Positions 1-56,592 of a stretch of DNA of 56,592 nucleotides are shown here, in pieces; within the stretch, counting starts at the first letter, position 1; each line of letters starts with the position of its first letter. This stretch comes from a virus (taxonomy: Duplodnaviria > Caudoviricetes). Position numbers and translations under genes: made by a program. The notes under the pieces were generated by a model. That model ran no database searches and had not been told where the DNA came from. It worked only from the letters and a program-made list of their open reading frames with translations. The stretch spans positions 1 through 56,592 of IMG/VR virus record IMGVR_UViG_3300035666_000025; one strand, 5' to 3'.

Positions 1-22
1 CATGCAACCACAGGGAAACTTG

Positions 23-58
23 TTGACATAGTGTTCGATACATGAAACACTTTAGACT
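23..58 (+). promoter_or_regulatory. Putative promoter/operator of the rightward early operon
   Basis: TTGACA at 23-28; inverted repeat AGTGTT(30-35)-N10-AACACT(46-51); -10 element is weak. Confidence 0.35.
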
Positions 59-80
59 CCGCAAACTTTAGAGCAAACTC

Positions 81-248
81 ATGGAAAGAAATGATGAATG
101 GCAGTTGATGATGCAAGAGCGCGAGCAGATCACTGAAGAAAGTTTTCTGCGAGCGATGAACGGCATCGCTACCCAGCAAGACTGGAAATGGCTGGCTGCC
201 GAGTTAGGACTAACTTTTTACACGAAGGAAGAGCATGTTTATATCTGA
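81..248 (+). CDS. Hypothetical protein (55 aa, not in ORF track)
   Basis: Read manually: MERNDEWQLMMQEREQ...EEHVYI*; overlaps start of next gene. Confidence 0.6.
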   Translation: MERNDEWQLMMQEREQITEESFLRAMNGIATQQDWKWLAAELGLTFYTKEEHVYI

Positions 249-954
249 AGGCGGAAGTAACACGGAACGTACATTCAAACTGGTGCCCACTGGTAGCCAC
301 CTTGCTATCTGCTACGGCATTGTGGATCTGGGCACCCAACAGTATGTCTACCAGGGCGAGCAGAAGGCCGGCAAGATGCTGCGTTTGCTGTTTGAGTTGC
401 ATGGCGAGGACGGCGATGGTCAGCCGCTTACGCTTGATGATGGCAGGCCGCTGTCCATCAGCCAGCGCTATACGAAGTCACTGCACGAGAAGGCCAAGCT
501 GCGGCAGCACATCGTCTCTTGGCGCGGCGGTAAAGATCTGACGCCTGAAGAGCTTGGTCAAATGCCTGGGAGGACGGGTTACAACATCCGCGGCCTGATC
601 GGTAAGCATTGCATGTTGACTATCAAGCATTCGATTAAAAACGATAAGACCTTTGCAAACGTCGATGGCATCACGCAAGTGCCTGCAGTCATTCGCAAGC
701 TTGGCCTGCCCGATATGGTTAACAGCGAGGTCTACTTCAGCTTTGATGAATTCTCGATGGACGATTTCAACAAGGTCAGCCAAGGGCTGCAGAAGGTGAT
801 TACGTTGTCGCCTGAGTATCAGCGTGCCACCACGAGCCGTGCGCCGGTAACGGGAAGGCCGTCGAAGCAGGCAGAGGCCGAGGATTGGTTCGATAAGCAC
901 GAGAGGACTAATGCCAACAAGGGCATGGACGAAGACGACGACATTCCCTTCTGA
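235..954 (+). CDS. Single-stranded DNA-binding-like protein
   Basis: Acidic C-terminus DEDDDIPF matches the bacterial SSB tail; near an exonuclease gene. Confidence 0.7.
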   Translation: MFISEGGSNTERTFKLVPTGSHLAICYGIVDLGTQQYVYQGEQKAGKMLRLLFELHGEDGDGQPLTLDDGRPLSISQRYTKSLHEKAKLRQHIVSWRGGKDLTPEELGQMPGRTGYNIRGLIGKHCMLTIKHSIKNDKTFANVDGITQVPAVIRKLGLPDMVNSEVYFSFDEFSMDDFNKVSQGLQKVITLSPEYQRATTSRAPVTGRPSKQAEAEDWFDKHERTNANKGMDEDDDIPF

Positions 955-981
955 TCTCTATAACACTTAAGGACGACACAC

Positions 982-1458
982 ATGGACACTTTTGTAACAC
1001 GCGAACACATCGAAAAGAAAATCAAAGAAAAGATTTTTCTCGTGCTGCCTGATGGTTGCACAACGGTATGTCACGTCACGATGTTGAACGGCTATTTTGT
1101 AACTGGCACCAGCACTTGCGAGCGTGGCAATTTCAATATTGAGTCTGGTAAGGAAGTCTCTTTTCAAAACGTGCTTGATCAACTTTGGCACTTCGAGCGA
1201 TATGCAAAAGCCGAGATTGAGTACATCCAAGGTAGCAAGTCGTTTGTGCTTAATGCTATGGAAGTAAAAGCCATGAAAGATTCTGGCGTCTGGCAAGACC
1301 CGATTAAACGAGCGAATGCCATACAAGGGTATGTCAAAGCCAGAAATGAAGCTTATGAGAAAGCAAACGAGGCACGAGAAGATCTTAAAAAGATTTCTGC
1401 GCCATGGGGAGTTAAGAAAGACGGCACACCCCGTCGTAAACCAGGACCACGGAAATGA
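982..1458 (+). CDS. N4 Gp49/Sf6 gp66 family protein with basic C-terminal extension
   Basis: TTVCHVTMLNGYFVTGTSTC..NFNIESG...LW.FE.Y pattern; RBS AAGGA upstream. Confidence 0.7.
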   Translation: MDTFVTREHIEKKIKEKIFLVLPDGCTTVCHVTMLNGYFVTGTSTCERGNFNIESGKEVSFQNVLDQLWHFERYAKAEIEYIQGSKSFVLNAMEVKAMKDSGVWQDPIKRANAIQGYVKARNEAYEKANEAREDLKKISAPWGVKKDGTPRRKPGPRK

Positions 1459-1703
1459 AGAAAACACCCAAGGCTCCACGAGCCTATCCAACACCAGAAA
1501 CAGTCGGCATGCGCATTAATGACAAGTTGGTAGAGACGTATGACGTGCCCGTCTTCAAGCTCAAAGGCATGGTCATCGTGCCGCACTACAGCAAGCGTGA
1601 TGTGTGGGTGATGCCTGGTGGCCAGGAAACCAGCGCTGATGAGTTAATCAGCTTAGGGGCTGTGACATCGACTGAGAAGCTTTGGTCGAGGTATTGGCTA
1701 TGA
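1455..1703 (+). CDS. Hypothetical protein
   Basis: ATGA overlap with previous gene. Confidence 0.7.
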   Translation: MKKTPKAPRAYPTPETVGMRINDKLVETYDVPVFKLKGMVIVPHYSKRDVWVMPGGQETSADELISLGAVTSTEKLWSRYWL

Positions 1704-1743
1704 CTACATGCAACGAACCTTTTAACCTTTGAGGGGTATGCCA

Positions 1744-2277
1744 ATGGGCGTCGATGAACTTCTCACAAGACTTGAAGCTCGTCCTAGAGAGGAGTTTCTA
1801 AAAAACTTGAGGGCTAAATGGCAAGAGTCTATTGAGACACATGGCGCTCATTGCCCGGTATGTAATCGCTGGGGGAAGATATACGCTAGGGCTATCAACA
1901 AAACGATGGCCTATAGCCTGATCTGGCTTTGCAGTGCTCCCGCTGATGAGCATGGTTGGGTAGATGTCCCCAATTCCAACAACATGCGCGTGATTCGTTC
2001 TAATCAACTCCCTACCCTTCGATGGTGGGATTTGGTAGAGCGTATGGCAACCGATGATACCTCCGTGAAGCATTCAGGGCTTTGGCGTGTAACCGAACTA
2101 GGAAAAGACTTTGTTCACGGGCGCGTTACGGTGCCCGAGAAGGTTTATACCTACAACGCCGAAGTTATTTCTAACAGCGACAAGCGAATCAGCATCTGGC
2201 AATGCTTCAAAATTCAGTTTGACTACCAAGAGATCATGAATCAAATGTTTCCTGGCCGGCAACAATCACTATTTTGA
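1744..2277 (+). CDS. Hypothetical protein (CxxC plus possible winged helix)
   Basis: HCPVC and GLWRVTELG motifs; RBS GAGGGG at 1731-1736 favours start at 1744. Confidence 0.7.
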   Translation: MGVDELLTRLEARPREEFLKNLRAKWQESIETHGAHCPVCNRWGKIYARAINKTMAYSLIWLCSAPADEHGWVDVPNSNNMRVIRSNQLPTLRWWDLVERMATDDTSVKHSGLWRVTELGKDFVHGRVTVPEKVYTYNAEVISNSDKRISIWQCFKIQFDYQEIMNQMFPGRQQSLF

Positions 2278-2283
2278 GGGTTT

Positions 2284-3027
2284 ATGGAAATCAAAGCACC
2301 ACTTAAAGAGGGTGGCCACTGGTATGACCGCCAGGGTAATCCGCGCTATACGGTCAAAGGAGCCAATGGCCGAGAACGCAACACAACGCTCAGAGACGCA
2401 CGCAAGTACGATCTGGTACCGAGTGTCACAACCATCTTAAACGTCGCAGCCAAGCCCGGCCTGGAGGCCTGGAAGCAGCAGCAACTGCTGTTGGCAGCAC
2501 TAACCCTTCCCAAGCTCGATGACGAGTCGATTGACGCCTACGCTGACCGTGTTCTGGAGGATAGCAAGCGGCAGGCTGCAGAGGCTCGTGACTTGGGCAC
2601 GGAGATACACGCCAAGGTCCAAGGAGCCTTCGAGGGTGGGCCTGAGAACGACTACTCGACCAGCGTCAAGTCACTGCTACGCCACGCCTACGGTGAGCAG
2701 GATTGGATAAGCGAGAAAAGCTTTTGTCACCCGCAAGGGTTTGGCGGCAAGGTAGACCTGCACTGCAAGGCCGCGGTGGTGGATATCAAGACCAAAGCAT
2801 TTGGCCCGCAGGATGATCCGCAAGGCTACGACGAGCATTTGATGCAGCTATCTGCCTATCGCTCCGGGCTAATCCTGCCCAATGCGCGATGCGCCAACCT
2901 ATTTGTATCCACCACGCACCCCAATCTCGTGTCGATTTACGAGTGGACGCCTGAAGATGCAGACCGAGGCTGGGAGATGTTTGAGGCGCTTTTGCGGTTC
3001 TGGCAGGTAAAAAATAATCATTGGTAA
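2284..3027 (+). CDS. PD-(D/E)xK exonuclease (Cas4/RecE-like)
   Basis: PSVTTIL, GTEIH, GKVDL, DIKTK and QLSAY motifs. Confidence 0.85.
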   Translation: MEIKAPLKEGGHWYDRQGNPRYTVKGANGRERNTTLRDARKYDLVPSVTTILNVAAKPGLEAWKQQQLLLAALTLPKLDDESIDAYADRVLEDSKRQAAEARDLGTEIHAKVQGAFEGGPENDYSTSVKSLLRHAYGEQDWISEKSFCHPQGFGGKVDLHCKAAVVDIKTKAFGPQDDPQGYDEHLMQLSAYRSGLILPNARCANLFVSTTHPNLVSIYEWTPEDADRGWEMFEALLRFWQVKNNHW

Positions 3028-3028
3028 G

Positions 3029-3148
3029 ACAAGCGGTAGATCTCAGCGGTACAAGCGGTAGGTAGGGTGTTTACAAGTGGACTAAATACGGGCAATATCC
3101 TACCTACAGCAACCGCTGATTAACAGAGTAACTAACACGGAGAAAGCA
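3029..3148 (+). promoter_or_regulatory. Early promoter/leader cassette A with ACAAGYGG boxes and long inverted repeat
   Basis: ACAAGYGG at 3029, 3051, 3073 (22-bp period); TTTACA-17-CAATAT; leader nearly identical to 52130-52200 (-). Confidence 0.65.
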
Positions 3149-3436
3149 ATGAACAACGACATCAACAGCATCGACACCCTCGGCAATATCTTGGCTCAGA
3201 TCGCAGACCTTGAGAAACAAGCCGATGCAATCAAGGCCCAGCTTCGGGATGCAGCCACGCTCCCAGGCGGTAGCAACAGCTTCGAGGGTTCGCTCTTCAA
3301 AGCCACCGTTGTTGCGCAAGACCGCGCTACGGTCAACTACAAAAAACTTCTTGTTGAGCTTGGTGCTACTGACGAGCAAGTCGCACGTCACACCAGCCGC
3401 AGCATCAGCTTTGCTGTACGCGTTACCAGCCGCTAA
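3149..3436 (+). CDS. Hypothetical protein (coiled-coil, small early protein)
   Basis: RBS GGAG; follows promoter cassette A. Confidence 0.8.
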   Translation: MNNDINSIDTLGNILAQIADLEKQADAIKAQLRDAATLPGGSNSFEGSLFKATVVAQDRATVNYKKLLVELGATDEQVARHTSRSISFAVRVTSR

Positions 3437-3442
3437 TCAACT

Positions 3443-3457
3443 GGGGGCCTAGCCCCC
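3443..3457 (+). other. Intergenic GC hairpin
   Basis: GGGGGC-CTA-GCCCCC just before RBS GGAGG. Confidence 0.55.
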
Positions 3458-3469
3458 TTGGAGGACGCC

Positions 3470-3679
3470 ATGATCAAACTGATTGAATCTGACAAATACG
3501 ATCTGCGTATGCAGGTCTGCAATGTGGTCGAGACGGCCAACAACTTGAACCGCACATTGGCAAGTGAGTATCAAGATCTTGATGGCTATCAACTCAACGC
3601 CTTCGCTCGCTTGCAAAAAGAAATGGAAGAGCTTGAGTCGATGTTCAAGCACATCAGAAACAGGAGGAGAGCAGCATGA
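3470..3679 (+). CDS. Hypothetical protein
   Basis: RBS GGAGG, ATG at 3470. Confidence 0.7.
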   Translation: MIKLIESDKYDLRMQVCNVVETANNLNRTLASEYQDLDGYQLNAFARLQKEMEELESMFKHIRNRRRAA

Positions 3680-4032
3680 GCATGCCAGAAATCGTGAAGC
3701 GCACAGTTGCGCAGGCCATCAAATTGCTTGACGCATCAGGTGTTAAGTACAAGATTATTGACCAGGACGGCAATGAGTTTGGTGATCTTATTGTTTCCAC
3801 GCCTAAAAAAACTAGCAAGACTTATAAGCATCCGCCGGGGACAATGTACAGGTTTTATCACCCGTTGATCAAAGACATGAAAGTTGGCGATGTTGTTGCT
3901 ATCAAAAACTTTGACTTCGAGCCAAAAGCATTGCAAGGCGCAATCACTGGATGGGCTACAGAGCATTGGGGCAAAGGGTCTTACAAGACTTGTGTTGTTG
4001 GTTCCGATGTTGAAATTCTTCGTTGTTCATAA
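3676..4032 (+). CDS. Hypothetical protein
   Basis: ATGA overlap, RBS AGGAG. Confidence 0.75.
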   Translation: MSMPEIVKRTVAQAIKLLDASGVKYKIIDQDGNEFGDLIVSTPKKTSKTYKHPPGTMYRFYHPLIKDMKVGDVVAIKNFDFEPKALQGAITGWATEHWGKGSYKTCVVGSDVEILRCS

Positions 4033-4042
4033 GGAGGCGAAT

Positions 4043-4231
4043 ATGAAAACAGGTGGACCAGCGTTTCCAATCAAAGGTCCAGTAATGACTAGCGATGAGC
4101 AAGGCATGACCCTGCGCGACTACTTTGCGGCCAAGGCCATGCAAGCACTGGCGCAGGGGAATTATTTTGATGCAACCGCGAGGCAGGCTTACATGATTGC
4201 AGACGCCATGCTCGAAGCGAGGGAGAAATGA
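4043..4231 (+). CDS. Conserved small phage protein (GGPAFP...GMTLRDYFAAKAM type)
   Basis: Recognisable motif; RBS AAGGAGG. Confidence 0.8.
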   Translation: MKTGGPAFPIKGPVMTSDEQGMTLRDYFAAKAMQALAQGNYFDATARQAYMIADAMLEAREK

Positions 4232-4428
4232 CACCCGGCACACGCGTGAAGACACCTCGAGGGCTTGGCGTCCTCGAGCACATCCAAGATGACGGGACCT
4301 GCGCAGTCCGATTGATCAATGACCGTGAGTGGCCGTTTCCCGAGTGGATTTACCTGCAACGCAATCAAGTCAAGCTGGCATTCAAACCCAAGCCAGATCT
4401 GTCAACTTATGAGGAGGCACCGTTCTGA
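4228..4428 (+). CDS. Hypothetical protein (SH3/KOW-like)
   Basis: PGTRVKTPRGLGVL pattern; ATGA overlap. Confidence 0.65.
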   Translation: MTPGTRVKTPRGLGVLEHIQDDGTCAVRLINDREWPFPEWIYLQRNQVKLAFKPKPDLSTYEEAPF

Positions 4429-4721
4429 TGGAACAAGTTTACTTACAGCACCTGGGCACTTGCCCCATCTCGAAGTTTGAGACAAGCAAGCTTAAACCCG
4501 TAACCAAGCGGCCCTACAAGTTTGGCGTGAGCGCTTGCTACTCACCTGCCCCTAGGAACCATTACAGCCATGACCAGGACTGGGTGTATGACCTGATGGT
4601 ACTTGACCGCACGCCCTATCAAATGATTCGCTACAAGGGCCTCCAGTGGCTGCTGTACGCCCTTTTTGCCGGCGCTGTTATCTACTTCAGCAACGGCGTT
4701 GCACAGTGGGCAGCGCGGTAA
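4428..4721 (+). CDS. Hypothetical membrane protein
   Basis: RBS GAGGAGG; C-terminal hydrophobic helix. Confidence 0.6.
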   Translation: MEQVYLQHLGTCPISKFETSKLKPVTKRPYKFGVSACYSPAPRNHYSHDQDWVYDLMVLDRTPYQMIRYKGLQWLLYALFAGAVIYFSNGVAQWAAR

Positions 4722-4828
4722 TGGCTGACCTTATGGATTGGCTTATCACGATGTTTGGTGTCGGCTCGATCGGGCTGATTGTGTTTCTAATCTATGTTTT
4801 ATGGAGCATGCCCTATGGCGAAGAGTGA
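4721..4828 (+). CDS. Small membrane peptide
   Basis: MADLMDWLITMFGVGSIGLIVFLIYVLWS; TAATG coupling. Confidence 0.5.
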   Translation: MADLMDWLITMFGVGSIGLIVFLIYVLWSMPYGEE

Positions 4829-5054
4829 TGATCGATTGACGCTGATTGCCGCAGCGCTTAACGGGATCTTGTCCCGCGGCATTGAGCATTACAAGGATGG
4901 ACCTTATTCACTGGATACGCCTGAGCGCATTGCGACTTTGGCTATCCGTATTGCAGACGCAACCCTGGAAATTAGCAATGAAAGACTACCAAAACCCCGA
5001 AGTGCAAATCCAAGTCCTGATCGAGTACATGATGGTGATGATCGCCAGGCGTGA
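4815..5054 (+). CDS. Hypothetical protein, distant paralog of 4043-4231
   Basis: AAALNGILS...A.RIADA.L pattern. Confidence 0.6.
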   Translation: MAKSDDRLTLIAAALNGILSRGIEHYKDGPYSLDTPERIATLAIRIADATLEISNERLPKPRSANPSPDRVHDGDDRQA

Positions 5055-5151
5055 CTGGCATGGTGTCAGTGATGCAGCTAACGACATCCGCGAACTCGAG
5101 GCCGAGCAAGAAGGTCCCAACTTCCTGCGCAGGAGTCAGGAGCATGCTTAG
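4978..5151 (+). CDS. Conserved small phage protein
   Basis: LIEYM...DWHGVSDAANDIRELE motif. Confidence 0.65.
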   Translation: MKDYQNPEVQIQVLIEYMMVMIARRDWHGVSDAANDIRELEAEQEGPNFLRRSQEHA

Positions 5152-5305
5152 CGATGCTGACATCAGGGCCTGTGCTGACAGTGTCCCTGACTCACTAACG
5201 GCTGACCACTGGCTCTATGCCTTTGCTCGTGCCATTGAAGCGATGGTATTGCGCAAGCAAGCTTGTAACGATGATTGGCGTGACAGAGAAGGCGATCGCG
5301 CATGA
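5144..5305 (+). CDS. Hypothetical protein
   Basis: LSDADI...FARAIEA motif; RBS AGGAG. Confidence 0.6.
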   Translation: MLSDADIRACADSVPDSLTADHWLYAFARAIEAMVLRKQACNDDWRDREGDRA

Positions 5306-5634
5306 TCAAGATGAATGAATTGTTGTACGCACGAATGATCAAGATGCTGATGGATGGCTGCACTGCGTACAACATCTGCGATGAGACAGGGCTGCATTTG
5401 GTAACGGTCCAGTCTTATCTCAGGGCCTTACACAAGGAAGGCGTGACTCACATCACGGGCTGGGTGAAGAACTCCCGCGGTGTGGATGCCACGCACATTT
5501 ACAAGCTTGGTATCGGTGAGGACAAGCCACGGTCAAAGATGACACGGGCTGAGATTGCCAAACGATACCGGTTCAGACAACGGTTGCGCGCACGCATGGA
5601 GCGTGAGCGGATTGCTTTAGGGGTAAGACCATGA
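5302..5634 (+). CDS. Winged-HTH DNA-binding protein
   Basis: TAYNICDETGLHLVTVQSYLRALHKEG HTH and basic tail. Confidence 0.7.
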   Translation: MIKMNELLYARMIKMLMDGCTAYNICDETGLHLVTVQSYLRALHKEGVTHITGWVKNSRGVDATHIYKLGIGEDKPRSKMTRAEIAKRYRFRQRLRARMERERIALGVRP

Positions 5635-6395
5635 GCGGTGATCACAATCAATTTCAAAAACCAAAGTCATATTTAGACGACATGAATGAAGTCAGAAAAG
5701 CCTTAGAAATGGCGTTAATGGCACTAGAAGACGCCAACGATATGTTTAGCAATGATTGCAGCGTCGAAGATGTTTATGCCGATGAAATTGAGGCATTGAC
5801 TAAGGTGCTTGAGAAGAAGTCTTTTGAGTGTCCGAGGTGTGGGCATTGTTGCCAAGCAGATCAGCCAGCACAGCAGGAGCCTGTGGCGTGGATGCATACC
5901 ACTGGAACAGGGCATGTGTACTTCCGCAAAAAGCCGCAAGACAAGGTATTCAACCCACAGCCTGTGTACACCGCACCACCAAAGCGTGAGTGGGTTGGGT
6001 TGACGGATGAGGAGATTGACGCCCTGAGCCAAGCACCTTCGTTGACCGATGAATTGATGGACTGCGTTGATCGGTTGGGGTCTGAGGCTGACACTGTTGA
6101 TCCGCGTGTTTGGCAGCACTTGTTGGTGTACGCGCCGAAGCCTGAGGAGGAGCCGGTGGCGTGGATTACCGATGGGGGCAAGGGGGAACTTTGGTGGCAT
6201 CGCTCATCAAAGTTCGATGAAGAAGGCAGCCTGATCGGCCCCAATCAAGATGACATACCTCTCTACACCGCACCGCCAAAGAAACAATGGGTTGGGCTGA
6301 CATTAAATGAAGCAGAAGATTTCTACGAAAAATACACTGACAGGGCGGAGCTTATAAACGCCATAGACAGATTCCTTGAGGAGAAGAACGCATGA
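5631..6395 (+). CDS. Mosaic protein with two EPVAW...P[VL]YTAPPK..WVGLT modules
   Basis: Internal duplication of boundary motifs; CPRC..CC. Confidence 0.75.
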   Translation: MSGDHNQFQKPKSYLDDMNEVRKALEMALMALEDANDMFSNDCSVEDVYADEIEALTKVLEKKSFECPRCGHCCQADQPAQQEPVAWMHTTGTGHVYFRKKPQDKVFNPQPVYTAPPKREWVGLTDEEIDALSQAPSLTDELMDCVDRLGSEADTVDPRVWQHLLVYAPKPEEEPVAWITDGGKGELWWHRSSKFDEEGSLIGPNQDDIPLYTAPPKKQWVGLTLNEAEDFYEKYTDRAELINAIDRFLEEKNA

Positions 6396-6769
6396 CAGAC
6401 GAAGAACTGTTGAGGTATGCCGCAAAAGCGGCGGGGTATGTTGAGCCAACCATGTATAGGCCAAAAACAAACTGTCTTTTGTGGGTCGGGAAGGAGTCCG
6501 GCGCATCCATATGGAGTCCATTTCACGACGACAAAGATGCTTTTCACTTGATGATTGATTTAGACATCGGCGTTCACCACGGCTGGACATTCGCAGATGA
6601 GAAGGTGCCGTATGCAAATGTGTGCGCTCAACATATCCCGTCGATGATTGAGGTCGGGGAAATAAAGGGTGATGACCCAAAAGCCGCAACTCGCCGCGCC
6701 ATCGTCAGAGCCGCCGCTGAGATTGGTAAAAACATGGAGAAGGACACCATAAGGGAGCGCAATGAATGA
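6392..6769 (+). CDS. Conserved phage protein (possibly NinX-like)
   Basis: WSPFHDDKDAF...ATRRAIVRAAAEIG motif. Confidence 0.7.
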   Translation: MTDEELLRYAAKAAGYVEPTMYRPKTNCLLWVGKESGASIWSPFHDDKDAFHLMIDLDIGVHHGWTFADEKVPYANVCAQHIPSMIEVGEIKGDDPKAATRRAIVRAAAEIGKNMEKDTIRERNE

Positions 6770-7082
6770 CGCTCTACGCTATCGCATGCTCAGGCAATTG
6801 GTTGACTACCCCGATCAAATGGATGCTGACCTAGATGAGCTTATACGAGAAGCAATTGAAAATTATCGAGCGACTGCACAACCAGGCGCAAAACCAAATG
6901 AAAACAGATCCAGCCTTGGCCGATCAATATTTGCACGATCTGGCCTGGAATGTTCTGGAATTGAGAAAGAGACTACACGATGCAATGCCCGTATTGTCGA
7001 AACGAGTCAGGACGGTCTTACAAGACAACCGTCCTTGACACCAGGTCTTACTGGGAACCCAACAAGCTTAGATTTTATTTAG
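6762..7082 (+). CDS. Hypothetical protein (only N-terminal part convincing)
   Basis: Coupled to previous gene; C-terminal half overlaps two other ORFs. Confidence 0.4.
   Translation: MNDALRYRMLRQLVDYPDQMDADLDELIREAIENYRATAQPGAKPNENRSSLGRSIFARSGLECSGIEKETTRCNARIVETSQDGLTRQPSLTPGLTGNPTSLDFI
6835..7038 (+). CDS. Hypothetical helical protein
   Basis: Amphipathic helical composition; nested in another frame. Confidence 0.45.
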   Translation: MSLYEKQLKIIERLHNQAQNQMKTDPALADQYLHDLAWNVLELRKRLHDAMPVLSKRVRTVLQDNRP

Positions 7083-7192
7083 AGCGCCGACGCGAATGCA
7101 AAAAATGTCAAACACGATTCATCACCAGAGAGTTCTCACCATCGGTTCCACCACCCTCACGCTCAGAGAGTGGGCCAAGCGAGGAAAGCTAA
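6980..7192 (+). CDS. NrdR-like N-terminal zinc-ribbon protein (no ATP cone)
   Basis: MQCPYC...T.VLDTR...RRRECKKCQTRFITRE. Confidence 0.75.
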   Translation: MQCPYCRNESGRSYKTTVLDTRSYWEPNKLRFYLERRRECKKCQTRFITREFSPSVPPPSRSESGPSEES

Positions 7193-7410
7193 GCTATTAC
7201 ACCCTGAAGTGGCGCGTGGATCAAGGATGGCCATCAGACCGTTTATTTGAGCGCAGGGAAGGCTTCCAGGAGGGTGTTAAGGTCTGTAGTGCCTGCGGCG
7301 AAACAAAGCCCTCTGAGGGCTATTACAAGCGTTCCAGAGGGGGCTGGTATTCAGAGTGCAAGGCTTGCCACAAGAAGCGCGTTATCTCAAATACATCGGC
7401 GCATAAATAG
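7096..7410 (+). CDS. HTH plus zinc-finger protein (HNH-associated-type domains)
   Basis: TLREWAK...TLKWRVDQGW and CSACGETKP...ECKAC. Confidence 0.65.
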   Translation: MQKMSNTIHHQRVLTIGSTTLTLREWAKRGKLSYYTLKWRVDQGWPSDRLFERREGFQEGVKVCSACGETKPSEGYYKRSRGGWYSECKACHKKRVISNTSAHK

Positions 7411-8746
7411 AGGGAGGCTGTAAGCCAGCGCCGGTTTCTTGTGCCTTCTTAGATTTATCGTAAAGGTACATTGCAATCGGGCTGGCAACTGCCGTGGCTA
7501 ACCCTACGCCCCTAACAGCAGGATTAGGGAATAACGTAGCCAGTCCGCCTAATGCACCAGCGCCAGCAATGGCCGCGCCAGGATCATCCCCGCCCTTCAG
7601 TCTTGTATAAGCTTCTTGCCCGCCCTCTGCTGCAGCAAGACCGCCTAAGCCACCAGAAAAAACAGGCGATCTGAAGGGTGCCGTCATACCTCGACCCATT
7701 GCCCTGCCAACATTGGCAGTGGTCTGTTGGGTGCGCTGCAATAAGGAAGGCCTTGGCGGCGGTGTCGTTCCTTGTGGAGGGGGAATATCTGCGTAAACCT
7801 GGCTCGATGGCAACAGCACGCCTGAAGGTGTAGACGTTAAGCCAGGAGCCTTGGCCATCACAGACTTGGCATCGCCCGTAATCACACCTTGCCGCTGCAA
7901 TTGCTGCAGAACTTCCGCTTGCTGTTTTGCGGCTGCAGACTGTTGAGACGTGCCAGTCTGGTAAGTTGTCTGTCGTGCCCTTCCTGTAGCGCCGGCATCC
8001 GTAGTGCCTTGCATTTGCCGGGTGTGCATCGGATCGGTAGGAATAGGTGCTGGTGGCGTCCCCTGCCTAGCAGCAGCCGCCTGTGCGGCTATGATGTCAC
8101 GCACGTCACGCAAACCTGATGCTGTAGCCGAGCCAACCTCTGCAACCTTAGCGCCAGCAGCGCCGGCACCCATAGCCATCAAATCAGTTAAAGCTTGAGC
8201 TTTTGTTTCTGGATTCTGAAACTTACTCAGAAACTCTTCAGCGGCGCTTTTACTCTTGCCGCCGCCCTGGTCGCCTTGATCTTCTTGCCCTGGTGGCTTC
8301 GGCATATCTGTAAAGCCGCCAAGCTTATAAATGTCTCGGACATAATTCTCTGTAGACTCGGGTAGATTTCCCTTTGTCGGATCAGATAAGTAAGTGAGTT
8401 CAGGGCCGGCGTTATAAGCAATCGCAGCCACCATCGGATCATTGTCGTAGCGATCCAAGTGCCGACGCAGGATGTCAATACCGATGCCGATATTTTTAAC
8501 CGGATCAGCTAACTCCTTTGGGTCGTAGCCATACTGTTTGGCCGTGCCTGGCCGCACTTGCATAAGACCCACTTCATCTTTAGTACCCATGGCACCCGGA
8601 TTTAGCTTGCTTTCTTGCCAAGCCAGTGCCAAAGCAAATCTTGGTGGGACGCCACGCTTTTCTGCTTCCGTAACAATCAGATCAGCATACTTGGCCTGCT
8701 CTGGCGAAAGCGAATTAAGGAACGGCAGGATGTCTTTATCTTCCAT
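7382..8746 (-). CDS. Virion lytic transglycosylase (SLT) ejection protein
   Basis: QES, GLMQV and AYNAG motifs; Gly/Ala-rich hydrophobic C-terminus. Confidence 0.85.
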   Translation of the reverse strand: MEDKDILPFLNSLSPEQAKYADLIVTEAEKRGVPPRFALALAWQESKLNPGAMGTKDEVGLMQVRPGTAKQYGYDPKELADPVKNIGIGIDILRRHLDRYDNDPMVAAIAYNAGPELTYLSDPTKGNLPESTENYVRDIYKLGGFTDMPKPPGQEDQGDQGGGKSKSAAEEFLSKFQNPETKAQALTDLMAMGAGAAGAKVAEVGSATASGLRDVRDIIAAQAAAARQGTPPAPIPTDPMHTRQMQGTTDAGATGRARQTTYQTGTSQQSAAAKQQAEVLQQLQRQGVITGDAKSVMAKAPGLTSTPSGVLLPSSQVYADIPPPQGTTPPPRPSLLQRTQQTTANVGRAMGRGMTAPFRSPVFSGGLGGLAAAEGGQEAYTRLKGGDDPGAAIAGAGALGGLATLFPNPAVRGVGLATAVASPIAMYLYDKSKKAQETGAGLQPPSIYAPMYLR

Positions 8747-8754
8747 GATATGCC

Positions 8755-10296
8755 TTATGGAGTTGTTATGCCGATGCGCCTACGAATGTCTTGGCCTGCA
8801 GTGGTTGGTGCCGCTCCCGGCTGTCTTGGTGAGCCAGGCTTAGGCACAGGAATATTGACGCTCTGAGCGATCTGACTCACGCGGTCCAAATAGCTTTGCA
8901 CCATGGAATTGTATTGGTCTTCATTCTCGTCTTTGAATGCATCAAGCGATTTCTTAGACTTTCGTATAACGCGCCCAAGATCTCGATCAAACTCAGCACG
9001 CGCCTGCAAAAGTTGAACCTTGCGCAAAATAGTTGCTGGGTTGTCCTGCGGTGATATTGCTGCGAGGGCAAACAACTCGCGCTCAAAGTTAGATACTGAG
9101 CCTTGACCCTGTGCAATCTTGGCCATTTGCAATTGGATATTGGCCATCGTATTGAGTGCCAACTCATACTTGTTGATCGTCTCTTGCTCTAAGCCCACGT
9201 TCCGTAAGGCATCAATAAGAGCGCCCGCCTGGATAGTCTTGGAGTCTGCACGAATGCCTTCGTTGACCAGCCTTGTAATCGCTGCACCTATGGTTGGACG
9301 ATTAACAATACCGAAGATCTGGTTTGCGTCTTTGCCGCTAGCAATGGTTTGAAGCAGGCGATATTGAGCCATGCGACCAGTCACATCACCTTGCTCAATC
9401 GCTTGCTGCGTGCGGCCAACCTCTGCCTTGGCCGTTTCTTGTGCGGCGGTTTCTGTACCCTTAGCCTCTGCCGTTTGCTGGGCTACTGTACGCAGGCCTA
9501 AATTAGAAAGGAATGCGTTTGCAGCGTCTTTACCTTTATCTTCAAACTCTTTTTGATATCGCTCAAACTGCTTAGGCGTCATGCGCATATCGCCCAAGTG
9601 AGTGGGAAACACATCAGGCTTTTCTATACGGAAGTCTGCAATCTTCTCGCCTGTGCTTTTGCGTACAAGCACACCGTCATTGAAAGCAATGTCATCGCGC
9701 AGCTTCAGAATGGTGCCAACCATTTTTTCATAGCGCGGGTTGCGAGACATGGCAACCAGGTCTTCGTCAGTCAAATTGTTGATGCCAGACTTCTGCGCTG
9801 AGGGCGGTGTCACCTCAGCCTTTGGCTCTGGACGCGGAGCTAGCGGTGTTCCAACCTGAACGGCAGGTTCTGCAGCAGGTTCTGCAGGTTTGCCTGGTTC
9901 TGCAGGTTTTGCAGTAGGCGTACCTAAAATCTTTGGCAGGAAACGCTTATCCATTTCAGCTTGTTGCGTCATGGCCAAGTCTGCCGCGGCTAATTCACGC
10001 TCCATGCCCAATCGCTCAAGGCGCTGCTTTTCTGCTGCAGCCTGTGCGGGTCCAACCTTCTCAGCGACGTTGGCCAATGACTCGCCAAACGATCCTGTCC
10101 TGGTAGGCGCTAAAAATCCTTGCGCCATGGCAAGTAGTACCGGATCAAACAACTGCTGCCGGTTCTGCAGGGCGTCTCTTAATTCTTTCTGGATACGCTG
10201 CAGATCCTCAATCTTGGTCTGCTCTTCCGAAGACTGACCGAAGTAGCTAACGGGCAGATTGGCAAGACCGCTTTTGGATGTAGTCATGTTAATCAC
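8755..10296 (-). CDS. Putative internal virion/DNA ejection protein
   Basis: Helical, GQGSVSNFER motif; position in ejection module. Confidence 0.65.
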   Translation of the reverse strand: MINMTTSKSGLANLPVSYFGQSSEEQTKIEDLQRIQKELRDALQNRQQLFDPVLLAMAQGFLAPTRTGSFGESLANVAEKVGPAQAAAEKQRLERLGMERELAAADLAMTQQAEMDKRFLPKILGTPTAKPAEPGKPAEPAAEPAVQVGTPLAPRPEPKAEVTPPSAQKSGINNLTDEDLVAMSRNPRYEKMVGTILKLRDDIAFNDGVLVRKSTGEKIADFRIEKPDVFPTHLGDMRMTPKQFERYQKEFEDKGKDAANAFLSNLGLRTVAQQTAEAKGTETAAQETAKAEVGRTQQAIEQGDVTGRMAQYRLLQTIASGKDANQIFGIVNRPTIGAAITRLVNEGIRADSKTIQAGALIDALRNVGLEQETINKYELALNTMANIQLQMAKIAQGQGSVSNFERELFALAAISPQDNPATILRKVQLLQARAEFDRDLGRVIRKSKKSLDAFKDENEDQYNSMVQSYLDRVSQIAQSVNIPVPKPGSPRQPGAAPTTAGQDIRRRIGITTP

Positions 10297-11288
10297 CCAA
10301 AGTCCGCAATGTCACTCAATAATGTTGTGTCAGTACCGTCTGTGCTGCCCGGCACCGACTTAAAGATGTCCTTAATAACATCGGCAAGACCGCCGCCGCC
10401 TTTCGGAAAGGCTGCGCCAACTAACGTGCCAAGGCCAGCAATCTGCGACATAACGGATGGACTAAGCTGCGTCGGTAACTCTTCCTTGGTTTCAGATACC
10501 GTTGTTGGGTAGTTGTAGCCACGCATGATCTCAGCCACATTCCGTGCTCGTGTGACAGGCGCTTCGAGCTTCGACTGATCGTAGGCAAGCTTCTGCGAGC
10601 CGATGTCTGCAAGCTGCTTAATCGCTGCTGGTGCCGCCGCTGCCTCTACTTGACCCAATGAACTCAAGCCGCCCACTAACCCTTGCTGGATTGCCTGCTC
10701 ACGCAGTGCAGCGTCAATCGCCTGCTTGTAACCTGCTGACATCACATCAGCTTGTTTACCTAGTAGATTGGCCTGCACATCACCCAAGGTTTGACCTAGT
10801 GCGCCGGCATACCGTTGACTACCAAAACCACCCTGGCCAGCAAACGCTGCTTTTAACGCAGGCATGAGATTGCGCTGTACGTTGAGACCAGACTGACGAG
10901 ACAACTCATCGACCACATCAGTTTGAAACTTGTCGTAAAACTTTGAAATGTCTGTGTCTGAAACTTCTTCAGCCAAACCGCCCACACGCGAAGCATCATC
11001 AAGCGCTGTTTGATATCGCGTCAGATCACTTAACTCAGGCAAGTTTGCCGTTGAGCTAGGGTCCATAAGGTTTCTCAAGAATTCCGGCTGATCTGCTATC
11101 AAATCCCCGCCCGTAAACGGCGTAAATGTTGACGGTGCGCCATCAGCGCCAGGCGTTGTTGTGCCGAGCGCATTCAGACCTGCTTGAGATAGACCCGTTA
11201 AATAGTTGGTTAGATAATCTGGGATCTTCGTTTCCGAAGTCTTCGATAGTTCTACGGGATCTGGTGCCGAGCCTTCAAATAGCGACAT
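10293..11288 (-). CDS. Putative DNA ejection/pilot protein
   Basis: GQGGFGSQR motif, Gln/Ala-rich, C-terminal QIAGLGTLVG. Confidence 0.65.
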   Translation of the reverse strand: MSLFEGSAPDPVELSKTSETKIPDYLTNYLTGLSQAGLNALGTTTPGADGAPSTFTPFTGGDLIADQPEFLRNLMDPSSTANLPELSDLTRYQTALDDASRVGGLAEEVSDTDISKFYDKFQTDVVDELSRQSGLNVQRNLMPALKAAFAGQGGFGSQRYAGALGQTLGDVQANLLGKQADVMSAGYKQAIDAALREQAIQQGLVGGLSSLGQVEAAAAPAAIKQLADIGSQKLAYDQSKLEAPVTRARNVAEIMRGYNYPTTVSETKEELPTQLSPSVMSQIAGLGTLVGAAFPKGGGGLADVIKDIFKSVPGSTDGTDTTLLSDIADFG

Positions 11289-11297
11289 GATGCGCTC

Positions 11298-14200
11298 CTA
11301 TCGTTTCTTCAAATAATCCAACGGGCTTTTAAGTGCCGGTGGCGGCAAATCTTTAGGCTTGTTGGATCTTGCACGCGCACGAATGGCATGCATCATTTCG
11401 TAAAGCTTTTCGGTTCCTGCCTTTGTTGAGCCATTACCCAGCGCTGCAACCACATCGGCAGGAAAGACAAATTCACCATCGGCTAGCATGGCCGGAATGT
11501 CGTCAGACTGACCATCTCCCGGACCAGAGACATGCTTGCCTTCACGGAAGTCTTCGCGTGACAAGCCGCCCTTGGCATACATGAACTGCGGGTTCATAAC
11601 TTGACCGCCAGCCTGGTACATTGGCTCATCCTCTTCGCCAGTATCCGTGCCACCAAATATTTCATCCAGTGATGGCTCTTGGCCATAAGTATAATAGGGC
11701 AGACGCATTTCTTCCTCGATGGGTTCTGGCGCTATAGGCGCTTGTGGCAAATCTTGCACTTCTGCAAAGTATTGAGCAAGTGGATTAATGTATTTCTCGC
11801 GGGTCTGCGAGCCTAGCAGTTTCCCGCCAAGCCAGTCCTCTGGACTAGGTATTCCCATACCGCTACCAAGCAAGAATCCTGCGCCGCTTGCAGCCGGTCC
11901 TACTGGTGGCGGTTTAGTTGTCTTGGTCGGCTCTGGTGTCGTTGTAATTGGTGGAGGTGTTATGTCAGTAGTAACAACTGGCGACCCGCTAGGAATCACA
12001 ACATCACCACCTGGGATCGTATCTTCGCCACCTGGAATCGTATCCTGACCGCCAGGGATCGTATCTTCTCCCTCGGTACTTGTGTTGGTCGTCGTACTCG
12101 TGTTCGTGTTGAGATCTGTCGTTACCGTCGTTGACTGGCCTGTTGTCAGATCGGTTTTCGTCTCGGTCTTGGTTGCCGTTGTCGGATCAACCGTCGTTAC
12201 CGTTTGTGTGTTTTGACTGATCTTGGTCGTGGTGGTGATATTGGTTGTCGTATCAGTCTCGGTCACAGTAGCGGTGTTAGTGTTAACCGTCGTGGTGACT
12301 GTGCTGCTCTGATCAGAAACAATTTGTGTGGTCGTGTTACCGGAGTTGGTGATGGTCGTCGTTGTGCCGTTGTTGGTATCAACAGCCACTGCCGTCGTTG
12401 TATTGCCAGATACCGCCGTGGTTGTAGTCACACCGCCTTCAGTAGCCGTGTTCACGTTTACATCCACGCCCGCCTTGGTTGCTGCATCAACAGCCGCGGT
12501 TGTGGCCGCATTCACATCTACGCCGCTTTTTGTTGCCGTGGCAATTGATGTGGCCACCGATGAAGTAGCCGTAGCATTAACGTCTGACGCCGCTTTCGTT
12601 GCAGCATTAATTGAACTTGTTACCGCACCACCGATGACAACCGTGGAATCCGCGCCTTGATCAAGTCCTGCTACGACTGCCGATGAGACTATCGTTCCGG
12701 TAGTGATGGACGGGTCGGTGCCCGTATTGATCCCCACCGTGATCGCTGAATTGATGACCGAGGACAGGTCTGCACCTGAGTCCAGTGCGCCAGTAATGAC
12801 TGCTGGCCCAATAGCCGTGATGGATTGCCCACTCTCTAGCGCCATATTCATTGAAGACGCAATGGCTGAGTTGGTGGCATCAGTCAAGCTGATACCCTTA
12901 GATGCTGCATCTTCAATCTGAACTGACACGTTAGAAGAAATCGCCGCCGGGTCTAACTTATCTGCCCCCGTGGCTTGCATGGTGCTACTCGTAGGGCCAC
13001 CATAAAGTGCGCCACCCGTCATGGCGGTCAACATATTCTTGGCATCAATCGAGCCACGCAAAGCCATGTCTACGCCAGCAGCAATAGAACCCTCTTCCAC
13101 GGCCTCTTGTGCCGACTCTTTAACTAAGGTCTTGCCAACCTCTTTACCCTGAGTAAGAACACCGCCTGCCACATCATCAGCGCTGCGTGACAATGCACCG
13201 GCAAGCTTAGAAACACCTGATGCGGCACCGGCTAGCGCTACTGTCGTGCCTGCAGCCACACCGGCAGCTTTTTGTGCGTTGGCGTGCGCGACTTCTTTTG
13301 ATGCACCTTTGGCAAGTTGTGACTCGAACTCTTGGTTGTAGGCTGCACCACCATTCTCTATGGCAGAAGCCACAGTCTCTTTAACCCAGAACCCACCAGG
13401 CAAACCTTTAAGCGTTGCAAGCTGCAAAACCTCTTCAACTACCTCGCTGCCTACAGTAGCGCCAAAGGCTTTGGGATTGTTGTAAACAGTTGATGCTAGG
13501 TTGCCAATGTTTGTTGCCAAGTCTTTTAGGCTTGTTGAGTCACCAACCTTGGATATGGCGCTATTGATATCAGCCTTGCCTTTGGTGACATCCGCACCCT
13601 CTGCTGCAGTGGCAGCGCTGGCAATCATGTTGGCCTTGTCCATGACCGCACGGCCAGCGTCAGTAAAGCCTAAAGCGTTTAACACACCACCGATGGAATT
13701 GGCACCAAAGCTCGAAACACCTTGTGCTGCCACGCTGCCAAGGAACGAATCAACACGAGGTGTCGCCATGGTCACCGGGCCTTTAGTTGAAGGCAGGTCC
13801 TTCCCTTCACTGTTGACCGATGATGGCTGGATCAATGTGCCGCTCTTGCCTTCAGCTATCAGGGCGTTGACGGCATTGACATACTTGGCATAGTCCGCAT
13901 CACTTGTGCCACCGCCAGCCTGAATGAAGGCTGCACGGTTATGCATGCCGTTGGGCGCAACATAAGGCGTGCCAAGGTCTGCAGTAGTTGGTTTTGTAGC
14001 GCCAGTTAAGTCAGGGCGCTCCTGTGCAGTGGCCGTGCTGTAATCCTTGCCCTGCCAGGTAAACGTAGCGTTAGCGCCAAGCTTATCTCTAGCAGTGGCA
14101 TAAGCTTCGTTAAAGGTAGGCTTGCCTGCAATCTCTGCGCGAATGTCGGGTAGGTTTGCAGCACGCTCCTGCGCACTTTCGCCGGCAGTTATCTTCTGGC

Positions 14201-16007
14201 CTTCAATGACGCCACGACCTTTGACAACTAAGTCATTAATTGCCTTGTCGTTATAGCCGGCAGAGGTTAACGCGCTACGCAGTTGCTCTTCTGTGCCTGT
14301 ACCACTTAGAAAGTCTCTGTAGGCTGACTGAACGCTTAACTTGTTCTCAAGCTTGATGGCGTTTTGTGCATCAACGCTATTAAGCAAATTGTTTGCTGCC
14401 GACTCAGTAAGCCCTGCAGCCATCATCTCTGTCAGAGCGGTTTGCCGGTCTACGCCAGGAGTGCCAAATTCTGGATCAACCTGCGAATAGCGACCCATGA
14501 CATCAGCCGCTACGCGTTGTTGATTAAGCTGCTGGTCTGCTTGCTTGGCATAACGCTCGGCATCAACAGCACTAAATCCTAAGCGTTGCAACTGACTGAC
14601 AAGGCCCTCTCTGCTTAAGTCATTACCGGGACCAACATAATCAGCAAGCGCTTGATTGGCATTTTGAATGCGTTGCTGTTGAGCGATCTGCTCATCTTCA
14701 GCCGATATAGGGCTAAGGGCACCCAAGCCTTGTGGCGAAGCATTTGCCTCTAAAAAGGCTGCGCGATCTTGTGGCGACTGAGCCGTTACGTTTCTTCCTG
14801 TCAAACCACTTTGAATGCCGGCCTGTGCAAGTGACGTTAATGCAGCCAACTCATTACCACTGATGGCTTGCAAGCCAGCCGTAACAAGTTTGCCAGCAGT
14901 AGCCTTGTCTAGGCCTGTTTCTGCCGCCAAGGTATCCGTTGCAAAACTTGTGCCCACGCTTGTAGCCAATGCAGCAGGATCGAGTTTGCCTGTCGTAATA
15001 AGCTGGGTAATCGCATTCTTGCCAGCGCTTGCTAATTCTGCCGGCAACATCGAGCCAACCTGCGCTCCTGCCCAGCCCGCGCCAGCGCTTAATACGGCAC
15101 CTTTTAATGCGTCAACAGGATCTGCGCCAGTAGCGACTTGCAAGCCAAAATTTAAGACGCCTGAACCAAGCGCACCTGCTGCTGCGCCCGTAGCACCTAA
15201 AGCACTTCCAATGGCCTGGCCAACGCCGGGAAGCAGCAGACCCAGCGCCATTCCCGTGACAGGATTAGTTAAAAATTTTTTGAAGAGACTTGGCCCTTCG
15301 ACGCCAACACCTTGTCTAATTTGCCCTGTAGCGGCGTCTAATTCTTCATAACGGTATTGCTTTGGTCCCAGGCCAGACTGATCATCCGCCAACCGCATTA
15401 AAGAATTTCCGCCAGCCGTGACGGTCCAATCTTTACCGTTAAATGTAACCGGCGTATACCTTGTTTCGTTACCGCCTTCTAAGTTTTCAACATACCTTAC
15501 CGATTCAATCGCTTTTTGCGCAGGCGTGAGTGCTGCAAGTCGATCCTGCTCTTGCATCCATTGATCACGCAACTGAGACGCAGGAATGATCTGAAACCCT
15601 TCATCACCTCGATCAACATACTTGTCAGTAAACGTCGGTATTTGAACGTCACGATAAGTATTTATTGATGGCTTTGCAGTTTCTGCATCAATTGCGTCTT
15701 GCTGCGTGTTATCACGACTTGTGTAATCGTTTGCACCAAGAAGACCGCCGCTAACCGTATCATTACCTGCGGCACCCGTTACCGTAGAAAGTGCTGACAA
15801 GCCGCTCTGAACTGGATAGTAATCACCAAGTGCTTTGCCTGTAGCACGTCGAATATCATCTTCCGATACGCCATATTGCTGCATAGCAGCACGCGCTGCT
15901 GCTTCATCAGGATTGCCAGCAAAGAAGTTGATAATGTTCTGGTTCATTTGATCCAGACCAATACCGCCTGGTGCTGTTGCGTATTGGTAGGCTGCTGACG
16001 TGCTCAT
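11298..16007 (-). CDS. Large internal virion protein (1569 aa) with Thr-rich tract and C-terminal GPGDGQSDDIPAMLADGEFV domain
   Basis: Long ORF in ejection module; glycine-zipper segments; YQAGG and YAKGG motifs. Confidence 0.75.
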   Translation of the reverse strand: MSTSAAYQYATAPGGIGLDQMNQNIINFFAGNPDEAAARAAMQQYGVSEDDIRRATGKALGDYYPVQSGLSALSTVTGAAGNDTVSGGLLGANDYTSRDNTQQDAIDAETAKPSINTYRDVQIPTFTDKYVDRGDEGFQIIPASQLRDQWMQEQDRLAALTPAQKAIESVRYVENLEGGNETRYTPVTFNGKDWTVTAGGNSLMRLADDQSGLGPKQYRYEELDAATGQIRQGVGVEGPSLFKKFLTNPVTGMALGLLLPGVGQAIGSALGATGAAAGALGSGVLNFGLQVATGADPVDALKGAVLSAGAGWAGAQVGSMLPAELASAGKNAITQLITTGKLDPAALATSVGTSFATDTLAAETGLDKATAGKLVTAGLQAISGNELAALTSLAQAGIQSGLTGRNVTAQSPQDRAAFLEANASPQGLGALSPISAEDEQIAQQQRIQNANQALADYVGPGNDLSREGLVSQLQRLGFSAVDAERYAKQADQQLNQQRVAADVMGRYSQVDPEFGTPGVDRQTALTEMMAAGLTESAANNLLNSVDAQNAIKLENKLSVQSAYRDFLSGTGTEEQLRSALTSAGYNDKAINDLVVKGRGVIEGQKITAGESAQERAANLPDIRAEIAGKPTFNEAYATARDKLGANATFTWQGKDYSTATAQERPDLTGATKPTTADLGTPYVAPNGMHNRAAFIQAGGGTSDADYAKYVNAVNALIAEGKSGTLIQPSSVNSEGKDLPSTKGPVTMATPRVDSFLGSVAAQGVSSFGANSIGGVLNALGFTDAGRAVMDKANMIASAATAAEGADVTKGKADINSAISKVGDSTSLKDLATNIGNLASTVYNNPKAFGATVGSEVVEEVLQLATLKGLPGGFWVKETVASAIENGGAAYNQEFESQLAKGASKEVAHANAQKAAGVAAGTTVALAGAASGVSKLAGALSRSADDVAGGVLTQGKEVGKTLVKESAQEAVEEGSIAAGVDMALRGSIDAKNMLTAMTGGALYGGPTSSTMQATGADKLDPAAISSNVSVQIEDAASKGISLTDATNSAIASSMNMALESGQSITAIGPAVITGALDSGADLSSVINSAITVGINTGTDPSITTGTIVSSAVVAGLDQGADSTVVIGGAVTSSINAATKAASDVNATATSSVATSIATATKSGVDVNAATTAAVDAATKAGVDVNVNTATEGGVTTTTAVSGNTTTAVAVDTNNGTTTTITNSGNTTTQIVSDQSSTVTTTVNTNTATVTETDTTTNITTTTKISQNTQTVTTVDPTTATKTETKTDLTTGQSTTVTTDLNTNTSTTTNTSTEGEDTIPGGQDTIPGGEDTIPGGDVVIPSGSPVVTTDITPPPITTTPEPTKTTKPPPVGPAASGAGFLLGSGMGIPSPEDWLGGKLLGSQTREKYINPLAQYFAEVQDLPQAPIAPEPIEEEMRLPYYTYGQEPSLDEIFGGTDTGEEDEPMYQAGGQVMNPQFMYAKGGLSREDFREGKHVSGPGDGQSDDIPAMLADGEFVFPADVVAALGNGSTKAGTEKLYEMMHAIRARARSNKPKDLPPPALKSPLDYLKKR
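12004..12070 (-). repeat. Three 21-bp coding repeats ([EQ]DTIPGG)
   Basis: EDTIPGG-QDTIPGG-EDTIPGG in translation. Confidence 0.8.
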
Positions 16008-16255
16008 TACACCGTCCTTGAATTAACCGCGCCAACCACTGCCGCGGCCCAATCCTGCCAGTTATCAAAGCCATAAGGCTCTGGTATAGCTTCATTGGCA
16101 AACACGTCGATAGCCTTCAAGCCAGCAGCCCAAGACTTCCATTCAACACCAGGACCTGGGATCTGCAACTGCTGGCCAGCATAAGCCTCGCACATGAGCG
16201 CCGCCCATGAATCAAAGTCTTGATACCGCGGGTCATAAACGACAGCCAAACTCAT
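16007..16255 (-). CDS. Conserved small structural-module protein
   Basis: W..WA...PEPYGFDNWQDWA motif; coupled overlaps. Confidence 0.7.
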   Translation of the reverse strand: MSLAVVYDPRYQDFDSWAALMCEAYAGQQLQIPGPGVEWKSWAAGLKAIDVFANEAIPEPYGFDNWQDWAAAVVGAVNSRTV

Positions 16256-18534
16256 GTGGAGTACCCTCGCACGTCACCTTCATCAGCGCTGATAATCACC
16301 TTGCCCAACTGGTAGTCACCGCCAGCGACATTGCTGACAAACTTTAACCGCAACTCTCGGCGCTGCTCTTTCATGTCAATCTTGCCTGTACCAGGCGAGA
16401 AGGTATATGGTCCTGTCGTGCTATCCGCTTCTTGCGCATAGGGTCGGCCTGTGACGTACAAGTCCATATCGCCTGACTGCACAAAATCTGGCTCAACACG
16501 CTCAACACGCAGCCATTTGTTTTCGCCAACGGGTGAGGGTTGCGAAGGTCCGCCTGCTACCCAGCCAAGGTCGGATGTCTCAAAGTAGCTTTCAATAGCA
16601 TTGGCTTGCGTGAATACCACCTCGTCTGTTCCTACCTCGTGCTGCCACAGCGAAACAAATGTCATCGTGGTATTGACTGTCAACTCAAAGTCAGCACCTA
16701 CACCGTCAAGCACGGCTGACAGCGTATCACCCACTTCGTAATCAGTGCCGCGGTTATTGATCTGCACAGAGGTAACAACGCCGCCCGATACGACGATGGT
16801 TGCCGTTGCGCCTGAGCCAGAGCCACCTGTTAGCGGTTCATAAGAATAAGTGGCGTCTGCATAGCCCGTACCTGCATCAGTGATCGAAGTGTCGAGCACA
16901 CCGCCTGTGTAGTTGGCCAACCACCCGGCATTGATCGGGAAGCGAAACACCTGCGAGAAGTAGCCTGCAGAACGTCTGGCACCCAATGCCGTACCAACGT
17001 CATACCAAACATTCTCGCGGATGTTATAGATCACCGCATCATTGCATTCAGTCACGTCGCCACGCGGATAGAACCACCACACCTCGCCAAATCGAGGCAC
17101 CTTGGTAGCGAATACTTTCTGGCGCTGTGTGTAGTTCAGATTGTCAAAGAACCAGTTTTGATTGAACTGATTAGGGATCTCTTTAACGACGCCGTTGTAG
17201 AGCAAGAAGCGATCAACACCGCACCAGTAGTAGATGCCGTCATACTCAATGACTGATTGTGCTGACAAAATAGAGGTCTGCGACGTGATGATGTCATAGC
17301 GCCAGAAGGTAGGTGGCGCAAAATTGCCCGTTCCAGCCACGCCTAGCGACGTAGGAGCGAAGGAAACACGCACCAGGCTATCAAGGGACCAAAACAAGCC
17401 TGACGGCGAATTAGAGCCGCCACGCACAGGCAGGCCTTGCACAATCTTGCCCGTGGCTACGTTGACCGAATTAGCTTCTGCTGATACCCAATCATTCAAA
17501 TCACCTGACGCACAATTACGAATGAGTCCGTCATTGCCGTACACAAACACATAAGGGTGCAACGAGACCACACCGCCAGAGACCGACACTTCATTGTCAA
17601 AGGTGAGCGTGACATTCGTACCGCTAGCAGTGGCCGGCGTATCTAATACCAAGGCAGTTAGCTGCACTGAATACACTCGCGTGCCTGCAGCAATGCCCGG
17701 CCCGGTTACTAACTGGCCTGCGCCGATATTAAAGTTGCTCGTGGAGAGCGTTACCGAGGTAGATGCATTGGTAACCGTCGCCGCCGTTTCCGTAAACACG
17801 CCAAGCGGGAGGAAGTTGTTGCTCGTAAAGTCTGCGGCCAACACAGGCGTATTGACTTCCGAGCTAATGTTATTCAGGTCCTGCGATGGATGCGCTAACA
17901 GTACGTTATTGCCGCTACCAAAGGAGTCCTTGAAGGTATCAAACTGCCATAGGTTGTCAGCGCTTGGTGTAAAGCAACTATCAATGGTTGCCACTTGGAT
18001 TGAGAATCCACTTCCTGTGCCGCCGATGTTCGCGGCTGCAGCAGTAAGCTCGTCGTATACCAAGTAACCAAATCCGCCGCCTGTGATCGTGACCGACGTC
18101 ACCGCATTGCCCGATACTGTAATCGTTGCACTTGCGCCTGAACCCGTTCCCGATGCCACATAAATAAGCGGCACGCCTGTATAAGTACCATTGGTATAAC
18201 TAGAACCGCCTACGAGCACATTCAGCGTTAGGATTGTGCCGCCGAAGGTTAGATCTGTAATGCCTGAGCCAACGCCATTATTGTTGATGGGCAAAAGCTG
18301 TACGCCATCACTGTAGCCGCTATAGACGTTGTTGTATGTGTTCTGCGGAACTAAATAAAGGCCTCGTGAGGGGCCTGCAAGTTGATCCGTGATTTGCCTG
18401 TAGCCGCCAATTTTTCTTGGCCTTTTGCGCTGAAAGCGCACCCATCGGCCATCCACATAAAACTCACGGTCAAACAGCGTCCCGTCTCGTTGGATGCCAG
18501 GATTGGTATCGAGCGCGAAGACCTTTTTGGTCAC
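16252..18534 (-). CDS. Tail tubular/nozzle protein with inserted beta-rich domains
   Basis: WVRF N-terminus, EVWWFYP, YNIRENVWY; two GxGSGAxATIxVSG..VTSV.I...G..Y inserts. Confidence 0.7.
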   Translation of the reverse strand: MTKKVFALDTNPGIQRDGTLFDREFYVDGRWVRFQRKRPRKIGGYRQITDQLAGPSRGLYLVPQNTYNNVYSGYSDGVQLLPINNNGVGSGITDLTFGGTILTLNVLVGGSSYTNGTYTGVPLIYVASGTGSGASATITVSGNAVTSVTITGGGFGYLVYDELTAAAANIGGTGSGFSIQVATIDSCFTPSADNLWQFDTFKDSFGSGNNVLLAHPSQDLNNISSEVNTPVLAADFTSNNFLPLGVFTETAATVTNASTSVTLSTSNFNIGAGQLVTGPGIAAGTRVYSVQLTALVLDTPATASGTNVTLTFDNEVSVSGGVVSLHPYVFVYGNDGLIRNCASGDLNDWVSAEANSVNVATGKIVQGLPVRGGSNSPSGLFWSLDSLVRVSFAPTSLGVAGTGNFAPPTFWRYDIITSQTSILSAQSVIEYDGIYYWCGVDRFLLYNGVVKEIPNQFNQNWFFDNLNYTQRQKVFATKVPRFGEVWWFYPRGDVTECNDAVIYNIRENVWYDVGTALGARRSAGYFSQVFRFPINAGWLANYTGGVLDTSITDAGTGYADATYSYEPLTGGSGSGATATIVVSGGVVTSVQINNRGTDYEVGDTLSAVLDGVGADFELTVNTTMTFVSLWQHEVGTDEVVFTQANAIESYFETSDLGWVAGGPSQPSPVGENKWLRVERVEPDFVQSGDMDLYVTGRPYAQEADSTTGPYTFSPGTGKIDMKEQRRELRLKFVSNVAGGDYQLGKVIISADEGDVRGYST

Positions 18535-19892
18535 GAGAAGGTGCCTCCGTCGATACCGCCCTCGAATGTGCCTGTGCCAGTAAATACCGCATTGTCACCG
18601 TTTACGTCACCCGTAAAGGTGCCATCGACTGCATCCACGTTGCCAGTAAACGTGCCGTCTACTGCGCTTACATTGCCCGTCGCATCAACATCACCTGTTA
18701 CGGCAATCCCGTTGGCGTCAATGTCTACTCTTAACGTACCAAGGATTGAGATACCAAATCGTCCAGCACCAGGCCTGTAGATACCTGTGTTGGTCTCTGA
18801 GCCAAAGTTAAGCGATGGACTACCAGCAGATCCATTGACTAAGCTTAGTGCCGTGCCACCGGCCTGCGTTGTGTTGGCGTTTAAGACGTTGGTTGCATCG
18901 CAAAACAAACTTGCCTGACCGGATGCTGGCACTGTAGCGGTGTTTGCTCCTACCGCACCAGTTGAGATGGTCAGCGTTTCACCACCTGGAGCCGTACATT
19001 GATTACTCACCACATAAAAGTTAACAACAGGCGGGATGATGACTGTGACGTTGCCAGACAGTGTGCCCGTAAAGATCATCAGCGTATTGGAAGCTTCACT
19101 GGCTGTCAGCGTAACAGTGCCCGTGGTAACCGCCTTGGTCAGTACGCCAAACTCAAACTGCGTGCTGACCCCATAACCTACCGTGATGAACTCGGTGCCT
19201 GTACATACAATAAATGCCGACTCACCCGGCTGGAAGGCTTTGCTGATCGCGCCATCAAGGTTCTGAGACGACGTTGTATTGATTGTCAGTGTGCCCGTGC
19301 CATTGTTCTTCAAGAGCACAAACCAGTTGTTGCCAAGCGTCGCTGCCAATGGAAGCGTTGCTGATCCAGCGCCACCCGCCCAAATGTAGGTTTGTGCGCG
19401 ATCTGTCGTGGCAAAGGTTGAACCTGTAACCAGCGAAATGACCGGGTGACTCTGATTGAGCGTAGTGCCATCGGCCACTAAGCCCAAGCCTTGCAGCGTT
19501 GCCGCATCAGCAGACGACGTTCCCGTGCCAAATGCGATGTTGCCCCACGTCCCTGTGGTTGTGGGATTGGCCGTAATGTAAACGTACTTTGCCTCGCCTG
19601 CAGCAATCGAGATAATCGTGTTGGTGCCTGCGTAGTCTTTAACAGTAAATGTCGTTGCGCCGACGTTTCTGATCAGCGCATCTTGGCCAACAGACGCCTG
19701 ATTGGCAGGTGGCATATAAAGCGACAAACCACCCGCGGTGGCTGTCACGTTCATGATCCTAGCTGCGAAATCGTCTGTGGCGTTGCCGTTAATCGGCCAC
19801 TCTAGCTGCGTGTTGGCAGACAGCGTAACCGCACGGAATGACACGTCAGTCGGCTGAATGACGTTACCAGTGAAGGGTGAGTTAAAGCTCAT
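18531..19892 (-). CDS. Tail fibre/spike base protein ending in GGIDGGTFS
   Basis: Thr/Gly-rich beta repeats; GSAGSPSLNF..NTGIY motif. Confidence 0.7.
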   Translation of the reverse strand: MSFNSPFTGNVIQPTDVSFRAVTLSANTQLEWPINGNATDDFAARIMNVTATAGGLSLYMPPANQASVGQDALIRNVGATTFTVKDYAGTNTIISIAAGEAKYVYITANPTTTGTWGNIAFGTGTSSADAATLQGLGLVADGTTLNQSHPVISLVTGSTFATTDRAQTYIWAGGAGSATLPLAATLGNNWFVLLKNNGTGTLTINTTSSQNLDGAISKAFQPGESAFIVCTGTEFITVGYGVSTQFEFGVLTKAVTTGTVTLTASEASNTLMIFTGTLSGNVTVIIPPVVNFYVVSNQCTAPGGETLTISTGAVGANTATVPASGQASLFCDATNVLNANTTQAGGTALSLVNGSAGSPSLNFGSETNTGIYRPGAGRFGISILGTLRVDIDANGIAVTGDVDATGNVSAVDGTFTGNVDAVDGTFTGDVNGDNAVFTGTGTFEGGIDGGTFS

Positions 19893-19894
19893 GA

Positions 19895-20530
19895 TTAGCT
19901 ATCCACAACGACGGCTTGGCGATCAGCAACTCGAAGCTTGTTCTCTATGACTAGCGACTCAAGGATCGATGTGAGTTCTTCACGATAAGCCTGGGCCTTA
20001 TCGTAGTTCTTCAAGAACATCGACGCCTCTACCAGAGAGCCATACAGTAGTGCTTGTGGTGCGTAGATCGTGAACCAGTTGGTTTGATTGGCAGAATCCA
20101 AAGGCTGAATCCGCTCGTAGTACAACACCTCAAAGTTATACGCTGCATCAGGTGTCGGCGCGATCAGCCAGTGCGTGTAGTCGTAATCAGCGTAAAACTT
20201 GGGCACATCCTGCTCTGCAGGATCGGGCCAATACTCACGCAGGTATTCCATGGTGCGCAGCAAGACGGGATAGCGCCTGCCATCCACTGTGATGTTCATG
20301 CTGACTGTCTTATGCCACCGTGCCGGCTTATCAATGATATTGCTACCAATGACCATGGCACTTGTTTGCACGGTAAGAATGCCAAGGATCTTGAGCCTGG
20401 CAGCAAGCTTTTGCTCGGTCAGCCCAATGAAGGTAGGAATCTTATCCAGGGTGGCGGTGTCAGTGCGCTCTAGGTACTGAGCGATATCAGTCACTAGATT
20501 GTTGTAGGTCATTACATAGGCGGCTGTCAT
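19895..20530 (-). CDS. Tail adaptor (tubular protein A-like)
   Basis: MTY..L...I..YLER...IPTFI..PTPD..Y...LLYGSL.EA pattern. Confidence 0.75.
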   Translation of the reverse strand: MTAAYVMTYNNLVTDIAQYLERTDTATLDKIPTFIGLTEQKLAARLKILGILTVQTSAMVIGSNIIDKPARWHKTVSMNITVDGRRYPVLLRTMEYLREYWPDPAEQDVPKFYADYDYTHWLIAPTPDAAYNFEVLYYERIQPLDSANQTNWFTIYAPQALLYGSLVEASMFLKNYDKAQAYREELTSILESLVIENKLRVADRQAVVVDS

Positions 20531-20531
20531 G

Positions 20532-20924
20532 TCACCACACCTTCTTTCTGATCGACTCAGGCTGGGGAACAAACTGCTTGCCTTGCCTCATCCCTTCACG
20601 CTTGGCACGCGTGGTCGCTGCATATTCAGACGGACTTAGCTTCTGTCTTGCAGCCTTGGGCAGGTAGCGTTCACCCGTTGCTTTAGGGCCTTGCGTGGAC
20701 GGTTTTCCAGACCTCGTTCCCCAGTCTTCTTTCGTCCACTTTGAAAGCGAATTATCCGCTTTTTTTGGACCTTTGTAACCCCCGCCCGAAGCTTTGTATT
20801 TCTGGGTAGCTAACTGCGCTTTGCGGGCGCTCCACTGGCCAGGATTACCACCTTTGCCCGAGGCTTTGACTGAGGCAACTATGCGCTTCCACTTGGCCGG
20901 ATCTGACTTGGTTGCTGAACTCAT
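20532..20924 (-). CDS. Small basic protein (DUF5872-like)
   Basis: GQWSARKAQL...YK..GGGY, W.KEDW.T, RYLPK motifs. Confidence 0.7.
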   Translation of the reverse strand: MSSATKSDPAKWKRIVASVKASGKGGNPGQWSARKAQLATQKYKASGGGYKGPKKADNSLSKWTKEDWGTRSGKPSTQGPKATGERYLPKAARQKLSPSEYAATTRAKREGMRQGKQFVPQPESIRKKVW

Positions 20925-21388
20925 CGCATTAACGCAGCTTCCGCCGCCCTCCTACGGGTTAGTCCTGGCAAAACCCTGCCAGCGGCTTTATTCCACAACA
21001 GACACTGATCGGCAGCGCCATTCCAATCGCCAGTATCAATGCGCTTTTTGAACGTGCTGATGCGGTAATTACCAAGCCCGCAGTTGTATGCCCAAGACGT
21101 GACTGCAGCCATACGCCTTGGCAGCGCTTTAGAGAGGCTTGGCGACATCTTTAACAAGCCACGCACGAAATACTCAACGTGATGATCCAGAGCGTCTTCG
21201 CACTGCTCTATGGTCCAAATGGTGCCAGGATTGATTTCTGGCCCTGTAGCACCCCAGCCTATGGTCCATGGATGTCCACGGGTACCAGGGTCAGGATAGG
21301 CTGTTACACGGCCATCAGGCAAGCGCTTTGCAAGCCCCTCGAAGGGCTTAATCAAGACATCCTTGCAAAGCTTCTTAGCCTCGTTCAC
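20921..21388 (-). CDS. Endolysin, GH24 lysozyme
   Basis: FEG...AYPDP...WTIGWG, SWAYNCG, GLTRRR.AE; probable GTG start at 21388. Confidence 0.9.
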   Translation of the reverse strand: MNEAKKLCKDVLIKPFEGLAKRLPDGRVTAYPDPGTRGHPWTIGWGATGPEINPGTIWTIEQCEDALDHHVEYFVRGLLKMSPSLSKALPRRMAAVTSWAYNCGLGNYRISTFKKRIDTGDWNGAADQCLLWNKAAGRVLPGLTRRRAAEAALMR

Positions 21389-21870
21389 GACTTGTTGTAC
21401 TTCTCGATAGACCGGCCAACAAACCAAAAAGTGAGCATCATATTGAGCATGGCGAAGTCATCCTCGTCATAACTCTTGATCAGCACCTCAGCCCAGTTAG
21501 CGTTAGTCTGGAAGGCAATCGTTAACCCAGCAACTTTGACGGCCACATAAACACCAAAAGCAATCCAAGTAAGACCGGGGCGGGTAATAGCAGTGATAAA
21601 AGAAGCGAACCAACCAGCCTCTTTTGCTGTTGCGGCCTGTTCCTTAAATGCTTCCTTAATCGTATCCATTTGCTGTATCGAGTAGTCAACATATTTTTCC
21701 TCCATCTTGAACTCGCCCCTCATTTTTTCGAGGTCGGTTTGGAGTTGGAACATGGATAGCTCGTGCTGGCGCTCGTTCTTCTTGTCGAGAAACTTCAAGA
21801 CTTCAGGGGCGAGCCTGAAGATGCCGCCAAAGATGGAGCCAAGTAAACCGCCCGAAAGAAGATCAAACAT
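21385..21870 (-). CDS. Putative holin (3TM/GTA-holin-like)
   Basis: RP.LTW...TFWFVGRS; hydrophobic helices; adjacent to endolysin. Confidence 0.65.
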   Translation of the reverse strand: MFDLLSGGLLGSIFGGIFRLAPEVLKFLDKKNERQHELSMFQLQTDLEKMRGEFKMEEKYVDYSIQQMDTIKEAFKEQAATAKEAGWFASFITAITRPGLTWIAFGVYVAVKVAGLTIAFQTNANWAEVLIKSYDEDDFAMLNMMLTFWFVGRSIEKYNKS

Positions 21871-21872
21871 AC

Positions 21873-22289
21873 TTACCCCTTTGCGGTAATCTGATCGGCA
21901 CCTTTCTTAACCGTCACCTTGGTGCCTTCTACATCAACCTGCATGGGTTGCTCGGCGCGGTCAAGCTTGTCAAGGCGGTGGATAAGATCCTTGATGACTT
22001 CAAACTCTGGCTTTTCCTGTTTAGCAGCAGTGCCAGCAATGCCATTTAGCATTTGAATGAGCGCAGTAAGTGAAGCACCAAGAAGACCCATAACAGCAGC
22101 AATTTTTTCGCCTTCTAAGAATAGAGACGCACCCACGCCCACGAGCACGATCAGGAAGATGTAAAGGAGACCGTCCTCACCAATCGCTTTGCCAGCGACT
22201 TCCTTGGCCGAATCTTGAGCCTTTAGCTCATCAAGCTTGATCCTGGCCTGAGCTTTTAGGACCGCCAACTCATGGGTCTTATCGTCCAT
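21873..22289 (-). CDS. Two-TM membrane protein (lysis module)
   Basis: Two hydrophobic helices. Confidence 0.65.
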   Translation of the reverse strand: MDDKTHELAVLKAQARIKLDELKAQDSAKEVAGKAIGEDGLLYIFLIVLVGVGASLFLEGEKIAAVMGLLGASLTALIQMLNGIAGTAAKQEKPEFEVIKDLIHRLDKLDRAEQPMQVDVEGTKVTVKKGADQITAKG

Positions 22290-22486
22290 TAGATACCCAG
22301 CAATTTCTTAACGAACATCGCTGCGACTCCTGGCCCAAGAAGCACAGCAGCAATCGTGATGTAAAGCAGCCACTCAATGTGACGCATGCGACGACTGCCA
22401 TCACCGAGGCGCTTTTCAATGTTCTCGTAACGCTGGGCGCAAATAGCCTCGTGAACAGAGAGGCGCTTATCCAAATCGTCGCTCAT
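22289..22486 (-). CDS. Coiled-coil plus TM protein (XhlA/holin-like)
   Basis: RLSVHEAICAQRY..I..RL and C-terminal TM helix. Confidence 0.7.
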   Translation of the reverse strand: MSDDLDKRLSVHEAICAQRYENIEKRLGDGSRRMRHIEWLLYITIAAVLLGPGVAAMFVKKLLGI

Positions 22487-22492
22487 GATTGA

Positions 22493-23194
22493 TCACCACT
22501 CTCCAGTCCAATGCCGCAAACCGTTAGCGGCGTAAAAATCACGTTTCATGCGCTCCCAGTCACCTGCGTACCCCTTAAATAGTGTGGTTTGATGGGGTGG
22601 ATTCTCTGGTATGCACTTAAGGCCTTCAACCATATTGATCGCGGCACGCATTTGCTCGAAGGCTTTCTCACCAGGATTGGTATCGATGATGCCGCCAAAT
22701 AATGTCTCTGTGATGGCATGCATGTAAGTCTGTGCGCCAAGGAAGTAAATGCTATCTGCTCCCGCTCGCCGGCGTGCAAGCCAGTGCCTAATGGCAGCGC
22801 GGTAGATTGGATTGTGCGGTGCGCTCAACATCATGTCATGCGAGAAATCAAAGTTTCTGCAGGTCGGCAAAACCTGGCGCGTCTTCTCGTCCACTATCGT
22901 CGATAAGGGCACATTGCAAAGCCTGTCGATGTCAACGTATAGGCCACCCTCTAAAAACATCTTGTAGAGCCGCCAAATGTCTGTCTTGGCCACAATATGC
23001 AAATCTTTGGCTAGCGCATAGTCCTCGGCCATCTTGTCTTGCAAGTAGGCGTCGATATCAGCATCGTCAGAGATCTGCAGCGCCCAATCAGGATTGAGAT
23101 CGACAAGCTTGCGCAGGCCATTAACGATCAAAGGCGACGTGCTCTCAAGCACCTGCTTATCGTTCCACGCCACATGAATGATCTTGGGAATCAT
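22493..23194 (-). CDS. Glycosyltransferase, GT32/OCH1-like DxD family
   Basis: MIPKIIH..W; D..R...[LM]...GGLYVDID. Confidence 0.85.
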   Translation of the reverse strand: MIPKIIHVAWNDKQVLESTSPLIVNGLRKLVDLNPDWALQISDDADIDAYLQDKMAEDYALAKDLHIVAKTDIWRLYKMFLEGGLYVDIDRLCNVPLSTIVDEKTRQVLPTCRNFDFSHDMMLSAPHNPIYRAAIRHWLARRRAGADSIYFLGAQTYMHAITETLFGGIIDTNPGEKAFEQMRAAINMVEGLKCIPENPPHQTTLFKGYAGDWERMKRDFYAANGLRHWTGEW

Positions 23195-24060
23195 TTTTTA
23201 GGCTCTGTAACCACAAGCGTCTTGAACCCCATCGCCTCACGGATCTTGGTAGCCGAGATTGAATGAATCGCATCATCAAAGGTCTCTTGCTCGATCTTGT
23301 AGCCCACATCACGGCCATAGGTGATGTTCACGATGTTGGGCACTAACTGGATCTCATACTGACCCTGGTAGAGCGGATCAAGATCGCGCCTGATGAAGTC
23401 CTTGACCTGCTCGGCAGCAAACGGATTGGAGCCATTCCAGCCTTGGCAGTCACGAATCTGAATCACTACCTGACCTGTCTTAGCAATCGCACGCTCAAAC
23501 AATGCACGGTGGCCAGGATGCCAGGGTTGCCAGCGACCAAGCATTTGCACGGTCTCTTTACGCCAATCAAACCGTGGCCGACGGCGGTCATTCAGGATAT
23601 GGTCGGCGATGAAGTCAGACCATTTATCAGCATCTTTTTCAGTGACACGAAAGTCGTAAACATCAGGTGGCACAAAAGCTTTGTTGGTATCTTCATAGCG
23701 ACCCGCATCGATGGTATCCATCCAGATAACCCAGTCGGCTTTGAAGTTGTGCCGCATCTCAGGCAGCGGTGCCACAAAGTCACAAATGACATAGTCAGCA
23801 TTCGACGAGAGTGCAAATTCAGCCATCCGTATTGACTGACGAATCCGGCCCTCACGGCTGAAGTCCCAGTCGTTATATTTCTTGCGAACTTCATCAGCGT
23901 TAAACCACTTGACCGTGGGGTGCCAATAAGTAGGCACCACTTCACACTGTGCAAGCTTTTCCACAGGGATGTCTGTACTGGCTTCCAAACGCTTTTTCAG
24001 TGCTTCAGCCATAAAGGTTTTGCCTGCTCCGGGCAGGCCCATGATGAGGATTTTTTTCAT
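23191..24060 (-). CDS. APS kinase-like domain fused to HxGH nucleotidyltransferase
   Basis: GLPGAGKT, NADEVR, DFSREGR, DFVAP; C-terminal GRWQPWHPGH and ISATKIR. Confidence 0.8.
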   Translation of the reverse strand: MKKILIMGLPGAGKTFMAEALKKRLEASTDIPVEKLAQCEVVPTYWHPTVKWFNADEVRKKYNDWDFSREGRIRQSIRMAEFALSSNADYVICDFVAPLPEMRHNFKADWVIWMDTIDAGRYEDTNKAFVPPDVYDFRVTEKDADKWSDFIADHILNDRRRPRFDWRKETVQMLGRWQPWHPGHRALFERAIAKTGQVVIQIRDCQGWNGSNPFAAEQVKDFIRRDLDPLYQGQYEIQLVPNIVNITYGRDVGYKIEQETFDDAIHSISATKIREAMGFKTLVVTEPKK

Positions 24061-24752
24061 GCGGCTAGTTGGTCGTTGCGATCTGTTTTTCGGCCATGCT
24101 TGGGGCGACCAAGGATGGTGGTTTCAGTCTTATCGGGTACATCCGTTGCATACACGCCCATTTGATGCACAGGAAAGATATCTGTGCGAAGCATAATATC
24201 TAACGGCACTGAAATGCCATATTTAATGGCATGTGCCAGCATGTTTTTGGCTACTGCTGGATCAATTGCATACGCATGAGCACGGCAAATGAAGTGATAG
24301 TTTGGGCCTTCACTTGCATGTGGTGGCGTTGGCATCACAGCCCAGCCCTGCTGCGTTTGCTCGTGACAACCTAGATAGCAAATCGAGTTGTAGACCGAGT
24401 GCTGCAAGTAAGGCTGAAGCATGACCGCATCATGCTCAAGGACCACAATCGGCTTATCTTGCTCCACGCACTTAGCCCACAAGCTTATGTGCGATAGCGC
24501 ACAGGCTACTTCACCGCGAGTCAGATAGTGATCCGTAACCTTGATCATGTTCATCACTTGACTGTGATGTGCCGGTGGCTTGATGGGATTTTCTAAGCCG
24601 TTATACGCGTCCCAAAACGCAAAAGGCATCCCAATGGATGCACATGATTTAGCAGCTTCATCAGCCTTGCGCTCCGAGGTTTCATGACCCTGGATACGGA
24701 TAATATAAGCCCGATCCACGGCCATGTCGTAGCTGAAAAACAGCGACTTCAT
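24057..24752 (-). CDS. Glycosyltransferase family 25
   Basis: LTRGEVACALSH..LW, VLEHDA, AHAY motifs. Confidence 0.85.
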   Translation of the reverse strand: MKSLFFSYDMAVDRAYIIRIQGHETSERKADEAAKSCASIGMPFAFWDAYNGLENPIKPPAHHSQVMNMIKVTDHYLTRGEVACALSHISLWAKCVEQDKPIVVLEHDAVMLQPYLQHSVYNSICYLGCHEQTQQGWAVMPTPPHASEGPNYHFICRAHAYAIDPAVAKNMLAHAIKYGISVPLDIMLRTDIFPVHQMGVYATDVPDKTETTILGRPKHGRKTDRNDQLAA

Positions 24753-25204
24753 GTGGGCTTAACAGGCCAGTCTAAACCATTAAAATCCACAATCGTTGGC
24801 AAGTCACGCAAGGCTTGGCGATAGGCCGTCCATTCTGCTGGTACGGCTTGTCCTGCTTCCAAAAACTTAATGATGACCCAATCCGTTTCGGCCAAACGGA
24901 AGTTGCGCTCAATGCGCCACAAACGCCATTTCTCGGCAAGCTCCGCATCAAGTTCTTCTTGCGTTTTTGGTCGAGCCGTCAATGTCCAAACAACATGATC
25001 TTCTTTGATCTCGTATGATTCGGACTCCCAAACTTCAAAACGCGTATCCATCGACTCGGGCTTAACTGACACAACAGGATACCAGCCCGATTTAATTAGT
25101 GCATTTTTGTCAGCGGCCCAATTTTCCATGCTTACAGGTAAACGCCCCGCTCCCTGTATTACCTTACCATTCTCAACCTTAACCCACAGATCTAATCCTG
25201 CCAT
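24749..25204 (-). CDS. Tail fibre assembly chaperone
   Basis: RN..L..TDW...W..YRQALRDLP...WP.KP. Confidence 0.85.
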   Translation of the reverse strand: MAGLDLWVKVENGKVIQGAGRLPVSMENWAADKNALIKSGWYPVVSVKPESMDTRFEVWESESYEIKEDHVVWTLTARPKTQEELDAELAEKWRLWRIERNFRLAETDWVIIKFLEAGQAVPAEWTAYRQALRDLPTIVDFNGLDWPVKPT

Positions 25205-26954
25205 GATGCACCTCGTTCAAATAGTCGCCAAGTGCAACGCGCACCTGATCAAAAACTTCCGTCCAGCTTTCATATTTGGTCTGTCTGAACAATCGAACCG
25301 AATCGTACCAAGGTACACGATCTCCTGGTAGTGCCCAGAGATAATAAGGAAGGATAGGAATCACAACCCAAGTGGGCACGCCCATCGCAGCCGATAGATG
25401 CGCCACCGATGTGCAAGATGATATAACTAAATCACAGCTTGCGGCCACCTCTTGCGTGTCAAGCCATGAGTCAAGCTTTGATTCTGCAATCCACTCAGGG
25501 CGATGCTGTGAACCCTCATCACGCTGCAACGAGACAAACTCAACGTCATAACCGTTGACAGCATTAAAGAGCAACTCAGGCGAAAAATACTTGCGGTGAT
25601 CATACTCAAAGTTAGGGTTGCCCTGCCAGCGTAAGCCAATACGAAACTTGGTTCGTGGCGCTTGTGGCCGTGGGATATAAGCACGCCCCCACACATCTTT
25701 GTATTCAATACCCAAAGGTATAGGTGCCGACATTCCTGGCACCCAAGCATGATGGTAAACACCTGGAGCGGCTTCATGTACTGCCACTGCACGCACATTC
25801 GGTATGGTGGCAAAGAGCGTTACAAGCTCAGGCGAGCAAGCCACAATCACTTGGCATTTACGCGCTGTAATGTCTTGCACAAAGCGCATCTGATGGATCT
25901 GATCGCCTAAGCCACCTTCTAAGTAAAGCAGCACAATTTGATCCGATTGACCTTCCCAGATCGGCGTAGGCACTTGGGGCTTGGCATTACCAAAAACTTG
26001 CTCAATACGACCCCTTGCAAGCAATTGCATGCCCTCTTGGAGCCTGCCCTGCATCAGCACATACAAGCCTCGGTTATAGGCTGCACGATGGTTTTGTGGC
26101 TCAGTGCGCTCAAGCTGTTGAGCTATTTCCCAAGCCTTCTGGAAATCACCCCTGCGTCCTGCTTCGAGTTGCAGATCCAACGGCTGCTTGGGCATGGACT
26201 CTTGAGTCTCACCTAGCCAAAAGCGCGGCTGGTTGAACTCGTTATAACGATGACCCAAGACTTCTTGTGCGGTTTGTTTGTGCTGACGCTCAAGCTTAGG
26301 TTTAATGTCATGCAAGCCTGGAATGCCCCACACCTCATCGTCTTTCTCAGCAACAATCGAGCCTTCAATCTTCTCTAGGTTGTAGGCAAAAGGATCAAGC
26401 TCTAAGAAGTCATGGATGCGTTTGAGTTGCACCTCTGGATCAGCAAGCAGGTCTTCGTATTCAATCATGCAAAAGGACAGTGGATCTTCCAACATGCCTG
26501 CATGCAACGTCACATAGCCGGTTTTGACGACATTGATCAGGTGCGTTTCTGACAAGAACTTTTGCGTGTCTTCAGGCTTTACGACTCGCACAAAGGAGGC
26601 AATGCAGTCAGGTACATTTCTAACAGTGGCGATGATCTTAGGACGCTGCCCAAGCACCTTGGCCATCGTTTTCATGATGGGCGGTGCAGGCCAGCCACGA
26701 TTCTTATCGATGATGATGGGCTTTTGAATGGTCTCGTTTTTAGCCTGCATCAAACCACGAAGCATGCGGACCATATCATCGTCATTGCGGCCTTGAACGT
26801 GAATCGACTCATCACGCTCCCACTTCTCAGCCACAGCACCCATGATGCTAATTAGCCCTGATGTTGGCGTCACATGCACCAGAGGGTTTTGGTTCAGGAT
26901 CGCGGCAAGTACCGTTGATCCAGAGCGTGGTAAGCCAGATAGGAAATGCATCAT
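25179..26954 (-). CDS. Sulfotransferase-TPR-GT9-like glycosyltransferase fusion
   Basis: GLPRSGST (PAPS loop), DKNR, VRN...IAS, YEDL; TPR-like helix pair; GLGD, DLVISSCTSVAHL.AAMG.PTW, WY.SVRLFRQ. Confidence 0.85.
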   Translation of the reverse strand: MMHFLSGLPRSGSTVLAAILNQNPLVHVTPTSGLISIMGAVAEKWERDESIHVQGRNDDDMVRMLRGLMQAKNETIQKPIIIDKNRGWPAPPIMKTMAKVLGQRPKIIATVRNVPDCIASFVRVVKPEDTQKFLSETHLINVVKTGYVTLHAGMLEDPLSFCMIEYEDLLADPEVQLKRIHDFLELDPFAYNLEKIEGSIVAEKDDEVWGIPGLHDIKPKLERQHKQTAQEVLGHRYNEFNQPRFWLGETQESMPKQPLDLQLEAGRRGDFQKAWEIAQQLERTEPQNHRAAYNRGLYVLMQGRLQEGMQLLARGRIEQVFGNAKPQVPTPIWEGQSDQIVLLYLEGGLGDQIHQMRFVQDITARKCQVIVACSPELVTLFATIPNVRAVAVHEAAPGVYHHAWVPGMSAPIPLGIEYKDVWGRAYIPRPQAPRTKFRIGLRWQGNPNFEYDHRKYFSPELLFNAVNGYDVEFVSLQRDEGSQHRPEWIAESKLDSWLDTQEVAASCDLVISSCTSVAHLSAAMGVPTWVVIPILPYYLWALPGDRVPWYDSVRLFRQTKYESWTEVFDQVRVALGDYLNEVHHGRIRSVG

Positions 26955-28732
26955 GCAGGACTTATCGTATTACTAATCGCAGCGAATCCACAGGTATTTG
27001 AGATTTGAAGAGGGGTAGCACTGCCCGTCACCGGACCCCAGGTTGTCAATGCTCCAACTTGTGATGGCGAAGACCTTGATACATAGTTATTCAGTCCTAA
27101 GTTTCCATTTCCATTTGCACCCCATGTCCATAAAGTTCCATTGGTTCGTAATGCAGCGCTTGCCGTGCTTCCTGCCGAACTAATCCACCAATCAGTTAAT
27201 GCACCTATTTGTTTTGGGGAAGTCAAATTGGAGCCATAACCATAGGTGTTATTTAACCCCAACTGCCCGTTTACATTCAGTCCCCAGCACCATAAGGTGC
27301 CATCAGTTTTAACGGCCAAACAATGATAACTACCAGGGCTTACTGTTCGCCAATCAGTTAAAGCGCCAATCTGTACTGGTGAAGAAGTATTATTGCCAGG
27401 GTTGCTCGCAACCATGCCGTAATTGTTACCAGTATTTCTCCCCCACGCCCAAAGCGTTCCGTCCGTTTTTATAGCGAAAACATTGGCACAGCCAGCTAGG
27501 GAATTATTCCTTGAGGTTCTAACAGAACTCCAAGTTGTTAATGCCCCTATTTGAACTGGTGATGAAACATTACCTGTATTGTTTGTGCCAAGAGCGCCAT
27601 AAGCATTAGATCCCCATCCCCATAACGTGCCGTTTGTTTTAATAGCAAAAGTATTGCCACGACTTGTTGTCACTTTACTCCAATCTGTACCTGACCCTAT
27701 TTGTACTGGAGAAGATCTATTTTGCGCCTGACCGTCACCAAGGCGTCCATGAGCACCACCTCCCCATGTCCATAAGGTGCCGTCCGTTTTAATTGCTGCG
27801 CTGCTGCCGTAGCCAACTGATATTTGTGACCAATTTGTTAATGAACCCACTTGAGTGGGGGAAGATACGGCTGTAGACGTTTGATTAAGTCCGAGCGCTC
27901 CTGAGAGAACATCTCCCCAAGCAAAAAGTTGCCCGGCGGTATTTATAGCAAGCGTAGGAACTGAGAAATTGCCTATGTCATACCAATTTGCCAATGACCC
28001 AATCTGTACGGGTGAATTTGTGCTTGTTGTGTTATTTAAGCCTAGCTGACCTACACCATTTGCACCAAATGCGTATAACCTTACTTCTGTCCCTCCGGGA
28101 ATTGTTGCCTCTACCCATCCACGCCATTTAGTACCACCGTCTGTGGTGAGCAGCGCAATGACCGTCACGCCGTTTGCGCCGGTAGCTAATGTTGGTGCTG
28201 TTTGTGCCGTAGAAGTCGTTGTGGCTGCATACTGCCCGCTCCAATACACTGAGTTTGGCCAAGCAATCGTATAAGCCGTGCCATCCGAGGCGTTCTTTAC
28301 TACGATCTGAATCAAAATCGGCGTGCCGCTTGCAGGCACGTTGGTAAAGGACAGCGTGGCAATGCTTGCTGCCATCGTCAGATCGATGACGTTGCCGCTG
28401 TTTAAGTTAATCGTTGTGGTGGCCGATGACGTTACCGCTTGGCGAGTGTTATTGGTGAGAGCGCCTGCAGTAACTGACCCGAAACTTAAAACACCGCCGC
28501 CATTTGTTGTCAAAAACTGGCCGCTCGTACCGTCCGCTGTTGGATATTTAAGCTCTGCAGGATTATTAAAGAAGCGCTTAACTGTACCCGACGCGTTCTC
28601 GAAGTACATACTCATATCGTTGTCAGCAATATTCAGCGCCACTTCGCCAGGCGACAGGTTCGCGTTACTTGGCAAAGCTCCTGATGTTGTGCTGCGATAA
28701 AGCTGAATGGGTGTGTAATTCGTTGCTGGCAT
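26951..28732 (-). CDS. Receptor-binding fibre with RCC1/BLIP-II beta-propeller
   Basis: N-terminal IQLYRSTT..LP....L..GEVALN docking domain; about seven AIKTDGTLW.WG....G.LG...SSPVQIG..T.W repeats. Confidence 0.85.
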   Translation of the reverse strand: MPATNYTPIQLYRSTTSGALPSNANLSPGEVALNIADNDMSMYFENASGTVKRFFNNPAELKYPTADGTSGQFLTTNGGGVLSFGSVTAGALTNNTRQAVTSSATTTINLNSGNVIDLTMAASIATLSFTNVPASGTPILIQIVVKNASDGTAYTIAWPNSVYWSGQYAATTTSTAQTAPTLATGANGVTVIALLTTDGGTKWRGWVEATIPGGTEVRLYAFGANGVGQLGLNNTTSTNSPVQIGSLANWYDIGNFSVPTLAINTAGQLFAWGDVLSGALGLNQTSTAVSSPTQVGSLTNWSQISVGYGSSAAIKTDGTLWTWGGGAHGRLGDGQAQNRSSPVQIGSGTDWSKVTTSRGNTFAIKTNGTLWGWGSNAYGALGTNNTGNVSSPVQIGALTTWSSVRTSRNNSLAGCANVFAIKTDGTLWAWGRNTGNNYGMVASNPGNNTSSPVQIGALTDWRTVSPGSYHCLAVKTDGTLWCWGLNVNGQLGLNNTYGYGSNLTSPKQIGALTDWWISSAGSTASAALRTNGTLWTWGANGNGNLGLNNYVSRSSPSQVGALTTWGPVTGSATPLQISNTCGFAAISNTISPA

Positions 28733-28765
28733 GTCTATCTCCGCGAAACGGTGAGTTGCATCATT

Positions 28766-29224
28766 TTAAGCCGCCTTGTCTAAGTGCAAAAGCCCTTTTA
28801 GGGCTTCTAAAACGACTTCTGGCGCGACAAATTTGTTGGGGTCATGCTCATAGCACTCCCACCACAAAAACTGATTCTGAGCGAGATTGGCTCGGTCCTT
28901 GAGCAGGTTGATGTTCTCTGGGTGACCAAAGATCTGCGGGTCCGATACCGACCAAAGCACAATGCCTGGTTTGCCCTCATCCCACCCCAAGTGCTGCATG
29001 AAGCTATCGCACGCAATCCATGTCGTGCATTGCCTCACTAACTGGCGCAGCGCTTGAATGGGCAGGTTCTTGCGAAAGTCTGGCACGATTTGCTGCTCAC
29101 CCTCAACGCCCACCTGAATAACCGGATTAGGCAAGTGCGGGATCAGCGCCTCCCAAAACGGATAGTCCTTGGGATTGCGCTTGCCGTTATTAAGCTTCTT
29201 AGCAAAGGGCGCTATCAAAATCAT
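28766..29224 (-). CDS. GT9-like glycosyltransferase, C-terminal half
   Basis: KDYPFW, IQVG, IACDSFMQH, GIVLW, FGHPENINL. Confidence 0.75.
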   Translation of the reverse strand: MILIAPFAKKLNNGKRNPKDYPFWEALIPHLPNPVIQVGVEGEQQIVPDFRKNLPIQALRQLVRQCTTWIACDSFMQHLGWDEGKPGIVLWSVSDPQIFGHPENINLLKDRANLAQNQFLWWECYEHDPNKFVAPEVVLEALKGLLHLDKAA

Positions 29225-30189
29225 AGGTACATCTTCCTGTAAGCACCTTCCAAGCTTGTCTTCCACTTCCAGCGGTCCATCTTGGCATAGATGTTATACA
29301 TCTCGATGTCGCCAAATAAGTCTCTGGCCTCAGCAATCGACCTGCAGGGAAGGATCTCAGGATAGCAGCCAAACACCAACGGGTTCTTAATCTCAGGCAA
29401 GACATGCGTAAATACGATGTGATCGCCCATGCCGTTGTTGAGCACCACAATCGTGTGGTTCTTGTGCGCTAGCGTGTTGCGGAAGATCTGCTCGTCATGC
29501 GCAAACATCTCTTGCTTATCTTCCATGCGGATACCGCCAGACGGCGCTTTAAGGTGCCAGGTTACTGCGTTGGGCACGACCAACAAGTCATAGCCCTTTT
29601 GCTTTAAGCCAAAGCTGAAAAGCGTCTCTTCGCGGTGGGCGACTCGAGACAGACCTAAGTTGTAGTCATAAATCCCTGCGCGATACAGAAAGCTGCAATG
29701 CAAGTGGTCTACATGCTTGACCTTCTTGATGCGCTGCCATTGCGGATGTGGCTCGTGGTCAATCGCATCGATTTTGCCGGTAGGATTGGCTTCTTCAAAG
29801 TAGTGCGGTGGCATGAGCACTGAGCCACCCACACCGCCTACCATCGGGCCTGTATGCGCTAGCAAGACCTCAAGCACGTTTGGCTCAGGAATGGCGTCAT
29901 CATCCACGCGCCACACCCAATCAAAGCCCATGCAGTTGGCCATTTGATGATTGTGATGCTGGCCCTTCTTGCCGGCCCAGATCCACTCCCAAGCAATCTG
30001 CTTGGCATCCATCATCCAATACAAGTTCTTGTATATCGGATCGCTACGCAGGTCTTGATTCTCGTCGTTATCATCAAAGATCACGATCTTTTCTGGCTTG
30101 CGGGTTTGGTTCATAACCGCCTGCAAAGCCAAAGGCAGTGTCGTATGTGACCGCCCCCTGGTAGAGACTGAGCACAAAACGCTAGGCAT
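29221..30189 (-). CDS. GT2 glycosyltransferase fused to GT9-like N-terminal segment
   Basis: QTRKP..IVIFDD, WRVDDD, REET; C-terminal NGMGDH. Confidence 0.8.
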   Translation of the reverse strand: MPSVLCSVSTRGRSHTTLPLALQAVMNQTRKPEKIVIFDDNDENQDLRSDPIYKNLYWMMDAKQIAWEWIWAGKKGQHHNHQMANCMGFDWVWRVDDDAIPEPNVLEVLLAHTGPMVGGVGGSVLMPPHYFEEANPTGKIDAIDHEPHPQWQRIKKVKHVDHLHCSFLYRAGIYDYNLGLSRVAHREETLFSFGLKQKGYDLLVVPNAVTWHLKAPSGGIRMEDKQEMFAHDEQIFRNTLAHKNHTIVVLNNGMGDHIVFTHVLPEIKNPLVFGCYPEILPCRSIAEARDLFGDIEMYNIYAKMDRWKWKTSLEGAYRKMYL

Positions 30190-31471
30190 GCCAGCGTCCA
30201 ATCAGCAAGTTGAGCCTGTTTTGATCGTCAATCGGCTTGGGCACGGCTGAGATATTGCCCTGCTCATCGATGTAGTTGAACTCAAAGCCAGGAAAGTGCG
30301 ACTCATTCAAACCATGCAATTTGTGATGCGGACCCCAAAAGCCTACTGGCTCATTCATGGGTACGGTAAAGAGTAAGGTCTTGCAGTGCTGCTTGAGCTT
30401 TTGCAAGACTTCCAGGCCGTTATCAAGGTGCTCAATGACCTCGAAAGCGATGATCGTGTCGTACTGCTGCAGGTCATACTTGTTGATATCGGCATGCACA
30501 AACTGCGCCTTGGCACTCCATCCCTGCTCCTTGGCCACGTCCACAATGATCGGATCGTAATCAAGGCCTGTGTATTCCACGCCTTCAGGCATGAACTGCA
30601 CGCCATAACCGCTTGAGCAGCCAAGCTCAAAGACGCTCTTGCCCCTCACATGCTGCGCTGCCCACTGATAGCGCGTCACTTCCCGCGGGAAGACCGGGTC
30701 ACCCTTCAGAAAAACAGCACGCTCCCAATAGTTGGATAAGCGCCAGCGATACCAGTCTGGGTTGAACTTCTTGGCAAGCTTGAGCGAGTTGCGCAGGAAC
30801 ACATCGTTGTAGTCAGGCACAAGCGATGTATCAAGCATCGTGCCCTCGCCCTTGTGATAGATCGGAAACGCGCCGGTAAACTGATTGCCGCTCCACTCCT
30901 TGGGCGAGCATTCATGCACCTCAAAGCCTGCCATTTCAGCCTGAATGCAGAATTCGGTATCTTCACCGCCGCCAATGCCGTATTCGGTATTTAATAACCC
31001 AATTCGGTTAAATACACTGCGCCTGATCATCACGCAGAAGAACACCGCAAAGTCACGGCCTGCAGGCTCTGATGGTCCCTTGATCACGCATGAAATGCCG
31101 CACTTCTCGTGATGCGCAAATGGCTGGTTGAGCATGTCTAGCCACTGGCTCTTATTCTGCGGCAGCAGGACTGTGTCGTTGTTGAGCAGCACGATGCGGT
31201 CTGTGCGCGTGGCTACAATCCCTGCATTGCATGCGCCTGAATAGCCTAGCGGCTGATCGCTCCAAACAACCTTGATGTGCTTATCAAAGCCAATGCTTGC
31301 AAAGCGAGCCGATAGCTCTTGCAGGTAAGCCTGTGTGCCGTCTGTGCAGCCGTTGGCCGAAATGACCAACTCAACATCGGCCATGTCGGTGAACTTGAAG
31401 ATGGACTCAAGACAAGGTTTGAGCAGATCCTCGCAGTGGTTGTAGGTCGGGATAACAATGCTGTAGCGCAT
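30182..31471 (-). CDS. GT2 glycosyltransferase-SAM methyltransferase fusion
   Basis: SIVIPTYN, LLNNDT, GEDTEF; ELGCSSGYG, GLDYD, FEVIEHL. Confidence 0.9.
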   Translation of the reverse strand: MRYSIVIPTYNHCEDLLKPCLESIFKFTDMADVELVISANGCTDGTQAYLQELSARFASIGFDKHIKVVWSDQPLGYSGACNAGIVATRTDRIVLLNNDTVLLPQNKSQWLDMLNQPFAHHEKCGISCVIKGPSEPAGRDFAVFFCVMIRRSVFNRIGLLNTEYGIGGGEDTEFCIQAEMAGFEVHECSPKEWSGNQFTGAFPIYHKGEGTMLDTSLVPDYNDVFLRNSLKLAKKFNPDWYRWRLSNYWERAVFLKGDPVFPREVTRYQWAAQHVRGKSVFELGCSSGYGVQFMPEGVEYTGLDYDPIIVDVAKEQGWSAKAQFVHADINKYDLQQYDTIIAFEVIEHLDNGLEVLQKLKQHCKTLLFTVPMNEPVGFWGPHHKLHGLNESHFPGFEFNYIDEQGNISAVPKPIDDQNRLNLLIGRWHA

Positions 31472-33108
31472 TAGAACGTACCGCCATCAATACCGCCTGT
31501 GATTGCATTTGTGCTGCCGTTAACTGACAAGCCCGCATCGACTAAGACAGCCTGGCTACCAGTGGTTGAGGCCGCGGCAAACAAGATAAAGCCCGCCGAT
31601 GTGCTTGCGGTTGTGGTGACGTTAGTCGGTGGCGCTCCTGAGAATCCACTGATACCTGATGCACCGCTAAAGCCAGACACGCCTGAGCCGCTGAATCCTG
31701 ACCGGCCCGAGAATCCAGAGAACCCTGAGATACCAGAAAAGCCGGAGATTCCACTAAAGCCCGAGATACCACTAAAACCAGAAATGCCCGAAAACCCTGA
31801 TCGTCCACTAAAGCCTGAGAACCCGGAAATTCCTGAGAAGCCAGAGATCCCAGAAAAGCCTGATGTACCAGAAAACCCGCTGATACCAGAGCCGGAAAAG
31901 CCAGAGATGCCCGAGCCAGAAAAACCAGAGATGCCACTAAATCCTGATATACCCGAGAAGCCAGAAATGCCCGAGAAGCCGGATATGCCACTGAACCCTG
32001 AGATACCGCTAAAGCCTGAGATGCCAGAGAATCCGCTGATGCCAGAGAACCCGCTGAATCCTGAATAGCCACTGATACCGCTTTGTGCTACGCCATCAAG
32101 GCCTGAGTAACCTGAGAATCCGCTAAAGCCTGACAGGCCTGAGTAGCCTGAAATGCCGCTGAATCCAGAGATACCGGAGAATCCCGAAATGCCTGAATAG
32201 CCACTAAATCCGCTAAAACCAGAGACGCCTGAGCCTGAAAAGCCAGAGGTGCCACTGTAGCCAGAGATGCCAGAAAAGCCTGATGTGCCGCTATAGCCTG
32301 AGATGCCACTGAATCCAGACGTGCCGCTAGCACCGGATATGCCAGAGCCTGAGAAGCCAGAAAAGCCAGAGTAACCCGACGTGCCACTGTAGCCCGATAG
32401 GCTTGTCCATGCGCCAGCAACAACACCTTCGTAGATTCCTAAATCCGTGTTGTAGCGGATCATCCCATTCTGCGGCGAGGAACGCTGTACTGTCGTGCCA
32501 GCAGGGATCTGCACTGACCCCGTGCCTGGTAACACCGGGTTATCGGCTATGCCTACTGTCGGGTTCGCAGCATCACCCGTGCCGTTGAGCACATCAATCT
32601 CATTGGTTGTGCCCTGTAGCGTTACTACCGCAATCGAATTGCCTGAAGTGCGTGCAATCAAGCCGGTGCCTGAAGACAGCGCCAGATCTAATACAAGACC
32701 TGACAGCAGCACTGTCGGGTTGCCTGCAATTCCATCGCCATCGGTAACGCTTAAACCTGTCGTTCCAGCTTGAATAGAGCGGTTTGTAAGCGTTGTGCCG
32801 TTAGTCTTGACCTGGATACCAGCCGACGAGTTTACGAGGCTTGCAGGCGCTCCTGCCAAGGCTATAGCCATGGTTGAGCCGGCACCGTTGTCGGTAACCG
32901 TAATGCCACCGCCCGTGGTCGTTAATTGCCTAGCATCGGTCAGCGTGCCCTCTGATGTGGCCGTGATAAAGCTGTAGTTAGTAACAGGCACCGCAGAAAT
33001 AGCGCCTGTAGTCGTTTGGACAGTTTGACCACCCTGAACGATAGGGACCAACTCTGAGCCAGTAAGTGCGCCTGCTGCTGGTAATTGGGTAATGGTTTGA
33101 TTAGCCAT
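31471..33108 (-). CDS. Fibre protein with (Gly-X-Ser)n collagen-like tract, ending in GGIDGGTF
   Basis: ITQLP..L.G.E.VPIVQ.G.T N-terminus; PAGTT.QR...GMIRYN; about 255-aa SG[FIY] repeat. Confidence 0.85.
   Translation of the reverse strand: MANQTITQLPAAGALTGSELVPIVQGGQTVQTTTGAISAVPVTNYSFITATSEGTLTDARQLTTTGGGITVTDNGAGSTMAIALAGAPASLVNSSAGIQVKTNGTTLTNRSIQAGTTGLSVTDGDGIAGNPTVLLSGLVLDLALSSGTGLIARTSGNSIAVVTLQGTTNEIDVLNGTGDAANPTVGIADNPVLPGTGSVQIPAGTTVQRSSPQNGMIRYNTDLGIYEGVVAGAWTSLSGYSGTSGYSGFSGFSGSGISGASGTSGFSGISGYSGTSGFSGISGYSGTSGFSGSGVSGFSGFSGYSGISGFSGISGFSGISGYSGLSGFSGFSGYSGLDGVAQSGISGYSGFSGFSGISGFSGISGFSGISGFSGISGFSGISGFSGISGFSGISGFSGSGISGFSGSGISGFSGTSGFSGISGFSGISGFSGFSGRSGFSGISGFSGISGFSGISGFSGISGFSGFSGRSGFSGSGVSGFSGASGISGFSGAPPTNVTTTASTSAGFILFAAASTTGSQAVLVDAGLSVNGSTNAITGGIDGGTF
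31637..32400 (-). repeat. Coding tripeptide repeat (Ser-Gly-X)n, X mostly F/I/Y
   Basis: Roughly 80-85 SG units with diverse synonymous codons. Confidence 0.95.
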
Positions 33109-33111
33109 TCA

Positions 33112-33456
33112 TCACTCCGGCGACAACGAGATGCCGTCAAGGTTTCCGTTGTTTTCAGGCGTTTGCGTATTGCCTTCAGTAGACATTATCGTCTGATTCA
33201 GGCCATTCGTCAGTATGTTATTGGGATCTAACGCTACGGACACATCAGGCCTAGGAAAGCGCAAGTTAATGCGCTCTGTCTTTCTTGCTGGCAGGCGATA
33301 CGGGTCCTTCTGATCAGCGCAGCCTTCATTGCACACCTGCAGGCCAGGAAAGTTGGGATCTGGCCTCATCACGACATAGGTACGCTTCATCTTGCAGCGA
33401 TCACAAATGGCAATCGCAACGCTGGCAAGATTAGACGTATCAAGGAAAACAGGCAT
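33112..33456 (-). CDS. Conserved Cys-rich head-tail module protein
   Basis: AICDRC...VC..GC.D...PRPD. Confidence 0.75.
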   Translation of the reverse strand: MPVFLDTSNLASVAIAICDRCKMKRTYVVMRPDPNFPGLQVCNEGCADQKDPYRLPARKTERINLRFPRPDVSVALDPNNILTNGLNQTIMSTEGNTQTPENNGNLDGISLSPE

Positions 33457-33458
33457 GA

Positions 33459-34529
33459 TCAGGACGTGTATGGCATGATGTTGGGTGCAAAGTAGATCGG
33501 TGAACGATCACGCTCTTCTTGCTCAACTTCATTGAGGTACTTTGTGGCCTGCGCTTCGAGGTACTGCACACGATCTAACGGCACCTGCGGCAACTCAAGC
33601 GATAGTTGATGACTGAGCATGGCAACCGTGGCCAGATACCAGCGCTGCGGGATCTGTAGCTCGTCAGTCAGATCGCCCACATCCATAATCTGCTTGGAAT
33701 ACCAGACCGTCATTTGAATAAATGGGTCATTAGGCGTGGGCCAGAGGTAAATTTCAGGCTGTGGAATCGTGCGGTTGAACCAAAACTGATACGGTTGATT
33801 GGCCGTAAAGTTTTTATTCGGCAGATTGGTGTAATCATCACGATTTAGGCGTGACATTGTGATTTCTCGGCTGTTATTGCCGACATACCACTCTCTTAAC
33901 GCCAGTGTCGTGCCACCAGAAGCCCTAATACGGTAAAACTGCACCGTTTGGCCAGGGTCAATGTCATACCAGAGCCACTGATTGTCCGTTACAACGACGG
34001 TACCGACGTTTTCAAGCGTATTCCAGGTGGCACCATCCGTGGAATACTCAAGAGTGAAGGTCCAGGTGGCACTTCCACCGCCAGAAACATAGGGCAGCAC
34101 GCCAATAGATCCTGCATAAACCGGGTTGTCGGTCCCAAAATCGACTGAAATGTTGCCATTGGCACTCGTTTGCTGGCAGTAAGTGTCTACGTCGTTATCA
34201 GCAACAAAAGATACCGTGCCCCCTGCGCTCGTAGCGTAGTTGCCCGAGGGGCGGTTCATGGTGCGATAGAGCGCATTCAGCACGTCATTAGCGCCAACAG
34301 GCAGCGAGTAGATGTATTTATCCACTGACAGGCCGATAACTTCCTTCTTGATCGCCCAATACTGGATGCCAATGTTGATCAGGCTTGATAACGTCATGCC
34401 TAAGATCTCTCTTGCGGCTACCAACTGCTCGCTGGTTAGCTCTTCTGCTAACTTGCCGCAACGACGCGCTGCGTGGTCAATCAGCGTTTGGACGTTATAA
34501 ACCTGGCCGTAAGTATCTGAATATGCCAT
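33459..34529 (-). CDS. Head-tail adaptor with inserted beta-sandwich domain
   Basis: Adaptor pattern (RLNRDDY.NLPNK...P.QFWF.R...LWP.P) interrupted by LEYSTDG.TW...FYRIR domain. Confidence 0.7.
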   Translation of the reverse strand: MAYSDTYGQVYNVQTLIDHAARRCGKLAEELTSEQLVAAREILGMTLSSLINIGIQYWAIKKEVIGLSVDKYIYSLPVGANDVLNALYRTMNRPSGNYATSAGGTVSFVADNDVDTYCQQTSANGNISVDFGTDNPVYAGSIGVLPYVSGGGSATWTFTLEYSTDGATWNTLENVGTVVVTDNQWLWYDIDPGQTVQFYRIRASGGTTLALREWYVGNNSREITMSRLNRDDYTNLPNKNFTANQPYQFWFNRTIPQPEIYLWPTPNDPFIQMTVWYSKQIMDVGDLTDELQIPQRWYLATVAMLSHQLSLELPQVPLDRVQYLEAQATKYLNEVEQEERDRSPIYFAPNIMPYTS

Positions 34530-34934
34530 CTACCACCCCGGACAATTCCAACGGCGCATGGATGCGCGTGCTCGTGAGCCTTTCTCGCTCTTCTCTGCTA
34601 CTGGACCCATCCTAGCGCAAAACGAGTCTCTCCGAGGCCCTCCCTGGGGCTGTGGAGCCTTTAGGTTTGATCCTGTTTCTCGGTTGTACTTGGCTCTGCC
34701 TTTGGCCGTGAGACCCGCGCCACGATCCGCTGGTAGCTTCTCACCACGGCCAATCGCAAGGCTCGGACCGCCGTTCTTAAGCTGTTCAGGAAGCTTTGCA
34801 TAAGATCGCCCTTTCACGTTGGATTGGGTGTATTCAGCCGCTACATCAGGACTGATGCCCACCTTCTTGGCAAACTTGGGATTGTTCTCTACCGCTTTCA
34901 TGAGCCGAAACTGCGCTTTCGACTTCGCTGGCAT
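34530..34934 (-). CDS. Small basic protein (DUF6321-like)
   Basis: GLTAKGRAKYN...NLKAP...RR.SFCARM...RW.C; MPAKS.AQ.RLM N-terminus. Confidence 0.7.
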   Translation of the reverse strand: MPAKSKAQFRLMKAVENNPKFAKKVGISPDVAAEYTQSNVKGRSYAKLPEQLKNGGPSLAIGRGEKLPADRGAGLTAKGRAKYNRETGSNLKAPQPQGGPRRDSFCARMGPVAEKSEKGSRARASMRRWNCPGW

Positions 34935-34935
34935 G

Positions 34936-35724
34936 TCACTCTCCCGAGTTCTTGATCAGGACAATGTTGAAATACGATGAGACAGCATTGTTTGCTGCTG
35001 CTCCAATAGCCGTTGAGCCAACACAGTTTTTCTCTGGGATAACAAATGGCGGATCAAATACATAATCAGCCGTACTGTTATTAACCGTCGTTACTGCGCC
35101 AACACGAAGCAATCCGTCCGGGCCGTTTTGCTTAAGAAATCCGGTTACTGCAGTAGATCCAGAGGCCTGCCCTGAAGAGAACTGACCTTCAACCATGTAG
35201 CCTGTATAACCAGCAGGCACACAATAGTGACCTGTCGTGCGGCTGTTATAGCCCGTGTTGATTGCGTCATAAATGACTGCAGGAACGCCAGCAGTAACTA
35301 CACCCGTGCCAGCGTAAATAACACCCGCGTTAGCACCGCCAGAGCCTGCCGTCACAACGTAGAAGCTGTTGACGTACAAATATGAGTTGGTGGTATTAAC
35401 TGCTGTTTGGCCATTCATCGTGATGGTTTCACTCACCACGTTGTAGTCGCCATCTACGCCAGCAATAAATACGGTTCTTGCGCCTGTGCCTGCAGGACTG
35501 CCATCATCGTCAGTGCTGCTTGAACTAATTTTTAATACAGAGGCCACGGTAGGATGGGGCACCACTCCACCAACTGGCCATACTGACTCTTCAGACGTAT
35601 CAACGTCTGGGTTGTATCCAAACACAATCACATTGCTGTGGCCCTGAATCTGGCCACGAGCCACTTGTAGCCCAAAAGGCTCAAACGTCCCTTGGCGGGT
35701 AATCGAGGAAATGGTCGTGGTCAT
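34936..35724 (-). CDS. Putative virion structural protein
   Basis: LQVARGQI.GH...FGYN.DV...GTGART; head module position. Confidence 0.7.
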   Translation of the reverse strand: MTTTISSITRQGTFEPFGLQVARGQIQGHSNVIVFGYNPDVDTSEESVWPVGGVVPHPTVASVLKISSSSTDDDGSPAGTGARTVFIAGVDGDYNVVSETITMNGQTAVNTTNSYLYVNSFYVVTAGSGGANAGVIYAGTGVVTAGVPAVIYDAINTGYNSRTTGHYCVPAGYTGYMVEGQFSSGQASGSTAVTGFLKQNGPDGLLRVGAVTTVNNSTADYVFDPPFVIPEKNCVGSTAIGAAANNAVSSYFNIVLIKNSGE

Positions 35725-35743
35725 ATCAAACCTTCAATGTGAA

Positions 35744-35763
35744 GCAGGGGCCGAAGCCCCCAC
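35744..35763 (-). other. cUUCGg tetraloop hairpin
   Basis: GGGGC-TTCG-GCCCC intergenic; no long U tract. Confidence 0.65.
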
Positions 35764-35766
35764 TAT

Positions 35767-36768
35767 TTAGCACGCGCCGCCGGCTCGCTTTTTGGCTGGT
35801 GGTGGCGATACCGTTACAGACTTCTCAGTCTCGGTTACCGCACCTTGGCCACGCAACTTGTCACGAAGCTTGCCGCCAAGCTCCTTAAAGATGCCAATCG
35901 GATTCAACGCTTCCTCAAGATCTCGACTCGCCTTGGCTGCAGTTGCCTGTGGATCTTTTACGGGAGCAACATTCTTTTTAAGCATGTCACGCTCGTAATT
36001 GCTAACAGCACCTGCAGCACCGCCATCGTTAAACTTGACTTTGCCACCCTTCTTGAAGGTGCCCGATTGACGATCATTCGACACAGCCGCCGAAGCTGGC
36101 TTCTTGGGGTAGGCTACGGGTTTTCCTGAATCAACAAGACCCCCCGTAGCGTAGCCCTTTTTTGCGGCACCACCTTTCTTGTAACCGCCTTGACCCATGA
36201 TGACGCCGCCGGTTTTGTAACCGCCAGGCTTGCCCATCTTGACATCGCCAGTAGGACCCTTGGCTTTATCAACATGCGCTGTATCCATCTTGGTCTTGAC
36301 GTACTCTTTAGCGCCACGCTCAGACTCTGCTACCGGAAGAATGCCACTCTTGGGCACTGCGCCGCCCTTTTTGTAGCCACCCTGGCCCATTACCACACCG
36401 CCGGTTTTTAGGCCTTTGTGAGCCTTAGATGCAGGCATAGAGGCATGCTTCTTAAGCTTGGCCTCGGTGCCCATCATCTTCTTCATTTCGGCTGCGTGCT
36501 CTGCCTTGGTCTCGCCACCTTCCTTCATCATGGGGCGATTCATCATCGCCGCACGACGTGCTGCCATAGAAGGGCGACGTGGTGCCATTGCAGGTGCCAT
36601 ACCACCGCGGGAGCCAGGAGACGGCATTGCTGCCAAGCCGCCCATGACACCGCCATTCATCATCTTCGTTGGTTTCTTAGGTGTTTTGACCATGCCACCT
36701 TTCTTCAGCTTTAACTCCACTGAAGGCTCGGTGGTCATCATCTTCACCATCGGCTTAAACTGACCCAT
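35767..36768 (-). CDS. Lys/Gly/Met-rich low-complexity protein with about 11 xxxGG motifs
   Basis: LKKGG, MKEGG, LKTGG, YKKGG, YATGG, FKKGG, FNDGG; RBS AAGGA. Confidence 0.8.
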   Translation of the reverse strand: MGQFKPMVKMMTTEPSVELKLKKGGMVKTPKKPTKMMNGGVMGGLAAMPSPGSRGGMAPAMAPRRPSMAARRAAMMNRPMMKEGGETKAEHAAEMKKMMGTEAKLKKHASMPASKAHKGLKTGGVVMGQGGYKKGGAVPKSGILPVAESERGAKEYVKTKMDTAHVDKAKGPTGDVKMGKPGGYKTGGVIMGQGGYKKGGAAKKGYATGGLVDSGKPVAYPKKPASAAVSNDRQSGTFKKGGKVKFNDGGAAGAVSNYERDMLKKNVAPVKDPQATAAKASRDLEEALNPIGIFKELGGKLRDKLRGQGAVTETEKSVTVSPPPAKKRAGGAC

Positions 36769-36785
36769 TTCTGTTCCTTTCAGAT

Positions 36786-36803
36786 CCGACCCCGAAGGGC
36801 CGG
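36786..36803 (-). other. cUUCGg tetraloop hairpin
   Basis: CCGGCCC-TTCG-GGGTCGG intergenic. Confidence 0.65.
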
Positions 36804-36810
36804 TGTCTCA

Positions 36811-37851
36811 TTAGGCCGACGGGTTAACAGCTAGGCCACCAGCGCTGTTGCTCGGAGCAGGCATATCAATGTATGTCTGGCCGACAGCGTTAGCCGTGCC
36901 AAGGCCGGTATACCCTGCGGTGACGCACCCTTTCAGAACGACCATACCGCCAGCCGAAGCGGGCAACGAGATCAGATCTGTAATCGCCGTGCCAGTAGAC
37001 TGGACAGCGTTAATAAAGGAGCAGCCATCAAACAGTTGGAAGCGGTCAATCGCACTTGCAGCAGCAGCATAAATCGCTGCGCCGCCAGCACCACCAGCAC
37101 TTGCCCATGATGGGAACACGCAATCCTTGAAGATATTGCGGTTTGTGCCACCAGAAAGCTCAAGCGTGTAGTTTGCTGCAGTACGCTGGACCGTGTCGCC
37201 ACCAAAGGTGCAATTGATGAAGGTACGCTCACCACCGCCCGAAAGCTTGATGGAGCGAGCACCCGTGCCACCTGCAGAAGCCGCATCTGCCATACCGTAG
37301 ATGTCTACGTTGGAGTAGGCATTGCGTGAACCGCTGTCAGTCCAAGCCACCATGCTCGCGCCGCCTGTAGAGAATCCACAGAAGACTGAGAAGTTGGCAA
37401 AGTAACAGCCGCTTGCAGTGACGTTCACAAACTGCGTCGAGCTACCGAAGGTGGTAACCGTGTAGGTGCCGCTGGGAGGAGCGATACGCGCACGCTGGCC
37501 AACTTGTGTAGGAGCACACACGCCGATCAGGTGGGTTGCATCTTTGTTCCAGGTCAGCACACCAGTCGTTGCCGTTGAGTCAACTTCTTGCGCAAGCGCC
37601 GTTGACAAACGAGCAGAGCCACTGGCTGCACCATTGCCGATTAGAACGACGACGTCGTTGTTACCAGCGGTACATTTGGCCAAAGCACCGTAAAGGGTTT
37701 TGAGGGGAAGTTCCACACTGCCTTCGTTTCCATCGGCACCGTTCACTGGATCTACGAAGTAGTAGTTGCCAGTAAACGGCAAGCCGCCGATGGTTCCGAG
37801 CACAGGAACTCCGAAGCTTGTAATCCCGTTGGGGAAGTTCGTCAGAGCCAT
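36811..37851 (-). CDS. Beta-helix (pectin-lyase-like) capsid-associated protein
   Basis: YFVD...G.D.N.G....PLKTL..A; repeated F.NC.F strands; follows capsid gene. Confidence 0.7.
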   Translation of the reverse strand: MALTNFPNGITSFGVPVLGTIGGLPFTGNYYFVDPVNGADGNEGSVELPLKTLYGALAKCTAGNNDVVVLIGNGAASGSARLSTALAQEVDSTATTGVLTWNKDATHLIGVCAPTQVGQRARIAPPSGTYTVTTFGSSTQFVNVTASGCYFANFSVFCGFSTGGASMVAWTDSGSRNAYSNVDIYGMADAASAGGTGARSIKLSGGGERTFINCTFGGDTVQRTAANYTLELSGGTNRNIFKDCVFPSWASAGGAGGAAIYAAAASAIDRFQLFDGCSFINAVQSTGTAITDLISLPASAGGMVVLKGCVTAGYTGLGTANAVGQTYIDMPAPSNSAGGLAVNPSA

Positions 37852-37865
37852 TTATTTCTCCTGAA

Positions 37866-37883
37866 AGCGGAGTTGCCTCCGCT
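37866..37883 (-). terminator. GNRA hairpin after capsid gene (weak terminator or stabiliser)
   Basis: AGCGGAG-GCAA-CTCCGCT followed by TT. Confidence 0.55.
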
Positions 37884-37890
37884 GCTCGGT

Positions 37891-38808
37891 TTAGACGCCA
37901 GGGGTGCCATACATTGCGCGTGGATCAGTGAAGCCAACGTCATAACGCTCAGTTGCCTTATAGCGCATCGTGTCGGTCTCAAAGTCCCCTTCCATCGTCT
38001 TCTCGAGACGACGGCGCATCATCAGCTTCATACCTTCAGGCGCGTCAGTCTGAACCCACCAGGCGGTGGCAGAGGTAAGACGCGAGAGAACAGCGGCACC
38101 CTCGTCGAGCAAGCCAATCGACTTGATCGGGTTGATGTCGTTGTTTGCCTGGCCGGCACGAAGAACGGACTTCAGCAGCACCTCAGCCTGGAAGATGTTG
38201 CCAGGAGCCACAACCAACTGGCGTGGGACCAAGCGAATCTTCTTGCCGTTGTTGTCCACTGCCTGACGGATCTGGATGAGCATTTGCTCAAGCGAGGTCT
38301 GGCTGAGAACAGCAGCGGTGGTCAGCAGGTTGCTGAACGTACCGTTAACGATGGGATGCGAAGCGCTGTTAAGTGCTACGCCGTCGCCACCAGCATACTG
38401 TCCACCCGTGAAGGCGTTGTTCAGTACGTTGGCGCACAGGGTTTCCTTGGTTTCAATCAAGGACTGTGCAAGGTGACGTGCATACACCTGACCAATACGG
38501 ATGTGGTCGCCGTCTTCCACGAGCACTTTGGTCAAGGCGAAGGCCAGGCCATACACCGAGTACACATAGCGCTTGAGGAAGAGCACACCGCCCTGCTGAT
38601 AGGTCACTGGTGTGCCATCAGGAAGCTGCGGTGCTGCGCCGAAACCGTAAAGGACCGGCTCTTCGTGGTAGTTGCGGGGAATGCCTTGCTGCTCGCGGAA
38701 CACACGGCTCCACTCATCGGCACGCTGATCATAAACGCCGTCGAAGCACTCGTTGAGGATTGGCTCAACAATACTCCGAAAGTCGGTACTGCGCATTGGG
38801 GCTGCCAT
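37891..38808 (-). CDS. Major capsid protein
   Basis: GFG.A...DG, GGDGVAL.S.SHP, NDINPIK, MEGDFET..MRYKA.ERY..G.TDPR. Confidence 0.9.
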   Translation of the reverse strand: MAAPMRSTDFRSIVEPILNECFDGVYDQRADEWSRVFREQQGIPRNYHEEPVLYGFGAAPQLPDGTPVTYQQGGVLFLKRYVYSVYGLAFALTKVLVEDGDHIRIGQVYARHLAQSLIETKETLCANVLNNAFTGGQYAGGDGVALNSASHPIVNGTFSNLLTTAAVLSQTSLEQMLIQIRQAVDNNGKKIRLVPRQLVVAPGNIFQAEVLLKSVLRAGQANNDINPIKSIGLLDEGAAVLSRLTSATAWWVQTDAPEGMKLMMRRRLEKTMEGDFETDTMRYKATERYDVGFTDPRAMYGTPGV

Positions 38809-38821
38809 TTCTTAGCCCTCC

Positions 38822-39430
38822 TTATAGAATCGTGGCAGGGTACTGGATAGCTGCACCAGTGCCGATACCAAGGAGTTGAGACTCAGCGATCTGTACACGC
38901 ACAATGGTGTACGCATCACCCCAAGCGTTCCCAGGGTAGGGAGCGAGATCAATCACGCGCAACTGAGCGCTAGCAAACTGCGCTGCTGCCGATGTGGACA
39001 TCGTGCATTGCGACAAACCAGTAGTCGAGGAGCCGTTATCGTTGTTGCTGATGTCGAACTCTTGACCAAGCGCGGTTTGAGCGATAGAACCTGCTGCTTG
39101 AATTTCATAGACGATCTGTGGATCAGTCCAGATATAAGCAACCGCACTGCCTTGCTGGAAGGCGGTGTTAGCAGGGTAGAAGTTGGAAATGCGACGACGA
39201 CCCGTGGTATCAGTCCACTCAAAACCGTCAAACACGCCATAGATTGGCAGTAAACTTGTGGTCTTGATGATGTATCCCGTACCAGGATCAAGGGTGACGG
39301 CTTGGCCTTTGAAAATGTTTGAGGCGTAGCCAGTCGAGTAATCAAATGGGTTTGCGAATGCAATCGCACGATCCAACCCACTGGGGTGGAACGCGGGACG
39401 CAGACCAAACGGAGCACTTGTAGCTGACAT
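38822..39430 (-). CDS. Putative capsid cement/decoration protein
   Basis: APFGLRP...IF.G..V...GVF.G...DP..VYEIQ; directly upstream of MCP. Confidence 0.7.
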   Translation of the reverse strand: MSATSAPFGLRPAFHPSGLDRAIAFANPFDYSTGYASNIFKGQAVTLDPGTGYIIKTTSLLPIYGVFDGFEWTDTTGRRRISNFYPANTAFQQGSAVAYIWTDPQIVYEIQAAGSIAQTALGQEFDISNNDNGSSTTGLSQCTMSTSAAAQFASAQLRVIDLAPYPGNAWGDAYTIVRVQIAESQLLGIGTGAAIQYPATIL

Positions 39431-39444
39431 AGTCTAACTCCGAG

Positions 39445-39993
39445 TTAGCCCTCGAATACCGGGGGCCGGTTAATGGGGGTTTTATCGAGACTGTCGAGTC
39501 CTTGCCCTTCCGTCTGCAATAGCGTCCTGCCTTGACTATCCCGTGCGCCTTGAAGATTGTCTAACTGCACTTTGATCTTCTCAGCCTCTTCACGAGGTTT
39601 GTCGTAATGCAACCGTGTCATTACCTTCTGATACACGTCCATCGGTAACTTAAACAGCAGCATCTCATTACAGGAGATATGCCCAACGTGTTCGCCCGCC
39701 TTGACCCGATAGTTCTCAAACCCTGGTAACTCATCGGCTAGCACCGGAACGTACCCAAGTCGGATTCTCTTATCAATGGTGTCGTAACTGTTGGTTGTAG
39801 AAAGCCAGCAAAGATGCCATCCCGGAATATCCGGGACTTTCGGCAGCGCCGATTGTGTCCACTCATCACTCCACATTTTGTCAATGTCCTGTGCTGAGAG
39901 GAACTGCTCCTGCACGGCTTGGCGCACTACGTCTTCGCTTGCGCGTGACTCGCGGCCACCGGCAGTGAGGGATTTCTTTAAGCGTGATTCCAT
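39445..39993 (-). CDS. Conserved head-module protein
   Basis: P.IPGWH.CW...R.RLGY.PV...MLL.K.P. Confidence 0.7.
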   Translation of the reverse strand: MESRLKKSLTAGGRESRASEDVVRQAVQEQFLSAQDIDKMWSDEWTQSALPKVPDIPGWHLCWLSTTNSYDTIDKRIRLGYVPVLADELPGFENYRVKAGEHVGHISCNEMLLFKLPMDVYQKVMTRLHYDKPREEAEKIKVQLDNLQGARDSQGRTLLQTEGQGLDSLDKTPINRPPVFEG

Positions 39994-40002
39994 GTCCTAC
40001 TC

Positions 40003-40941
40003 CTAGCTTCGTTGTTGTGTAGCGTACTGGCGGATGATCCGGTTTCTAGCCTTTTCATCGTCCCATAAACCAGCTTCCTTAATAGCTCTCACTTGCTCTG
40101 CTGAAAGCTCAAAGGATTTGCGACCACCTGCTGCCGCTGCTGACTCACGACCTGTACTTGCTTGCATAAAACGAGGCCTGTTTTTCGATGAGGAACCACC
40201 TTCCTGACTATTGTACCGATGAGGAACGTATTGGCGCAAGCGTCTGTCAAGTTCCATCCAATAATCCTCAGTGGCTGGGTCCCAGCCTTCTCGCGCTAAA
40301 TGCTCATCAACGTCTTTGGTAACTTTGCTGTCTAAGTCCTTGGCGTTAGGATCAAACCAAGGATTGCGCTGTTGCCACTCTTGCGCAAAGTTAGCGATCC
40401 TGGGATTAGGCAGTGACTGCTGCTGGCGGGGTTGAGCAACAGCCTTCTTAAGGTTCTGCAGATCCTCAAGCTTCTTGCGTGCATCAAACCACATCTCGTG
40501 CGCTTTGGTATGCCCGTCGCCGTCTTGCTCTGTATGAGCCTGCGACATCTTAATTTTGGCATATTCAACACTCGTCGCTGCTTGTCGAATCGCCTCGTCA
40601 ATCTGCGCTATTTCGCCTGCATGTGTCTTGCGCTCAATGATGGCCAGTCGCTGCAGTAACTCTTCGTTCTGGCGCTGCAGCATCGATAGTCGATGATCTT
40701 TCTCAATCTGATGCTGCTTGGCGGCATCGCGTTTAGCACGGCGGCGATTACGCTTGGCAGCACGAATTGCTTCCGTATCATCTTGATGGTCGTCATCTTC
40801 ATCATTGGCGGGGCCACCTTCTGCGGCTTGCACGGGTTCATTATCATCGACCTCTTCGCCCGTGTCGGGCATCTCAACGATAACGGAACCATCCTTCTCT
40901 TCCTTGATATCAAGGATCTCGTCTTTCTCTTCAGCGCTCAT
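40003..40941 (-). CDS. Capsid scaffolding protein (putative)
   Basis: Acidic N-terminus, coiled coil, W...NPWF, LS.EQ..A C-terminus. Confidence 0.7.
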   Translation of the reverse strand: MSAEEKDEILDIKEEKDGSVIVEMPDTGEEVDDNEPVQAAEGGPANDEDDDHQDDTEAIRAAKRNRRRAKRDAAKQHQIEKDHRLSMLQRQNEELLQRLAIIERKTHAGEIAQIDEAIRQAATSVEYAKIKMSQAHTEQDGDGHTKAHEMWFDARKKLEDLQNLKKAVAQPRQQQSLPNPRIANFAQEWQQRNPWFDPNAKDLDSKVTKDVDEHLAREGWDPATEDYWMELDRRLRQYVPHRYNSQEGGSSSKNRPRFMQASTGRESAAAAGGRKSFELSAEQVRAIKEAGLWDDEKARNRIIRQYATQQRS

Positions 40942-41381
40942 AGGAATGCCTTCGTTTCTAATGGGTTGCCCGTGATCTTGGCGATTACCTCATGATCGTT
41001 AATGATCATGAAAAGCGCCGGATCTTCACCTTGGTCTTCACCGGGAACTTTGACTTCCCAGCGATCACCGCCCCACTTAGGCACACGAATAAAGTCGCCT
41101 ACTCGGCACCACGCACCTTCAGGCCAAGGCTCCATCGAATCGCGCTTACGGAATGCCAGCGCTCCCATATCGACAACCTTGCCAATCTGCGTGTTCCACT
41201 TCTCTGTCTCTTTGGTCTCTTCAACTAGGACAATGCCTGCTTTGGTGGTTCTTTTCTTGGAGCGACGGATCTGTACCATCACACGGCCACCAAGAGGTTT
41301 TGCACCAGGATCTACGCTCGGAAATGCCCAAGCCATCTCAGCGTCGTCAGACGCTACTGGTTCATTCATATTCATCGTCAT
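40938..41381 (-). CDS. groES: GroES/Cpn10-like co-chaperonin
   Basis: KPLGGRVMV...TKAGIVL...GKVV.MG...WC.VGD...IND.EV. Confidence 0.85.
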   Translation of the reverse strand: MTMNMNEPVASDDAEMAWAFPSVDPGAKPLGGRVMVQIRRSKKRTTKAGIVLVEETKETEKWNTQIGKVVDMGALAFRKRDSMEPWPEGAWCRVGDFIRVPKWGGDRWEVKVPGEDQGEDPALFMIINDHEVIAKITGNPLETKAFL

Positions 41382-41547
41382 CTCTCATTAAGTCATCAAT
41401 GATGTCTAGCGCCTTCTTGAGGCCTAGATGTTCTCCGACCATGCGCTGATACGCCTCCCATGTCGCTGCGTTTCCCGCTGCAAGGGCAAGGCCTATTTCA
41501 GCCTGGCGTGTCTTTAATGCGCCGATCAGATCCGAAATGGTTTTCAC
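41362..41547 (-). CDS. Conserved small protein
   Basis: L..G.A..WE.YQRMVG...GL..A pattern. Confidence 0.75.
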   Translation of the reverse strand: MKTISDLIGALKTRQAEIGLALAAGNAATWEAYQRMVGEHLGLKKALDIIDDLMRDDDEYE

Positions 41548-41705
41548 TTTTTCTTAGGTGCTTGGCTCAGGCCTCCTTTGGCTTTGGGTTGCTGTTGCGT
41601 ACCCTTAGACTGCAGGCTTGTGCCGTCAAGGTTGGCTCCCATGGCGATGCGCTTGTGATACGGCACAGCTTCCATGTCTTTCAGGTTATTGGATGGTTGG
41701 GCCAC
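41544..41705 (-). CDS. Small basic protein (53 aa, not in ORF track)
   Basis: Read manually: GTG start, RBS GGAG, MAQPSNNLKDMEAVPYHKRIAMG...KAKGGLSQAPKKK*. Confidence 0.65.
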   Translation of the reverse strand: MAQPSNNLKDMEAVPYHKRIAMGANLDGTSLQSKGTQQQPKAKGGLSQAPKKK

Positions 41706-44253
41706 GATTCACTCCTAAGTTGCGTTGAGCTTCGTTCTGAAGCTTGATTGCAGTCTCATACTGCTCTGCTTGTAACTGCTCATCTCGCTGCGTCAGACGG
41801 GCAGTTTCAATCCTCTCCTTGGTCAGATTGTTTGTGGCGTTAAGCGCTACATCCAACTGATCCCTTGCTGCTGCGCGTTGCTGCTCTGCTTGCATGCGTG
41901 CCATGTCAATCTGGCTACGTTGCTGCATGTCAGCACCCTTGAGTTGCATCTCAGCCTGGTCGCGCTGGGCACGGCGTTGGGTCTCAGCCAGGCTGGTTTC
42001 TTTGAGCACCTGAGCCTCGGGCGGAAGTTGCGGCTGCGGTGTTAGCTGCTTCATAGCGTCTAGCAACTGCTGCACAAGCGGTAGGATCTGCGAGAAGGCC
42101 TGCTCACTGTCTTGCTTTACATGCTGCGAGACAAGCGCCAGCGTCTTATCGATCTCTGGCGTCATGCGCTGGTTCTGGTACTCATCCTCATCCAGCGGCT
42201 TACCACGCAACTTGTGCATGTAGCCCTGACTGCGGTTGAGATACCAAAGCACCATGTGCTGCTTGATGTGCTCCAGTGCCCGCGGCAGGTAAATGCTTGC
42301 CATGATGGGATTGCCACCAAATGCCGGGTTGAGCGCGAAATCCAAGTGCGATTGGATGTGCGCCAGGTGGTCTTGGTGCATGTAAGCGTAGCCATTCTGA
42401 CCTAGTGACATGGCCACGTTCTCATCGATGGCCGATAGCTCATTAGGCGAGGGCGTATTCTTGAGCAACTCGTTGTAGGCAGGGATTTTTAGCTGCTTTA
42501 GGAGTCTTTCTTCAACGGCACGGCGGTCATAGAGGTCTGGTGCCTTGTCCGAGCGGGCCAATACCGCCTGAATCTGGGCCATGCGCTGGGTTTCGCTGAA
42601 AATATGCGGGTCAGAGACCGGAACCACGTCACCATTACGCTCAAAATCCTCAAGCTCAATCTTTAGGTCTGCAACAACCTCGCCTTTGCGCATATCTTTG
42701 AGATACCAGCGGTTTAAGCGACCCAAAACCTTGAGCAAACGCGCCTGCGAGGAGTGCAAACGACTGTGGATAGCAGAAAACACCGCGGCACCCTGCTCAA
42801 TGAGGGCTTGTGTGGTGCCTACAGGCGCTTGTGCGTTCACATCGGCTATCTTTTCCTCAGCCGTGGTCACAACGCCCTTTGTAGCCTTGTCTAACCAGCC
42901 TAGAAGCTCGAATAACACTGCCGATGGAGGGTTGAACGGCATGGGCATCGCAAGCTTGCGTATGTCGTCTACGCCTGGTGCCGCTTCGATCTCTACGACT
43001 TGCGTAATATCAACCTGTTGCGACTGACCAGAGACCTTGGCCGACTTAAACTTGAGTAATGCAGGCGCATTATTGATGTGCGCGGCATCCAAAAGCGCCC
43101 GCAAGCTACCCGTAAGCGCTGCTGACAGGCCACCAATCAGGTGCGGCATGCCAATCGCGTAGGCACCACGCCACGGAATGAACTTGTACTCGATAACCCA
43201 ATCCAACTTGGTCATCGTTTCATCGCCATCTTCCCAATTTCTGTACAAACCAATGACTTCGTTGTCCAGTTTGTCAATCATCAAGATGTATGGGGCCATC
43301 TCGCCGTCAGTAACGCTGTCTTCTTCGACTTCGAGGTAGGTGTAGGTGTGGAAAACCGTGCGTAAACCGTCGTCATTCTCGTCGTACTTGCGGCCTTCAA
43401 TCTTGTTGTTGGCCTTTTCCGCGTGCGTCTCGTCCGGCTCCATCGTGGCGCGAATAATTGACACGTCTTTGTACATGCCCGAGTCAATGCGCTGCTTAAA
43501 TTCAAACTCCGTGATCTCGTGGATCTCGGTAGCACGCTGCGCAGTGTAGAAATTAGACGCGGCAAACGGTATCAGGACCTTATCGATGGGCAAAAACTCA
43601 GCGCAAGGACGCTTTCTGCGCTCGTCATACCAAAGTTTTAGGTACTGCGAGCCACCAAGCGGCAGTTGGGTGAGCAATTGCTCTTGCTCGTCCTTAAATT
43701 CTTCGATCTGCTCGGTTAACTGCCAGTTCATCCAGTCGCGTTTGCGCTCGGCACGCTCTGTTTTGTCCTTATCAACCTTGCCTAAGATCTTGGTTTTGAC
43801 CGGACCATCAGGCGGGAAGAGTTCTTTGATCGCACGCGAGGCAAAATCCACGCACGCTTCAGCCATGGCCGGGTGGACAACCTTGCTGGCACCCATGAAT
43901 GTCGCGCCGCCGGGCGCATCTTTACCCATGCCGGTACGCTTGAGACCCTCTTCGTACTGCTTATCGCGGTCTTCGCGTGCTTGCTTGTCCTTGTCGATCA
44001 GGTTGACATACCGCATAGCCAGCGCTGACAGCTTGATGCTGTCAATTTTCTCGGCTAGGTTCTCGTAAAAGTCTGGCGACTCGTCTGGACCCTTCAGATC
44101 GTCAAAGTGAACCCGCACGGAACCATCGGGAAGCTCTTCAAGCTCTGCCGATTCTTCAGGCAACTCAACCTCAAGACCCTCTTCTTGATCCTCTTCATCC
44201 TGCATGGGATCAATGTAGCGGCCATATTCCTGCTCAATGGGCATCTCAGGCAT
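41686..44253 (-). CDS. Portal protein (P22-like with C-terminal coiled coil)
   Basis: GAS.VVHP...ACVDF.SRA.KELFP..GPVKT; 855 aa; position after terminase module. Confidence 0.9.
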   Translation of the reverse strand: MPEMPIEQEYGRYIDPMQDEEDQEEGLEVELPEESAELEELPDGSVRVHFDDLKGPDESPDFYENLAEKIDSIKLSALAMRYVNLIDKDKQAREDRDKQYEEGLKRTGMGKDAPGGATFMGASKVVHPAMAEACVDFASRAIKELFPPDGPVKTKILGKVDKDKTERAERKRDWMNWQLTEQIEEFKDEQEQLLTQLPLGGSQYLKLWYDERRKRPCAEFLPIDKVLIPFAASNFYTAQRATEIHEITEFEFKQRIDSGMYKDVSIIRATMEPDETHAEKANNKIEGRKYDENDDGLRTVFHTYTYLEVEEDSVTDGEMAPYILMIDKLDNEVIGLYRNWEDGDETMTKLDWVIEYKFIPWRGAYAIGMPHLIGGLSAALTGSLRALLDAAHINNAPALLKFKSAKVSGQSQQVDITQVVEIEAAPGVDDIRKLAMPMPFNPPSAVLFELLGWLDKATKGVVTTAEEKIADVNAQAPVGTTQALIEQGAAVFSAIHSRLHSSQARLLKVLGRLNRWYLKDMRKGEVVADLKIELEDFERNGDVVPVSDPHIFSETQRMAQIQAVLARSDKAPDLYDRRAVEERLLKQLKIPAYNELLKNTPSPNELSAIDENVAMSLGQNGYAYMHQDHLAHIQSHLDFALNPAFGGNPIMASIYLPRALEHIKQHMVLWYLNRSQGYMHKLRGKPLDEDEYQNQRMTPEIDKTLALVSQHVKQDSEQAFSQILPLVQQLLDAMKQLTPQPQLPPEAQVLKETSLAETQRRAQRDQAEMQLKGADMQQRSQIDMARMQAEQQRAAARDQLDVALNATNNLTKERIETARLTQRDEQLQAEQYETAIKLQNEAQRNLGVNRGPTIQ

Positions 44254-47200
44254 ATTTCTTTCCTTTATTTACTGCTTTAGGCAACTCTTTTGCCATCTTG
44301 ACTACCATGGCCTGCACATCGGGGTTGTCAGTAAACCTTACCGTCCCGCCTTTTGCCTTAAGAAGACCAGGCTCGTCTTTTTTTAGTGGATTGAAAGCGG
44401 CAAAACGAGAGCGAACCTGCTTCGTATCAAATGGAATGACTACTCGGTGCTGTGCTCCACCGCCTTTACCGCCAGCATCTACGATGCCATCAAAGCCTAG
44501 CTTGCGAAGCTCTGCAGTGACTTTGTCTGGAATAGACGTCCAAACGTATGAGTTTTTGCCTTCAGCCATGTCCTTTTCAAGCTCTGCAACCCACTCTTTG
44601 GGGGTGAACCTGACATTTTTTGCCCATTGATCAGGGCCATACGCTTGCTTGCGAGTTCTGTCTTTTGCAAAAGCTTGTTTTAAGGCTGGAATGACTCTGC
44701 TCTCAATCACTTCAGCGTCTGTAGTCGTAAGCGGGTTGTTAAGCCTAGCCTTGCCCGTCAAAACGCCCTGCGCACTTGACCATGGAGCATTCTTTTGCGA
44801 GATTGGAAACGGGAAGCCTGCAAGTTCAAATACCTTGGCAAGCTGCTCCTCGTTGTTGTAAAGCGTTCCGCTGTCATGCCACATAATCCTGAGCGCTGTA
44901 AGCGGATTACCTTTAGCTTCGCGCTGAAGATAGTAATCAATCGTTTTGGGGTCCATGATCGAGCCGCCCATTCCCTCAGGGTGCAACACCAAGTCACCCG
45001 TTGCTTCTTGAGGGTTGGCGTATCCAATACGCTTAACCTTGGAAATAATTTCTTGCTGCTTTTCTCTTGGCAGGAAATAAAACGCCTTTTCGACAGGAAT
45101 ATCTTGATTGGATCTGTAGCCAAGGTTTTTGGCGCTAACCGTAAAATAATCAGCAACATTCCCTTCGTCTTGTGCAAGCCTTGACGTATCGCGCTTGCTA
45201 GTCGCATAGGTTGATGCCATTTGTTTGCTTTCAGTGCCAAACGGCATCGGACCTGATGTTGCCCTGCGCGGGTCTAACGCACCCTTCTCTAGCAAGCGAT
45301 CCAAGCGTTCTGTGCCATGGTAAAAATCTTGATAACCCATGGCTGCAGCACGCACATCTGGCGTGTTATCTGGCGGCAACCCTAGACCACCTTGCTCAAC
45401 AGGTAATGCGGCTGCACGCTGCGCTTCTAGCAGGGCTTTGTCTTGCGGCGCTTTGAAATTTTTAGCTGACGCAATATTCCCAACACGAGGGCTTTCCTCA
45501 ACCTTTACGGCTGGTTCTGACACGCTGACACTTGTCTTTTGCGGCGCGTCCTCTTTTGGAGCCTGCAAACGTAAGCGTTCTTGTTCCGCAGCCTTTCGTG
45601 CTAAAGCTTCGCGTCTAAATGCTGCCGTAGGAATGGCTTTGTAGTCATTTGCTAGTGACGCCTCTTGCGCTACATCACCTATTACATCAACCGCCTTGCC
45701 TAACTTCGACGCTTTCCCTATCGTCGCTGGTAAACCAATCATGGGAATCATGGATACGGCCTGACCGATCTTCTCTAAATCAGTGCCGCCAGCGCCAGAC
45801 ATGTACCCGCTTGCAAGTTGCGATGCGGCTGATACGGGAGCGCTCTCCTTAATGGCTTGCAGAGCCTTCTCAATATCTTCCCTGCCCTCACCAAAACCTT
45901 TGGCTTGCATGATGCTGCGGGGCATATCGCCACCACCTGACATGCGTACAACCATCGCTTGCACGTCGGGATTGCCGGTAAATCTCACCTTGCCTCCCTT
46001 GGCGTAAGGTTGCACTGGCGTCTTGCCAAACATGACAACGCTAGGCTTGGCTAGTCTTGGGCTTAAGTACCCGGCATAGCCATAGTCACGAATAAGCCGC
46101 TCTAGTGCGTTGGTAGCCTCAGCAGGCTGTGCTAATCCTTTGTTTGACGTGGATGTCATCGGTATGCGCGTGGTTTCGCGTGCAAGCATTTGCAGTTGCA
46201 GCGGATCTGCTGCCAAGTCATACAAGTTTTCGCCCATCGCACGGTACTTGTGCGGGCCAAGGCCAACCTCTGGCTCCATGTTCTGGCCGGCATAGAAGTA
46301 GGTCCGCGGCGATATAGCCCCATGCAATCCGAGTCTTGCTGCTTCCTCACCCTTGATGCCCGTGCCGTAGAACGACGGGTCAGTCTCGGTCAATCCTGCC
46401 TGCTTGCTGTAGTGCAGCATCGGTGTCGAGACTGTCGTTCCTTCCATGGGTTTAATCAGGGGGCGCAGATAGTCTGGCATTTCGCCAGCGTAGGACGTGC
46501 TTAAGAACTCTGGCGGCAGGAGCAAAGGCTTTTGCGGCGCAAACTGAAACGTCTCGTAAGCTTTGGCGATGTCCTTATCAATCTGCTTAACTTGCTCTGT
46601 TTGGCCACGGCGGTTGGCCTCGTAGCGCAGCGATTGCAACTCGTTGATGGTGCGCTTTAATGCGGCGTTAAGCGGCGTGTAGTTGACTGTGCTGTTCTGG
46701 CCTCGTGTCTCGGTACTCATAGCCAGGCGTGCCAGCGGCGAGTACATCTGACTGTGTGCAGCCCAAGCAATCTCCTCGCCCTTGGGACCGAACTCGTTGC
46801 CGTGAATAGCATGGCCGAAGAAGTCATGCACAGCGCGAAACTTCTCGTTCTCATTCAGTCCCGTCTTGGGATCAACATCCTTCAGGAAGGGGTGCTCATC
46901 ACCGCCCTGGAAGACGTAAAGGTGCTTGTTGCCGTATACGTCCTGCAGCATTTGCTTGCTGTTGCGGTAGTTGCCTTCACCTGCTCGGTGATAAGACAGG
47001 CTAACTGGCAAGCGCTTGAACTGCTCGTCAGTCTCCTTGGCCATTTGGCGGTATGCGGCTACCAGTAACTCGTCGTAGTTGGTTGCGCCAGACTGCTCGA
47101 TGACCTCGGGCATTTGCGTGGCGTACTGGCGGAAGATCTCTTGCTTGTAGCCGGGATCATCCGTGGTGGCCAGCATGAAGGTGCGGCCAATCGGTGCCTG

Positions 47201-49198
47201 CTTGAGGATGGAGCTTTCAGGCATGTCTGGCAACTCGTAAGGCTTGCCAGTGGTCTCCTGCGTGTAAGTGCTTGCGGCCTGACGAACAAAGTTCGCCGGG
47301 TCGCTCATCGCTTGCTTGACTGCCTCATCCGTAGTTGGTTGCGAAACATCGCTTCCAGTTCGTCCTGGGGCAACTGCTTCGTCCCGTACTCTTTCGACAA
47401 TGCCTCGACCCTCCCCTGCAGCCGCTTGAGAACGGCTAGGGCGGACTCGGTAGAACGGTCCTTCTGTGGTTGTTTCATAGGTGACTCCTTGGTCTGCCAT
47501 TGTGCTAGGCATAACTTGTCTTGGCGCTACCCCTTGTAGCGGTTTTGCCAACATTCCCTCGCCGCGCATCGCCTGATCAACGGGCCTTAACATTTCCTTA
47601 CCGGCAGTTTTTGCCGCTTGCCTGAGAGCGCCGGCAACACCCGTAGTCGGTGGCAGCATGGCCATTTGGGGCAAGAACGGTGGCAGCTTGAGGTCTGGTA
47701 TGTCCTCTAGCACGTTTGCGACTGCTTCAAGGTTCTCGATACCCTTCTCAGTCTGTGGCAAGCGAAGGTTCTCGGTAATGAATCCTTGCGCTGCTTCGCC
47801 AGCACGCTGGCGTGGTGTCGGATCTCTTGGGTCGCCGCTCTTGATCGCTTCCTTAACGAAGGTGCCAACGCCTACCGCGGGTGACGCTAAGGCACGGGCA
47901 ACGATAGGCGCACCAGTCAGCAGCACGTCCAGCCCGCCAGCAACTTGCGGTGCCACGCCCTCAATGTCTTGCAGGATGTTGCCTTGGCCATAGCCGGGTA
48001 GCGCACTGACGCCACGCTTGGGCGTCTTGCCCATGAACCTAGCCGTGGGGTCGCCACCGTCTTGCATGTGGACAGGGCCGCCTGCGGCCATCTCTGGCGT
48101 GCCATTGATCTCTAACATCTTGATGGATTCTTCTTCACCAGGGAAGACAACGAAGTTTGATGTGCCTTTGCCAGTGCCACGCGATCCTTGATCAAAATAA
48201 CGGATACCAGGAACGCCTAATTCCCTCATGTGCTCTGCAAATTCCTGCGGTTTAAGAGCGGCTCTTGCAATCTCAGATCCGAGCGGGTCTTTTTTCCCGT
48301 AAAGATCCATTGCCATATCACGAAGCGCATATTCGCTTTTATTAATAGCTTCCTGCACTGCTTTTGGCTGCTGACTTAGTGGCTTGTCCCAATCAAGCAT
48401 TTGGGCAATCTTTTCGTCGGGGATGTCTACTTTGTATAAAGCACCAAGATTTTTTTCGTATCCAAATTTAACGTCACGCCCAATTTCATCCAACCTTTTG
48501 AGCGCTTCAGGATTATTTTTTGCCGCTTGTTTAGCGTAATAAACTGTGTTGTGTGGAAACTGACCAGCATCACGCTTCCCTCGCTCAAGATACTTAAGAA
48601 CATCCAGATCTGTATCAGTAAGGTCTTGGCCCGCGATCTTGGTTTTTCCAAATTGCAAATAAGGCTGCTCAAAATTAGAAAGATCAGCTTGATATTTTTT
48701 TGCTACTTTAGGGTCCTCAGCAAAATACAGCCCATGACCAAAAGCCTGAGCGCCTTCGCCTGTGCCGATCTTGCTTGCATCAAACTTCTTGAACTTGTGC
48801 GGCGAACCATGGTAAGCAATCAGTTCTGCAATGCCTGGCACCTGCCCGACCTTAGACATCGCTGAAGCGTAAGCAAAGGGAGACAGTGCGCCAGCAATGT
48901 CGCCGAGCACGCTTGTAGCCTCACCTGTGCGGTAGGCTGAGGCAAGCCTCTCTGCTTGCGGGTCCATCACGCTGTAGCTTGGGTCCATCCCAAGATAGCC
49001 CTGAATAGCTTGGCGTGCAGGCTTGGCAGCAGCAAGCACTGCGGACTTGTCTACCTGCTCAGTGGCCCGCTTAACACCGGGTGGCAACTTACCGCCTTTA
49101 TCCATGTGGACGACACCGCCGTCCTTCAAGCCAAGCCGCTCACGCAGGCTAACCGTCCCGCCGTCCTTTAACCCAAGCCTTGCCCGTAAGTTGCTCAT
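44246..49198 (-). CDS. Polyvalent effector protein: ADP-ribosyltransferase-like domains plus HDxxGH zincin-like domain
   Basis: YHGSPH.F..FD..KIGTGEG.QAFG.GLYFAE; FRAVHDFFGH...GEE.AW; LHYS...RTYFY; FYHGT...RSRFAAFNP. Confidence 0.75.
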   Translation of the reverse strand: MSNLRARLGLKDGGTVSLRERLGLKDGGVVHMDKGGKLPPGVKRATEQVDKSAVLAAAKPARQAIQGYLGMDPSYSVMDPQAERLASAYRTGEATSVLGDIAGALSPFAYASAMSKVGQVPGIAELIAYHGSPHKFKKFDASKIGTGEGAQAFGHGLYFAEDPKVAKKYQADLSNFEQPYLQFGKTKIAGQDLTDTDLDVLKYLERGKRDAGQFPHNTVYYAKQAAKNNPEALKRLDEIGRDVKFGYEKNLGALYKVDIPDEKIAQMLDWDKPLSQQPKAVQEAINKSEYALRDMAMDLYGKKDPLGSEIARAALKPQEFAEHMRELGVPGIRYFDQGSRGTGKGTSNFVVFPGEEESIKMLEINGTPEMAAGGPVHMQDGGDPTARFMGKTPKRGVSALPGYGQGNILQDIEGVAPQVAGGLDVLLTGAPIVARALASPAVGVGTFVKEAIKSGDPRDPTPRQRAGEAAQGFITENLRLPQTEKGIENLEAVANVLEDIPDLKLPPFLPQMAMLPPTTGVAGALRQAAKTAGKEMLRPVDQAMRGEGMLAKPLQGVAPRQVMPSTMADQGVTYETTTEGPFYRVRPSRSQAAAGEGRGIVERVRDEAVAPGRTGSDVSQPTTDEAVKQAMSDPANFVRQAASTYTQETTGKPYELPDMPESSILKQAPIGRTFMLATTDDPGYKQEIFRQYATQMPEVIEQSGATNYDELLVAAYRQMAKETDEQFKRLPVSLSYHRAGEGNYRNSKQMLQDVYGNKHLYVFQGGDEHPFLKDVDPKTGLNENEKFRAVHDFFGHAIHGNEFGPKGEEIAWAAHSQMYSPLARLAMSTETRGQNSTVNYTPLNAALKRTINELQSLRYEANRRGQTEQVKQIDKDIAKAYETFQFAPQKPLLLPPEFLSTSYAGEMPDYLRPLIKPMEGTTVSTPMLHYSKQAGLTETDPSFYGTGIKGEEAARLGLHGAISPRTYFYAGQNMEPEVGLGPHKYRAMGENLYDLAADPLQLQMLARETTRIPMTSTSNKGLAQPAEATNALERLIRDYGYAGYLSPRLAKPSVVMFGKTPVQPYAKGGKVRFTGNPDVQAMVVRMSGGGDMPRSIMQAKGFGEGREDIEKALQAIKESAPVSAASQLASGYMSGAGGTDLEKIGQAVSMIPMIGLPATIGKASKLGKAVDVIGDVAQEASLANDYKAIPTAAFRREALARKAAEQERLRLQAPKEDAPQKTSVSVSEPAVKVEESPRVGNIASAKNFKAPQDKALLEAQRAAALPVEQGGLGLPPDNTPDVRAAAMGYQDFYHGTERLDRLLEKGALDPRRATSGPMPFGTESKQMASTYATSKRDTSRLAQDEGNVADYFTVSAKNLGYRSNQDIPVEKAFYFLPREKQQEIISKVKRIGYANPQEATGDLVLHPEGMGGSIMDPKTIDYYLQREAKGNPLTALRIMWHDSGTLYNNEEQLAKVFELAGFPFPISQKNAPWSSAQGVLTGKARLNNPLTTTDAEVIESRVIPALKQAFAKDRTRKQAYGPDQWAKNVRFTPKEWVAELEKDMAEGKNSYVWTSIPDKVTAELRKLGFDGIVDAGGKGGGAQHRVVIPFDTKQVRSRFAAFNPLKKDEPGLLKAKGGTVRFTDNPDVQAMVVKMAKELPKAVNKGKKYA

Positions 49199-49237
49199 GC
49201 TAGCCCCTTGTGTTGTGCGGATGATACTGCTTTCAGG

Positions 49238-50668
49238 TTAAGCCGCATAGGGATTGGTCTTCGTGATGCCAGCGTCGATCAGGTCTTCCTCGTCGTACTC
49301 GTCGGGCGGTGGCGGGTCGATACTCAGCCAGCCAGCATCGCGCAGGTATCTCAGGGCCTGGCTGAAGGCGTCAACGAAATCGTCGTGCGTGGTCTGCGGG
49401 AAGCTGCAGATCTGCGTGATCATGGCCTCAGCCCAGTCGCGGACAAAGCCAGCATTGACGCTCGACTCGGGCACATACACCCTTCCTGCTTTCACGACGT
49501 TGGCCACAATGCTCAGGCGCTGGATCTTGTCGGCGTTGCCAGGGTTGTACTTGCGCACCGGGATGTGAGCACGCTGCAGGTCCTGGATGAGCACGATGCC
49601 CGCGGCCTTGTCCTCGACCAGCACCAGGTCAACACGCTTGGCGTCCTTGCCCTCACCAAACACGATCTCGTACTCGTCTAATACTTTAGGCTTAAGGTCC
49701 GGATACTGCAGCCGGTCTTGCCAGGCATCGATGATCAGCACGCGCATGCCGCCGTCTTCTGGCTTGTACACGCCAAAGGTAATGCAGGCTGTGGGGTCGT
49801 TGACCGTCTTCTCCGTGAAGGCACAGTCGTAGGATTGGATGATGTACTCAAGCTTGGGCAGCGGCTTGTCTGCCGGCCAGAGCTTGAACCAATCCCTGCG
49901 GACAATGCCGCCCTCCTCGGGGTCGATGATCTCAGCGTAGATCTCCTGCCTGCCCAGGTTCGTGCCCTCGTACTGCAGGATCTGCCGCTTGAAGTTGTCG
50001 GACAGGTTCTCAAGGTTCGTGTAGGTGCTGGCCGTGGTCAGCGTTACATCGTCACCCTCGCGGCCAATCAGATCTAGGATCAAGTCACGAGGCTTTGGCG
50101 TGGTCGTGCAGATCAGCCTGGTCTTCATATCAGGCAGCTTCAAGCGCATGCCAAACTGGATCTGGTCCCAGGCTTCCTGGATGTACTCCCATGCTGCCAA
50201 CTCGTCGAGCCAGCCGCCATGGAACTGCGGGCCGCGGAAGCGCTCGGGTTCGCTAGCGGGTATGCCCTTGATCAAGCTGCCGTTGGTAAGCCTGAGTTCA
50301 TGCAAGGCTTTATTGTAGTCGGCTATCAGGACTGACGGAATGACCTGCAGGAGGCCCGAGTCACCCTCGAAGCATGTAGACCTCACGTCACTGCTCGTTG
50401 GAGCCGCTACGAGCCATCTCGTGGCTTTGTGGGTCCATGCCCACCAGGCGATCTGCTCTGCTGCCGTTCTTGTCTTGCCGGCACCGCGGCCTGCAAGCAT
50501 GAGCCAGATCGACCACCAATCACCTGTCGGTAGGATCTGGTGCTTGAGCGCTCGCGTGAGCCACATCATGCGCCAGGCCCAAGCTGCAGCCTGGTCAGCA
50601 GGTAGGCGCGTGTACTCTGCCCGTACCTGCGGGTCTCTCAGCAACTGCTCGAGGTCACTTGTCCCCAA
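49238..50668 (-). CDS. terL: Terminase large subunit
   Basis: AGRGAGKT Walker A, WLDE Walker B, QSYD, VEDKAAG, HDDFVDA. Confidence 0.95.
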   Translation of the reverse strand: MGTSDLEQLLRDPQVRAEYTRLPADQAAAWAWRMMWLTRALKHQILPTGDWWSIWLMLAGRGAGKTRTAAEQIAWWAWTHKATRWLVAAPTSSDVRSTCFEGDSGLLQVIPSVLIADYNKALHELRLTNGSLIKGIPASEPERFRGPQFHGGWLDELAAWEYIQEAWDQIQFGMRLKLPDMKTRLICTTTPKPRDLILDLIGREGDDVTLTTASTYTNLENLSDNFKRQILQYEGTNLGRQEIYAEIIDPEEGGIVRRDWFKLWPADKPLPKLEYIIQSYDCAFTEKTVNDPTACITFGVYKPEDGGMRVLIIDAWQDRLQYPDLKPKVLDEYEIVFGEGKDAKRVDLVLVEDKAAGIVLIQDLQRAHIPVRKYNPGNADKIQRLSIVANVVKAGRVYVPESSVNAGFVRDWAEAMITQICSFPQTTHDDFVDAFSQALRYLRDAGWLSIDPPPPDEYDEEDLIDAGITKTNPYAA

Positions 50669-51200
50669 GTTGCCTCTTCGCCTCGAGGTTCTTCAGCATG
50701 GCGTCGAAGATCGATACGTCAGCCTTAACCTCGAGCGGGTTGTCAGCGTCGCCCGCCATGGTCACGCGGTCACCGTACTTCTTGGGGTTCCATTTGGCCA
50801 GCAGCTTGAGCCTGGTCTCGATCTGAAGCTTGCGGTGGCCAAGCATGTCCTCAGTCGTTACTGATACGCCATCTTCGTGCTCGATTCGCTTCTTGCCAAA
50901 GTTTGGCGTGTCGGCAATCTCAAGGCATTCCTCAGCCATTTTGTCGTAGCCAATTTCCCGTGCTCGCGCGATGGCTGCGGAAAGACCGGCGCTCGCCGCC
51001 CCAGAAACATCATCCTGGTACATCCAATCGTAAATGGTTCGCCAGGCTGGCATACCCTCTTGTCTGCATATCTCTCTTAGTGGAATACCTTCACTTAGCT
51101 GCTCTACGATCTTGGTGGCTATCTCAGGTGTGTACTTGCTTGGCCGGCCTGTTTTGCGCGGCGCAGCATCATCTTTGGGTTTTGCGGTCTTGGCCATCAC
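50655..51200 (-). CDS. terS: Terminase small subunit (Sf6-like)
   Basis: GRPSKYT..I...I...L.EG..LR.IC...MP...T...W; KL.IETR...LAKW.PKKYG. Confidence 0.9.
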   Translation of the reverse strand: MMAKTAKPKDDAAPRKTGRPSKYTPEIATKIVEQLSEGIPLREICRQEGMPAWRTIYDWMYQDDVSGAASAGLSAAIARAREIGYDKMAEECLEIADTPNFGKKRIEHEDGVSVTTEDMLGHRKLQIETRLKLLAKWNPKKYGDRVTMAGDADNPLEVKADVSIFDAMLKNLEAKRQLGDK

Positions 51201-51448
51201 AATCTCTCAGTGACTTGTTTGGCCGGATCTTGCCACTCTGTTTGTTGCGAGACAAGCCTCCCTAGTGTTTCGCGGATTACGGGCTGCATGCGCAGTGCCG
51301 TCTTGTATCCGGGATTGGCTATGCCCTTCTCCAGGCGATGCAGCGTTGGTCGTGATGTGCCTACCAACTCAGCGAACTGTTCTTGGTTGAGGTTTAGCGC
51401 GGCGCGGGTTGCTCTTACTGATGCGGCGAACTGTTCAAGCGTTTGCAT
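51197..51448 (-). CDS. XRE-family HTH transcriptional regulator
   Basis: R..LNLNQEQFAELVGTSRPTLHRLEKG..NP. Confidence 0.85.
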   Translation of the reverse strand: MQTLEQFAASVRATRAALNLNQEQFAELVGTSRPTLHRLEKGIANPGYKTALRMQPVIRETLGRLVSQQTEWQDPAKQVTERL

Positions 51449-51497
51449 GCGTGATCATCATGAGTTGCAACTGCTTGATTTTACTATGCTTTAGCAC

Positions 51498-51525
51498 AAA
51501 AAGAAACCCCGCCATTGCGGCGGGG
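51498..51525 (-). terminator. Rho-independent terminator
   Basis: CCCCGCC-GCAAT-GGCGGGG followed by TTTCTTTTT on minus strand. Confidence 0.8.
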
Positions 51526-51565
51526 AAAATCGTCGGGAAGATTCAACAGGAGACTCACACATGGA

Positions 51566-51661
51566 CTACTCTTCTGAGTCTAAGTCCTCTTCCTGTTCTG
51601 CGTCAAGCCGCTCTTGGTCATATTCCCAAAGCTGCCGATCAAGCCACCAGTCATAGTTCAT
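51566..51661 (-). CDS. Very acidic 31-aa peptide (not in ORF track)
   Basis: MNYDWWLDRQLWEYDQERLDAEQEEDLDSEE*; RBS TAAGGAG. Confidence 0.6.
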   Translation of the reverse strand: MNYDWWLDRQLWEYDQERLDAEQEEDLDSEE

Positions 51662-51833
51662 CTTGAGTCTCCTTAATGTATTCGCCAATCGCCTGGTGCA
51701 GTTCACGAAGCTGCTCTTGGTTGAGGTGAACGCTGGCGTGTGCGCCTACCTTCCAAATCGAGAGCCACAAACCTCCCTCGTATTCGCTCAGGTTGATCTT
51801 GTCGTAGTTTTCTGTCTTGATGCTGTGTTCCAT
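51651..51833 (-). CDS. Hypothetical protein
   Basis: RBS GGAG; preceded by GGGGC-TACG-GCCCC hairpin (51850-51863). Confidence 0.75.
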   Translation of the reverse strand: MEHSIKTENYDKINLSEYEGGLWLSIWKVGAHASVHLNQEQLRELHQAIGEYIKETQDEL

Positions 51834-51868
51834 GATGTTCTCCGTGTAAGGGGCCGTAGCCCCAGGTT

Positions 51869-52129
51869 TTAGTAGTTAACGATTGCATCCCAGCCATCTT
51901 GCGTCATGCGCACACAAGAATCTGCGCCGCGACCCCAGTGAATGACGAGGCCTGCATTGATCAAAGTGGTAAGGGTTCCCTTGTCTGATGCGTTTCTGAC
52001 AACTTCGCTGGTCCAGATCTCGCGGATGTCGGAAAAGTCTTCAGGCATTCTGCCGTTCAAAGGTTGATGCTCGTTGCACATAATGTTCTTGAGCATTTGA
52101 GCCTGGCCTGCTGTGAGTGTTGCATTCAT
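51869..52129 (-). CDS. Hypothetical protein (winged-helix-like)
   Basis: GTLTTLINAGLV...MT.DGW; RBS GGAG. Confidence 0.75.
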   Translation of the reverse strand: MNATLTAGQAQMLKNIMCNEHQPLNGRMPEDFSDIREIWTSEVVRNASDKGTLTTLINAGLVIHWGRGADSCVRMTQDGWDAIVNY

Positions 52130-52230
52130 TTGGTTTCTCCGTGTTGGTTACGCTGTTTGGTTACTACAGGCTCAATCGTAAACGCTTTTAGTCCACTTGT
52201 GTGGGTGTGCGCCATCCGTCCGACAAGTGG
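52130..52230 (-). promoter_or_regulatory. Early promoter/leader cassette B
   Basis: ACAAGTGGACTAAA at 52187-52200 (-), -10 TACGAT, leader matches cassette A; inverted ACAAGTGG at 52223-52230. Confidence 0.65.
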
Positions 52231-52514
52231 TCATGATGCGCGACTAAACGGCGGGTAACGTGTAGCAACTCGGCCTCATCGACCTGGTAATGCTTGGTGA
52301 AAGCCTTCACACCCATGCCGTGGATGCCCGTGTTACCGCGGTGGTGTTCTGGGCATAGTGGTATGGCGTGGTAATGGCTCGCCTTCTGGCCCATGCCCGT
52401 GCCCTTGCGCGGGTGATGGATCTCTGCCGGCGTACCAGGCGTGCCCTGCAGGTGGCAAAGCACGCAGCCAATAGCCGAGAGCTTATCGAGGTGTTTCTTC
52501 TCGTCTGCCGTCAT
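52188..52514 (-). CDS. Ref-like/DUF968 HNH-type nuclease
   Basis: GCVLC...AEIHH...AIPLCPEHH....GIH. Confidence 0.8.
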   Translation of the reverse strand: MTADEKKHLDKLSAIGCVLCHLQGTPGTPAEIHHPRKGTGMGQKASHYHAIPLCPEHHRGNTGIHGMGVKAFTKHYQVDEAELLHVTRRLVAHHDHLSDGWRTPTQVD

Positions 52515-52675
52515 TTGCGCCCACCTATGCCTGCAGCGTAACGCAGGCCTGCAGCGAACCCCTCGCCCCAGCCAGCCTTGTAAACGACCTGGCTCCAGCC
52601 ATGATCATCTTCAATCGCTGCAGATCCGAGAAACTCAGACATGCGCTGCAGCATGGTTTCCCTCATGAAGTTCAT
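52511..52675 (-). CDS. Hypothetical protein
   Basis: YKAGW.EGF.AG motif; ATGA overlap with downstream gene. Confidence 0.55.
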   Translation of the reverse strand: MNFMRETMLQRMSEFLGSAAIEDDHGWSQVVYKAGWGEGFAAGLRYAAGIGGRK

Positions 52676-52680
52676 GCCGT

Positions 52681-53022
52681 CTAAATGGTCGCTCTCCCCT
52701 CCGCTCTCAGGTTGGCTTGTTGCGTGCGGTAGATCTCGATCCTTGCCTGTGCTGCTATCAGATCCCATCTCAATTTCTCCTCAATTTGAACTGCTTGTTT
52801 AATTGCTAAAAGCAATTCTTGATATTCAGGGTGGGCGTAAGCCTCCCTTTCTTGAGCGCCAAGTGCGGCCTCAATTGATTGCTTCATCAAAATCGCCTTC
52901 TTGCTCTTACGAAATTCCTCAAGGTAAACGCGCTGCGCCTTGGCGTCAGCAAATTGCGACGCATGCTTGATGATGTAGTCAACCGCGGCATGCGGATCGC
53001 GGTTAGGTTTGTCAGTTTCCAT
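52681..53022 (-). CDS. Conserved helical protein (possibly UvsY-like)
   Basis: AKA.RVYLEEFRKSKKA.LM...QEREAYAHPEY. Confidence 0.75.
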   Translation of the reverse strand: METDKPNRDPHAAVDYIIKHASQFADAKAQRVYLEEFRKSKKAILMKQSIEAALGAQEREAYAHPEYQELLLAIKQAVQIEEKLRWDLIAAQARIEIYRTQQANLRAEGRATI

Positions 53023-53227
53023 CAGTGCCCCTCCAAGGTCCGCCATAAGCGCTTGAAATCCAAAATCCTGCGTGGTTGATACTCATCCCCATCCCTTCCA
53101 TTTCATCGCGTGTTTTGCACCTACGGCTCACCCCAAAATCGCCTGTGCGGTGCTTATCAAAGGCAAAGGTCGAATTGAAATACTCCTTGCACCCCTGACA
53201 CTGGTTCCTGTCACCCGTTAATTTCAT
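53012..53227 (-). CDS. FDxHR zinc-binding protein
   Basis: CQGC.EYFNS..AFDKHR.G....RRC. Confidence 0.75.
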   Translation of the reverse strand: MKLTGDRNQCQGCKEYFNSTFAFDKHRTGDFGVSRRCKTRDEMEGMGMSINHAGFWISSAYGGPWRGTDGN

Positions 53228-53384
53228 GTTCACCCCTATGTTCGCCCCTGTTCGCCCCTGTTCGCCCCCCGTTCACCCCTGTTCTCCCCTATGTCCACCC
53301 TTCTGTCCACCCTGCTTTTGCCCCTAAATTCGCCGTTTGTTCGCCCCTAGTGTTCGCCCCCTGTTCGCCCCTGGTGTACACCCT
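53227..53384. repeat. Array of about 12 degenerate 10-bp repeats TGTTCRCCCC
   Basis: Copies at 53227, 53239, 53249, 53259, 53270, 53280, 53292, 53304, 53338, 53351, 53362, 53375. Confidence 0.9.
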
Positions 53385-53792
53385 CACCTTCACCATGCCG
53401 GCAATCGTTGCCTTGTAAATCCTCAGATCCTCGATCTGACTGTCGTCCTCCCACACCCCTGCATGCGTCAGTGAGTCCAACAGCGACTTCAGCACGTTGT
53501 CCAGATCCCGCTTCCTCTTGTCTGGCGGGAAGGCCTCGATCTCTACGCGTAAAGGTCCAGCCTGCTTGAGATACTGCTGCTTCATCGCGGCTTCCATCAC
53601 TAGCTCGTTTGCCACCTTGCGGTAGATCTTGCCCACTCCTGAAACGTACACGGTGGCGAGCCTGCCAACCACTTTGTGCCGCCAGTAGGTGTTTATGGTT
53701 GGTGGCCATGGCAGCGTGACCTCAAAAATCGGCGTCGAATCGGTAGGGGTTTGCACCGGCTTGCTCCAAAAATTGTTGTGAATTGCGATCAA
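53289..53792 (-). CDS. rusA: RusA Holliday junction resolvase
   Basis: LPWPPTIN.YWR, PPDKRKRDLDN..K.L.D.L..AGVW.DDSQI; true start probably downstream of 53792. Confidence 0.9.
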   Translation of the reverse strand: MIAIHNNFWSKPVQTPTDSTPIFEVTLPWPPTINTYWRHKVVGRLATVYVSGVGKIYRKVANELVMEAAMKQQYLKQAGPLRVEIEAFPPDKRKRDLDNVLKSLLDSLTHAGVWEDDSQIEDLRIYKATIAGMVKVRVYTRGEQGANTRGEQTANLGAKAGWTEGWT

Positions 53793-54630
53793 ACCAAAGT
53801 CTTAACCGCGGCTCATGTTCGCCATTTCTTTGCTTCTCACACAGCAGCATCGCATCGGGTTCATCGATGTCTACCATTTGACCGGCCTCGAGCAGCCGCT
53901 CTTTTTTCTTGTTTCGCCACATCATGAACACGTTATCGACCTGGTCAGCGATGCTGCCGCTGCCCTTCATGTCCACCTTCTGGGGCATCGCTTCATCCGT
54001 TGAGCCTTTGCGTATGTGGTGGACAAGATGGACGTGCAAGCCGGTATCTCTGGCCAAGTTTGTGCAATCGCTCACGAAGTCTTTCTGGCTGTTGTAATCG
54101 TCTTCGCCCTTAACGCACTTCATGAGCGAGTCAATGAAATAGTCATGCACCTGGAAATTGGTTGCAGCGTAGTGGCCAACGCCGATGACTTGCTGCCGGG
54201 TGCTCTCACCCTGCTTGTCGTAAAACCAAAGCCGGTTACCAACCCAGCGGGCAAAGTCTTCGTAATGCTCAACGCCAGGGAATTGCGTGCCAGAAAACTG
54301 GCGGACCATGCGCTGCAGCGTTGTGGTCGGTTTCATTTCAAAGCTTGCAATCAACACGTTGCGCTTTTGGGCTAGCAGTTGCAACGCAATCATGCCAGTG
54401 ATCAAGCTTTTGCCTGAGCCGTTCTGGCCAGCATAGACCGTGACTTCACTAGAGCGAAACGAGAACCGTTCCCTGAGCTTGCCCCAAGGCATAACCACGG
54501 GCGGCTCCGGCGTGGCCCTGAGCATGTCAATCGCTTGCTCGATGATGTCCTTGGCTGGCCGTAGCATGACCGAGGCTTCCATTTGCTCATACCAGATTTG
54601 AAAATCAACGTCGTTAGGTATCGTGTTCAT
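53722..54630 (-). CDS. SF4 replicative helicase (DnaB/T7 gp4-like, no primase domain)
   Basis: AGQNGSGKS, SFEM, IDSL, LVHHIRK, KGSGSIAD..D, KQRNG. Confidence 0.9.
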   Translation of the reverse strand: MNTIPNDVDFQIWYEQMEASVMLRPAKDIIEQAIDMLRATPEPPVVMPWGKLRERFSFRSSEVTVYAGQNGSGKSLITGMIALQLLAQKRNVLIASFEMKPTTTLQRMVRQFSGTQFPGVEHYEDFARWVGNRLWFYDKQGESTRQQVIGVGHYAATNFQVHDYFIDSLMKCVKGEDDYNSQKDFVSDCTNLARDTGLHVHLVHHIRKGSTDEAMPQKVDMKGSGSIADQVDNVFMMWRNKKKERLLEAGQMVDIDEPDAMLLCEKQRNGEHEPRLRLWFDRNSQQFLEQAGANPYRFDADF

Positions 54631-54923
54631 GCGTCAATCTCCGAATCCCATAGAAGGCCTGGAGTCGTTTCGCGGTAGTGAGCGAATATCCTGGCAGCAC
54701 CAAATCGTTTTAATGCCTCTACGGCCCTAAAAACGGCCTCAGAATCGATTCCTGTGACGTGGACTACCAAACCCCTGGCCCAACGGTAGTCGCGATCAGT
54801 AGGGCTAGCAACGACAACAGGGATCGGCAGCGATGGATCAGGCTTGCCGTCAAACTCCACAAAAACGGCGCGGGGCCGGTTAGAGGAAAGCTGGCAAGCA
54901 ATCACAAATTCGTGCCCCCTCAT
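54627..54923 (-). CDS. Hypothetical protein
   Basis: ATGA-coupled between initiator and helicase. Confidence 0.7.
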   Translation of the reverse strand: MRGHEFVIACQLSSNRPRAVFVEFDGKPDPSLPIPVVVASPTDRDYRWARGLVVHVTGIDSEAVFRAVEALKRFGAARIFAHYRETTPGLLWDSEIDA

Positions 54924-55594
54924 AGCGCACCTGCATACGGATTGATTGCAGCAGGCTTGGCTGGACCTTGCTTTTCATTGAGCACCCAATTCTTGAACGT
55001 CTTATCCCAATCAAGCTTGGTTGCATCCTTGCCTGACTTAGCTTGCCAGTAGTTCATGAACGACATAACCGTGGTTCTCAAGTTCAAGTCTGGCCTTTCC
55101 TTACGAGCAAAAGCAATCAACTCATCACTTGGTTCCCAATCAGCAGGCAAGCGCGTAGCGCGGCTCTCTCTGGTTCTTGGTTCTTGGTTCTTGGTTGCTA
55201 TTGGGGTAGCATTGCCCTCCCTTATGCCCTCCCCATTACCCTCCCCATTAGGTAGGCTATACCCACCCTCTTGCCTGGCTTTATCCCACCTAATGCGTGC
55301 CCCTTTGGCCCCGCCATCCTTTTGCTTAGTGAACGAAGCAATCTCCTTGTCGCAGCGCTTGTTGGTGTAGCAATCGCCCTGCAAAACAAAAAATTCTTTC
55401 AGTAAGCCGTCAATTTCAACTACTGCTCCAGGCATGCGAATAAGCCTGGCAATCCTAGCTGGATCGTTGGGCAGGGGCTTTTGGTTTAAGTAATACAGGT
55501 CGAGCATGCGCCTGTATGCAAGGTCCTCAGTATCAGTGAGGTGGCTAGTGTGGGCCTGATAATCCCCCACATGGAACGGATAGAAACGCATCAT
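54920..55594 (-). CDS. Replication initiator (YdaU/DUF1376, lambda-O-like)
   Basis: YPFHVGDY...T.HL...E..AYRR.LD.YY; C-terminal TRLP.DW.P...F..YW...K.DW..TF.NW. Confidence 0.85.
   Translation of the reverse strand: MMRFYPFHVGDYQAHTSHLTDTEDLAYRRMLDLYYLNQKPLPNDPARIARLIRMPGAVVEIDGLLKEFFVLQGDCYTNKRCDKEIASFTKQKDGGAKGARIRWDKARQEGGYSLPNGEGNGEGIREGNATPIATKNQEPRTRESRATRLPADWEPSDELIAFARKERPDLNLRTTVMSFMNYWQAKSGKDATKLDWDKTFKNWVLNEKQGPAKPAAINPYAGAL
55170..55270. repeat. Iteron-like repeats within initiator gene (putative origin)
   Basis: Tandem TGGTTCT 7-mers and about four 12-bp units resembling ATTRCCCTCCCC in the linker region. Confidence 0.55.
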
Positions 55595-55684
55595 AACCCT
55601 CGTCAAAGGCTTATCGTCACTGAGGTTGGGCGTTGGCAGGGGGGTGACGAATCCCCTTTTCGCTCCGTCGAGCTAGCCATGCCC
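55595..55684 (-). ncRNA. Structured RNA leader upstream of the initiator (C4-antisense-like architecture)
   Basis: Three-way junction; loop TCGTCAC complementary to downstream GTGACGA and TGACGA next to the RBS. Confidence 0.55.
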
Positions 55685-55689
55685 TGTGG

Positions 55690-55718
55690 ACTTTACCTAA
55701 TGCTTGGTTGGTGTGCAA
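55690..55718 (-). promoter_or_regulatory. Sigma70-like promoter for the leader and replication genes
   Basis: TTGCAC-17 bp-TAAAGT; start site would fall at the 5' end of the structure. Confidence 0.55.
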
Positions 55719-55963
55719 GCAAAAGTTTGGATCATCTCGCGCAGCTTGCTATCGACATCTGACCAATAGCTTTCAAAGGCTGCGGCACCGTTGTTCTCAG
55801 CAATACCTAGGCAGATCTTAGTCAGCATCGTGAGCGCTACGCTGTTGAAGACTTGCTCGGCAAAGTTACTGTCATGCTGCTCTTCAATAAGATCGATGTG
55901 ATGACCGATGCTTTTGACCATCGCAAAAGCTGTCTTGGCTATCTCAATCTCGGTCTTAGTCAT
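55697..55963 (-). CDS. Hypothetical protein
   Basis: ATGA coupling. Confidence 0.65.
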   Translation of the reverse strand: MTKTEIEIAKTAFAMVKSIGHHIDLIEEQHDSNFAEQVFNSVALTMLTKICLGIAENNGAAAFESYWSDVDSKLREMIQTFACTPTKH

Positions 55964-56325
55964 TTTATGATTCTCCCCAATCGGTTCAGGACTGCGTGCT
56001 CTTGAGCCACTACCAGATCATGGTTCGGGTTTTGCATTTTGGCTGCCGTTTCGCACAAATCCGCAAGCAGCAAGTGCAACACCTCATGAATTGCTAGTGT
56101 TTCGACATTGGTAATAAAACCAAAGTCCCCTTCGGAGTTAATTGTCAACCGTATCGATGCATTCTTGCTGACCGTGTTGTATTGCGTTTGTGCGGCAATT
56201 CCATTCCCGATCTGCTCATGCGTGATCGACAAATGCCACTCGGTCATGCCTAATTCATTGATCAATGACTGCACTTTGGCAGCAAACCGCTTAAAATCTG
56301 AAGCTAAAAAAATATGGGTTTTCAC
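55960..56325 (-). CDS. HExxH zincin metallopeptidase-like protein
   Basis: LAIHEVLHLLL plus downstream E (QEH). Confidence 0.7.
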   Translation of the reverse strand: MKTHIFLASDFKRFAAKVQSLINELGMTEWHLSITHEQIGNGIAAQTQYNTVSKNASIRLTINSEGDFGFITNVETLAIHEVLHLLLADLCETAAKMQNPNHDLVVAQEHAVLNRLGRIIK

Positions 56326-56567
56326 TGCTTACCCCTTGCTCGTATGGCGGCGGCGCATCTCTCAATCGTTGGCCCATGCGTCAATGCTTTTGAATCTTTT
56401 GGCAAAGGAATATCCTCACACACCTTTGCACACGCAGAACGCTCAGCAGCAGCAACAAGGGCGGCGAATGCTTCAAGCTGCCCTTCCCAACAAGTCCACC
56501 CAAGGCCATACTTTGCGATCCCCGCCTTCCGCGCCATCTTGACTATGTCTTCTTGGGCCATGCTCAC
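56322..56567 (-). CDS. Conserved small phage protein (FAALVAAAER.ACAKVC...CAAAIRARG)
   Basis: Recognisable motif; an upstream partial gene ends in a similar motif at the window edge. Confidence 0.75.
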   Translation of the reverse strand: MSMAQEDIVKMARKAGIAKYGLGWTCWEGQLEAFAALVAAAERSACAKVCEDIPLPKDSKALTHGPTIERCAAAIRARGKQ

Positions 56568-56592
56568 CTCATTCCTCGTATGGCGGTGGCGC

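Follow-up and report, generated by a model that had tools for sequence, protein, structure and literature searches.

To our knowledge, little is understood outside T4 about the way in which phages with short tails fill their heads with ejection proteins and effectors. An uncultured phage (Caudoviricetes) in IMG/VR raises the question anew (record IMGVR_UViG_3300035666_000025, 56,592 nt; this whole stretch is the window analyzed here). A short motif, hydrophobic-x-x-G-G and often x-V next, recurs in basic low-complexity stretches of its proteins. The initial annotation of the window assigned the motif to six proteins and proposed a maturation cleavage site or a docking tag for the capsid interior. 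Is the motif more than a product of composition, and is it cut, bound, or neither? Literature searches for the motif or for the module that accompanies it returned nothing relevant and no published description, and the PhiGT1 paper carries no analysis of internal virion proteins. The motif-bearing genes and the elements located within them are all encoded on the minus strand.

The GG motif exceeds its expected frequency in two proteins

All of the strings listed in the initial annotation were re-checked in the translations and found in their places. Occurrences of [FYLM]xxGG were then compared with 2000 composition-preserving shuffles of each protein. The 333-aa protein encoded at 35767–36768, previously credited with about 11 motifs, contains 12 among its 17 GG sites; 1.20 are expected, and 0 of 2000 shuffles equaled 12. 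The polyvalent protein (44246–49198) contains 7 compared to 2.50 expected (P 0.0125), and the ejection-like protein (11298–16007), taken as a whole, contains 2 compared to 2.40 expected. The excess over composition is real for the first two proteins and absent from every other protein, 11298–16007 included. The "x-V" extension describes about half of the copies, with V present in 5/8 copies in the polyvalent protein, 5/12 in the 333-aa protein, and 1/2 in 11298–16007.

A weight matrix was built from 394 GG sites of other metagenomic proteins, all located ahead of the C-terminal module, and scanned over the 69 ORFs of the window. Only three proteins gave matches: 11298–16007 with 2, the 333-aa protein with 5 (0.21 expected), and the polyvalent protein with 2 (0.29 expected, P 0.03). 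The matrix detects the YAKGG type of motif and not the leader type (LKDGG, MQDGG), and these may be two separate signals.

The flanks of the motif are basic, with a net charge of +2.85 and +1.01 per 21 aa compared to +2.19 and −0.01 for all tiles. Of 78 distinct ORFs (minimum 100 aa) from terminase-portal intervals, 24 have a motif near the N terminus (first 60 aa) and 24 near the C terminus (last 60 aa), compared with 62 and 27 of 639 other ORFs; the Fisher P values of 1.7e-6 (first 60 aa) and 5.8e-12 (last 60 aa) overstate the case because the ORFs are related. Many nucleotide versions encode the motif (13 for MQxGG, 10 for Y[AK]xGG, and 28 for [YF]KKGG). Synonymous sites are free to vary within the motif codons, thus the constraint acts on the peptide. 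At the level of sequence comparison, these data support the motif as a selected signal in the protein.

The alternative is chance, meaning a Gly/Lys-rich composition combined with recent tandem duplication. The lack of enrichment in 11298–16007 as a whole fits this explanation, as do two singletons discussed below that look random. It is contradicted by the 12 motifs of the 333-aa protein and by the confinement of independent weight-matrix matches to three proteins. Chance is largely refuted already and is highly improbable as the source of the motif.

A basic repeat protein retains 10 to 16 copies

The 333-aa protein (35767–36768; alignment A3) is a basic repeat protein of the head module with a pI of 10.2. 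Its N terminus, MGQFKPMVKM, is invariant, and a Cys is found at the C terminus. It matches no Pfam or PHROG family, and in the ESM Atlas it falls into viral clusters without names only. A PDB profile search with alignment A3 gave GroEL apical-domain fragments (E 0.64–0.92) and lysozyme (E 0.67), and the same search with another alignment, A4, gave CooT (E 0.83–1.1); none of these is significant. GG followed by V-V-M or V-I-M may resemble the GroES mobile loop, a pattern that fits just 2–3 copies. The DNA of the gene contains only one duplication, 50 nt long and 76% identical, which carries three motifs, in keeping with the chance explanation. Full-length homologues have 10–16 motifs each, and their retention down to 33% identity counts against chance.

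Motif cassettes flank the modules of the polyvalent protein

The polyvalent protein (1650 aa; 44246–49198) has its gene between those for the large terminase and the portal. It contains a Pfam ART-PolyVal domain at residues 126–185 (E 1.6e-9), a weakly matching second ART-PolyVal-like copy (E 0.0087), and a central domain of unknown family in which residues 713–841 match phrog_3170. The translation places LKDGG at residues 10 and 24 and MDKGG at residue 32 in an N-terminal cassette (49091–49171), and an equivalent leader opens the separately encoded modules of relatives. Junction cassette 1, MAAGGPVHMQDGG (residues 370–382; 48053–48091), contains MAAGG at residue 370 and MQDGG at residue 378 and lies at the joint between the first ART and the central module. 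The relatives become homologous to the central module at query residues 371–378, right behind an N-terminal leader. Junction cassette 2, YAKGGKVRFTGNPDVQAMVVRMSGGG (residues 1065–1090; 45929–46006; weight-matrix score 8.9), contains YAKGG at residue 1065 and MSGGG at residue 1086, and the same cassette closes stand-alone proteins of relatives. It is repeated internally as the C-terminal tail cassette, KAKGGTVRFTDNPDVQAMVVKM... (residues 1614–1650; 44249–44359; weight-matrix score 4.8), with KAKGG at residue 1614.

The motif flanks every effector module of this protein, in the N-terminal leader, at the inter-module junctions, and in the C-terminal tail. The mosaic polyvalent proteins of relatives have motif cassettes at both termini and where modules join, and the stand-alone modules of relatives retain a leader or a tail cassette. 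The proposal that the motif sits at domain boundaries is borne out by this comparison.

For polymorphic toxins and phage modules, conserved sequences at the boundaries have been proposed to be recombination joints. Mosaicism here is extensive and its exchange points lie at the cassettes, which would suit linkers conserved mainly for the swapping of effector modules, the peptide having no function of its own. The free variation of synonymous sites argues against this idea by placing the constraint on the peptide. The 10–16 copies in a repeat protein that is not mosaic, and the presence of the motif before the C-terminal module in thousands of proteins, do so as well. We consider recombination joints a very unlikely explanation.

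The motif is coupled to a C-terminal module

The protein encoded at 11298–16007 (1569 aa) is ejection-like or tape-measure-like and matches no Pfam or PHROG family. Its gene is upstream of ejection-protein and SLT genes, namely a phrog_4287 "DNA ejection protein" (10293–11288) and an SLT transglycosylase (7382–8746). A motif pair, YQAGG at residue 1464 and YAKGG at residue 1477 (11565–11618), is located just ahead of its C-terminal module, and GPGDGQSDDIPAMLADGEFV begins directly behind the pair at residue 1495. The orphan module is GPGDGQSDDIPAMLADGEFVFPADVV...LGNGSTKAG...helix (residues 1495–1569; 11301–11525), with the consensus GPGxGxSDDIPAxLxDGEFV; we refer to it as the SDD module. It has no Pfam family and is not a known lysin motif. 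Of 4234 candidates for the module, 3448 were retained at E ≤ 0.001. With 13,148 cluster-50 representatives (50% identity) at E ≤ 0.001, it is among the larger uncharacterized phage sequence families seen here.

All 240 homologues of the 1569-aa protein that bear the module have at least one motif within the 70 aa ahead of it. The motif density in module proteins is 2.99 per 100 aa in this upstream zone compared to 0.29 elsewhere, a ten-fold difference that again counts against chance. Cultured phages show the same coupling. The motif directly precedes GPGxGxSD in the unrelated podophages F116 and KcrB, and the module and motif occur together inside the tape measure proteins of Arthrobacter phages (Auxilium) and in mycobacteriophage Douge gp16. 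These alignments support a tight coupling in cis of the motif and the GPGxGxSDD..GEFV module, and the module connects podophage ejection proteins with siphophage tape measure proteins.

The SDD module alone was modeled as an AF2 monomer with a mean pLDDT of 61 and no strands. The Douge gp16 structure is resolved only at residues 1658–1699, which leaves the module out. A PDB profile search with alignment A1 gave Douge gp16 (E 1.3) and an M16 peptidase in the variable part (E 0.84), neither of which is significant. Two assignments were rejected. A LexA/S24-like Ser-Lys autoprotease would require a conserved nucleophilic Ser and a general-base Lys in a beta-rich core. The distant copies of the module share no conserved lysine, that of STKAG being missing in Auxilium and Douge. 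The Ser of SDD is conserved, yet half-copies without it exist, and there is neither a Pfam match nor a strand in the model. RTX calcium-binding repeats are tandem nonapeptides of the form GGxGxDxUx, and the motif logo has no G-x-D after GG and no Pfam RTX family was matched.

The coupling allows a reading unrelated to loading, in which the GG motif is a small beta-hairpin turn of the SDD module and of similar repeats. Once through the tail, it would serve as a nucleus for refolding or oligomerization or as an envelope anchor; alternatively, it would provide basic arms that hold DNA. The position of the motif directly ahead of the module in tape measure proteins and unrelated podophages, its presence in cis in all 240 proteins, and its basic flanks agree with such an element. 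The low confidence of the lone module is as expected if it folds on assembly, and we infer that the spacing of conserved residues would fit a two-residue GG turn. This reading leaves unexplained the cassettes around every exchangeable effector module and at the termini of cargo genes. The element is in no structure, Douge gp16 included. The polyvalent tail cassette (...SDNPDxM...) was also rejected as a homologue of the module's SDDIPAM; the hhalign comparison of their profiles covered just 8 columns, those around GG (E 0.13). An action confined to ejection is, in our estimate, unlikely.

Single copies differ in their standing

Of the six listed proteins, two that carry single copies probably do not belong. 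LKNGG in a 134-aa basic protein (34530–34934; motif at 34767–34781) is a possible member. It lies at the joint between the N-terminal part and DUF6321 (residues 71–129, E 1.8e-14) and is kept at this junction in homologues as [LM]K[NDKE]GG; it is a single site under the weight-matrix threshold. A second possible member, absent from the initial list, is LTAGG at residues 9–13 (39955–39969) of the 182-aa protein encoded at 39445–39993. In 27 sequences of this protein R4, L5, K6, K7, G12, and R14 are invariant and the N-terminal LxxGG is conserved; residues 1–29 have pLDDT < 50.

KAKGG in the 53-aa protein at 41544–41705 (41571–41585) is probably not a member: position −3 is not hydrophobic, and KGAPAP replaces GG in several relatives. 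AAEGG (40813–40827), near the acidic N terminus of the scaffold-like protein at 40003–40941, is probably not a member either. Its position −3 is likewise not hydrophobic, its surroundings are acidic, and AEGG is only semi-conserved among relatives. Over the first 70 aa, the net charge of the scaffold-like protein averages −14.5 across 39 homologues.

No peptidase family is recognized in 38 window proteins

Cleavage at or beside GG by a phage or host protease would free the effector modules from a polyvalent precursor, strip terminal propeptides, and fragment the 333-aa protein, much as viral polyproteins are processed, and it could coexist with docking as it does in T4. GG sites are cut by adenain, ULP-type, and C39 peptidases, and the motif is found at module junctions and termini. 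In split relatives, the gene boundaries fall directly after the C-tail cassette. T4 Alt and internal proteins have targeting peptides that are removed by gp21 (PMC9026906), and Iyer et al. predict the processing of polyvalent proteins (PMC5512222).

A Pfam peptidase family was matched by 0 of 38 window proteins at E ≤ 0.01, which agrees with the initial statement that no classical prohead protease is recognizable and leaves the proposed cleavage unsupported. Domain searches found no peptidase domain within the polyvalent protein. The only weak PHROG "peptidase" match (E 0.0048) is the protein at 34936–35724, which is present in only 7 loci compared to the 35 loci that contain the 333-aa protein. 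The protein at 39445–39993 had been suggested as the reader of the motif. Its AF2 model (mean pLDDT 68) gave 0 Foldseek matches in the PDB at E ≤ 0.001, the ESM Atlas places it in viral clusters without names only, and it carries an LxxGG of its own; neither a protease nor a reader assignment is supported. The presence of a separate scaffold-like protein in the head module also argues against cleavage.

The site itself does not fit the adenain or C39 patterns. Adenain, a C5 cysteine protease of the virion, recognizes (M/I/L)-X-G-G|X or (M/I/L)-X-G-X|G; the hydrophobic residue of the GG motif is three places ahead of GG, not two, and there is no C5 match. Substrates of C39 peptidases have an N-terminal leader of 15–30 aa ending in GG and a C39 ABC transporter nearby. 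A double-glycine leader was rejected: most copies are internal or C-terminal, and no C39 peptidase or ABC exporter was found among the scanned proteins. In the stand-alone proteins of relatives, 9–40 aa precede the first GG and 2–30 aa follow the last, an arrangement that argues against cleavage. Cleavage at the motif is possible but unsupported, and we judge it unlikely.

A tag on predicted internal or ejected proteins is the preferred reading

We tentatively favor the motif as a docking or cargo tag on predicted internal or ejected proteins, with a probability of about 0.4. In its favor are the excess over composition, the retention in relatives, the constraint on the peptide, the cassettes at module ends, the terminal bias, and the basic flanks set against the acidic scaffold N terminus. 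T4 provides a precedent, and packaging and injection are expected for polyvalent proteins. The virion location of the polyvalent and 333-aa proteins is predicted from gene position. The tagged proteins would travel with the DNA, and the short linear tag would bind a conserved component of the virion. Candidates for this component are the SDD module, the N-terminal region of the scaffold, which is strongly acidic, and the inner face of the capsid. Binding would bring the proteins into the procapsid or hold them together for ejection, in the manner of the targeting sequences of T4 internal proteins and Alt, and the 333-aa protein could be a many-armed hub or filler. The docking reading needs no cleavage at the tag. 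With a separate scaffold-like protein and no recognized protease in the head module, loading by binding would be needed. Two observations speak against the tag. In Auxilium the motif and SDD module are in a tail protein rather than in the head, and a purely capsid-directed tag leaves such copies unexplained. Caulobacter phage KcrB has the module and flanking motifs without motif-rich cargo, a gene content that would count against a docking tag.

A more doubtful proposal assigns both partners. The motif would be the ligand and the GPGxGxSDD..GEFV module the receptor, and the pair would assemble the ejected conduit between chains of tape measure or ejection proteins. The effector modules and the 12-armed hub would have gained free copies of the ligand, and the ejection protein would thereby carry them first into the head and later into the cell. 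A co-fold of the module (alignment A1, residues 103–190) with the central motif region of the 333-aa protein (alignment A3, residues 105–215) gave a score of 0.00 (mark 0.32) and is neutral on binding. If the motif is the ligand of the SDD module, the pair would be a plug-in cargo-loading system without a protease in an abundant uncultured podophage group. If the docking tag is correct, a portable peptide that marks exchangeable effector modules would account for the shuffling of the injected arsenal in this phage group, and the tag would offer a means of putting foreign proteins into phage particles.

Comparison with known systems

Protease sites offer one comparison. Sites for adenain, ULP/deubiquitinase-type proteases, and C39 peptidases share with the GG motif the Gly-Gly, a hydrophobic residue a few places upstream, and a location in linkers of virion or exported proteins. 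The hydrophobic residue is at P4 in adenain sites and would be at P5 in the GG motif, and the Pfam scan of the 38 proteins found no C5, C48, or C39 peptidase in the window.

For the polyvalent proteins of phages, packaging and injection are predicted (PMC5512222). The 1650-aa protein belongs with this class as defined by Iyer et al. (2017), having several effector domains including ART-PolyVal, a mosaic architecture, and the gene order terminase, polyvalent protein, portal. Pfam and domain searches found neither the MuF or portal-fusion anchor usual for the class nor the MPTase peptidase in this protein. The text of PMC5512222 contains the terms "linker," "glycine," and "low-complexity" 0 times and does not mention GG cassettes.

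The proposed tag would be comparable to the T4 capsid targeting sequences (CTS), and no sequence similarity is claimed. According to PMC9026906, these short terminal peptides are common to otherwise unrelated, mostly basic, variable cargo that is packaged in the head and then injected, and one cargo, the ADP-ribosyltransferase Alt, has propeptides at both ends. The T4 peptides are N-terminal, about 10 aa long, bind the scaffolding core, and are removed by the prohead protease gp21, whereas no peptidase family was matched in the 38 proteins here. The GG motif, unlike the CTS, is centered on GG, is also internal and C-terminal, and reaches 16 copies per protein. A further parallel is with the small motifs of tape measure proteins, represented by those of the Arthrobacter phages and Douge, which contain both the SDD module and the GG motif.

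Late gene order

The window record is complete (56,592 bases) and comes from an uncultured virus. The minus strand carries its late genes, in order from the small (50655-51200) and large (49238-50668) terminases through the 1650-aa polyvalent protein with its ART-PolyVal domain (44246-49198), the portal (41686-44253), two small ORFs (41544-41705 and 41362-41547), a GroES-like protein (40938-41381; Cpn10, E 1.3e-6), a scaffold-like protein (40003-40941), a 182-aa protein (39445-39993), a 202-aa protein (38822-39430), the major capsid protein (37891-38808), and a 346-aa Gly-rich protein (36811-37851) to a basic 333-aa protein (35767-36768). Adaptor-like, fibre and tail genes are downstream of the 333-aa gene, and a minus-strand ejection block (7382-16007) encodes a 1569-aa protein (11298-16007), a 'DNA ejection protein' match and an SLT transglycosylase. 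The closest deposited relative is MW202545.1 (70.7% nucleotide identity across 63% of a 6.4-kb probe), and four Caulobacter phages are more distant matches. The GroES-like gene sits inside the head module and has 67 matching ORFs across 80 relative loci. Two proteins resemble the SU10 adaptor, 19895-20572 (E 1.1e-26) and 33459-34529 (E 8.9e-6), the latter with an additional weak F5/8 type C match (E 3.2e-5, under the Pfam cut-off). Midway along the late operon, a run of sugar-modifying genes (22493-31471) encodes several glycosyltransferases (GT2, GT25, DXD type), a sulfotransferase with TPR, an APS-kinase-like P-loop protein, a methyltransferase fusion and an RCC1-repeat protein; its products may modify the virion or host surface.

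The GG motif in window proteins

The GG motif, [FYLM]xxGG and often then x-V, had been noted in six late proteins, and all of the listed strings were found in the genes stated. Chance expectation was estimated from 2000 composition-preserving shuffles per protein. The 333-aa protein has 12 motifs against 1.20 expected, a count reached in 0 of 2000 shuffles, and for the polyvalent protein the figures are 7 and 2.50 (P 0.0125). These two proteins exceed composition, whereas the 1569-aa protein taken whole is at expectation (2 versus 2.40), and no other window protein stands out. The sole duplication in the DNA of the 333-aa gene is 50 nt at 76% identity, so its motif copies are not recent DNA repeats. 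A weight matrix was built from 394 GG sites upstream of the SDD module, the orphan C-terminal GPGxGxSDD module of the 1569-aa protein, in homologues, with the window's own sites left out. Just 3 of 69 window ORFs rise above threshold: the 1569-aa protein (2 matches), the 333-aa protein (5 versus 0.21 expected) and the polyvalent protein (2 versus 0.29, P 0.03). The matrix misses the LKDGG/MQDGG leader type in the polyvalent protein, as well as LKNGG (34530-34934), KAKGG (41544-41705) and AAEGG (scaffold-like protein). A small basic protein (20532-20924; weak DUF5872 match, E 4.3e-4, under the Pfam cut-off) has KASGKGG and YKASGGGYKG, which are similar to GGYKKGG units in the 333-aa protein except that the hydrophobic residue at -3 is absent. 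The 1569-aa protein carries a triple repeat, TIPGG[QED]DTIPGG (12006-12062), after a long Thr/Asn-rich stretch, and similar Thr-rich tracts occur in its homologues.

Motif conservation in relatives

An IMG/VR portal search matched 177 stretches, 176 of them relatives; 80 loci were kept, and their plus-strand ORFs were called and matched to window proteins. The 333-aa protein has 35 homologous ORFs. Full-length homologues contain 10-16 motifs each, even at 33% identity; repeat units are gained and lost by insertion and deletion, and the N-terminal MGQFKPMVKM is invariant. The motif logo is [G/K]-[Y/M/L/F]-[K/A]-[K/T/x]-G-G-x-[V/A], a preference absent from GG sites of other proteins in the same loci. 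The motif is encoded by synonymously different codons (MQxGG by 13 nucleotide versions, Y[AK]xGG by 10 and [YF]KKGG by 28), showing that constraint acts on the peptide. The 333-aa protein ends in Cys after its final GG (…KKRAGGAC; 35767-35772), and a terminal Cys is shared by 21 of the 27 full-length homologues listed; a disulfide or other covalent link is possible. Its segment at 36500-36610 (…PSMAARRAAMMNRPMMKEGG) aligns with a GroEL apical-domain stretch (…GFGDRRKAMLQDIATLTGG) at a non-significant E of 0.64.

The polyvalent proteins of relatives are mosaics of 461 to 2551 aa with a leader cassette (...GLKDGGxV(x)MQDGG[DS]P...) and a tail cassette (...PY[AK][KQ]GGxVR[IF][ST]xNxDxMxxEL...). 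Stand-alone proteins have the leader N-terminal and the tail C-terminal; where modules are fused, the junction is a tail and a leader in succession. The window protein has four cassette places (aa10-36, 370-382, 1065-1090 and 1614-1650), and two of its module tails are near-identical, given the internal repeat AKGGxVRFTxNPDVQAMVV at aa1066-1087 (45941-46006) and aa1615-1636 (44345-44410). Terminal bias was measured in 78 distinct ORFs (100 aa or longer) from the terminase-portal interval of relatives, with 639 other ORFs as control. The motif occurs in the first 60 aa of 24/78 versus 62/639 (Fisher P 1.7e-6) and in the last 60 aa of 24/78 versus 27/639 (P 5.8e-12), P values that are generous given that the ORFs share ancestry and that part of the control set may be spurious. 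Gene context predicts that the proteins marked by the motif are internal or ejected, and each exchangeable module is bounded by it.

The motif-module pair

Of 4234 candidate proteins, 3448 match the C-terminal 130 aa of the 1569-aa protein at E <= 0.001. Identity is 57-100% for the top 120, whose N-terminal parts vary (collagen repeats and others), and Pfam has no family over the matched part. With the C-terminal 190 aa as query, an exhaustive HMMER search retrieved 13,148 cluster-50 representatives at E <= 0.001, of which 2475 reach 1e-10 and 221 reach 1e-30; the match is nearly always C-terminal in the 150 representatives listed. GxGxGxSD[DS][IM] is present in 240 of 241 proteins examined, and all 240 have at least one GG motif within 70 aa upstream (one in 62 proteins, two in 117, three in 45, four in 10 and five in 6). 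This upstream stretch contains 2.99 motifs per 100 aa, versus 0.29 across the remainder of the same proteins. The module was found in 5/5 near-complete relatives searched. In MW202545.1, the gene product at 10833-12071, adjoining the module-bearing protein, has a long C-terminal Cys/Ser repeat run (CCSCCCSCCC…).

When 50,697 phage records were searched in translation, the module turned up in 52, including 29 Arthrobacter siphophages (with the module internal to the tape measure protein), 7 Pseudomonas (F116 group), 4 Pelagibacter, 4 Caulobacter and 2 Planktothrix phages. GG immediately precedes GPGxGxSD in Auxilium (...KKAGGGPVFGPGSGTSDDIPAML...), F116 (...LAEGGRVTGPGTGTSDDIKA...) and KcrB (...MARGGYAVKGPGTGRSDSIKANLSDGEYV..., protein C terminus ...RYMDGGRV). 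The Douge tape measure protein gp16 has GG before GPGxGxSD in two copies (GGFLSGPGTGRSDSMLARVSNGEFI; weak profile match, E 1.3); in the available text on the Douge structure, gp16 is modelled at residues 1658-1699 only, so the motif-module element is not seen (PMC13033339). KcrB lacks both a 333-aa homologue and a polyvalent protein in the terminase-portal interval. Thus, the cis motif-module pair is the widespread form, and free cargo copies of the motif are special to the window's group. The tape-measure copies suggest that at least the cis pair acts in the ejected conduit and not the head, which leaves an ejection-side structural role as a serious rival reading.

Protease candidates

The initial annotation considered GG a maturation cleavage site or a capsid-interior docking tag, with the SDD module or the 182-aa protein as possible reader. 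Cleavage is unsupported: 0/38 scanned ORFs (of 69; nearly all late proteins) match a Pfam peptidase family at E <= 0.01. For 16252-18534 and 41544-41705 the comparison was with PHROGs alone, and the Pfam scan leaves out a pair of very small late ORFs and the majority of early ones. PHROGs gave a single weak 'peptidase' match, 34936-35724 (E 0.0048), whose homologues occur in just 7 loci versus 35 for the 333-aa protein, and a search of the polyvalent protein found no peptidase domain. Cleavage by, for example, a host enzyme is a possible alternative. The 182-aa protein is strongly conserved (mean column identity 73%, 27 sequences), and nothing in the PDB matches its model (mean pLDDT 68) at E <= 0.001. 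A conserved RLKKS[LI]x[AS]GGR of its own lies in an N-terminal segment that is modelled with low confidence. The AF2 model of the SDD module is of low confidence. The SDD module is unlikely to be catalytic: the STKAG lysine is missing from the Auxilium and Douge copies, and serine-less half-copies occur in MW202545.1 and F116.

Comparison with T4

No description of the GG motif or SDD module was found in literature full text, supplementary files aside, and neither linkers nor glycine motifs come up in the available part of the polyvalent-protein paper (PMC5512222). We favor the motif as a putative docking tag. Its reader could be the scaffold's acidic N-terminal region, the capsid interior or the SDD module. 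The N-terminal 70 aa of the scaffold-like protein (40732-40941) have a mean net charge of -14.5 across 39 homologues, and the motif flanks are basic. AEGG is semi-conserved within this acidic stretch. A bold alternative has the motif as ligand and the SDD module as its receptor. According to the available text of PMC9026906, the T4 capsid targeting sequence is a short peptide common to variable, basic internal proteins, and Alt, an ADP-ribosyltransferase that is packaged, carries a propeptide at each end. In T4, gp21 removes the targeting peptides, whereas no protease is recognised in the window, and this difference favors docking. The T4 capsid targeting sequence is the closest working precedent for the GG motif.

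What the first reader, a model, noticed from the sequence alone, without database searches (positions are those of the whole stretch)
22493..33108. Candidate phage-encoded sulfated-glycan (proteoglycan-like) virion coating system
Seen: a co-oriented, mostly overlapping run inside the tail module encodes a fibre with about 80-85 Ser-Gly units, GT2-methyltransferase, GT2, a split GT9-like enzyme, an RCC1 fibre, sulfotransferase-TPR-GT9, a fibre chaperone, GT25, an APS kinase fusion and GT32. Known: Ser-Gly is the glycosaminoglycan attachment signal in animal proteoglycans, sulfotransferases need PAPS made by APS kinase, and some phages glycosylate virions. Inference: the block holds the acceptor, chain-building enzymes, methyl and sulfate decoration and sulfate-donor supply, so the phage may build a sulfated, methylated glycan on its own fibre for shielding, stability or adhesion.
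Basis: partly seen in the sequence, partly recalled or inferred. Interest (0 to 1): 0.92.

Follow-up and report, generated by a model that had tools for sequence, protein, structure and literature searches.

The report
Phage fibre glycosylation and sulfation cassettes
A freshwater phage carries, between its tail-fibre genes, two sets of sugar-adding enzymes plus a sulfate-adding enzyme and its own supplier of activated sulfate, which most likely decorate the phage's own fibres, something not yet shown for any phage.

Summary
The genes are there as described: ten co-oriented, mostly 1-4 nt overlapping genes on the minus strand between a tail-adaptor-like gene and the lysis genes of a complete 56.6-kb, integrase-free phage record. 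Three points need correcting.

1. The "Ser-Gly" fibre is a collagen-like Gly-X-Ser repeat (81 triplets). It is not a glycosaminoglycan attachment motif.
2. The "APS kinase fusion" is an APS-kinase-like domain joined to a small HxGH nucleotidyltransferase.
3. The block is two separable cassettes.

Cassette A is the G-X-S fibre plus GT2-methyltransferase, GT2 and a GT9-like half. These three enzymes recur beside G-X-S fibres in unrelated viral contigs, and in some contigs they are fused into one protein.

Cassette B is the RCC1 fibre plus sulfotransferase-TPR-GT9-like enzyme, chaperone, GT25, kinase fusion and GT32. The kinase fusion sits within 5 kb of a sulfotransferase in 47 of 77 viral loci, against 2 of 78 control loci, including in T4-like phages.

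Most relatives carry A without B, or B without A. PAPS-dependent sulfation is therefore well supported. A virion fibre as the target is the best inference (about 50%). One unified proteoglycan-like pathway is not supported.

The parts
31471..33108 (-). Cassette A: collagen-like tail fibre, 545 aa. Residues about 236-505 hold 81 Gly-X-Y triplets, 78 of them G-X-S. This is the proposed acceptor of the GT trio.
   Evidence: Pfam Collagen E 2.4e-32; PHROG tail fibre families; triplet count
30182..31471 (-). Cassette A: GT2 glycosyltransferase (residues 4-116 matched) fused to a SAM-dependent methyltransferase (residues about 273-373), 429 aa.
   Evidence: Pfam; found beside G-X-S fibres in other contigs; methyltransferase half 59% identical to a protein of Methylophilaceae phage P19250A
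29221..30201 (-). Cassette A: GT-A/GT2-like enzyme with an invariant DDD motif and a C-terminal extension, 326 aa.
   Evidence: Pfam borderline; invariant R98, D100-D102; fused to its neighbours in L244, L257, L258 and L282; no PDB sequence match
28766..29224 (-). Cassette A: small protein resembling the nucleotide-sugar-binding C-terminal half of a GT9. 152 aa from the ATG that overlaps the upstream stop; the ORF listing gives 28766-29266 from a GTG.
   Evidence: Pfam GT9 E 5e-3; in a profile search against PDB the top five hits are WaaC, GT9 and WaaF, E 0.014-0.39; ATGA junction; conserved in 33 of 33 loci
26951..28732 (-). Cassette B: tail fibre with a C-terminal RCC1-type beta-propeller, 593 aa.
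   Evidence: Pfam WD40_RLD E 2.5e-86 and RCC1 in 7 stretches; PHROG tail fibre match for residues 92-208
25179..26954 (-). Cassette B: three-part enzyme of 591 aa: PAPS-type sulfotransferase (residues 1 to about 250), TPR (about 258-316), and a GT-B fold of GT9/TibC type (about 335-591).
   Evidence: Pfam; AF2 pLDDT 92.1; Foldseek PDB and BFVD; more than 1092 homologues
24749..25204 (-). Cassette B: tail fibre assembly chaperone, 151 aa.
   Evidence: Pfam Phage_tail_APC E 5.7e-14; PHROG tail fibre assembly
24057..24752 (-). Cassette B: GT25 glycosyltransferase, 231 aa.
   Evidence: Pfam E 1.4e-19
23191..24060 (-). Cassette B: APS-kinase-like P-loop kinase (residues 1 to about 160) fused to a small HxGH / ISxTxxR nucleotidyltransferase (about 165-289). 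Proposed PAPS supplier.
   Evidence: Profile search against PDB; AF2 pLDDT 92.6; Foldseek; co-occurrence with sulfotransferases; reverse-order fusion to a canonical APS kinase
22493..23194 (-). Cassette B: GT32-like DXD glycosyltransferase, 233 aa.
   Evidence: Pfam Gly_transf_sug 28.9 bits, cut-off 23
33459..34529 (-). Upstream boundary: 356-aa structural protein, syntenic with the gene annotated 'tail adaptor' in the closest phage record.
20921..22486 (-). Downstream boundary: two small membrane proteins, a holin-like protein and an endolysin.
   Evidence: PHROGs; hydropathy

Best explanation
The block is two adjacent 'fibre plus its modifying enzymes' cassettes in the late tail-fibre operon of a lytic freshwater phage.

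Cassette A: soluble GT2-methyltransferase, GT2-like and GT9-like-half enzymes work as one multi-enzyme. They build a short, methylated O-glycan on the Ser residues of the G-X-S collagen-like fibre.

Cassette B: the sulfotransferase-TPR-GT9-like enzyme, GT25 and GT32 build and sulfate a glycan, or sulfate hydroxyls directly, on the neighbouring RCC1 fibre. They may also act on the cassette A product. The 289-aa kinase fusion makes the sulfate donor PAPS inside the infected cell.

Shown here: the domain identities, the operon layout, and the gene-to-gene associations across many viral contigs.

Inferred: that the acceptors are the fibres, that Ser is the attachment site, and that the kinase product is PAPS.
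For: 1. Layout. All enzymes sit between fibre genes and a fibre chaperone, on one strand with 1-4 nt overlaps. They occupy the slot that holds two large fibre/spike genes in the closest phage record, MW202545.

2. No export route. None of the enzymes has a hydrophobic segment typical of a membrane span. The complete record has no integrase, resolvase, Wzx flippase or initiating Bac_transf enzyme.

3. Trio depends on the fibre.
- All 10 GT2-MT loci with at least 4.9 kb upstream hold G-X-S runs.
- A search with the repeat alone found trio homologues (37-81% identity) in 32 of 78 loci. After dereplication that is 26 of 53 clusters, and 20 of 34 clusters with at least 3 kb downstream.
- 21 of the 32 loci share no structural or lysis gene with the window.
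- The three enzymes are fused in L282 (920 aa), L244, L257 and L258.

4. Sulfation pair.
- 47 of 77 kinase-found loci carry a sulfotransferase, always on the same strand, at a median distance of 1.07 kb. Among loci with at least 6 kb upstream the figure is 33 of 45.
- After dereplication it is 34 of 56 clusters.
- The control is 2 of 78 loci of equal total length.

5. Independent contexts. In T4-like contigs the pair lies between fibre genes and the neck, terminase and sheath genes. Other, non-orthologous GT2-MT, GT9-like, GT4, FkbM-methyltransferase and carbamoyltransferase genes lie beside it.

6. Kinase identity. In the profile search the top ~25 PDB hits are APS kinases, E 5e-15 to 1e-10. 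In Foldseek 15 of the first 17 ranks, rank 1 included, are APS kinases.

7. Fold neighbours. The nearest folds of the 591-aa enzyme are protein-modifying enzymes, TPST1/2 and TibC. This is not exclusive.
Against: - No direct evidence bears on any acceptor.
- GT9, GT25 and GT2 are typical LPS-core families, and soluble enzymes could act on lipid-linked host intermediates at the inner membrane.
- About half of the G-X-S fibre loci have no glycosyltransferase nearby: 46 downstream ORFs gave no GT Pfam match. The fibre therefore does not need the trio.
- 12 kinase loci with at least 6 kb upstream lack a sulfotransferase and lie among unrelated metabolic genes.
- Among cultured phages, the 12 records with a sulfotransferase match and the 15 with a kinase match do not overlap.
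- In Xylella phage Sano the kinase homologue lies in the early region.
- The Foldseek scores do not separate protein sulfotransferases from carbohydrate sulfotransferases.
Confidence: 0.5

Rival explanations
1. Host envelope remodelling. The enzymes act on the infected cell's LPS core, O-antigen, capsule or EPS, adding sugars, methyl groups and sulfate. This would block superinfection or stop progeny from sticking to debris. The fibres are only neighbours in a hypervariable host-interaction island.
For: - GT9, GT25 and GT2 are classic LPS/LOS families (Pfam descriptions; WaaC and WaaF fold matches).
- An FkbM/RfbT-type O-antigen methyltransferase and a carbamoyltransferase lie in related loci.
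- Sulfotransferase-only homologues occur in bacterial chromosomes.
- Bacterial sulfated LPS and Nod factors made by a dedicated sulfotransferase plus a PAPS supply are known (recalled, no call).
Against: - The genes lie in a late structural operon with translational coupling to fibre genes and a chaperone.
- There is no integrase, so lysogenic seroconversion is unlikely.
- There is no flippase and no initiating transferase.
- The trio is found only next to G-X-S fibres wherever this can be tested.
- The full sulfotransferase-TPR-GT fusion is seen almost only on phage-like contigs.
Confidence: 0.27
2. All ten genes form one pathway that builds a sulfated, methylated glycan specifically on the Ser-Gly fibre, like a proteoglycan.
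For: - The two cassettes are adjacent and co-transcribable in this phage and in at least eight related loci.
- The 145-kb contig behind L055/L246 also carries both.
- L221 and L224 have a sulfotransferase 2.7 kb downstream of a giant G-X-S fibre.
Against: - Only 2 of 78 G-X-S loci carry the kinase or sulfotransferase homologues.
- Many close relatives keep cassette A and the RCC1 fibre but lack the sulfation genes.
- The only non-overlapping junction (+33 nt) falls between the two cassettes.
- There are no acidic flanks and no GAG-type transferase families.
Confidence: 0.13
3. The sulfotransferase domain sulfates protein hydroxyls directly (Tyr or Ser of a fibre) rather than a sugar, as tyrosylprotein sulfotransferases do.
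For: - The best Foldseek matches are human TPST2 and TPST1, E 3e-7.
- The fibre repeat holds 8 G-Y-S triplets.
- Iyer et al. 2010 (PMC2938197; passages read) predicted bacterial operons in which collagen-like or tail-collar proteins are sulfated by sulfotransferases encoded with PAPS synthetases.
Against: - TM-scores to TPST (about 0.52), CurM (0.48) and heparan-sulfate 3-O-sulfotransferases (0.47-0.53) are indistinguishable.
- The sulfotransferase is fused to a glycosyltransferase and surrounded by others, which fits a sugar acceptor.
Confidence: 0.15
4. The 289-aa fusion has nothing to do with sulfate. It is a nucleotide or NAD salvage enzyme (kinase plus NMN adenylyltransferase), and the sulfotransferase uses host PAPS.
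For: - The C-terminal half is most like archaeal NMN adenylyltransferases.
- In cultured Xylella and Stenotrophomonas phages the homologue lies in early regions, next to a COG3236/GTP-cyclohydrolase-II-type gene by annotation, and no sulfotransferase match exists in those records.
- 12 loci place it among nucleotide-metabolism genes.
Against: - APS kinases outrank every other kinase in both the sequence-profile and fold searches.
- The family-invariant residues K14, R59 and F67 fall in the block that aligns with the APS kinase core.
- There is tight same-strand linkage to sulfotransferases.
- The same nucleotidyltransferase domain is fused to a canonical APS kinase (PF01583, E 5.7e-63) in P0239.
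Confidence: 0.1

Closest known systems
Virion glycosylation in mycobacteriophages (Freeman et al. 2023, Cell Host Microbe). Known to me only through the passage and reference in PMC12619734; the paper itself is not held.
   Same: Phage-encoded glycosyltransferases beside structural genes put glycans on virion proteins.
   Different: There the glycans sit on the C-termini of the capsid and tail-tube subunits. Here the candidates are collagen-like and RCC1 fibres. A sulfotransferase and a PAPS supplier are added, and nothing has been shown experimentally.
Predicted bacterial operons that combine sulfotransferases, PAPS synthetases, hydroxylases and methyltransferases with collagen-like or phage tail-collar proteins (Iyer et al. 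2010, PMC2938197; passages read).
   Same: A sulfotransferase plus a dedicated PAPS source is encoded next to collagen-like or fibre-like proteins that are proposed as the substrates.
   Different: Those operons are bacterial and rely on 2OG-Fe(II) hydroxylases to create the hydroxyl, with no glycosyltransferases emphasised. Here the system is in phage structural operons, with five or six glycosyltransferases and no hydroxylase in the window.
Bifunctional PAPS synthases (ATP sulfurylase plus APS kinase; PDB 1x6v, 2gks and 3cr8 among the hits).
   Same: An APS-kinase-type domain is fused to an HxxH-type nucleotidyltransferase. Both domain orders exist, in the window protein and in P0239.
   Different: The nucleotidyltransferase here is about 120 aa with three predicted strands and is nearest to NMN adenylyltransferase. 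The window gives no Pfam ATP-sulfurylase match. The kinase lacks the usual lid segment, as read from the alignment.
TibC/AAH bacterial autotransporter heptosyltransferases (PDB 4rap, 4rb4).
   Same: A GT9-type GT-B fold. TibC is the best glycosyltransferase fold match of the 591-aa enzyme. That these enzymes glycosylate Ser of a repetitive surface protein is recalled, not from a call.
   Different: Sequence identity is 13%. The phage enzyme carries TPR and sulfotransferase domains. The donor sugar, oligomeric state and iron site are untested.
Glycosylated collagen-like proteins: Bacillus BclA (GXT repeats), the Thr-galactosylated cuticle collagen of a vent worm, and Mimivirus collagen (all recalled, no call).
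   Same: A hydroxy-amino acid in the triplet of a Pro-poor collagen-like repeat serves as the sugar attachment site.
   Different: Here Ser is at Y with aromatic or aliphatic X. The enzymes are of other families, and the system is in a tailed phage.

Membership tests
Collagen triple-helix repeat (PF01391) | Gly at every third residue over long runs | tested here: met
   81 triplets in runs of 5, 12, 16, 18, 2, 22 and 6; Pfam E 2.4e-32
Collagen triple-helix repeat (PF01391) | Pro/Hyp or charged residues in X/Y that stabilise the helix; trimer formation | tested here: not met
   Two Pro in residues 236-505, both in the GAPP run that follows the last G-X-S triplet, two Arg and one Asp; X is F, I or Y and Y is S. 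Trimerisation is not testable here.
Proteoglycan glycosaminoglycan attachment site | Ser-Gly with nearby acidic residues, plus xylosyltransferase and linkage-region transferases | tested here: not met
   One Asp and no Glu in the 270-aa repeat. Pfam found only GT2, GT9-like, GT25 and GT32-type domains. The definition of the motif is recalled.
PAPS-dependent sulfotransferase (PF13469 / PF00685) | Family profile above cut-off, the sulfotransferase fold, and a 5'-phosphosulfate-binding loop | tested here: met
   59.5 and 43.3 bits, above the cut-offs. Foldseek matches TPST, CurM and 3-OST structures solved with PAP. The loop L8-P9-R10-S11-G12-S13-T14, and R112 and S120, are invariant or nearly so in 36 sequences. 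Naming these as the PAPS loops is recalled.
APS kinase (CysC, PF01583) | P-loop plus the APS-binding core block | tested here: met
   27.2 bits, cut-off 21.1. In the profile search the top ~25 PDB hits are APS kinases, as are 15 of the first 17 Foldseek ranks.
APS kinase (CysC, PF01583) | Full-length match including the lid segment | tested here: not met
   Only profile positions 35-93 of 152 match, and no single stretch passes. PDB alignments stop near residue 95 of the profile. P0239 by contrast matches positions 2-151 of 152.
ATP sulfurylase (PF01747) | Family profile match; HxxH and GRD-type loops | tested here: inconclusive
   No match in the window at E up to 1. 4 of 26 domain relatives match weakly, best E 1.1e-3 and below cut-off. 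The HPGH and GRDVGY motifs are visible. Their equivalence to the sulfurylase loops is recalled, not tested.
NMN adenylyltransferase (archaeal/NadM type) | HxGH and ISxTxxR motifs with the complete nucleotidyltransferase fold | tested here: inconclusive
   The motifs are present and PDB E-values are 1.6e-11 to 1e-9. However, only three strands are predicted and only 79-138 columns align.
GT9 (heptosyltransferase family), 591-aa enzyme | GT-B fold of GT9 type; family profile | tested here: inconclusive
   Fold match to TibC, WaaF, WaaC and 3tov, E 4e-6 to 2e-4. No Pfam GT9 hit.
GT9, split enzyme 29221-30201 plus 28766-29224 | N- and C-terminal Rossmann halves of a GT9 | tested here: inconclusive
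   For the C-terminal half, the top five PDB profile hits are GT9 but with E 0.014-0.39, and Pfam gives E 5e-3. The N-terminal half has no significant match. Fused forms exist.
GT25 | Family profile above cut-off | tested here: met
   71.2 bits, cut-off 24
GT32-type DXD transferase (PF04488) | Family profile above cut-off | tested here: met
   28.9 bits, cut-off 23
Phage virion glycosylation system | Glycan demonstrated on a virion protein | not testable with these tools
   Needs mass spectrometry of virions or of co-expressed fibres.

The most novel reading that the evidence does not exclude
Freshwater phages of several morphotypes sulfate their own glycosylated receptor-binding fibres with virus-encoded enzymes. 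They fuel this with a 289-aa minimal PAPS synthase, in which a truncated HxGH nucleotidyltransferase of about 120 aa, not a canonical ATP sulfurylase, adenylylates sulfate and a lid-less APS kinase finishes the job. That would give both the first sulfated phage virion made by phage genes and a new, much smaller route to PAPS.
Probability: 0.22. Interest if true: 0.9.

Novelty: new variant of a known kind. Interest (0 to 1): 0.72.

Why it matters
[quoted passage not shown] My five literature searches that paired phage or cyanophage with sulfotransferase or adenylylsulfate kinase found no paper linking phage sulfotransferases to a phage PAPS supply or to fibres.

This report gives a concrete, testable context:
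- The sulfotransferase and the APS-kinase fusion form a module embedded in fibre cassettes.
- The module is widespread: at least 587 viral stretches encode the kinase, and more than 1092 proteins share the three-domain sulfotransferase architecture.
- A separate three-enzyme unit follows G-X-S collagen-like fibres.

If fibres are the targets, glycan, methyl and sulfate coats on receptor-binding proteins would bear on host range, virion stability and particle stickiness in lakes. The small kinase-nucleotidyltransferase fusion could also be a compact PAPS-regenerating enzyme of practical use.

Tried and rejected
- Megablast of the block against 50,697 phage records: no match.
- No tRNA genes.
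- Promoter-like and terminator-like sites were not above shuffled expectation: 10 against 15.5, and 23 against 17.9. No internal transcription units could be defined.
- A programmed frameshift between 29221-30201 and the small GT9-like ORF was considered, because the -1-frame overlap is kept in 33 of 33 loci. It was rejected in favour of ordinary ATGA coupling.
- hhalign of the small GT9-like ORF and of the GT2-like ORF against the 591-aa family gave nothing (probabilities 3.7 and 0.6). The GT2-like profile found no PDB relative.
- Single-sequence phmmer of the 591-aa protein against PDB gave only TPR and marginal TPST hits.
- Complex prediction of the 591-aa enzyme with the RCC1 propeller (residues 205-593) returned 'no answer' (score 0.00, controls not run). 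It counts neither for nor against binding.
- Downstream ORFs were scanned in G-X-S loci that lack the trio. None of the 46 had a glycosyltransferase Pfam match, so 'every G-X-S fibre has its own transferases' was rejected.
- Neighbours of the kinase were scanned in 10 of the 12 sulfotransferase-negative loci with at least 6 kb upstream, plus L034 (42 ORFs). No sulfotransferase appeared among the 25 families listed out of 57, so single-member families may have been cut from view.
- The genome-contig scan for cellular homologues of the full fusion returned MAG contigs of mutually inconsistent taxonomy plus one 5.4-kb contig of an isolate assembly. I read these as phage contigs and drew no host from them. 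The host remains unknown; TerL is 40% identical to Caulobacter phages and 67% to an uncultured spring phage.
- Supplementary files of PMC2938197, which may list the bacterial operons, could not be seen.

Full report
WHAT THE WINDOW IS

The window is the whole record: one contig of 56,592 bp, an IMG/VR virus record that CheckV rates 100% complete. It encodes a T4-type large terminase, a major head protein, ejection-type large proteins and an SLT transglycosylase, and a lysis cassette. No integrase, resolvase, Wzx-type flippase, initiating Bac_transf transferase or Pfam ATP sulfurylase is detectable. There are no tRNA genes.

The nearest deposited genome is an uncultured spring phage, MW202545, with TerL 67% identical. 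Caulobacter phages follow at 40%. In MW202545 the slot between the 'tail adaptor' gene and the lysis genes holds two large fibre/spike genes. The block under study therefore occupies the exchangeable receptor-binding cassette.

THE OBSERVATION

Ten minus-strand ORFs fill 22493-33108.

1. The fibre. Its 85 Ser-Gly dipeptides are 81 Gly-X-Y triplets, 78 of them G-X-S, with X mostly Phe, Ile or Tyr. There are five two-residue interruptions and one acidic residue. Pfam calls it a collagen repeat, E 2.4e-32.

2. Weak family assignments.
- The second GT2 is borderline (26.6 bits against 27).
- The small 'GT9-like' ORF is weak: Pfam E 5e-3, and a 17-sequence profile finds WaaC, a GT9 protein and WaaF as its five best PDB hits at E 0.014-0.39.
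- The two genes are coupled by an ATGA overlap, conserved in 33 of 33 loci.

3. The GT9-like fold of the 591-aa protein is visible only in structure. The AF2 model has pLDDT 92.1. Its C-terminal 260 residues match TibC, WaaF, WaaC and a GT9 protein. Its N-terminal 250 residues match tyrosylprotein, CurM and heparan-sulfate sulfotransferases.

Gene junctions are overlaps of 1-26 nt, except for +33 nt between the small GT9-like gene and the RCC1 fibre gene. No enzyme has a membrane-span-like segment.

THE KINASE FUSION

Single-sequence evidence is thin. A 46-sequence family profile places the first ~95 positions among APS kinases: the top ~25 PDB hits have E 5e-15 to 1e-10, while shikimate kinase scores 1e-4. 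It places positions ~147-220 among archaeal NMN adenylyltransferases, E 1.6e-11.

The AF2 model (pLDDT 92.6) gives APS kinases in 15 of its first 17 Foldseek ranks, rank 1 included. The family keeps the P-loop Lys, an Arg and a Phe in the APS-kinase core block, together with the motifs GRFQPFHxGH, YGRDVGY and ISATxIR in the second domain. The usual lid segment is missing: Pfam and PDB alignments stop early.

The family is large. It has 2011 representatives at E up to 1e-3, and both kinase-only and transferase-only forms occur.

The transferase domain is 44% identical over 113 residues (E 1e-36) to the N-terminal domain of P0239. The rest of P0239 is a full canonical APS kinase (PF01583, E 5.7e-63, positions 2-151 of 152). 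P0239 stands for a 7-member cluster seen on several contigs. The small transferase is thus tied to APS kinases in both domain orders, as ATP sulfurylase is in known PAPS synthases.

Four of 26 relatives touch the Pfam ATP-sulfurylase model weakly (best E 1.1e-3, below cut-off). The window's own protein does not. I therefore treat 'makes PAPS from APS' as likely, and 'also makes APS from sulfate' as an open, attractive possibility.

COUPLING OF KINASE AND SULFOTRANSFERASE

A scan of viral contigs with the kinase found at least 587 encoding stretches, of which 80 loci were kept. I analysed the 77 of these that were new loci. One of them (L019) lies on the same contig as a locus found with the sulfotransferase, and some are near-duplicates, so dereplicated counts are given as well.

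- A profile of the sulfotransferase domain hits 47 of 77 loci, always on the kinase's strand. In 46 loci it lies upstream. The median gap is 1.07 kb.
- Among the 45 loci with at least 6 kb upstream, 33 are positive.
- Of the 30 negatives, 18 have less than 6 kb upstream.
- After clustering kinases at 95% identity, 34 of 56 clusters are positive, and 26 of 37 among those with long flanks.
- In a control set of 78 loci of the same total length (1.0 Mb), chosen through the fibre repeat, the same profile hits 2 loci.

The partner sulfotransferases range from 98% down to 23% identity, while the kinase stays at 73-95%.

The contexts differ. One is the window's own lineage. Another is T4-like contigs, where the order is fibre genes, sulfotransferase, kinase, neck proteins, small and large terminase, sheath. 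In those contigs the intervening genes are other, non-orthologous sugar-decorating enzymes: a GT2-methyltransferase fusion, GT9-like proteins, GT4, GT2, Methyltransf_24, an FkbM/RfbT-type methyltransferase, a carbamoyltransferase and a nucleotidyltransferase-cupin protein.

Results against the coupling:
- 12 loci with long flanks have no sulfotransferase. There the kinase lies among PhoH, dCMP deaminase, GTP cyclohydrolase I and similar genes.
- Among cultured phages, the 12 records matching the sulfotransferase protein and the 15 matching the kinase do not overlap.
- In Xylella phage Sano the homologue (40% identity) is an early-region gene.

TWO CASSETTES, NOT ONE PATHWAY

A scan with the GT2-methyltransferase returned 36 loci.
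- GT2b follows the GT2-MT gene in 35 of the 36 loci, the small GT9-like gene in 32, and an RCC1 gene in 30. Every locus that lacks one of these ends within about 3 kb after its last matched gene.
- 20 loci show G-X-S runs upstream. The 16 without all have less than 4.9 kb upstream. All 10 loci with at least 4.9 kb upstream have G-X-S runs.
- In 14 of these loci the RCC1 gene is followed directly by the small membrane protein and lysis genes. The sulfotransferase, chaperone, GT25, kinase and GT32 genes are absent.

Conversely, a scan with the fibre repeat alone returned at least 507 relatives. I analysed 78 loci.
- They include fibres up to 3371 aa with 732 G-X-S triplets.
- Trio homologues at 37-81% identity lie in 32 of the 78 loci.
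- The trio lies within 3.5 kb downstream in 19 of 47 loci that have at least 3 kb downstream. Four more of the 47 carry trio genes elsewhere in the locus, making 23 of 47.
- After dereplication, 26 of 53 clusters carry the trio, and 20 of 34 with long flanks.
- 21 of the 32 trio-positive loci share no structural or lysis gene with the window.
- Only 2 of the 78 hold kinase or sulfotransferase homologues.

The three enzymes are fused into single proteins in L282 (920 aa, all three), L244 (661 aa), L257 and L258.

The dependency is one-way. The trio is found beside a G-X-S fibre wherever this can be checked, but about half of the fibres have no transferase nearby: 46 downstream ORFs gave no GT match, and instead matched Collagen (6), Laminin_G_3 (5), S74 chaperone (4), 2OG-Fe(II) oxygenases and one sulfotransferase. 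This is the pattern expected if the fibre is the enzymes' substrate.

For cassette B, the TPR-GT9-like part is accompanied by RCC1 proteins in 31 of 34 loci. It is sometimes embedded within arrays of RCC1 paralogues.

TARGET AND MECHANISM

Nothing here shows an acceptor. I favour the virion fibres for five reasons:
- The enzymes are soluble and sit in a late operon, interleaved with fibres and a fibre chaperone.
- The phage has neither an integrase nor export functions.
- The associations are with fibre types, not with a phage lineage.
- The full three-domain enzyme is essentially confined to phage-like contigs.
- Its nearest folds include two protein-modifying enzymes.

The main rival is remodelling of host LPS or EPS, which the GT9, GT25 and GT2 families and the O-antigen-type methyltransferases fit well. 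I give the fibre model about 0.5 and the host-envelope model about 0.27.

Whether sulfate goes on a sugar or directly on Tyr/Ser is open, because the fold scores do not discriminate. A stabilising role of Ser-linked sugars for a Pro-free triple helix is suggested by recalled precedents (glycosylated Thr in a vent-worm collagen, and BclA). It is not tested here.

COMPARISON WITH WHAT IS KNOWN

- Virion glycosylation by phage enzymes is established for mycobacteriophages. I saw this only as cited in PMC12619734.
- Iyer et al. 2010 predicted bacterial operons in which collagen-like or tail-collar proteins are hydroxylated and then sulfated by co-encoded sulfotransferases and PAPS synthetases (passages read).
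- cysC has been listed as an auxiliary gene of large freshwater phages (figure-legend passage).
- Phage sulfotransferases were called functionally unclear in 2023 (passage).
- Five literature searches that paired phage or cyanophage with sulfotransferase or adenylylsulfate kinase found no paper describing a phage sulfotransferase-kinase module or a G-X-S fibre-transferase module. Three further searches, on virion glycosylation, glycosylated collagen-like tail fibres and RCC1 tail fibres, did not list one either.

I therefore file the block as a new variant of a known kind, phage-encoded virion or surface glycan decoration. It has a possibly new enzyme architecture for PAPS supply.

VERDICT

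PAPS-dependent sulfation and fibre-linked glycosylation are each well supported by comparative evidence. The glycosaminoglycan analogy and the single-pathway reading are not. Interest 0.72.

Noticed in passing
P0239 (protein id; aligns to window residues 167-279 of 23191-24060): A 311-aa protein, in a 7-member cluster that sources name adenylyl-sulfate kinase. It carries the same small nucleotidyltransferase domain at its N-terminus (44% identity, E 1e-36), followed by a full canonical APS kinase. This is the reverse domain order of the window protein.
   Followed up: partly
L282:9897-12659, L244:5633-7618, L257:13989-15752, L258:13856-16948: Single ORFs of 587-1030 aa that fuse two or all three of the cassette A enzymes, which are separate genes in the window.
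   Followed up: partly
L221:2682-12797 (also L288, L237, L247): Giant G-X-S collagen-like fibre ORFs in viral contigs, up to 3371 aa with 732 G-X-S triplets. L221 and L224 have a sulfotransferase ORF about 2.7 kb downstream.
   Followed up: partly
L151-L211 (for example L162:9962-10840 with a neighbour like L173:109-1872): Sulfotransferase-only homologues (about 30% identity) in true bacterial chromosomes lie beside a 587-aa PEP-CTERM protein in 19 loci. This hints at a secreted-protein or EPS-linked role in bacteria.
   Followed up: partly
window 44246-49198 (-): A 1650-aa protein with an ADP-ribosyltransferase domain of the 'polyvalent protein' type (E 1.6e-9), next to an 855-aa protein with no family match. 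It is probably an ejected or virion-borne protein.
   Followed up: no
window 31499-32068 (+) and 31542-32072 (-): ORFs of 189 and 176 aa that lie inside the fibre repeat in other frames (Pro/Glu-rich and Ser/Ala/Leu-rich translations). They are most likely by-products of the repetitive DNA, not genes.
   Followed up: no
L095 (Xylella phage Sano, record 11616-16143): The kinase-fusion homologue of Sano lies in an early region. That region also encodes a protein annotated cysteine dioxygenase and a MazG-like pyrophosphatase, and no sulfotransferase is annotated.
   Followed up: no
window 30182-30850 (methyltransferase half of the GT2-MT gene): This half alone is 59% identical to a hypothetical protein of Methylophilaceae phage P19250A. 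It is the only cultured-phage match of that gene apart from a weak GT2 hit.
   Followed up: no
L002:4262-7768, L003:6552-10004, L073, L093, L040: RCC1 fibre genes are often duplicated in tandem (two to four paralogues), with the sulfotransferase-TPR-GT gene sitting in the middle of the array.
   Followed up: partly
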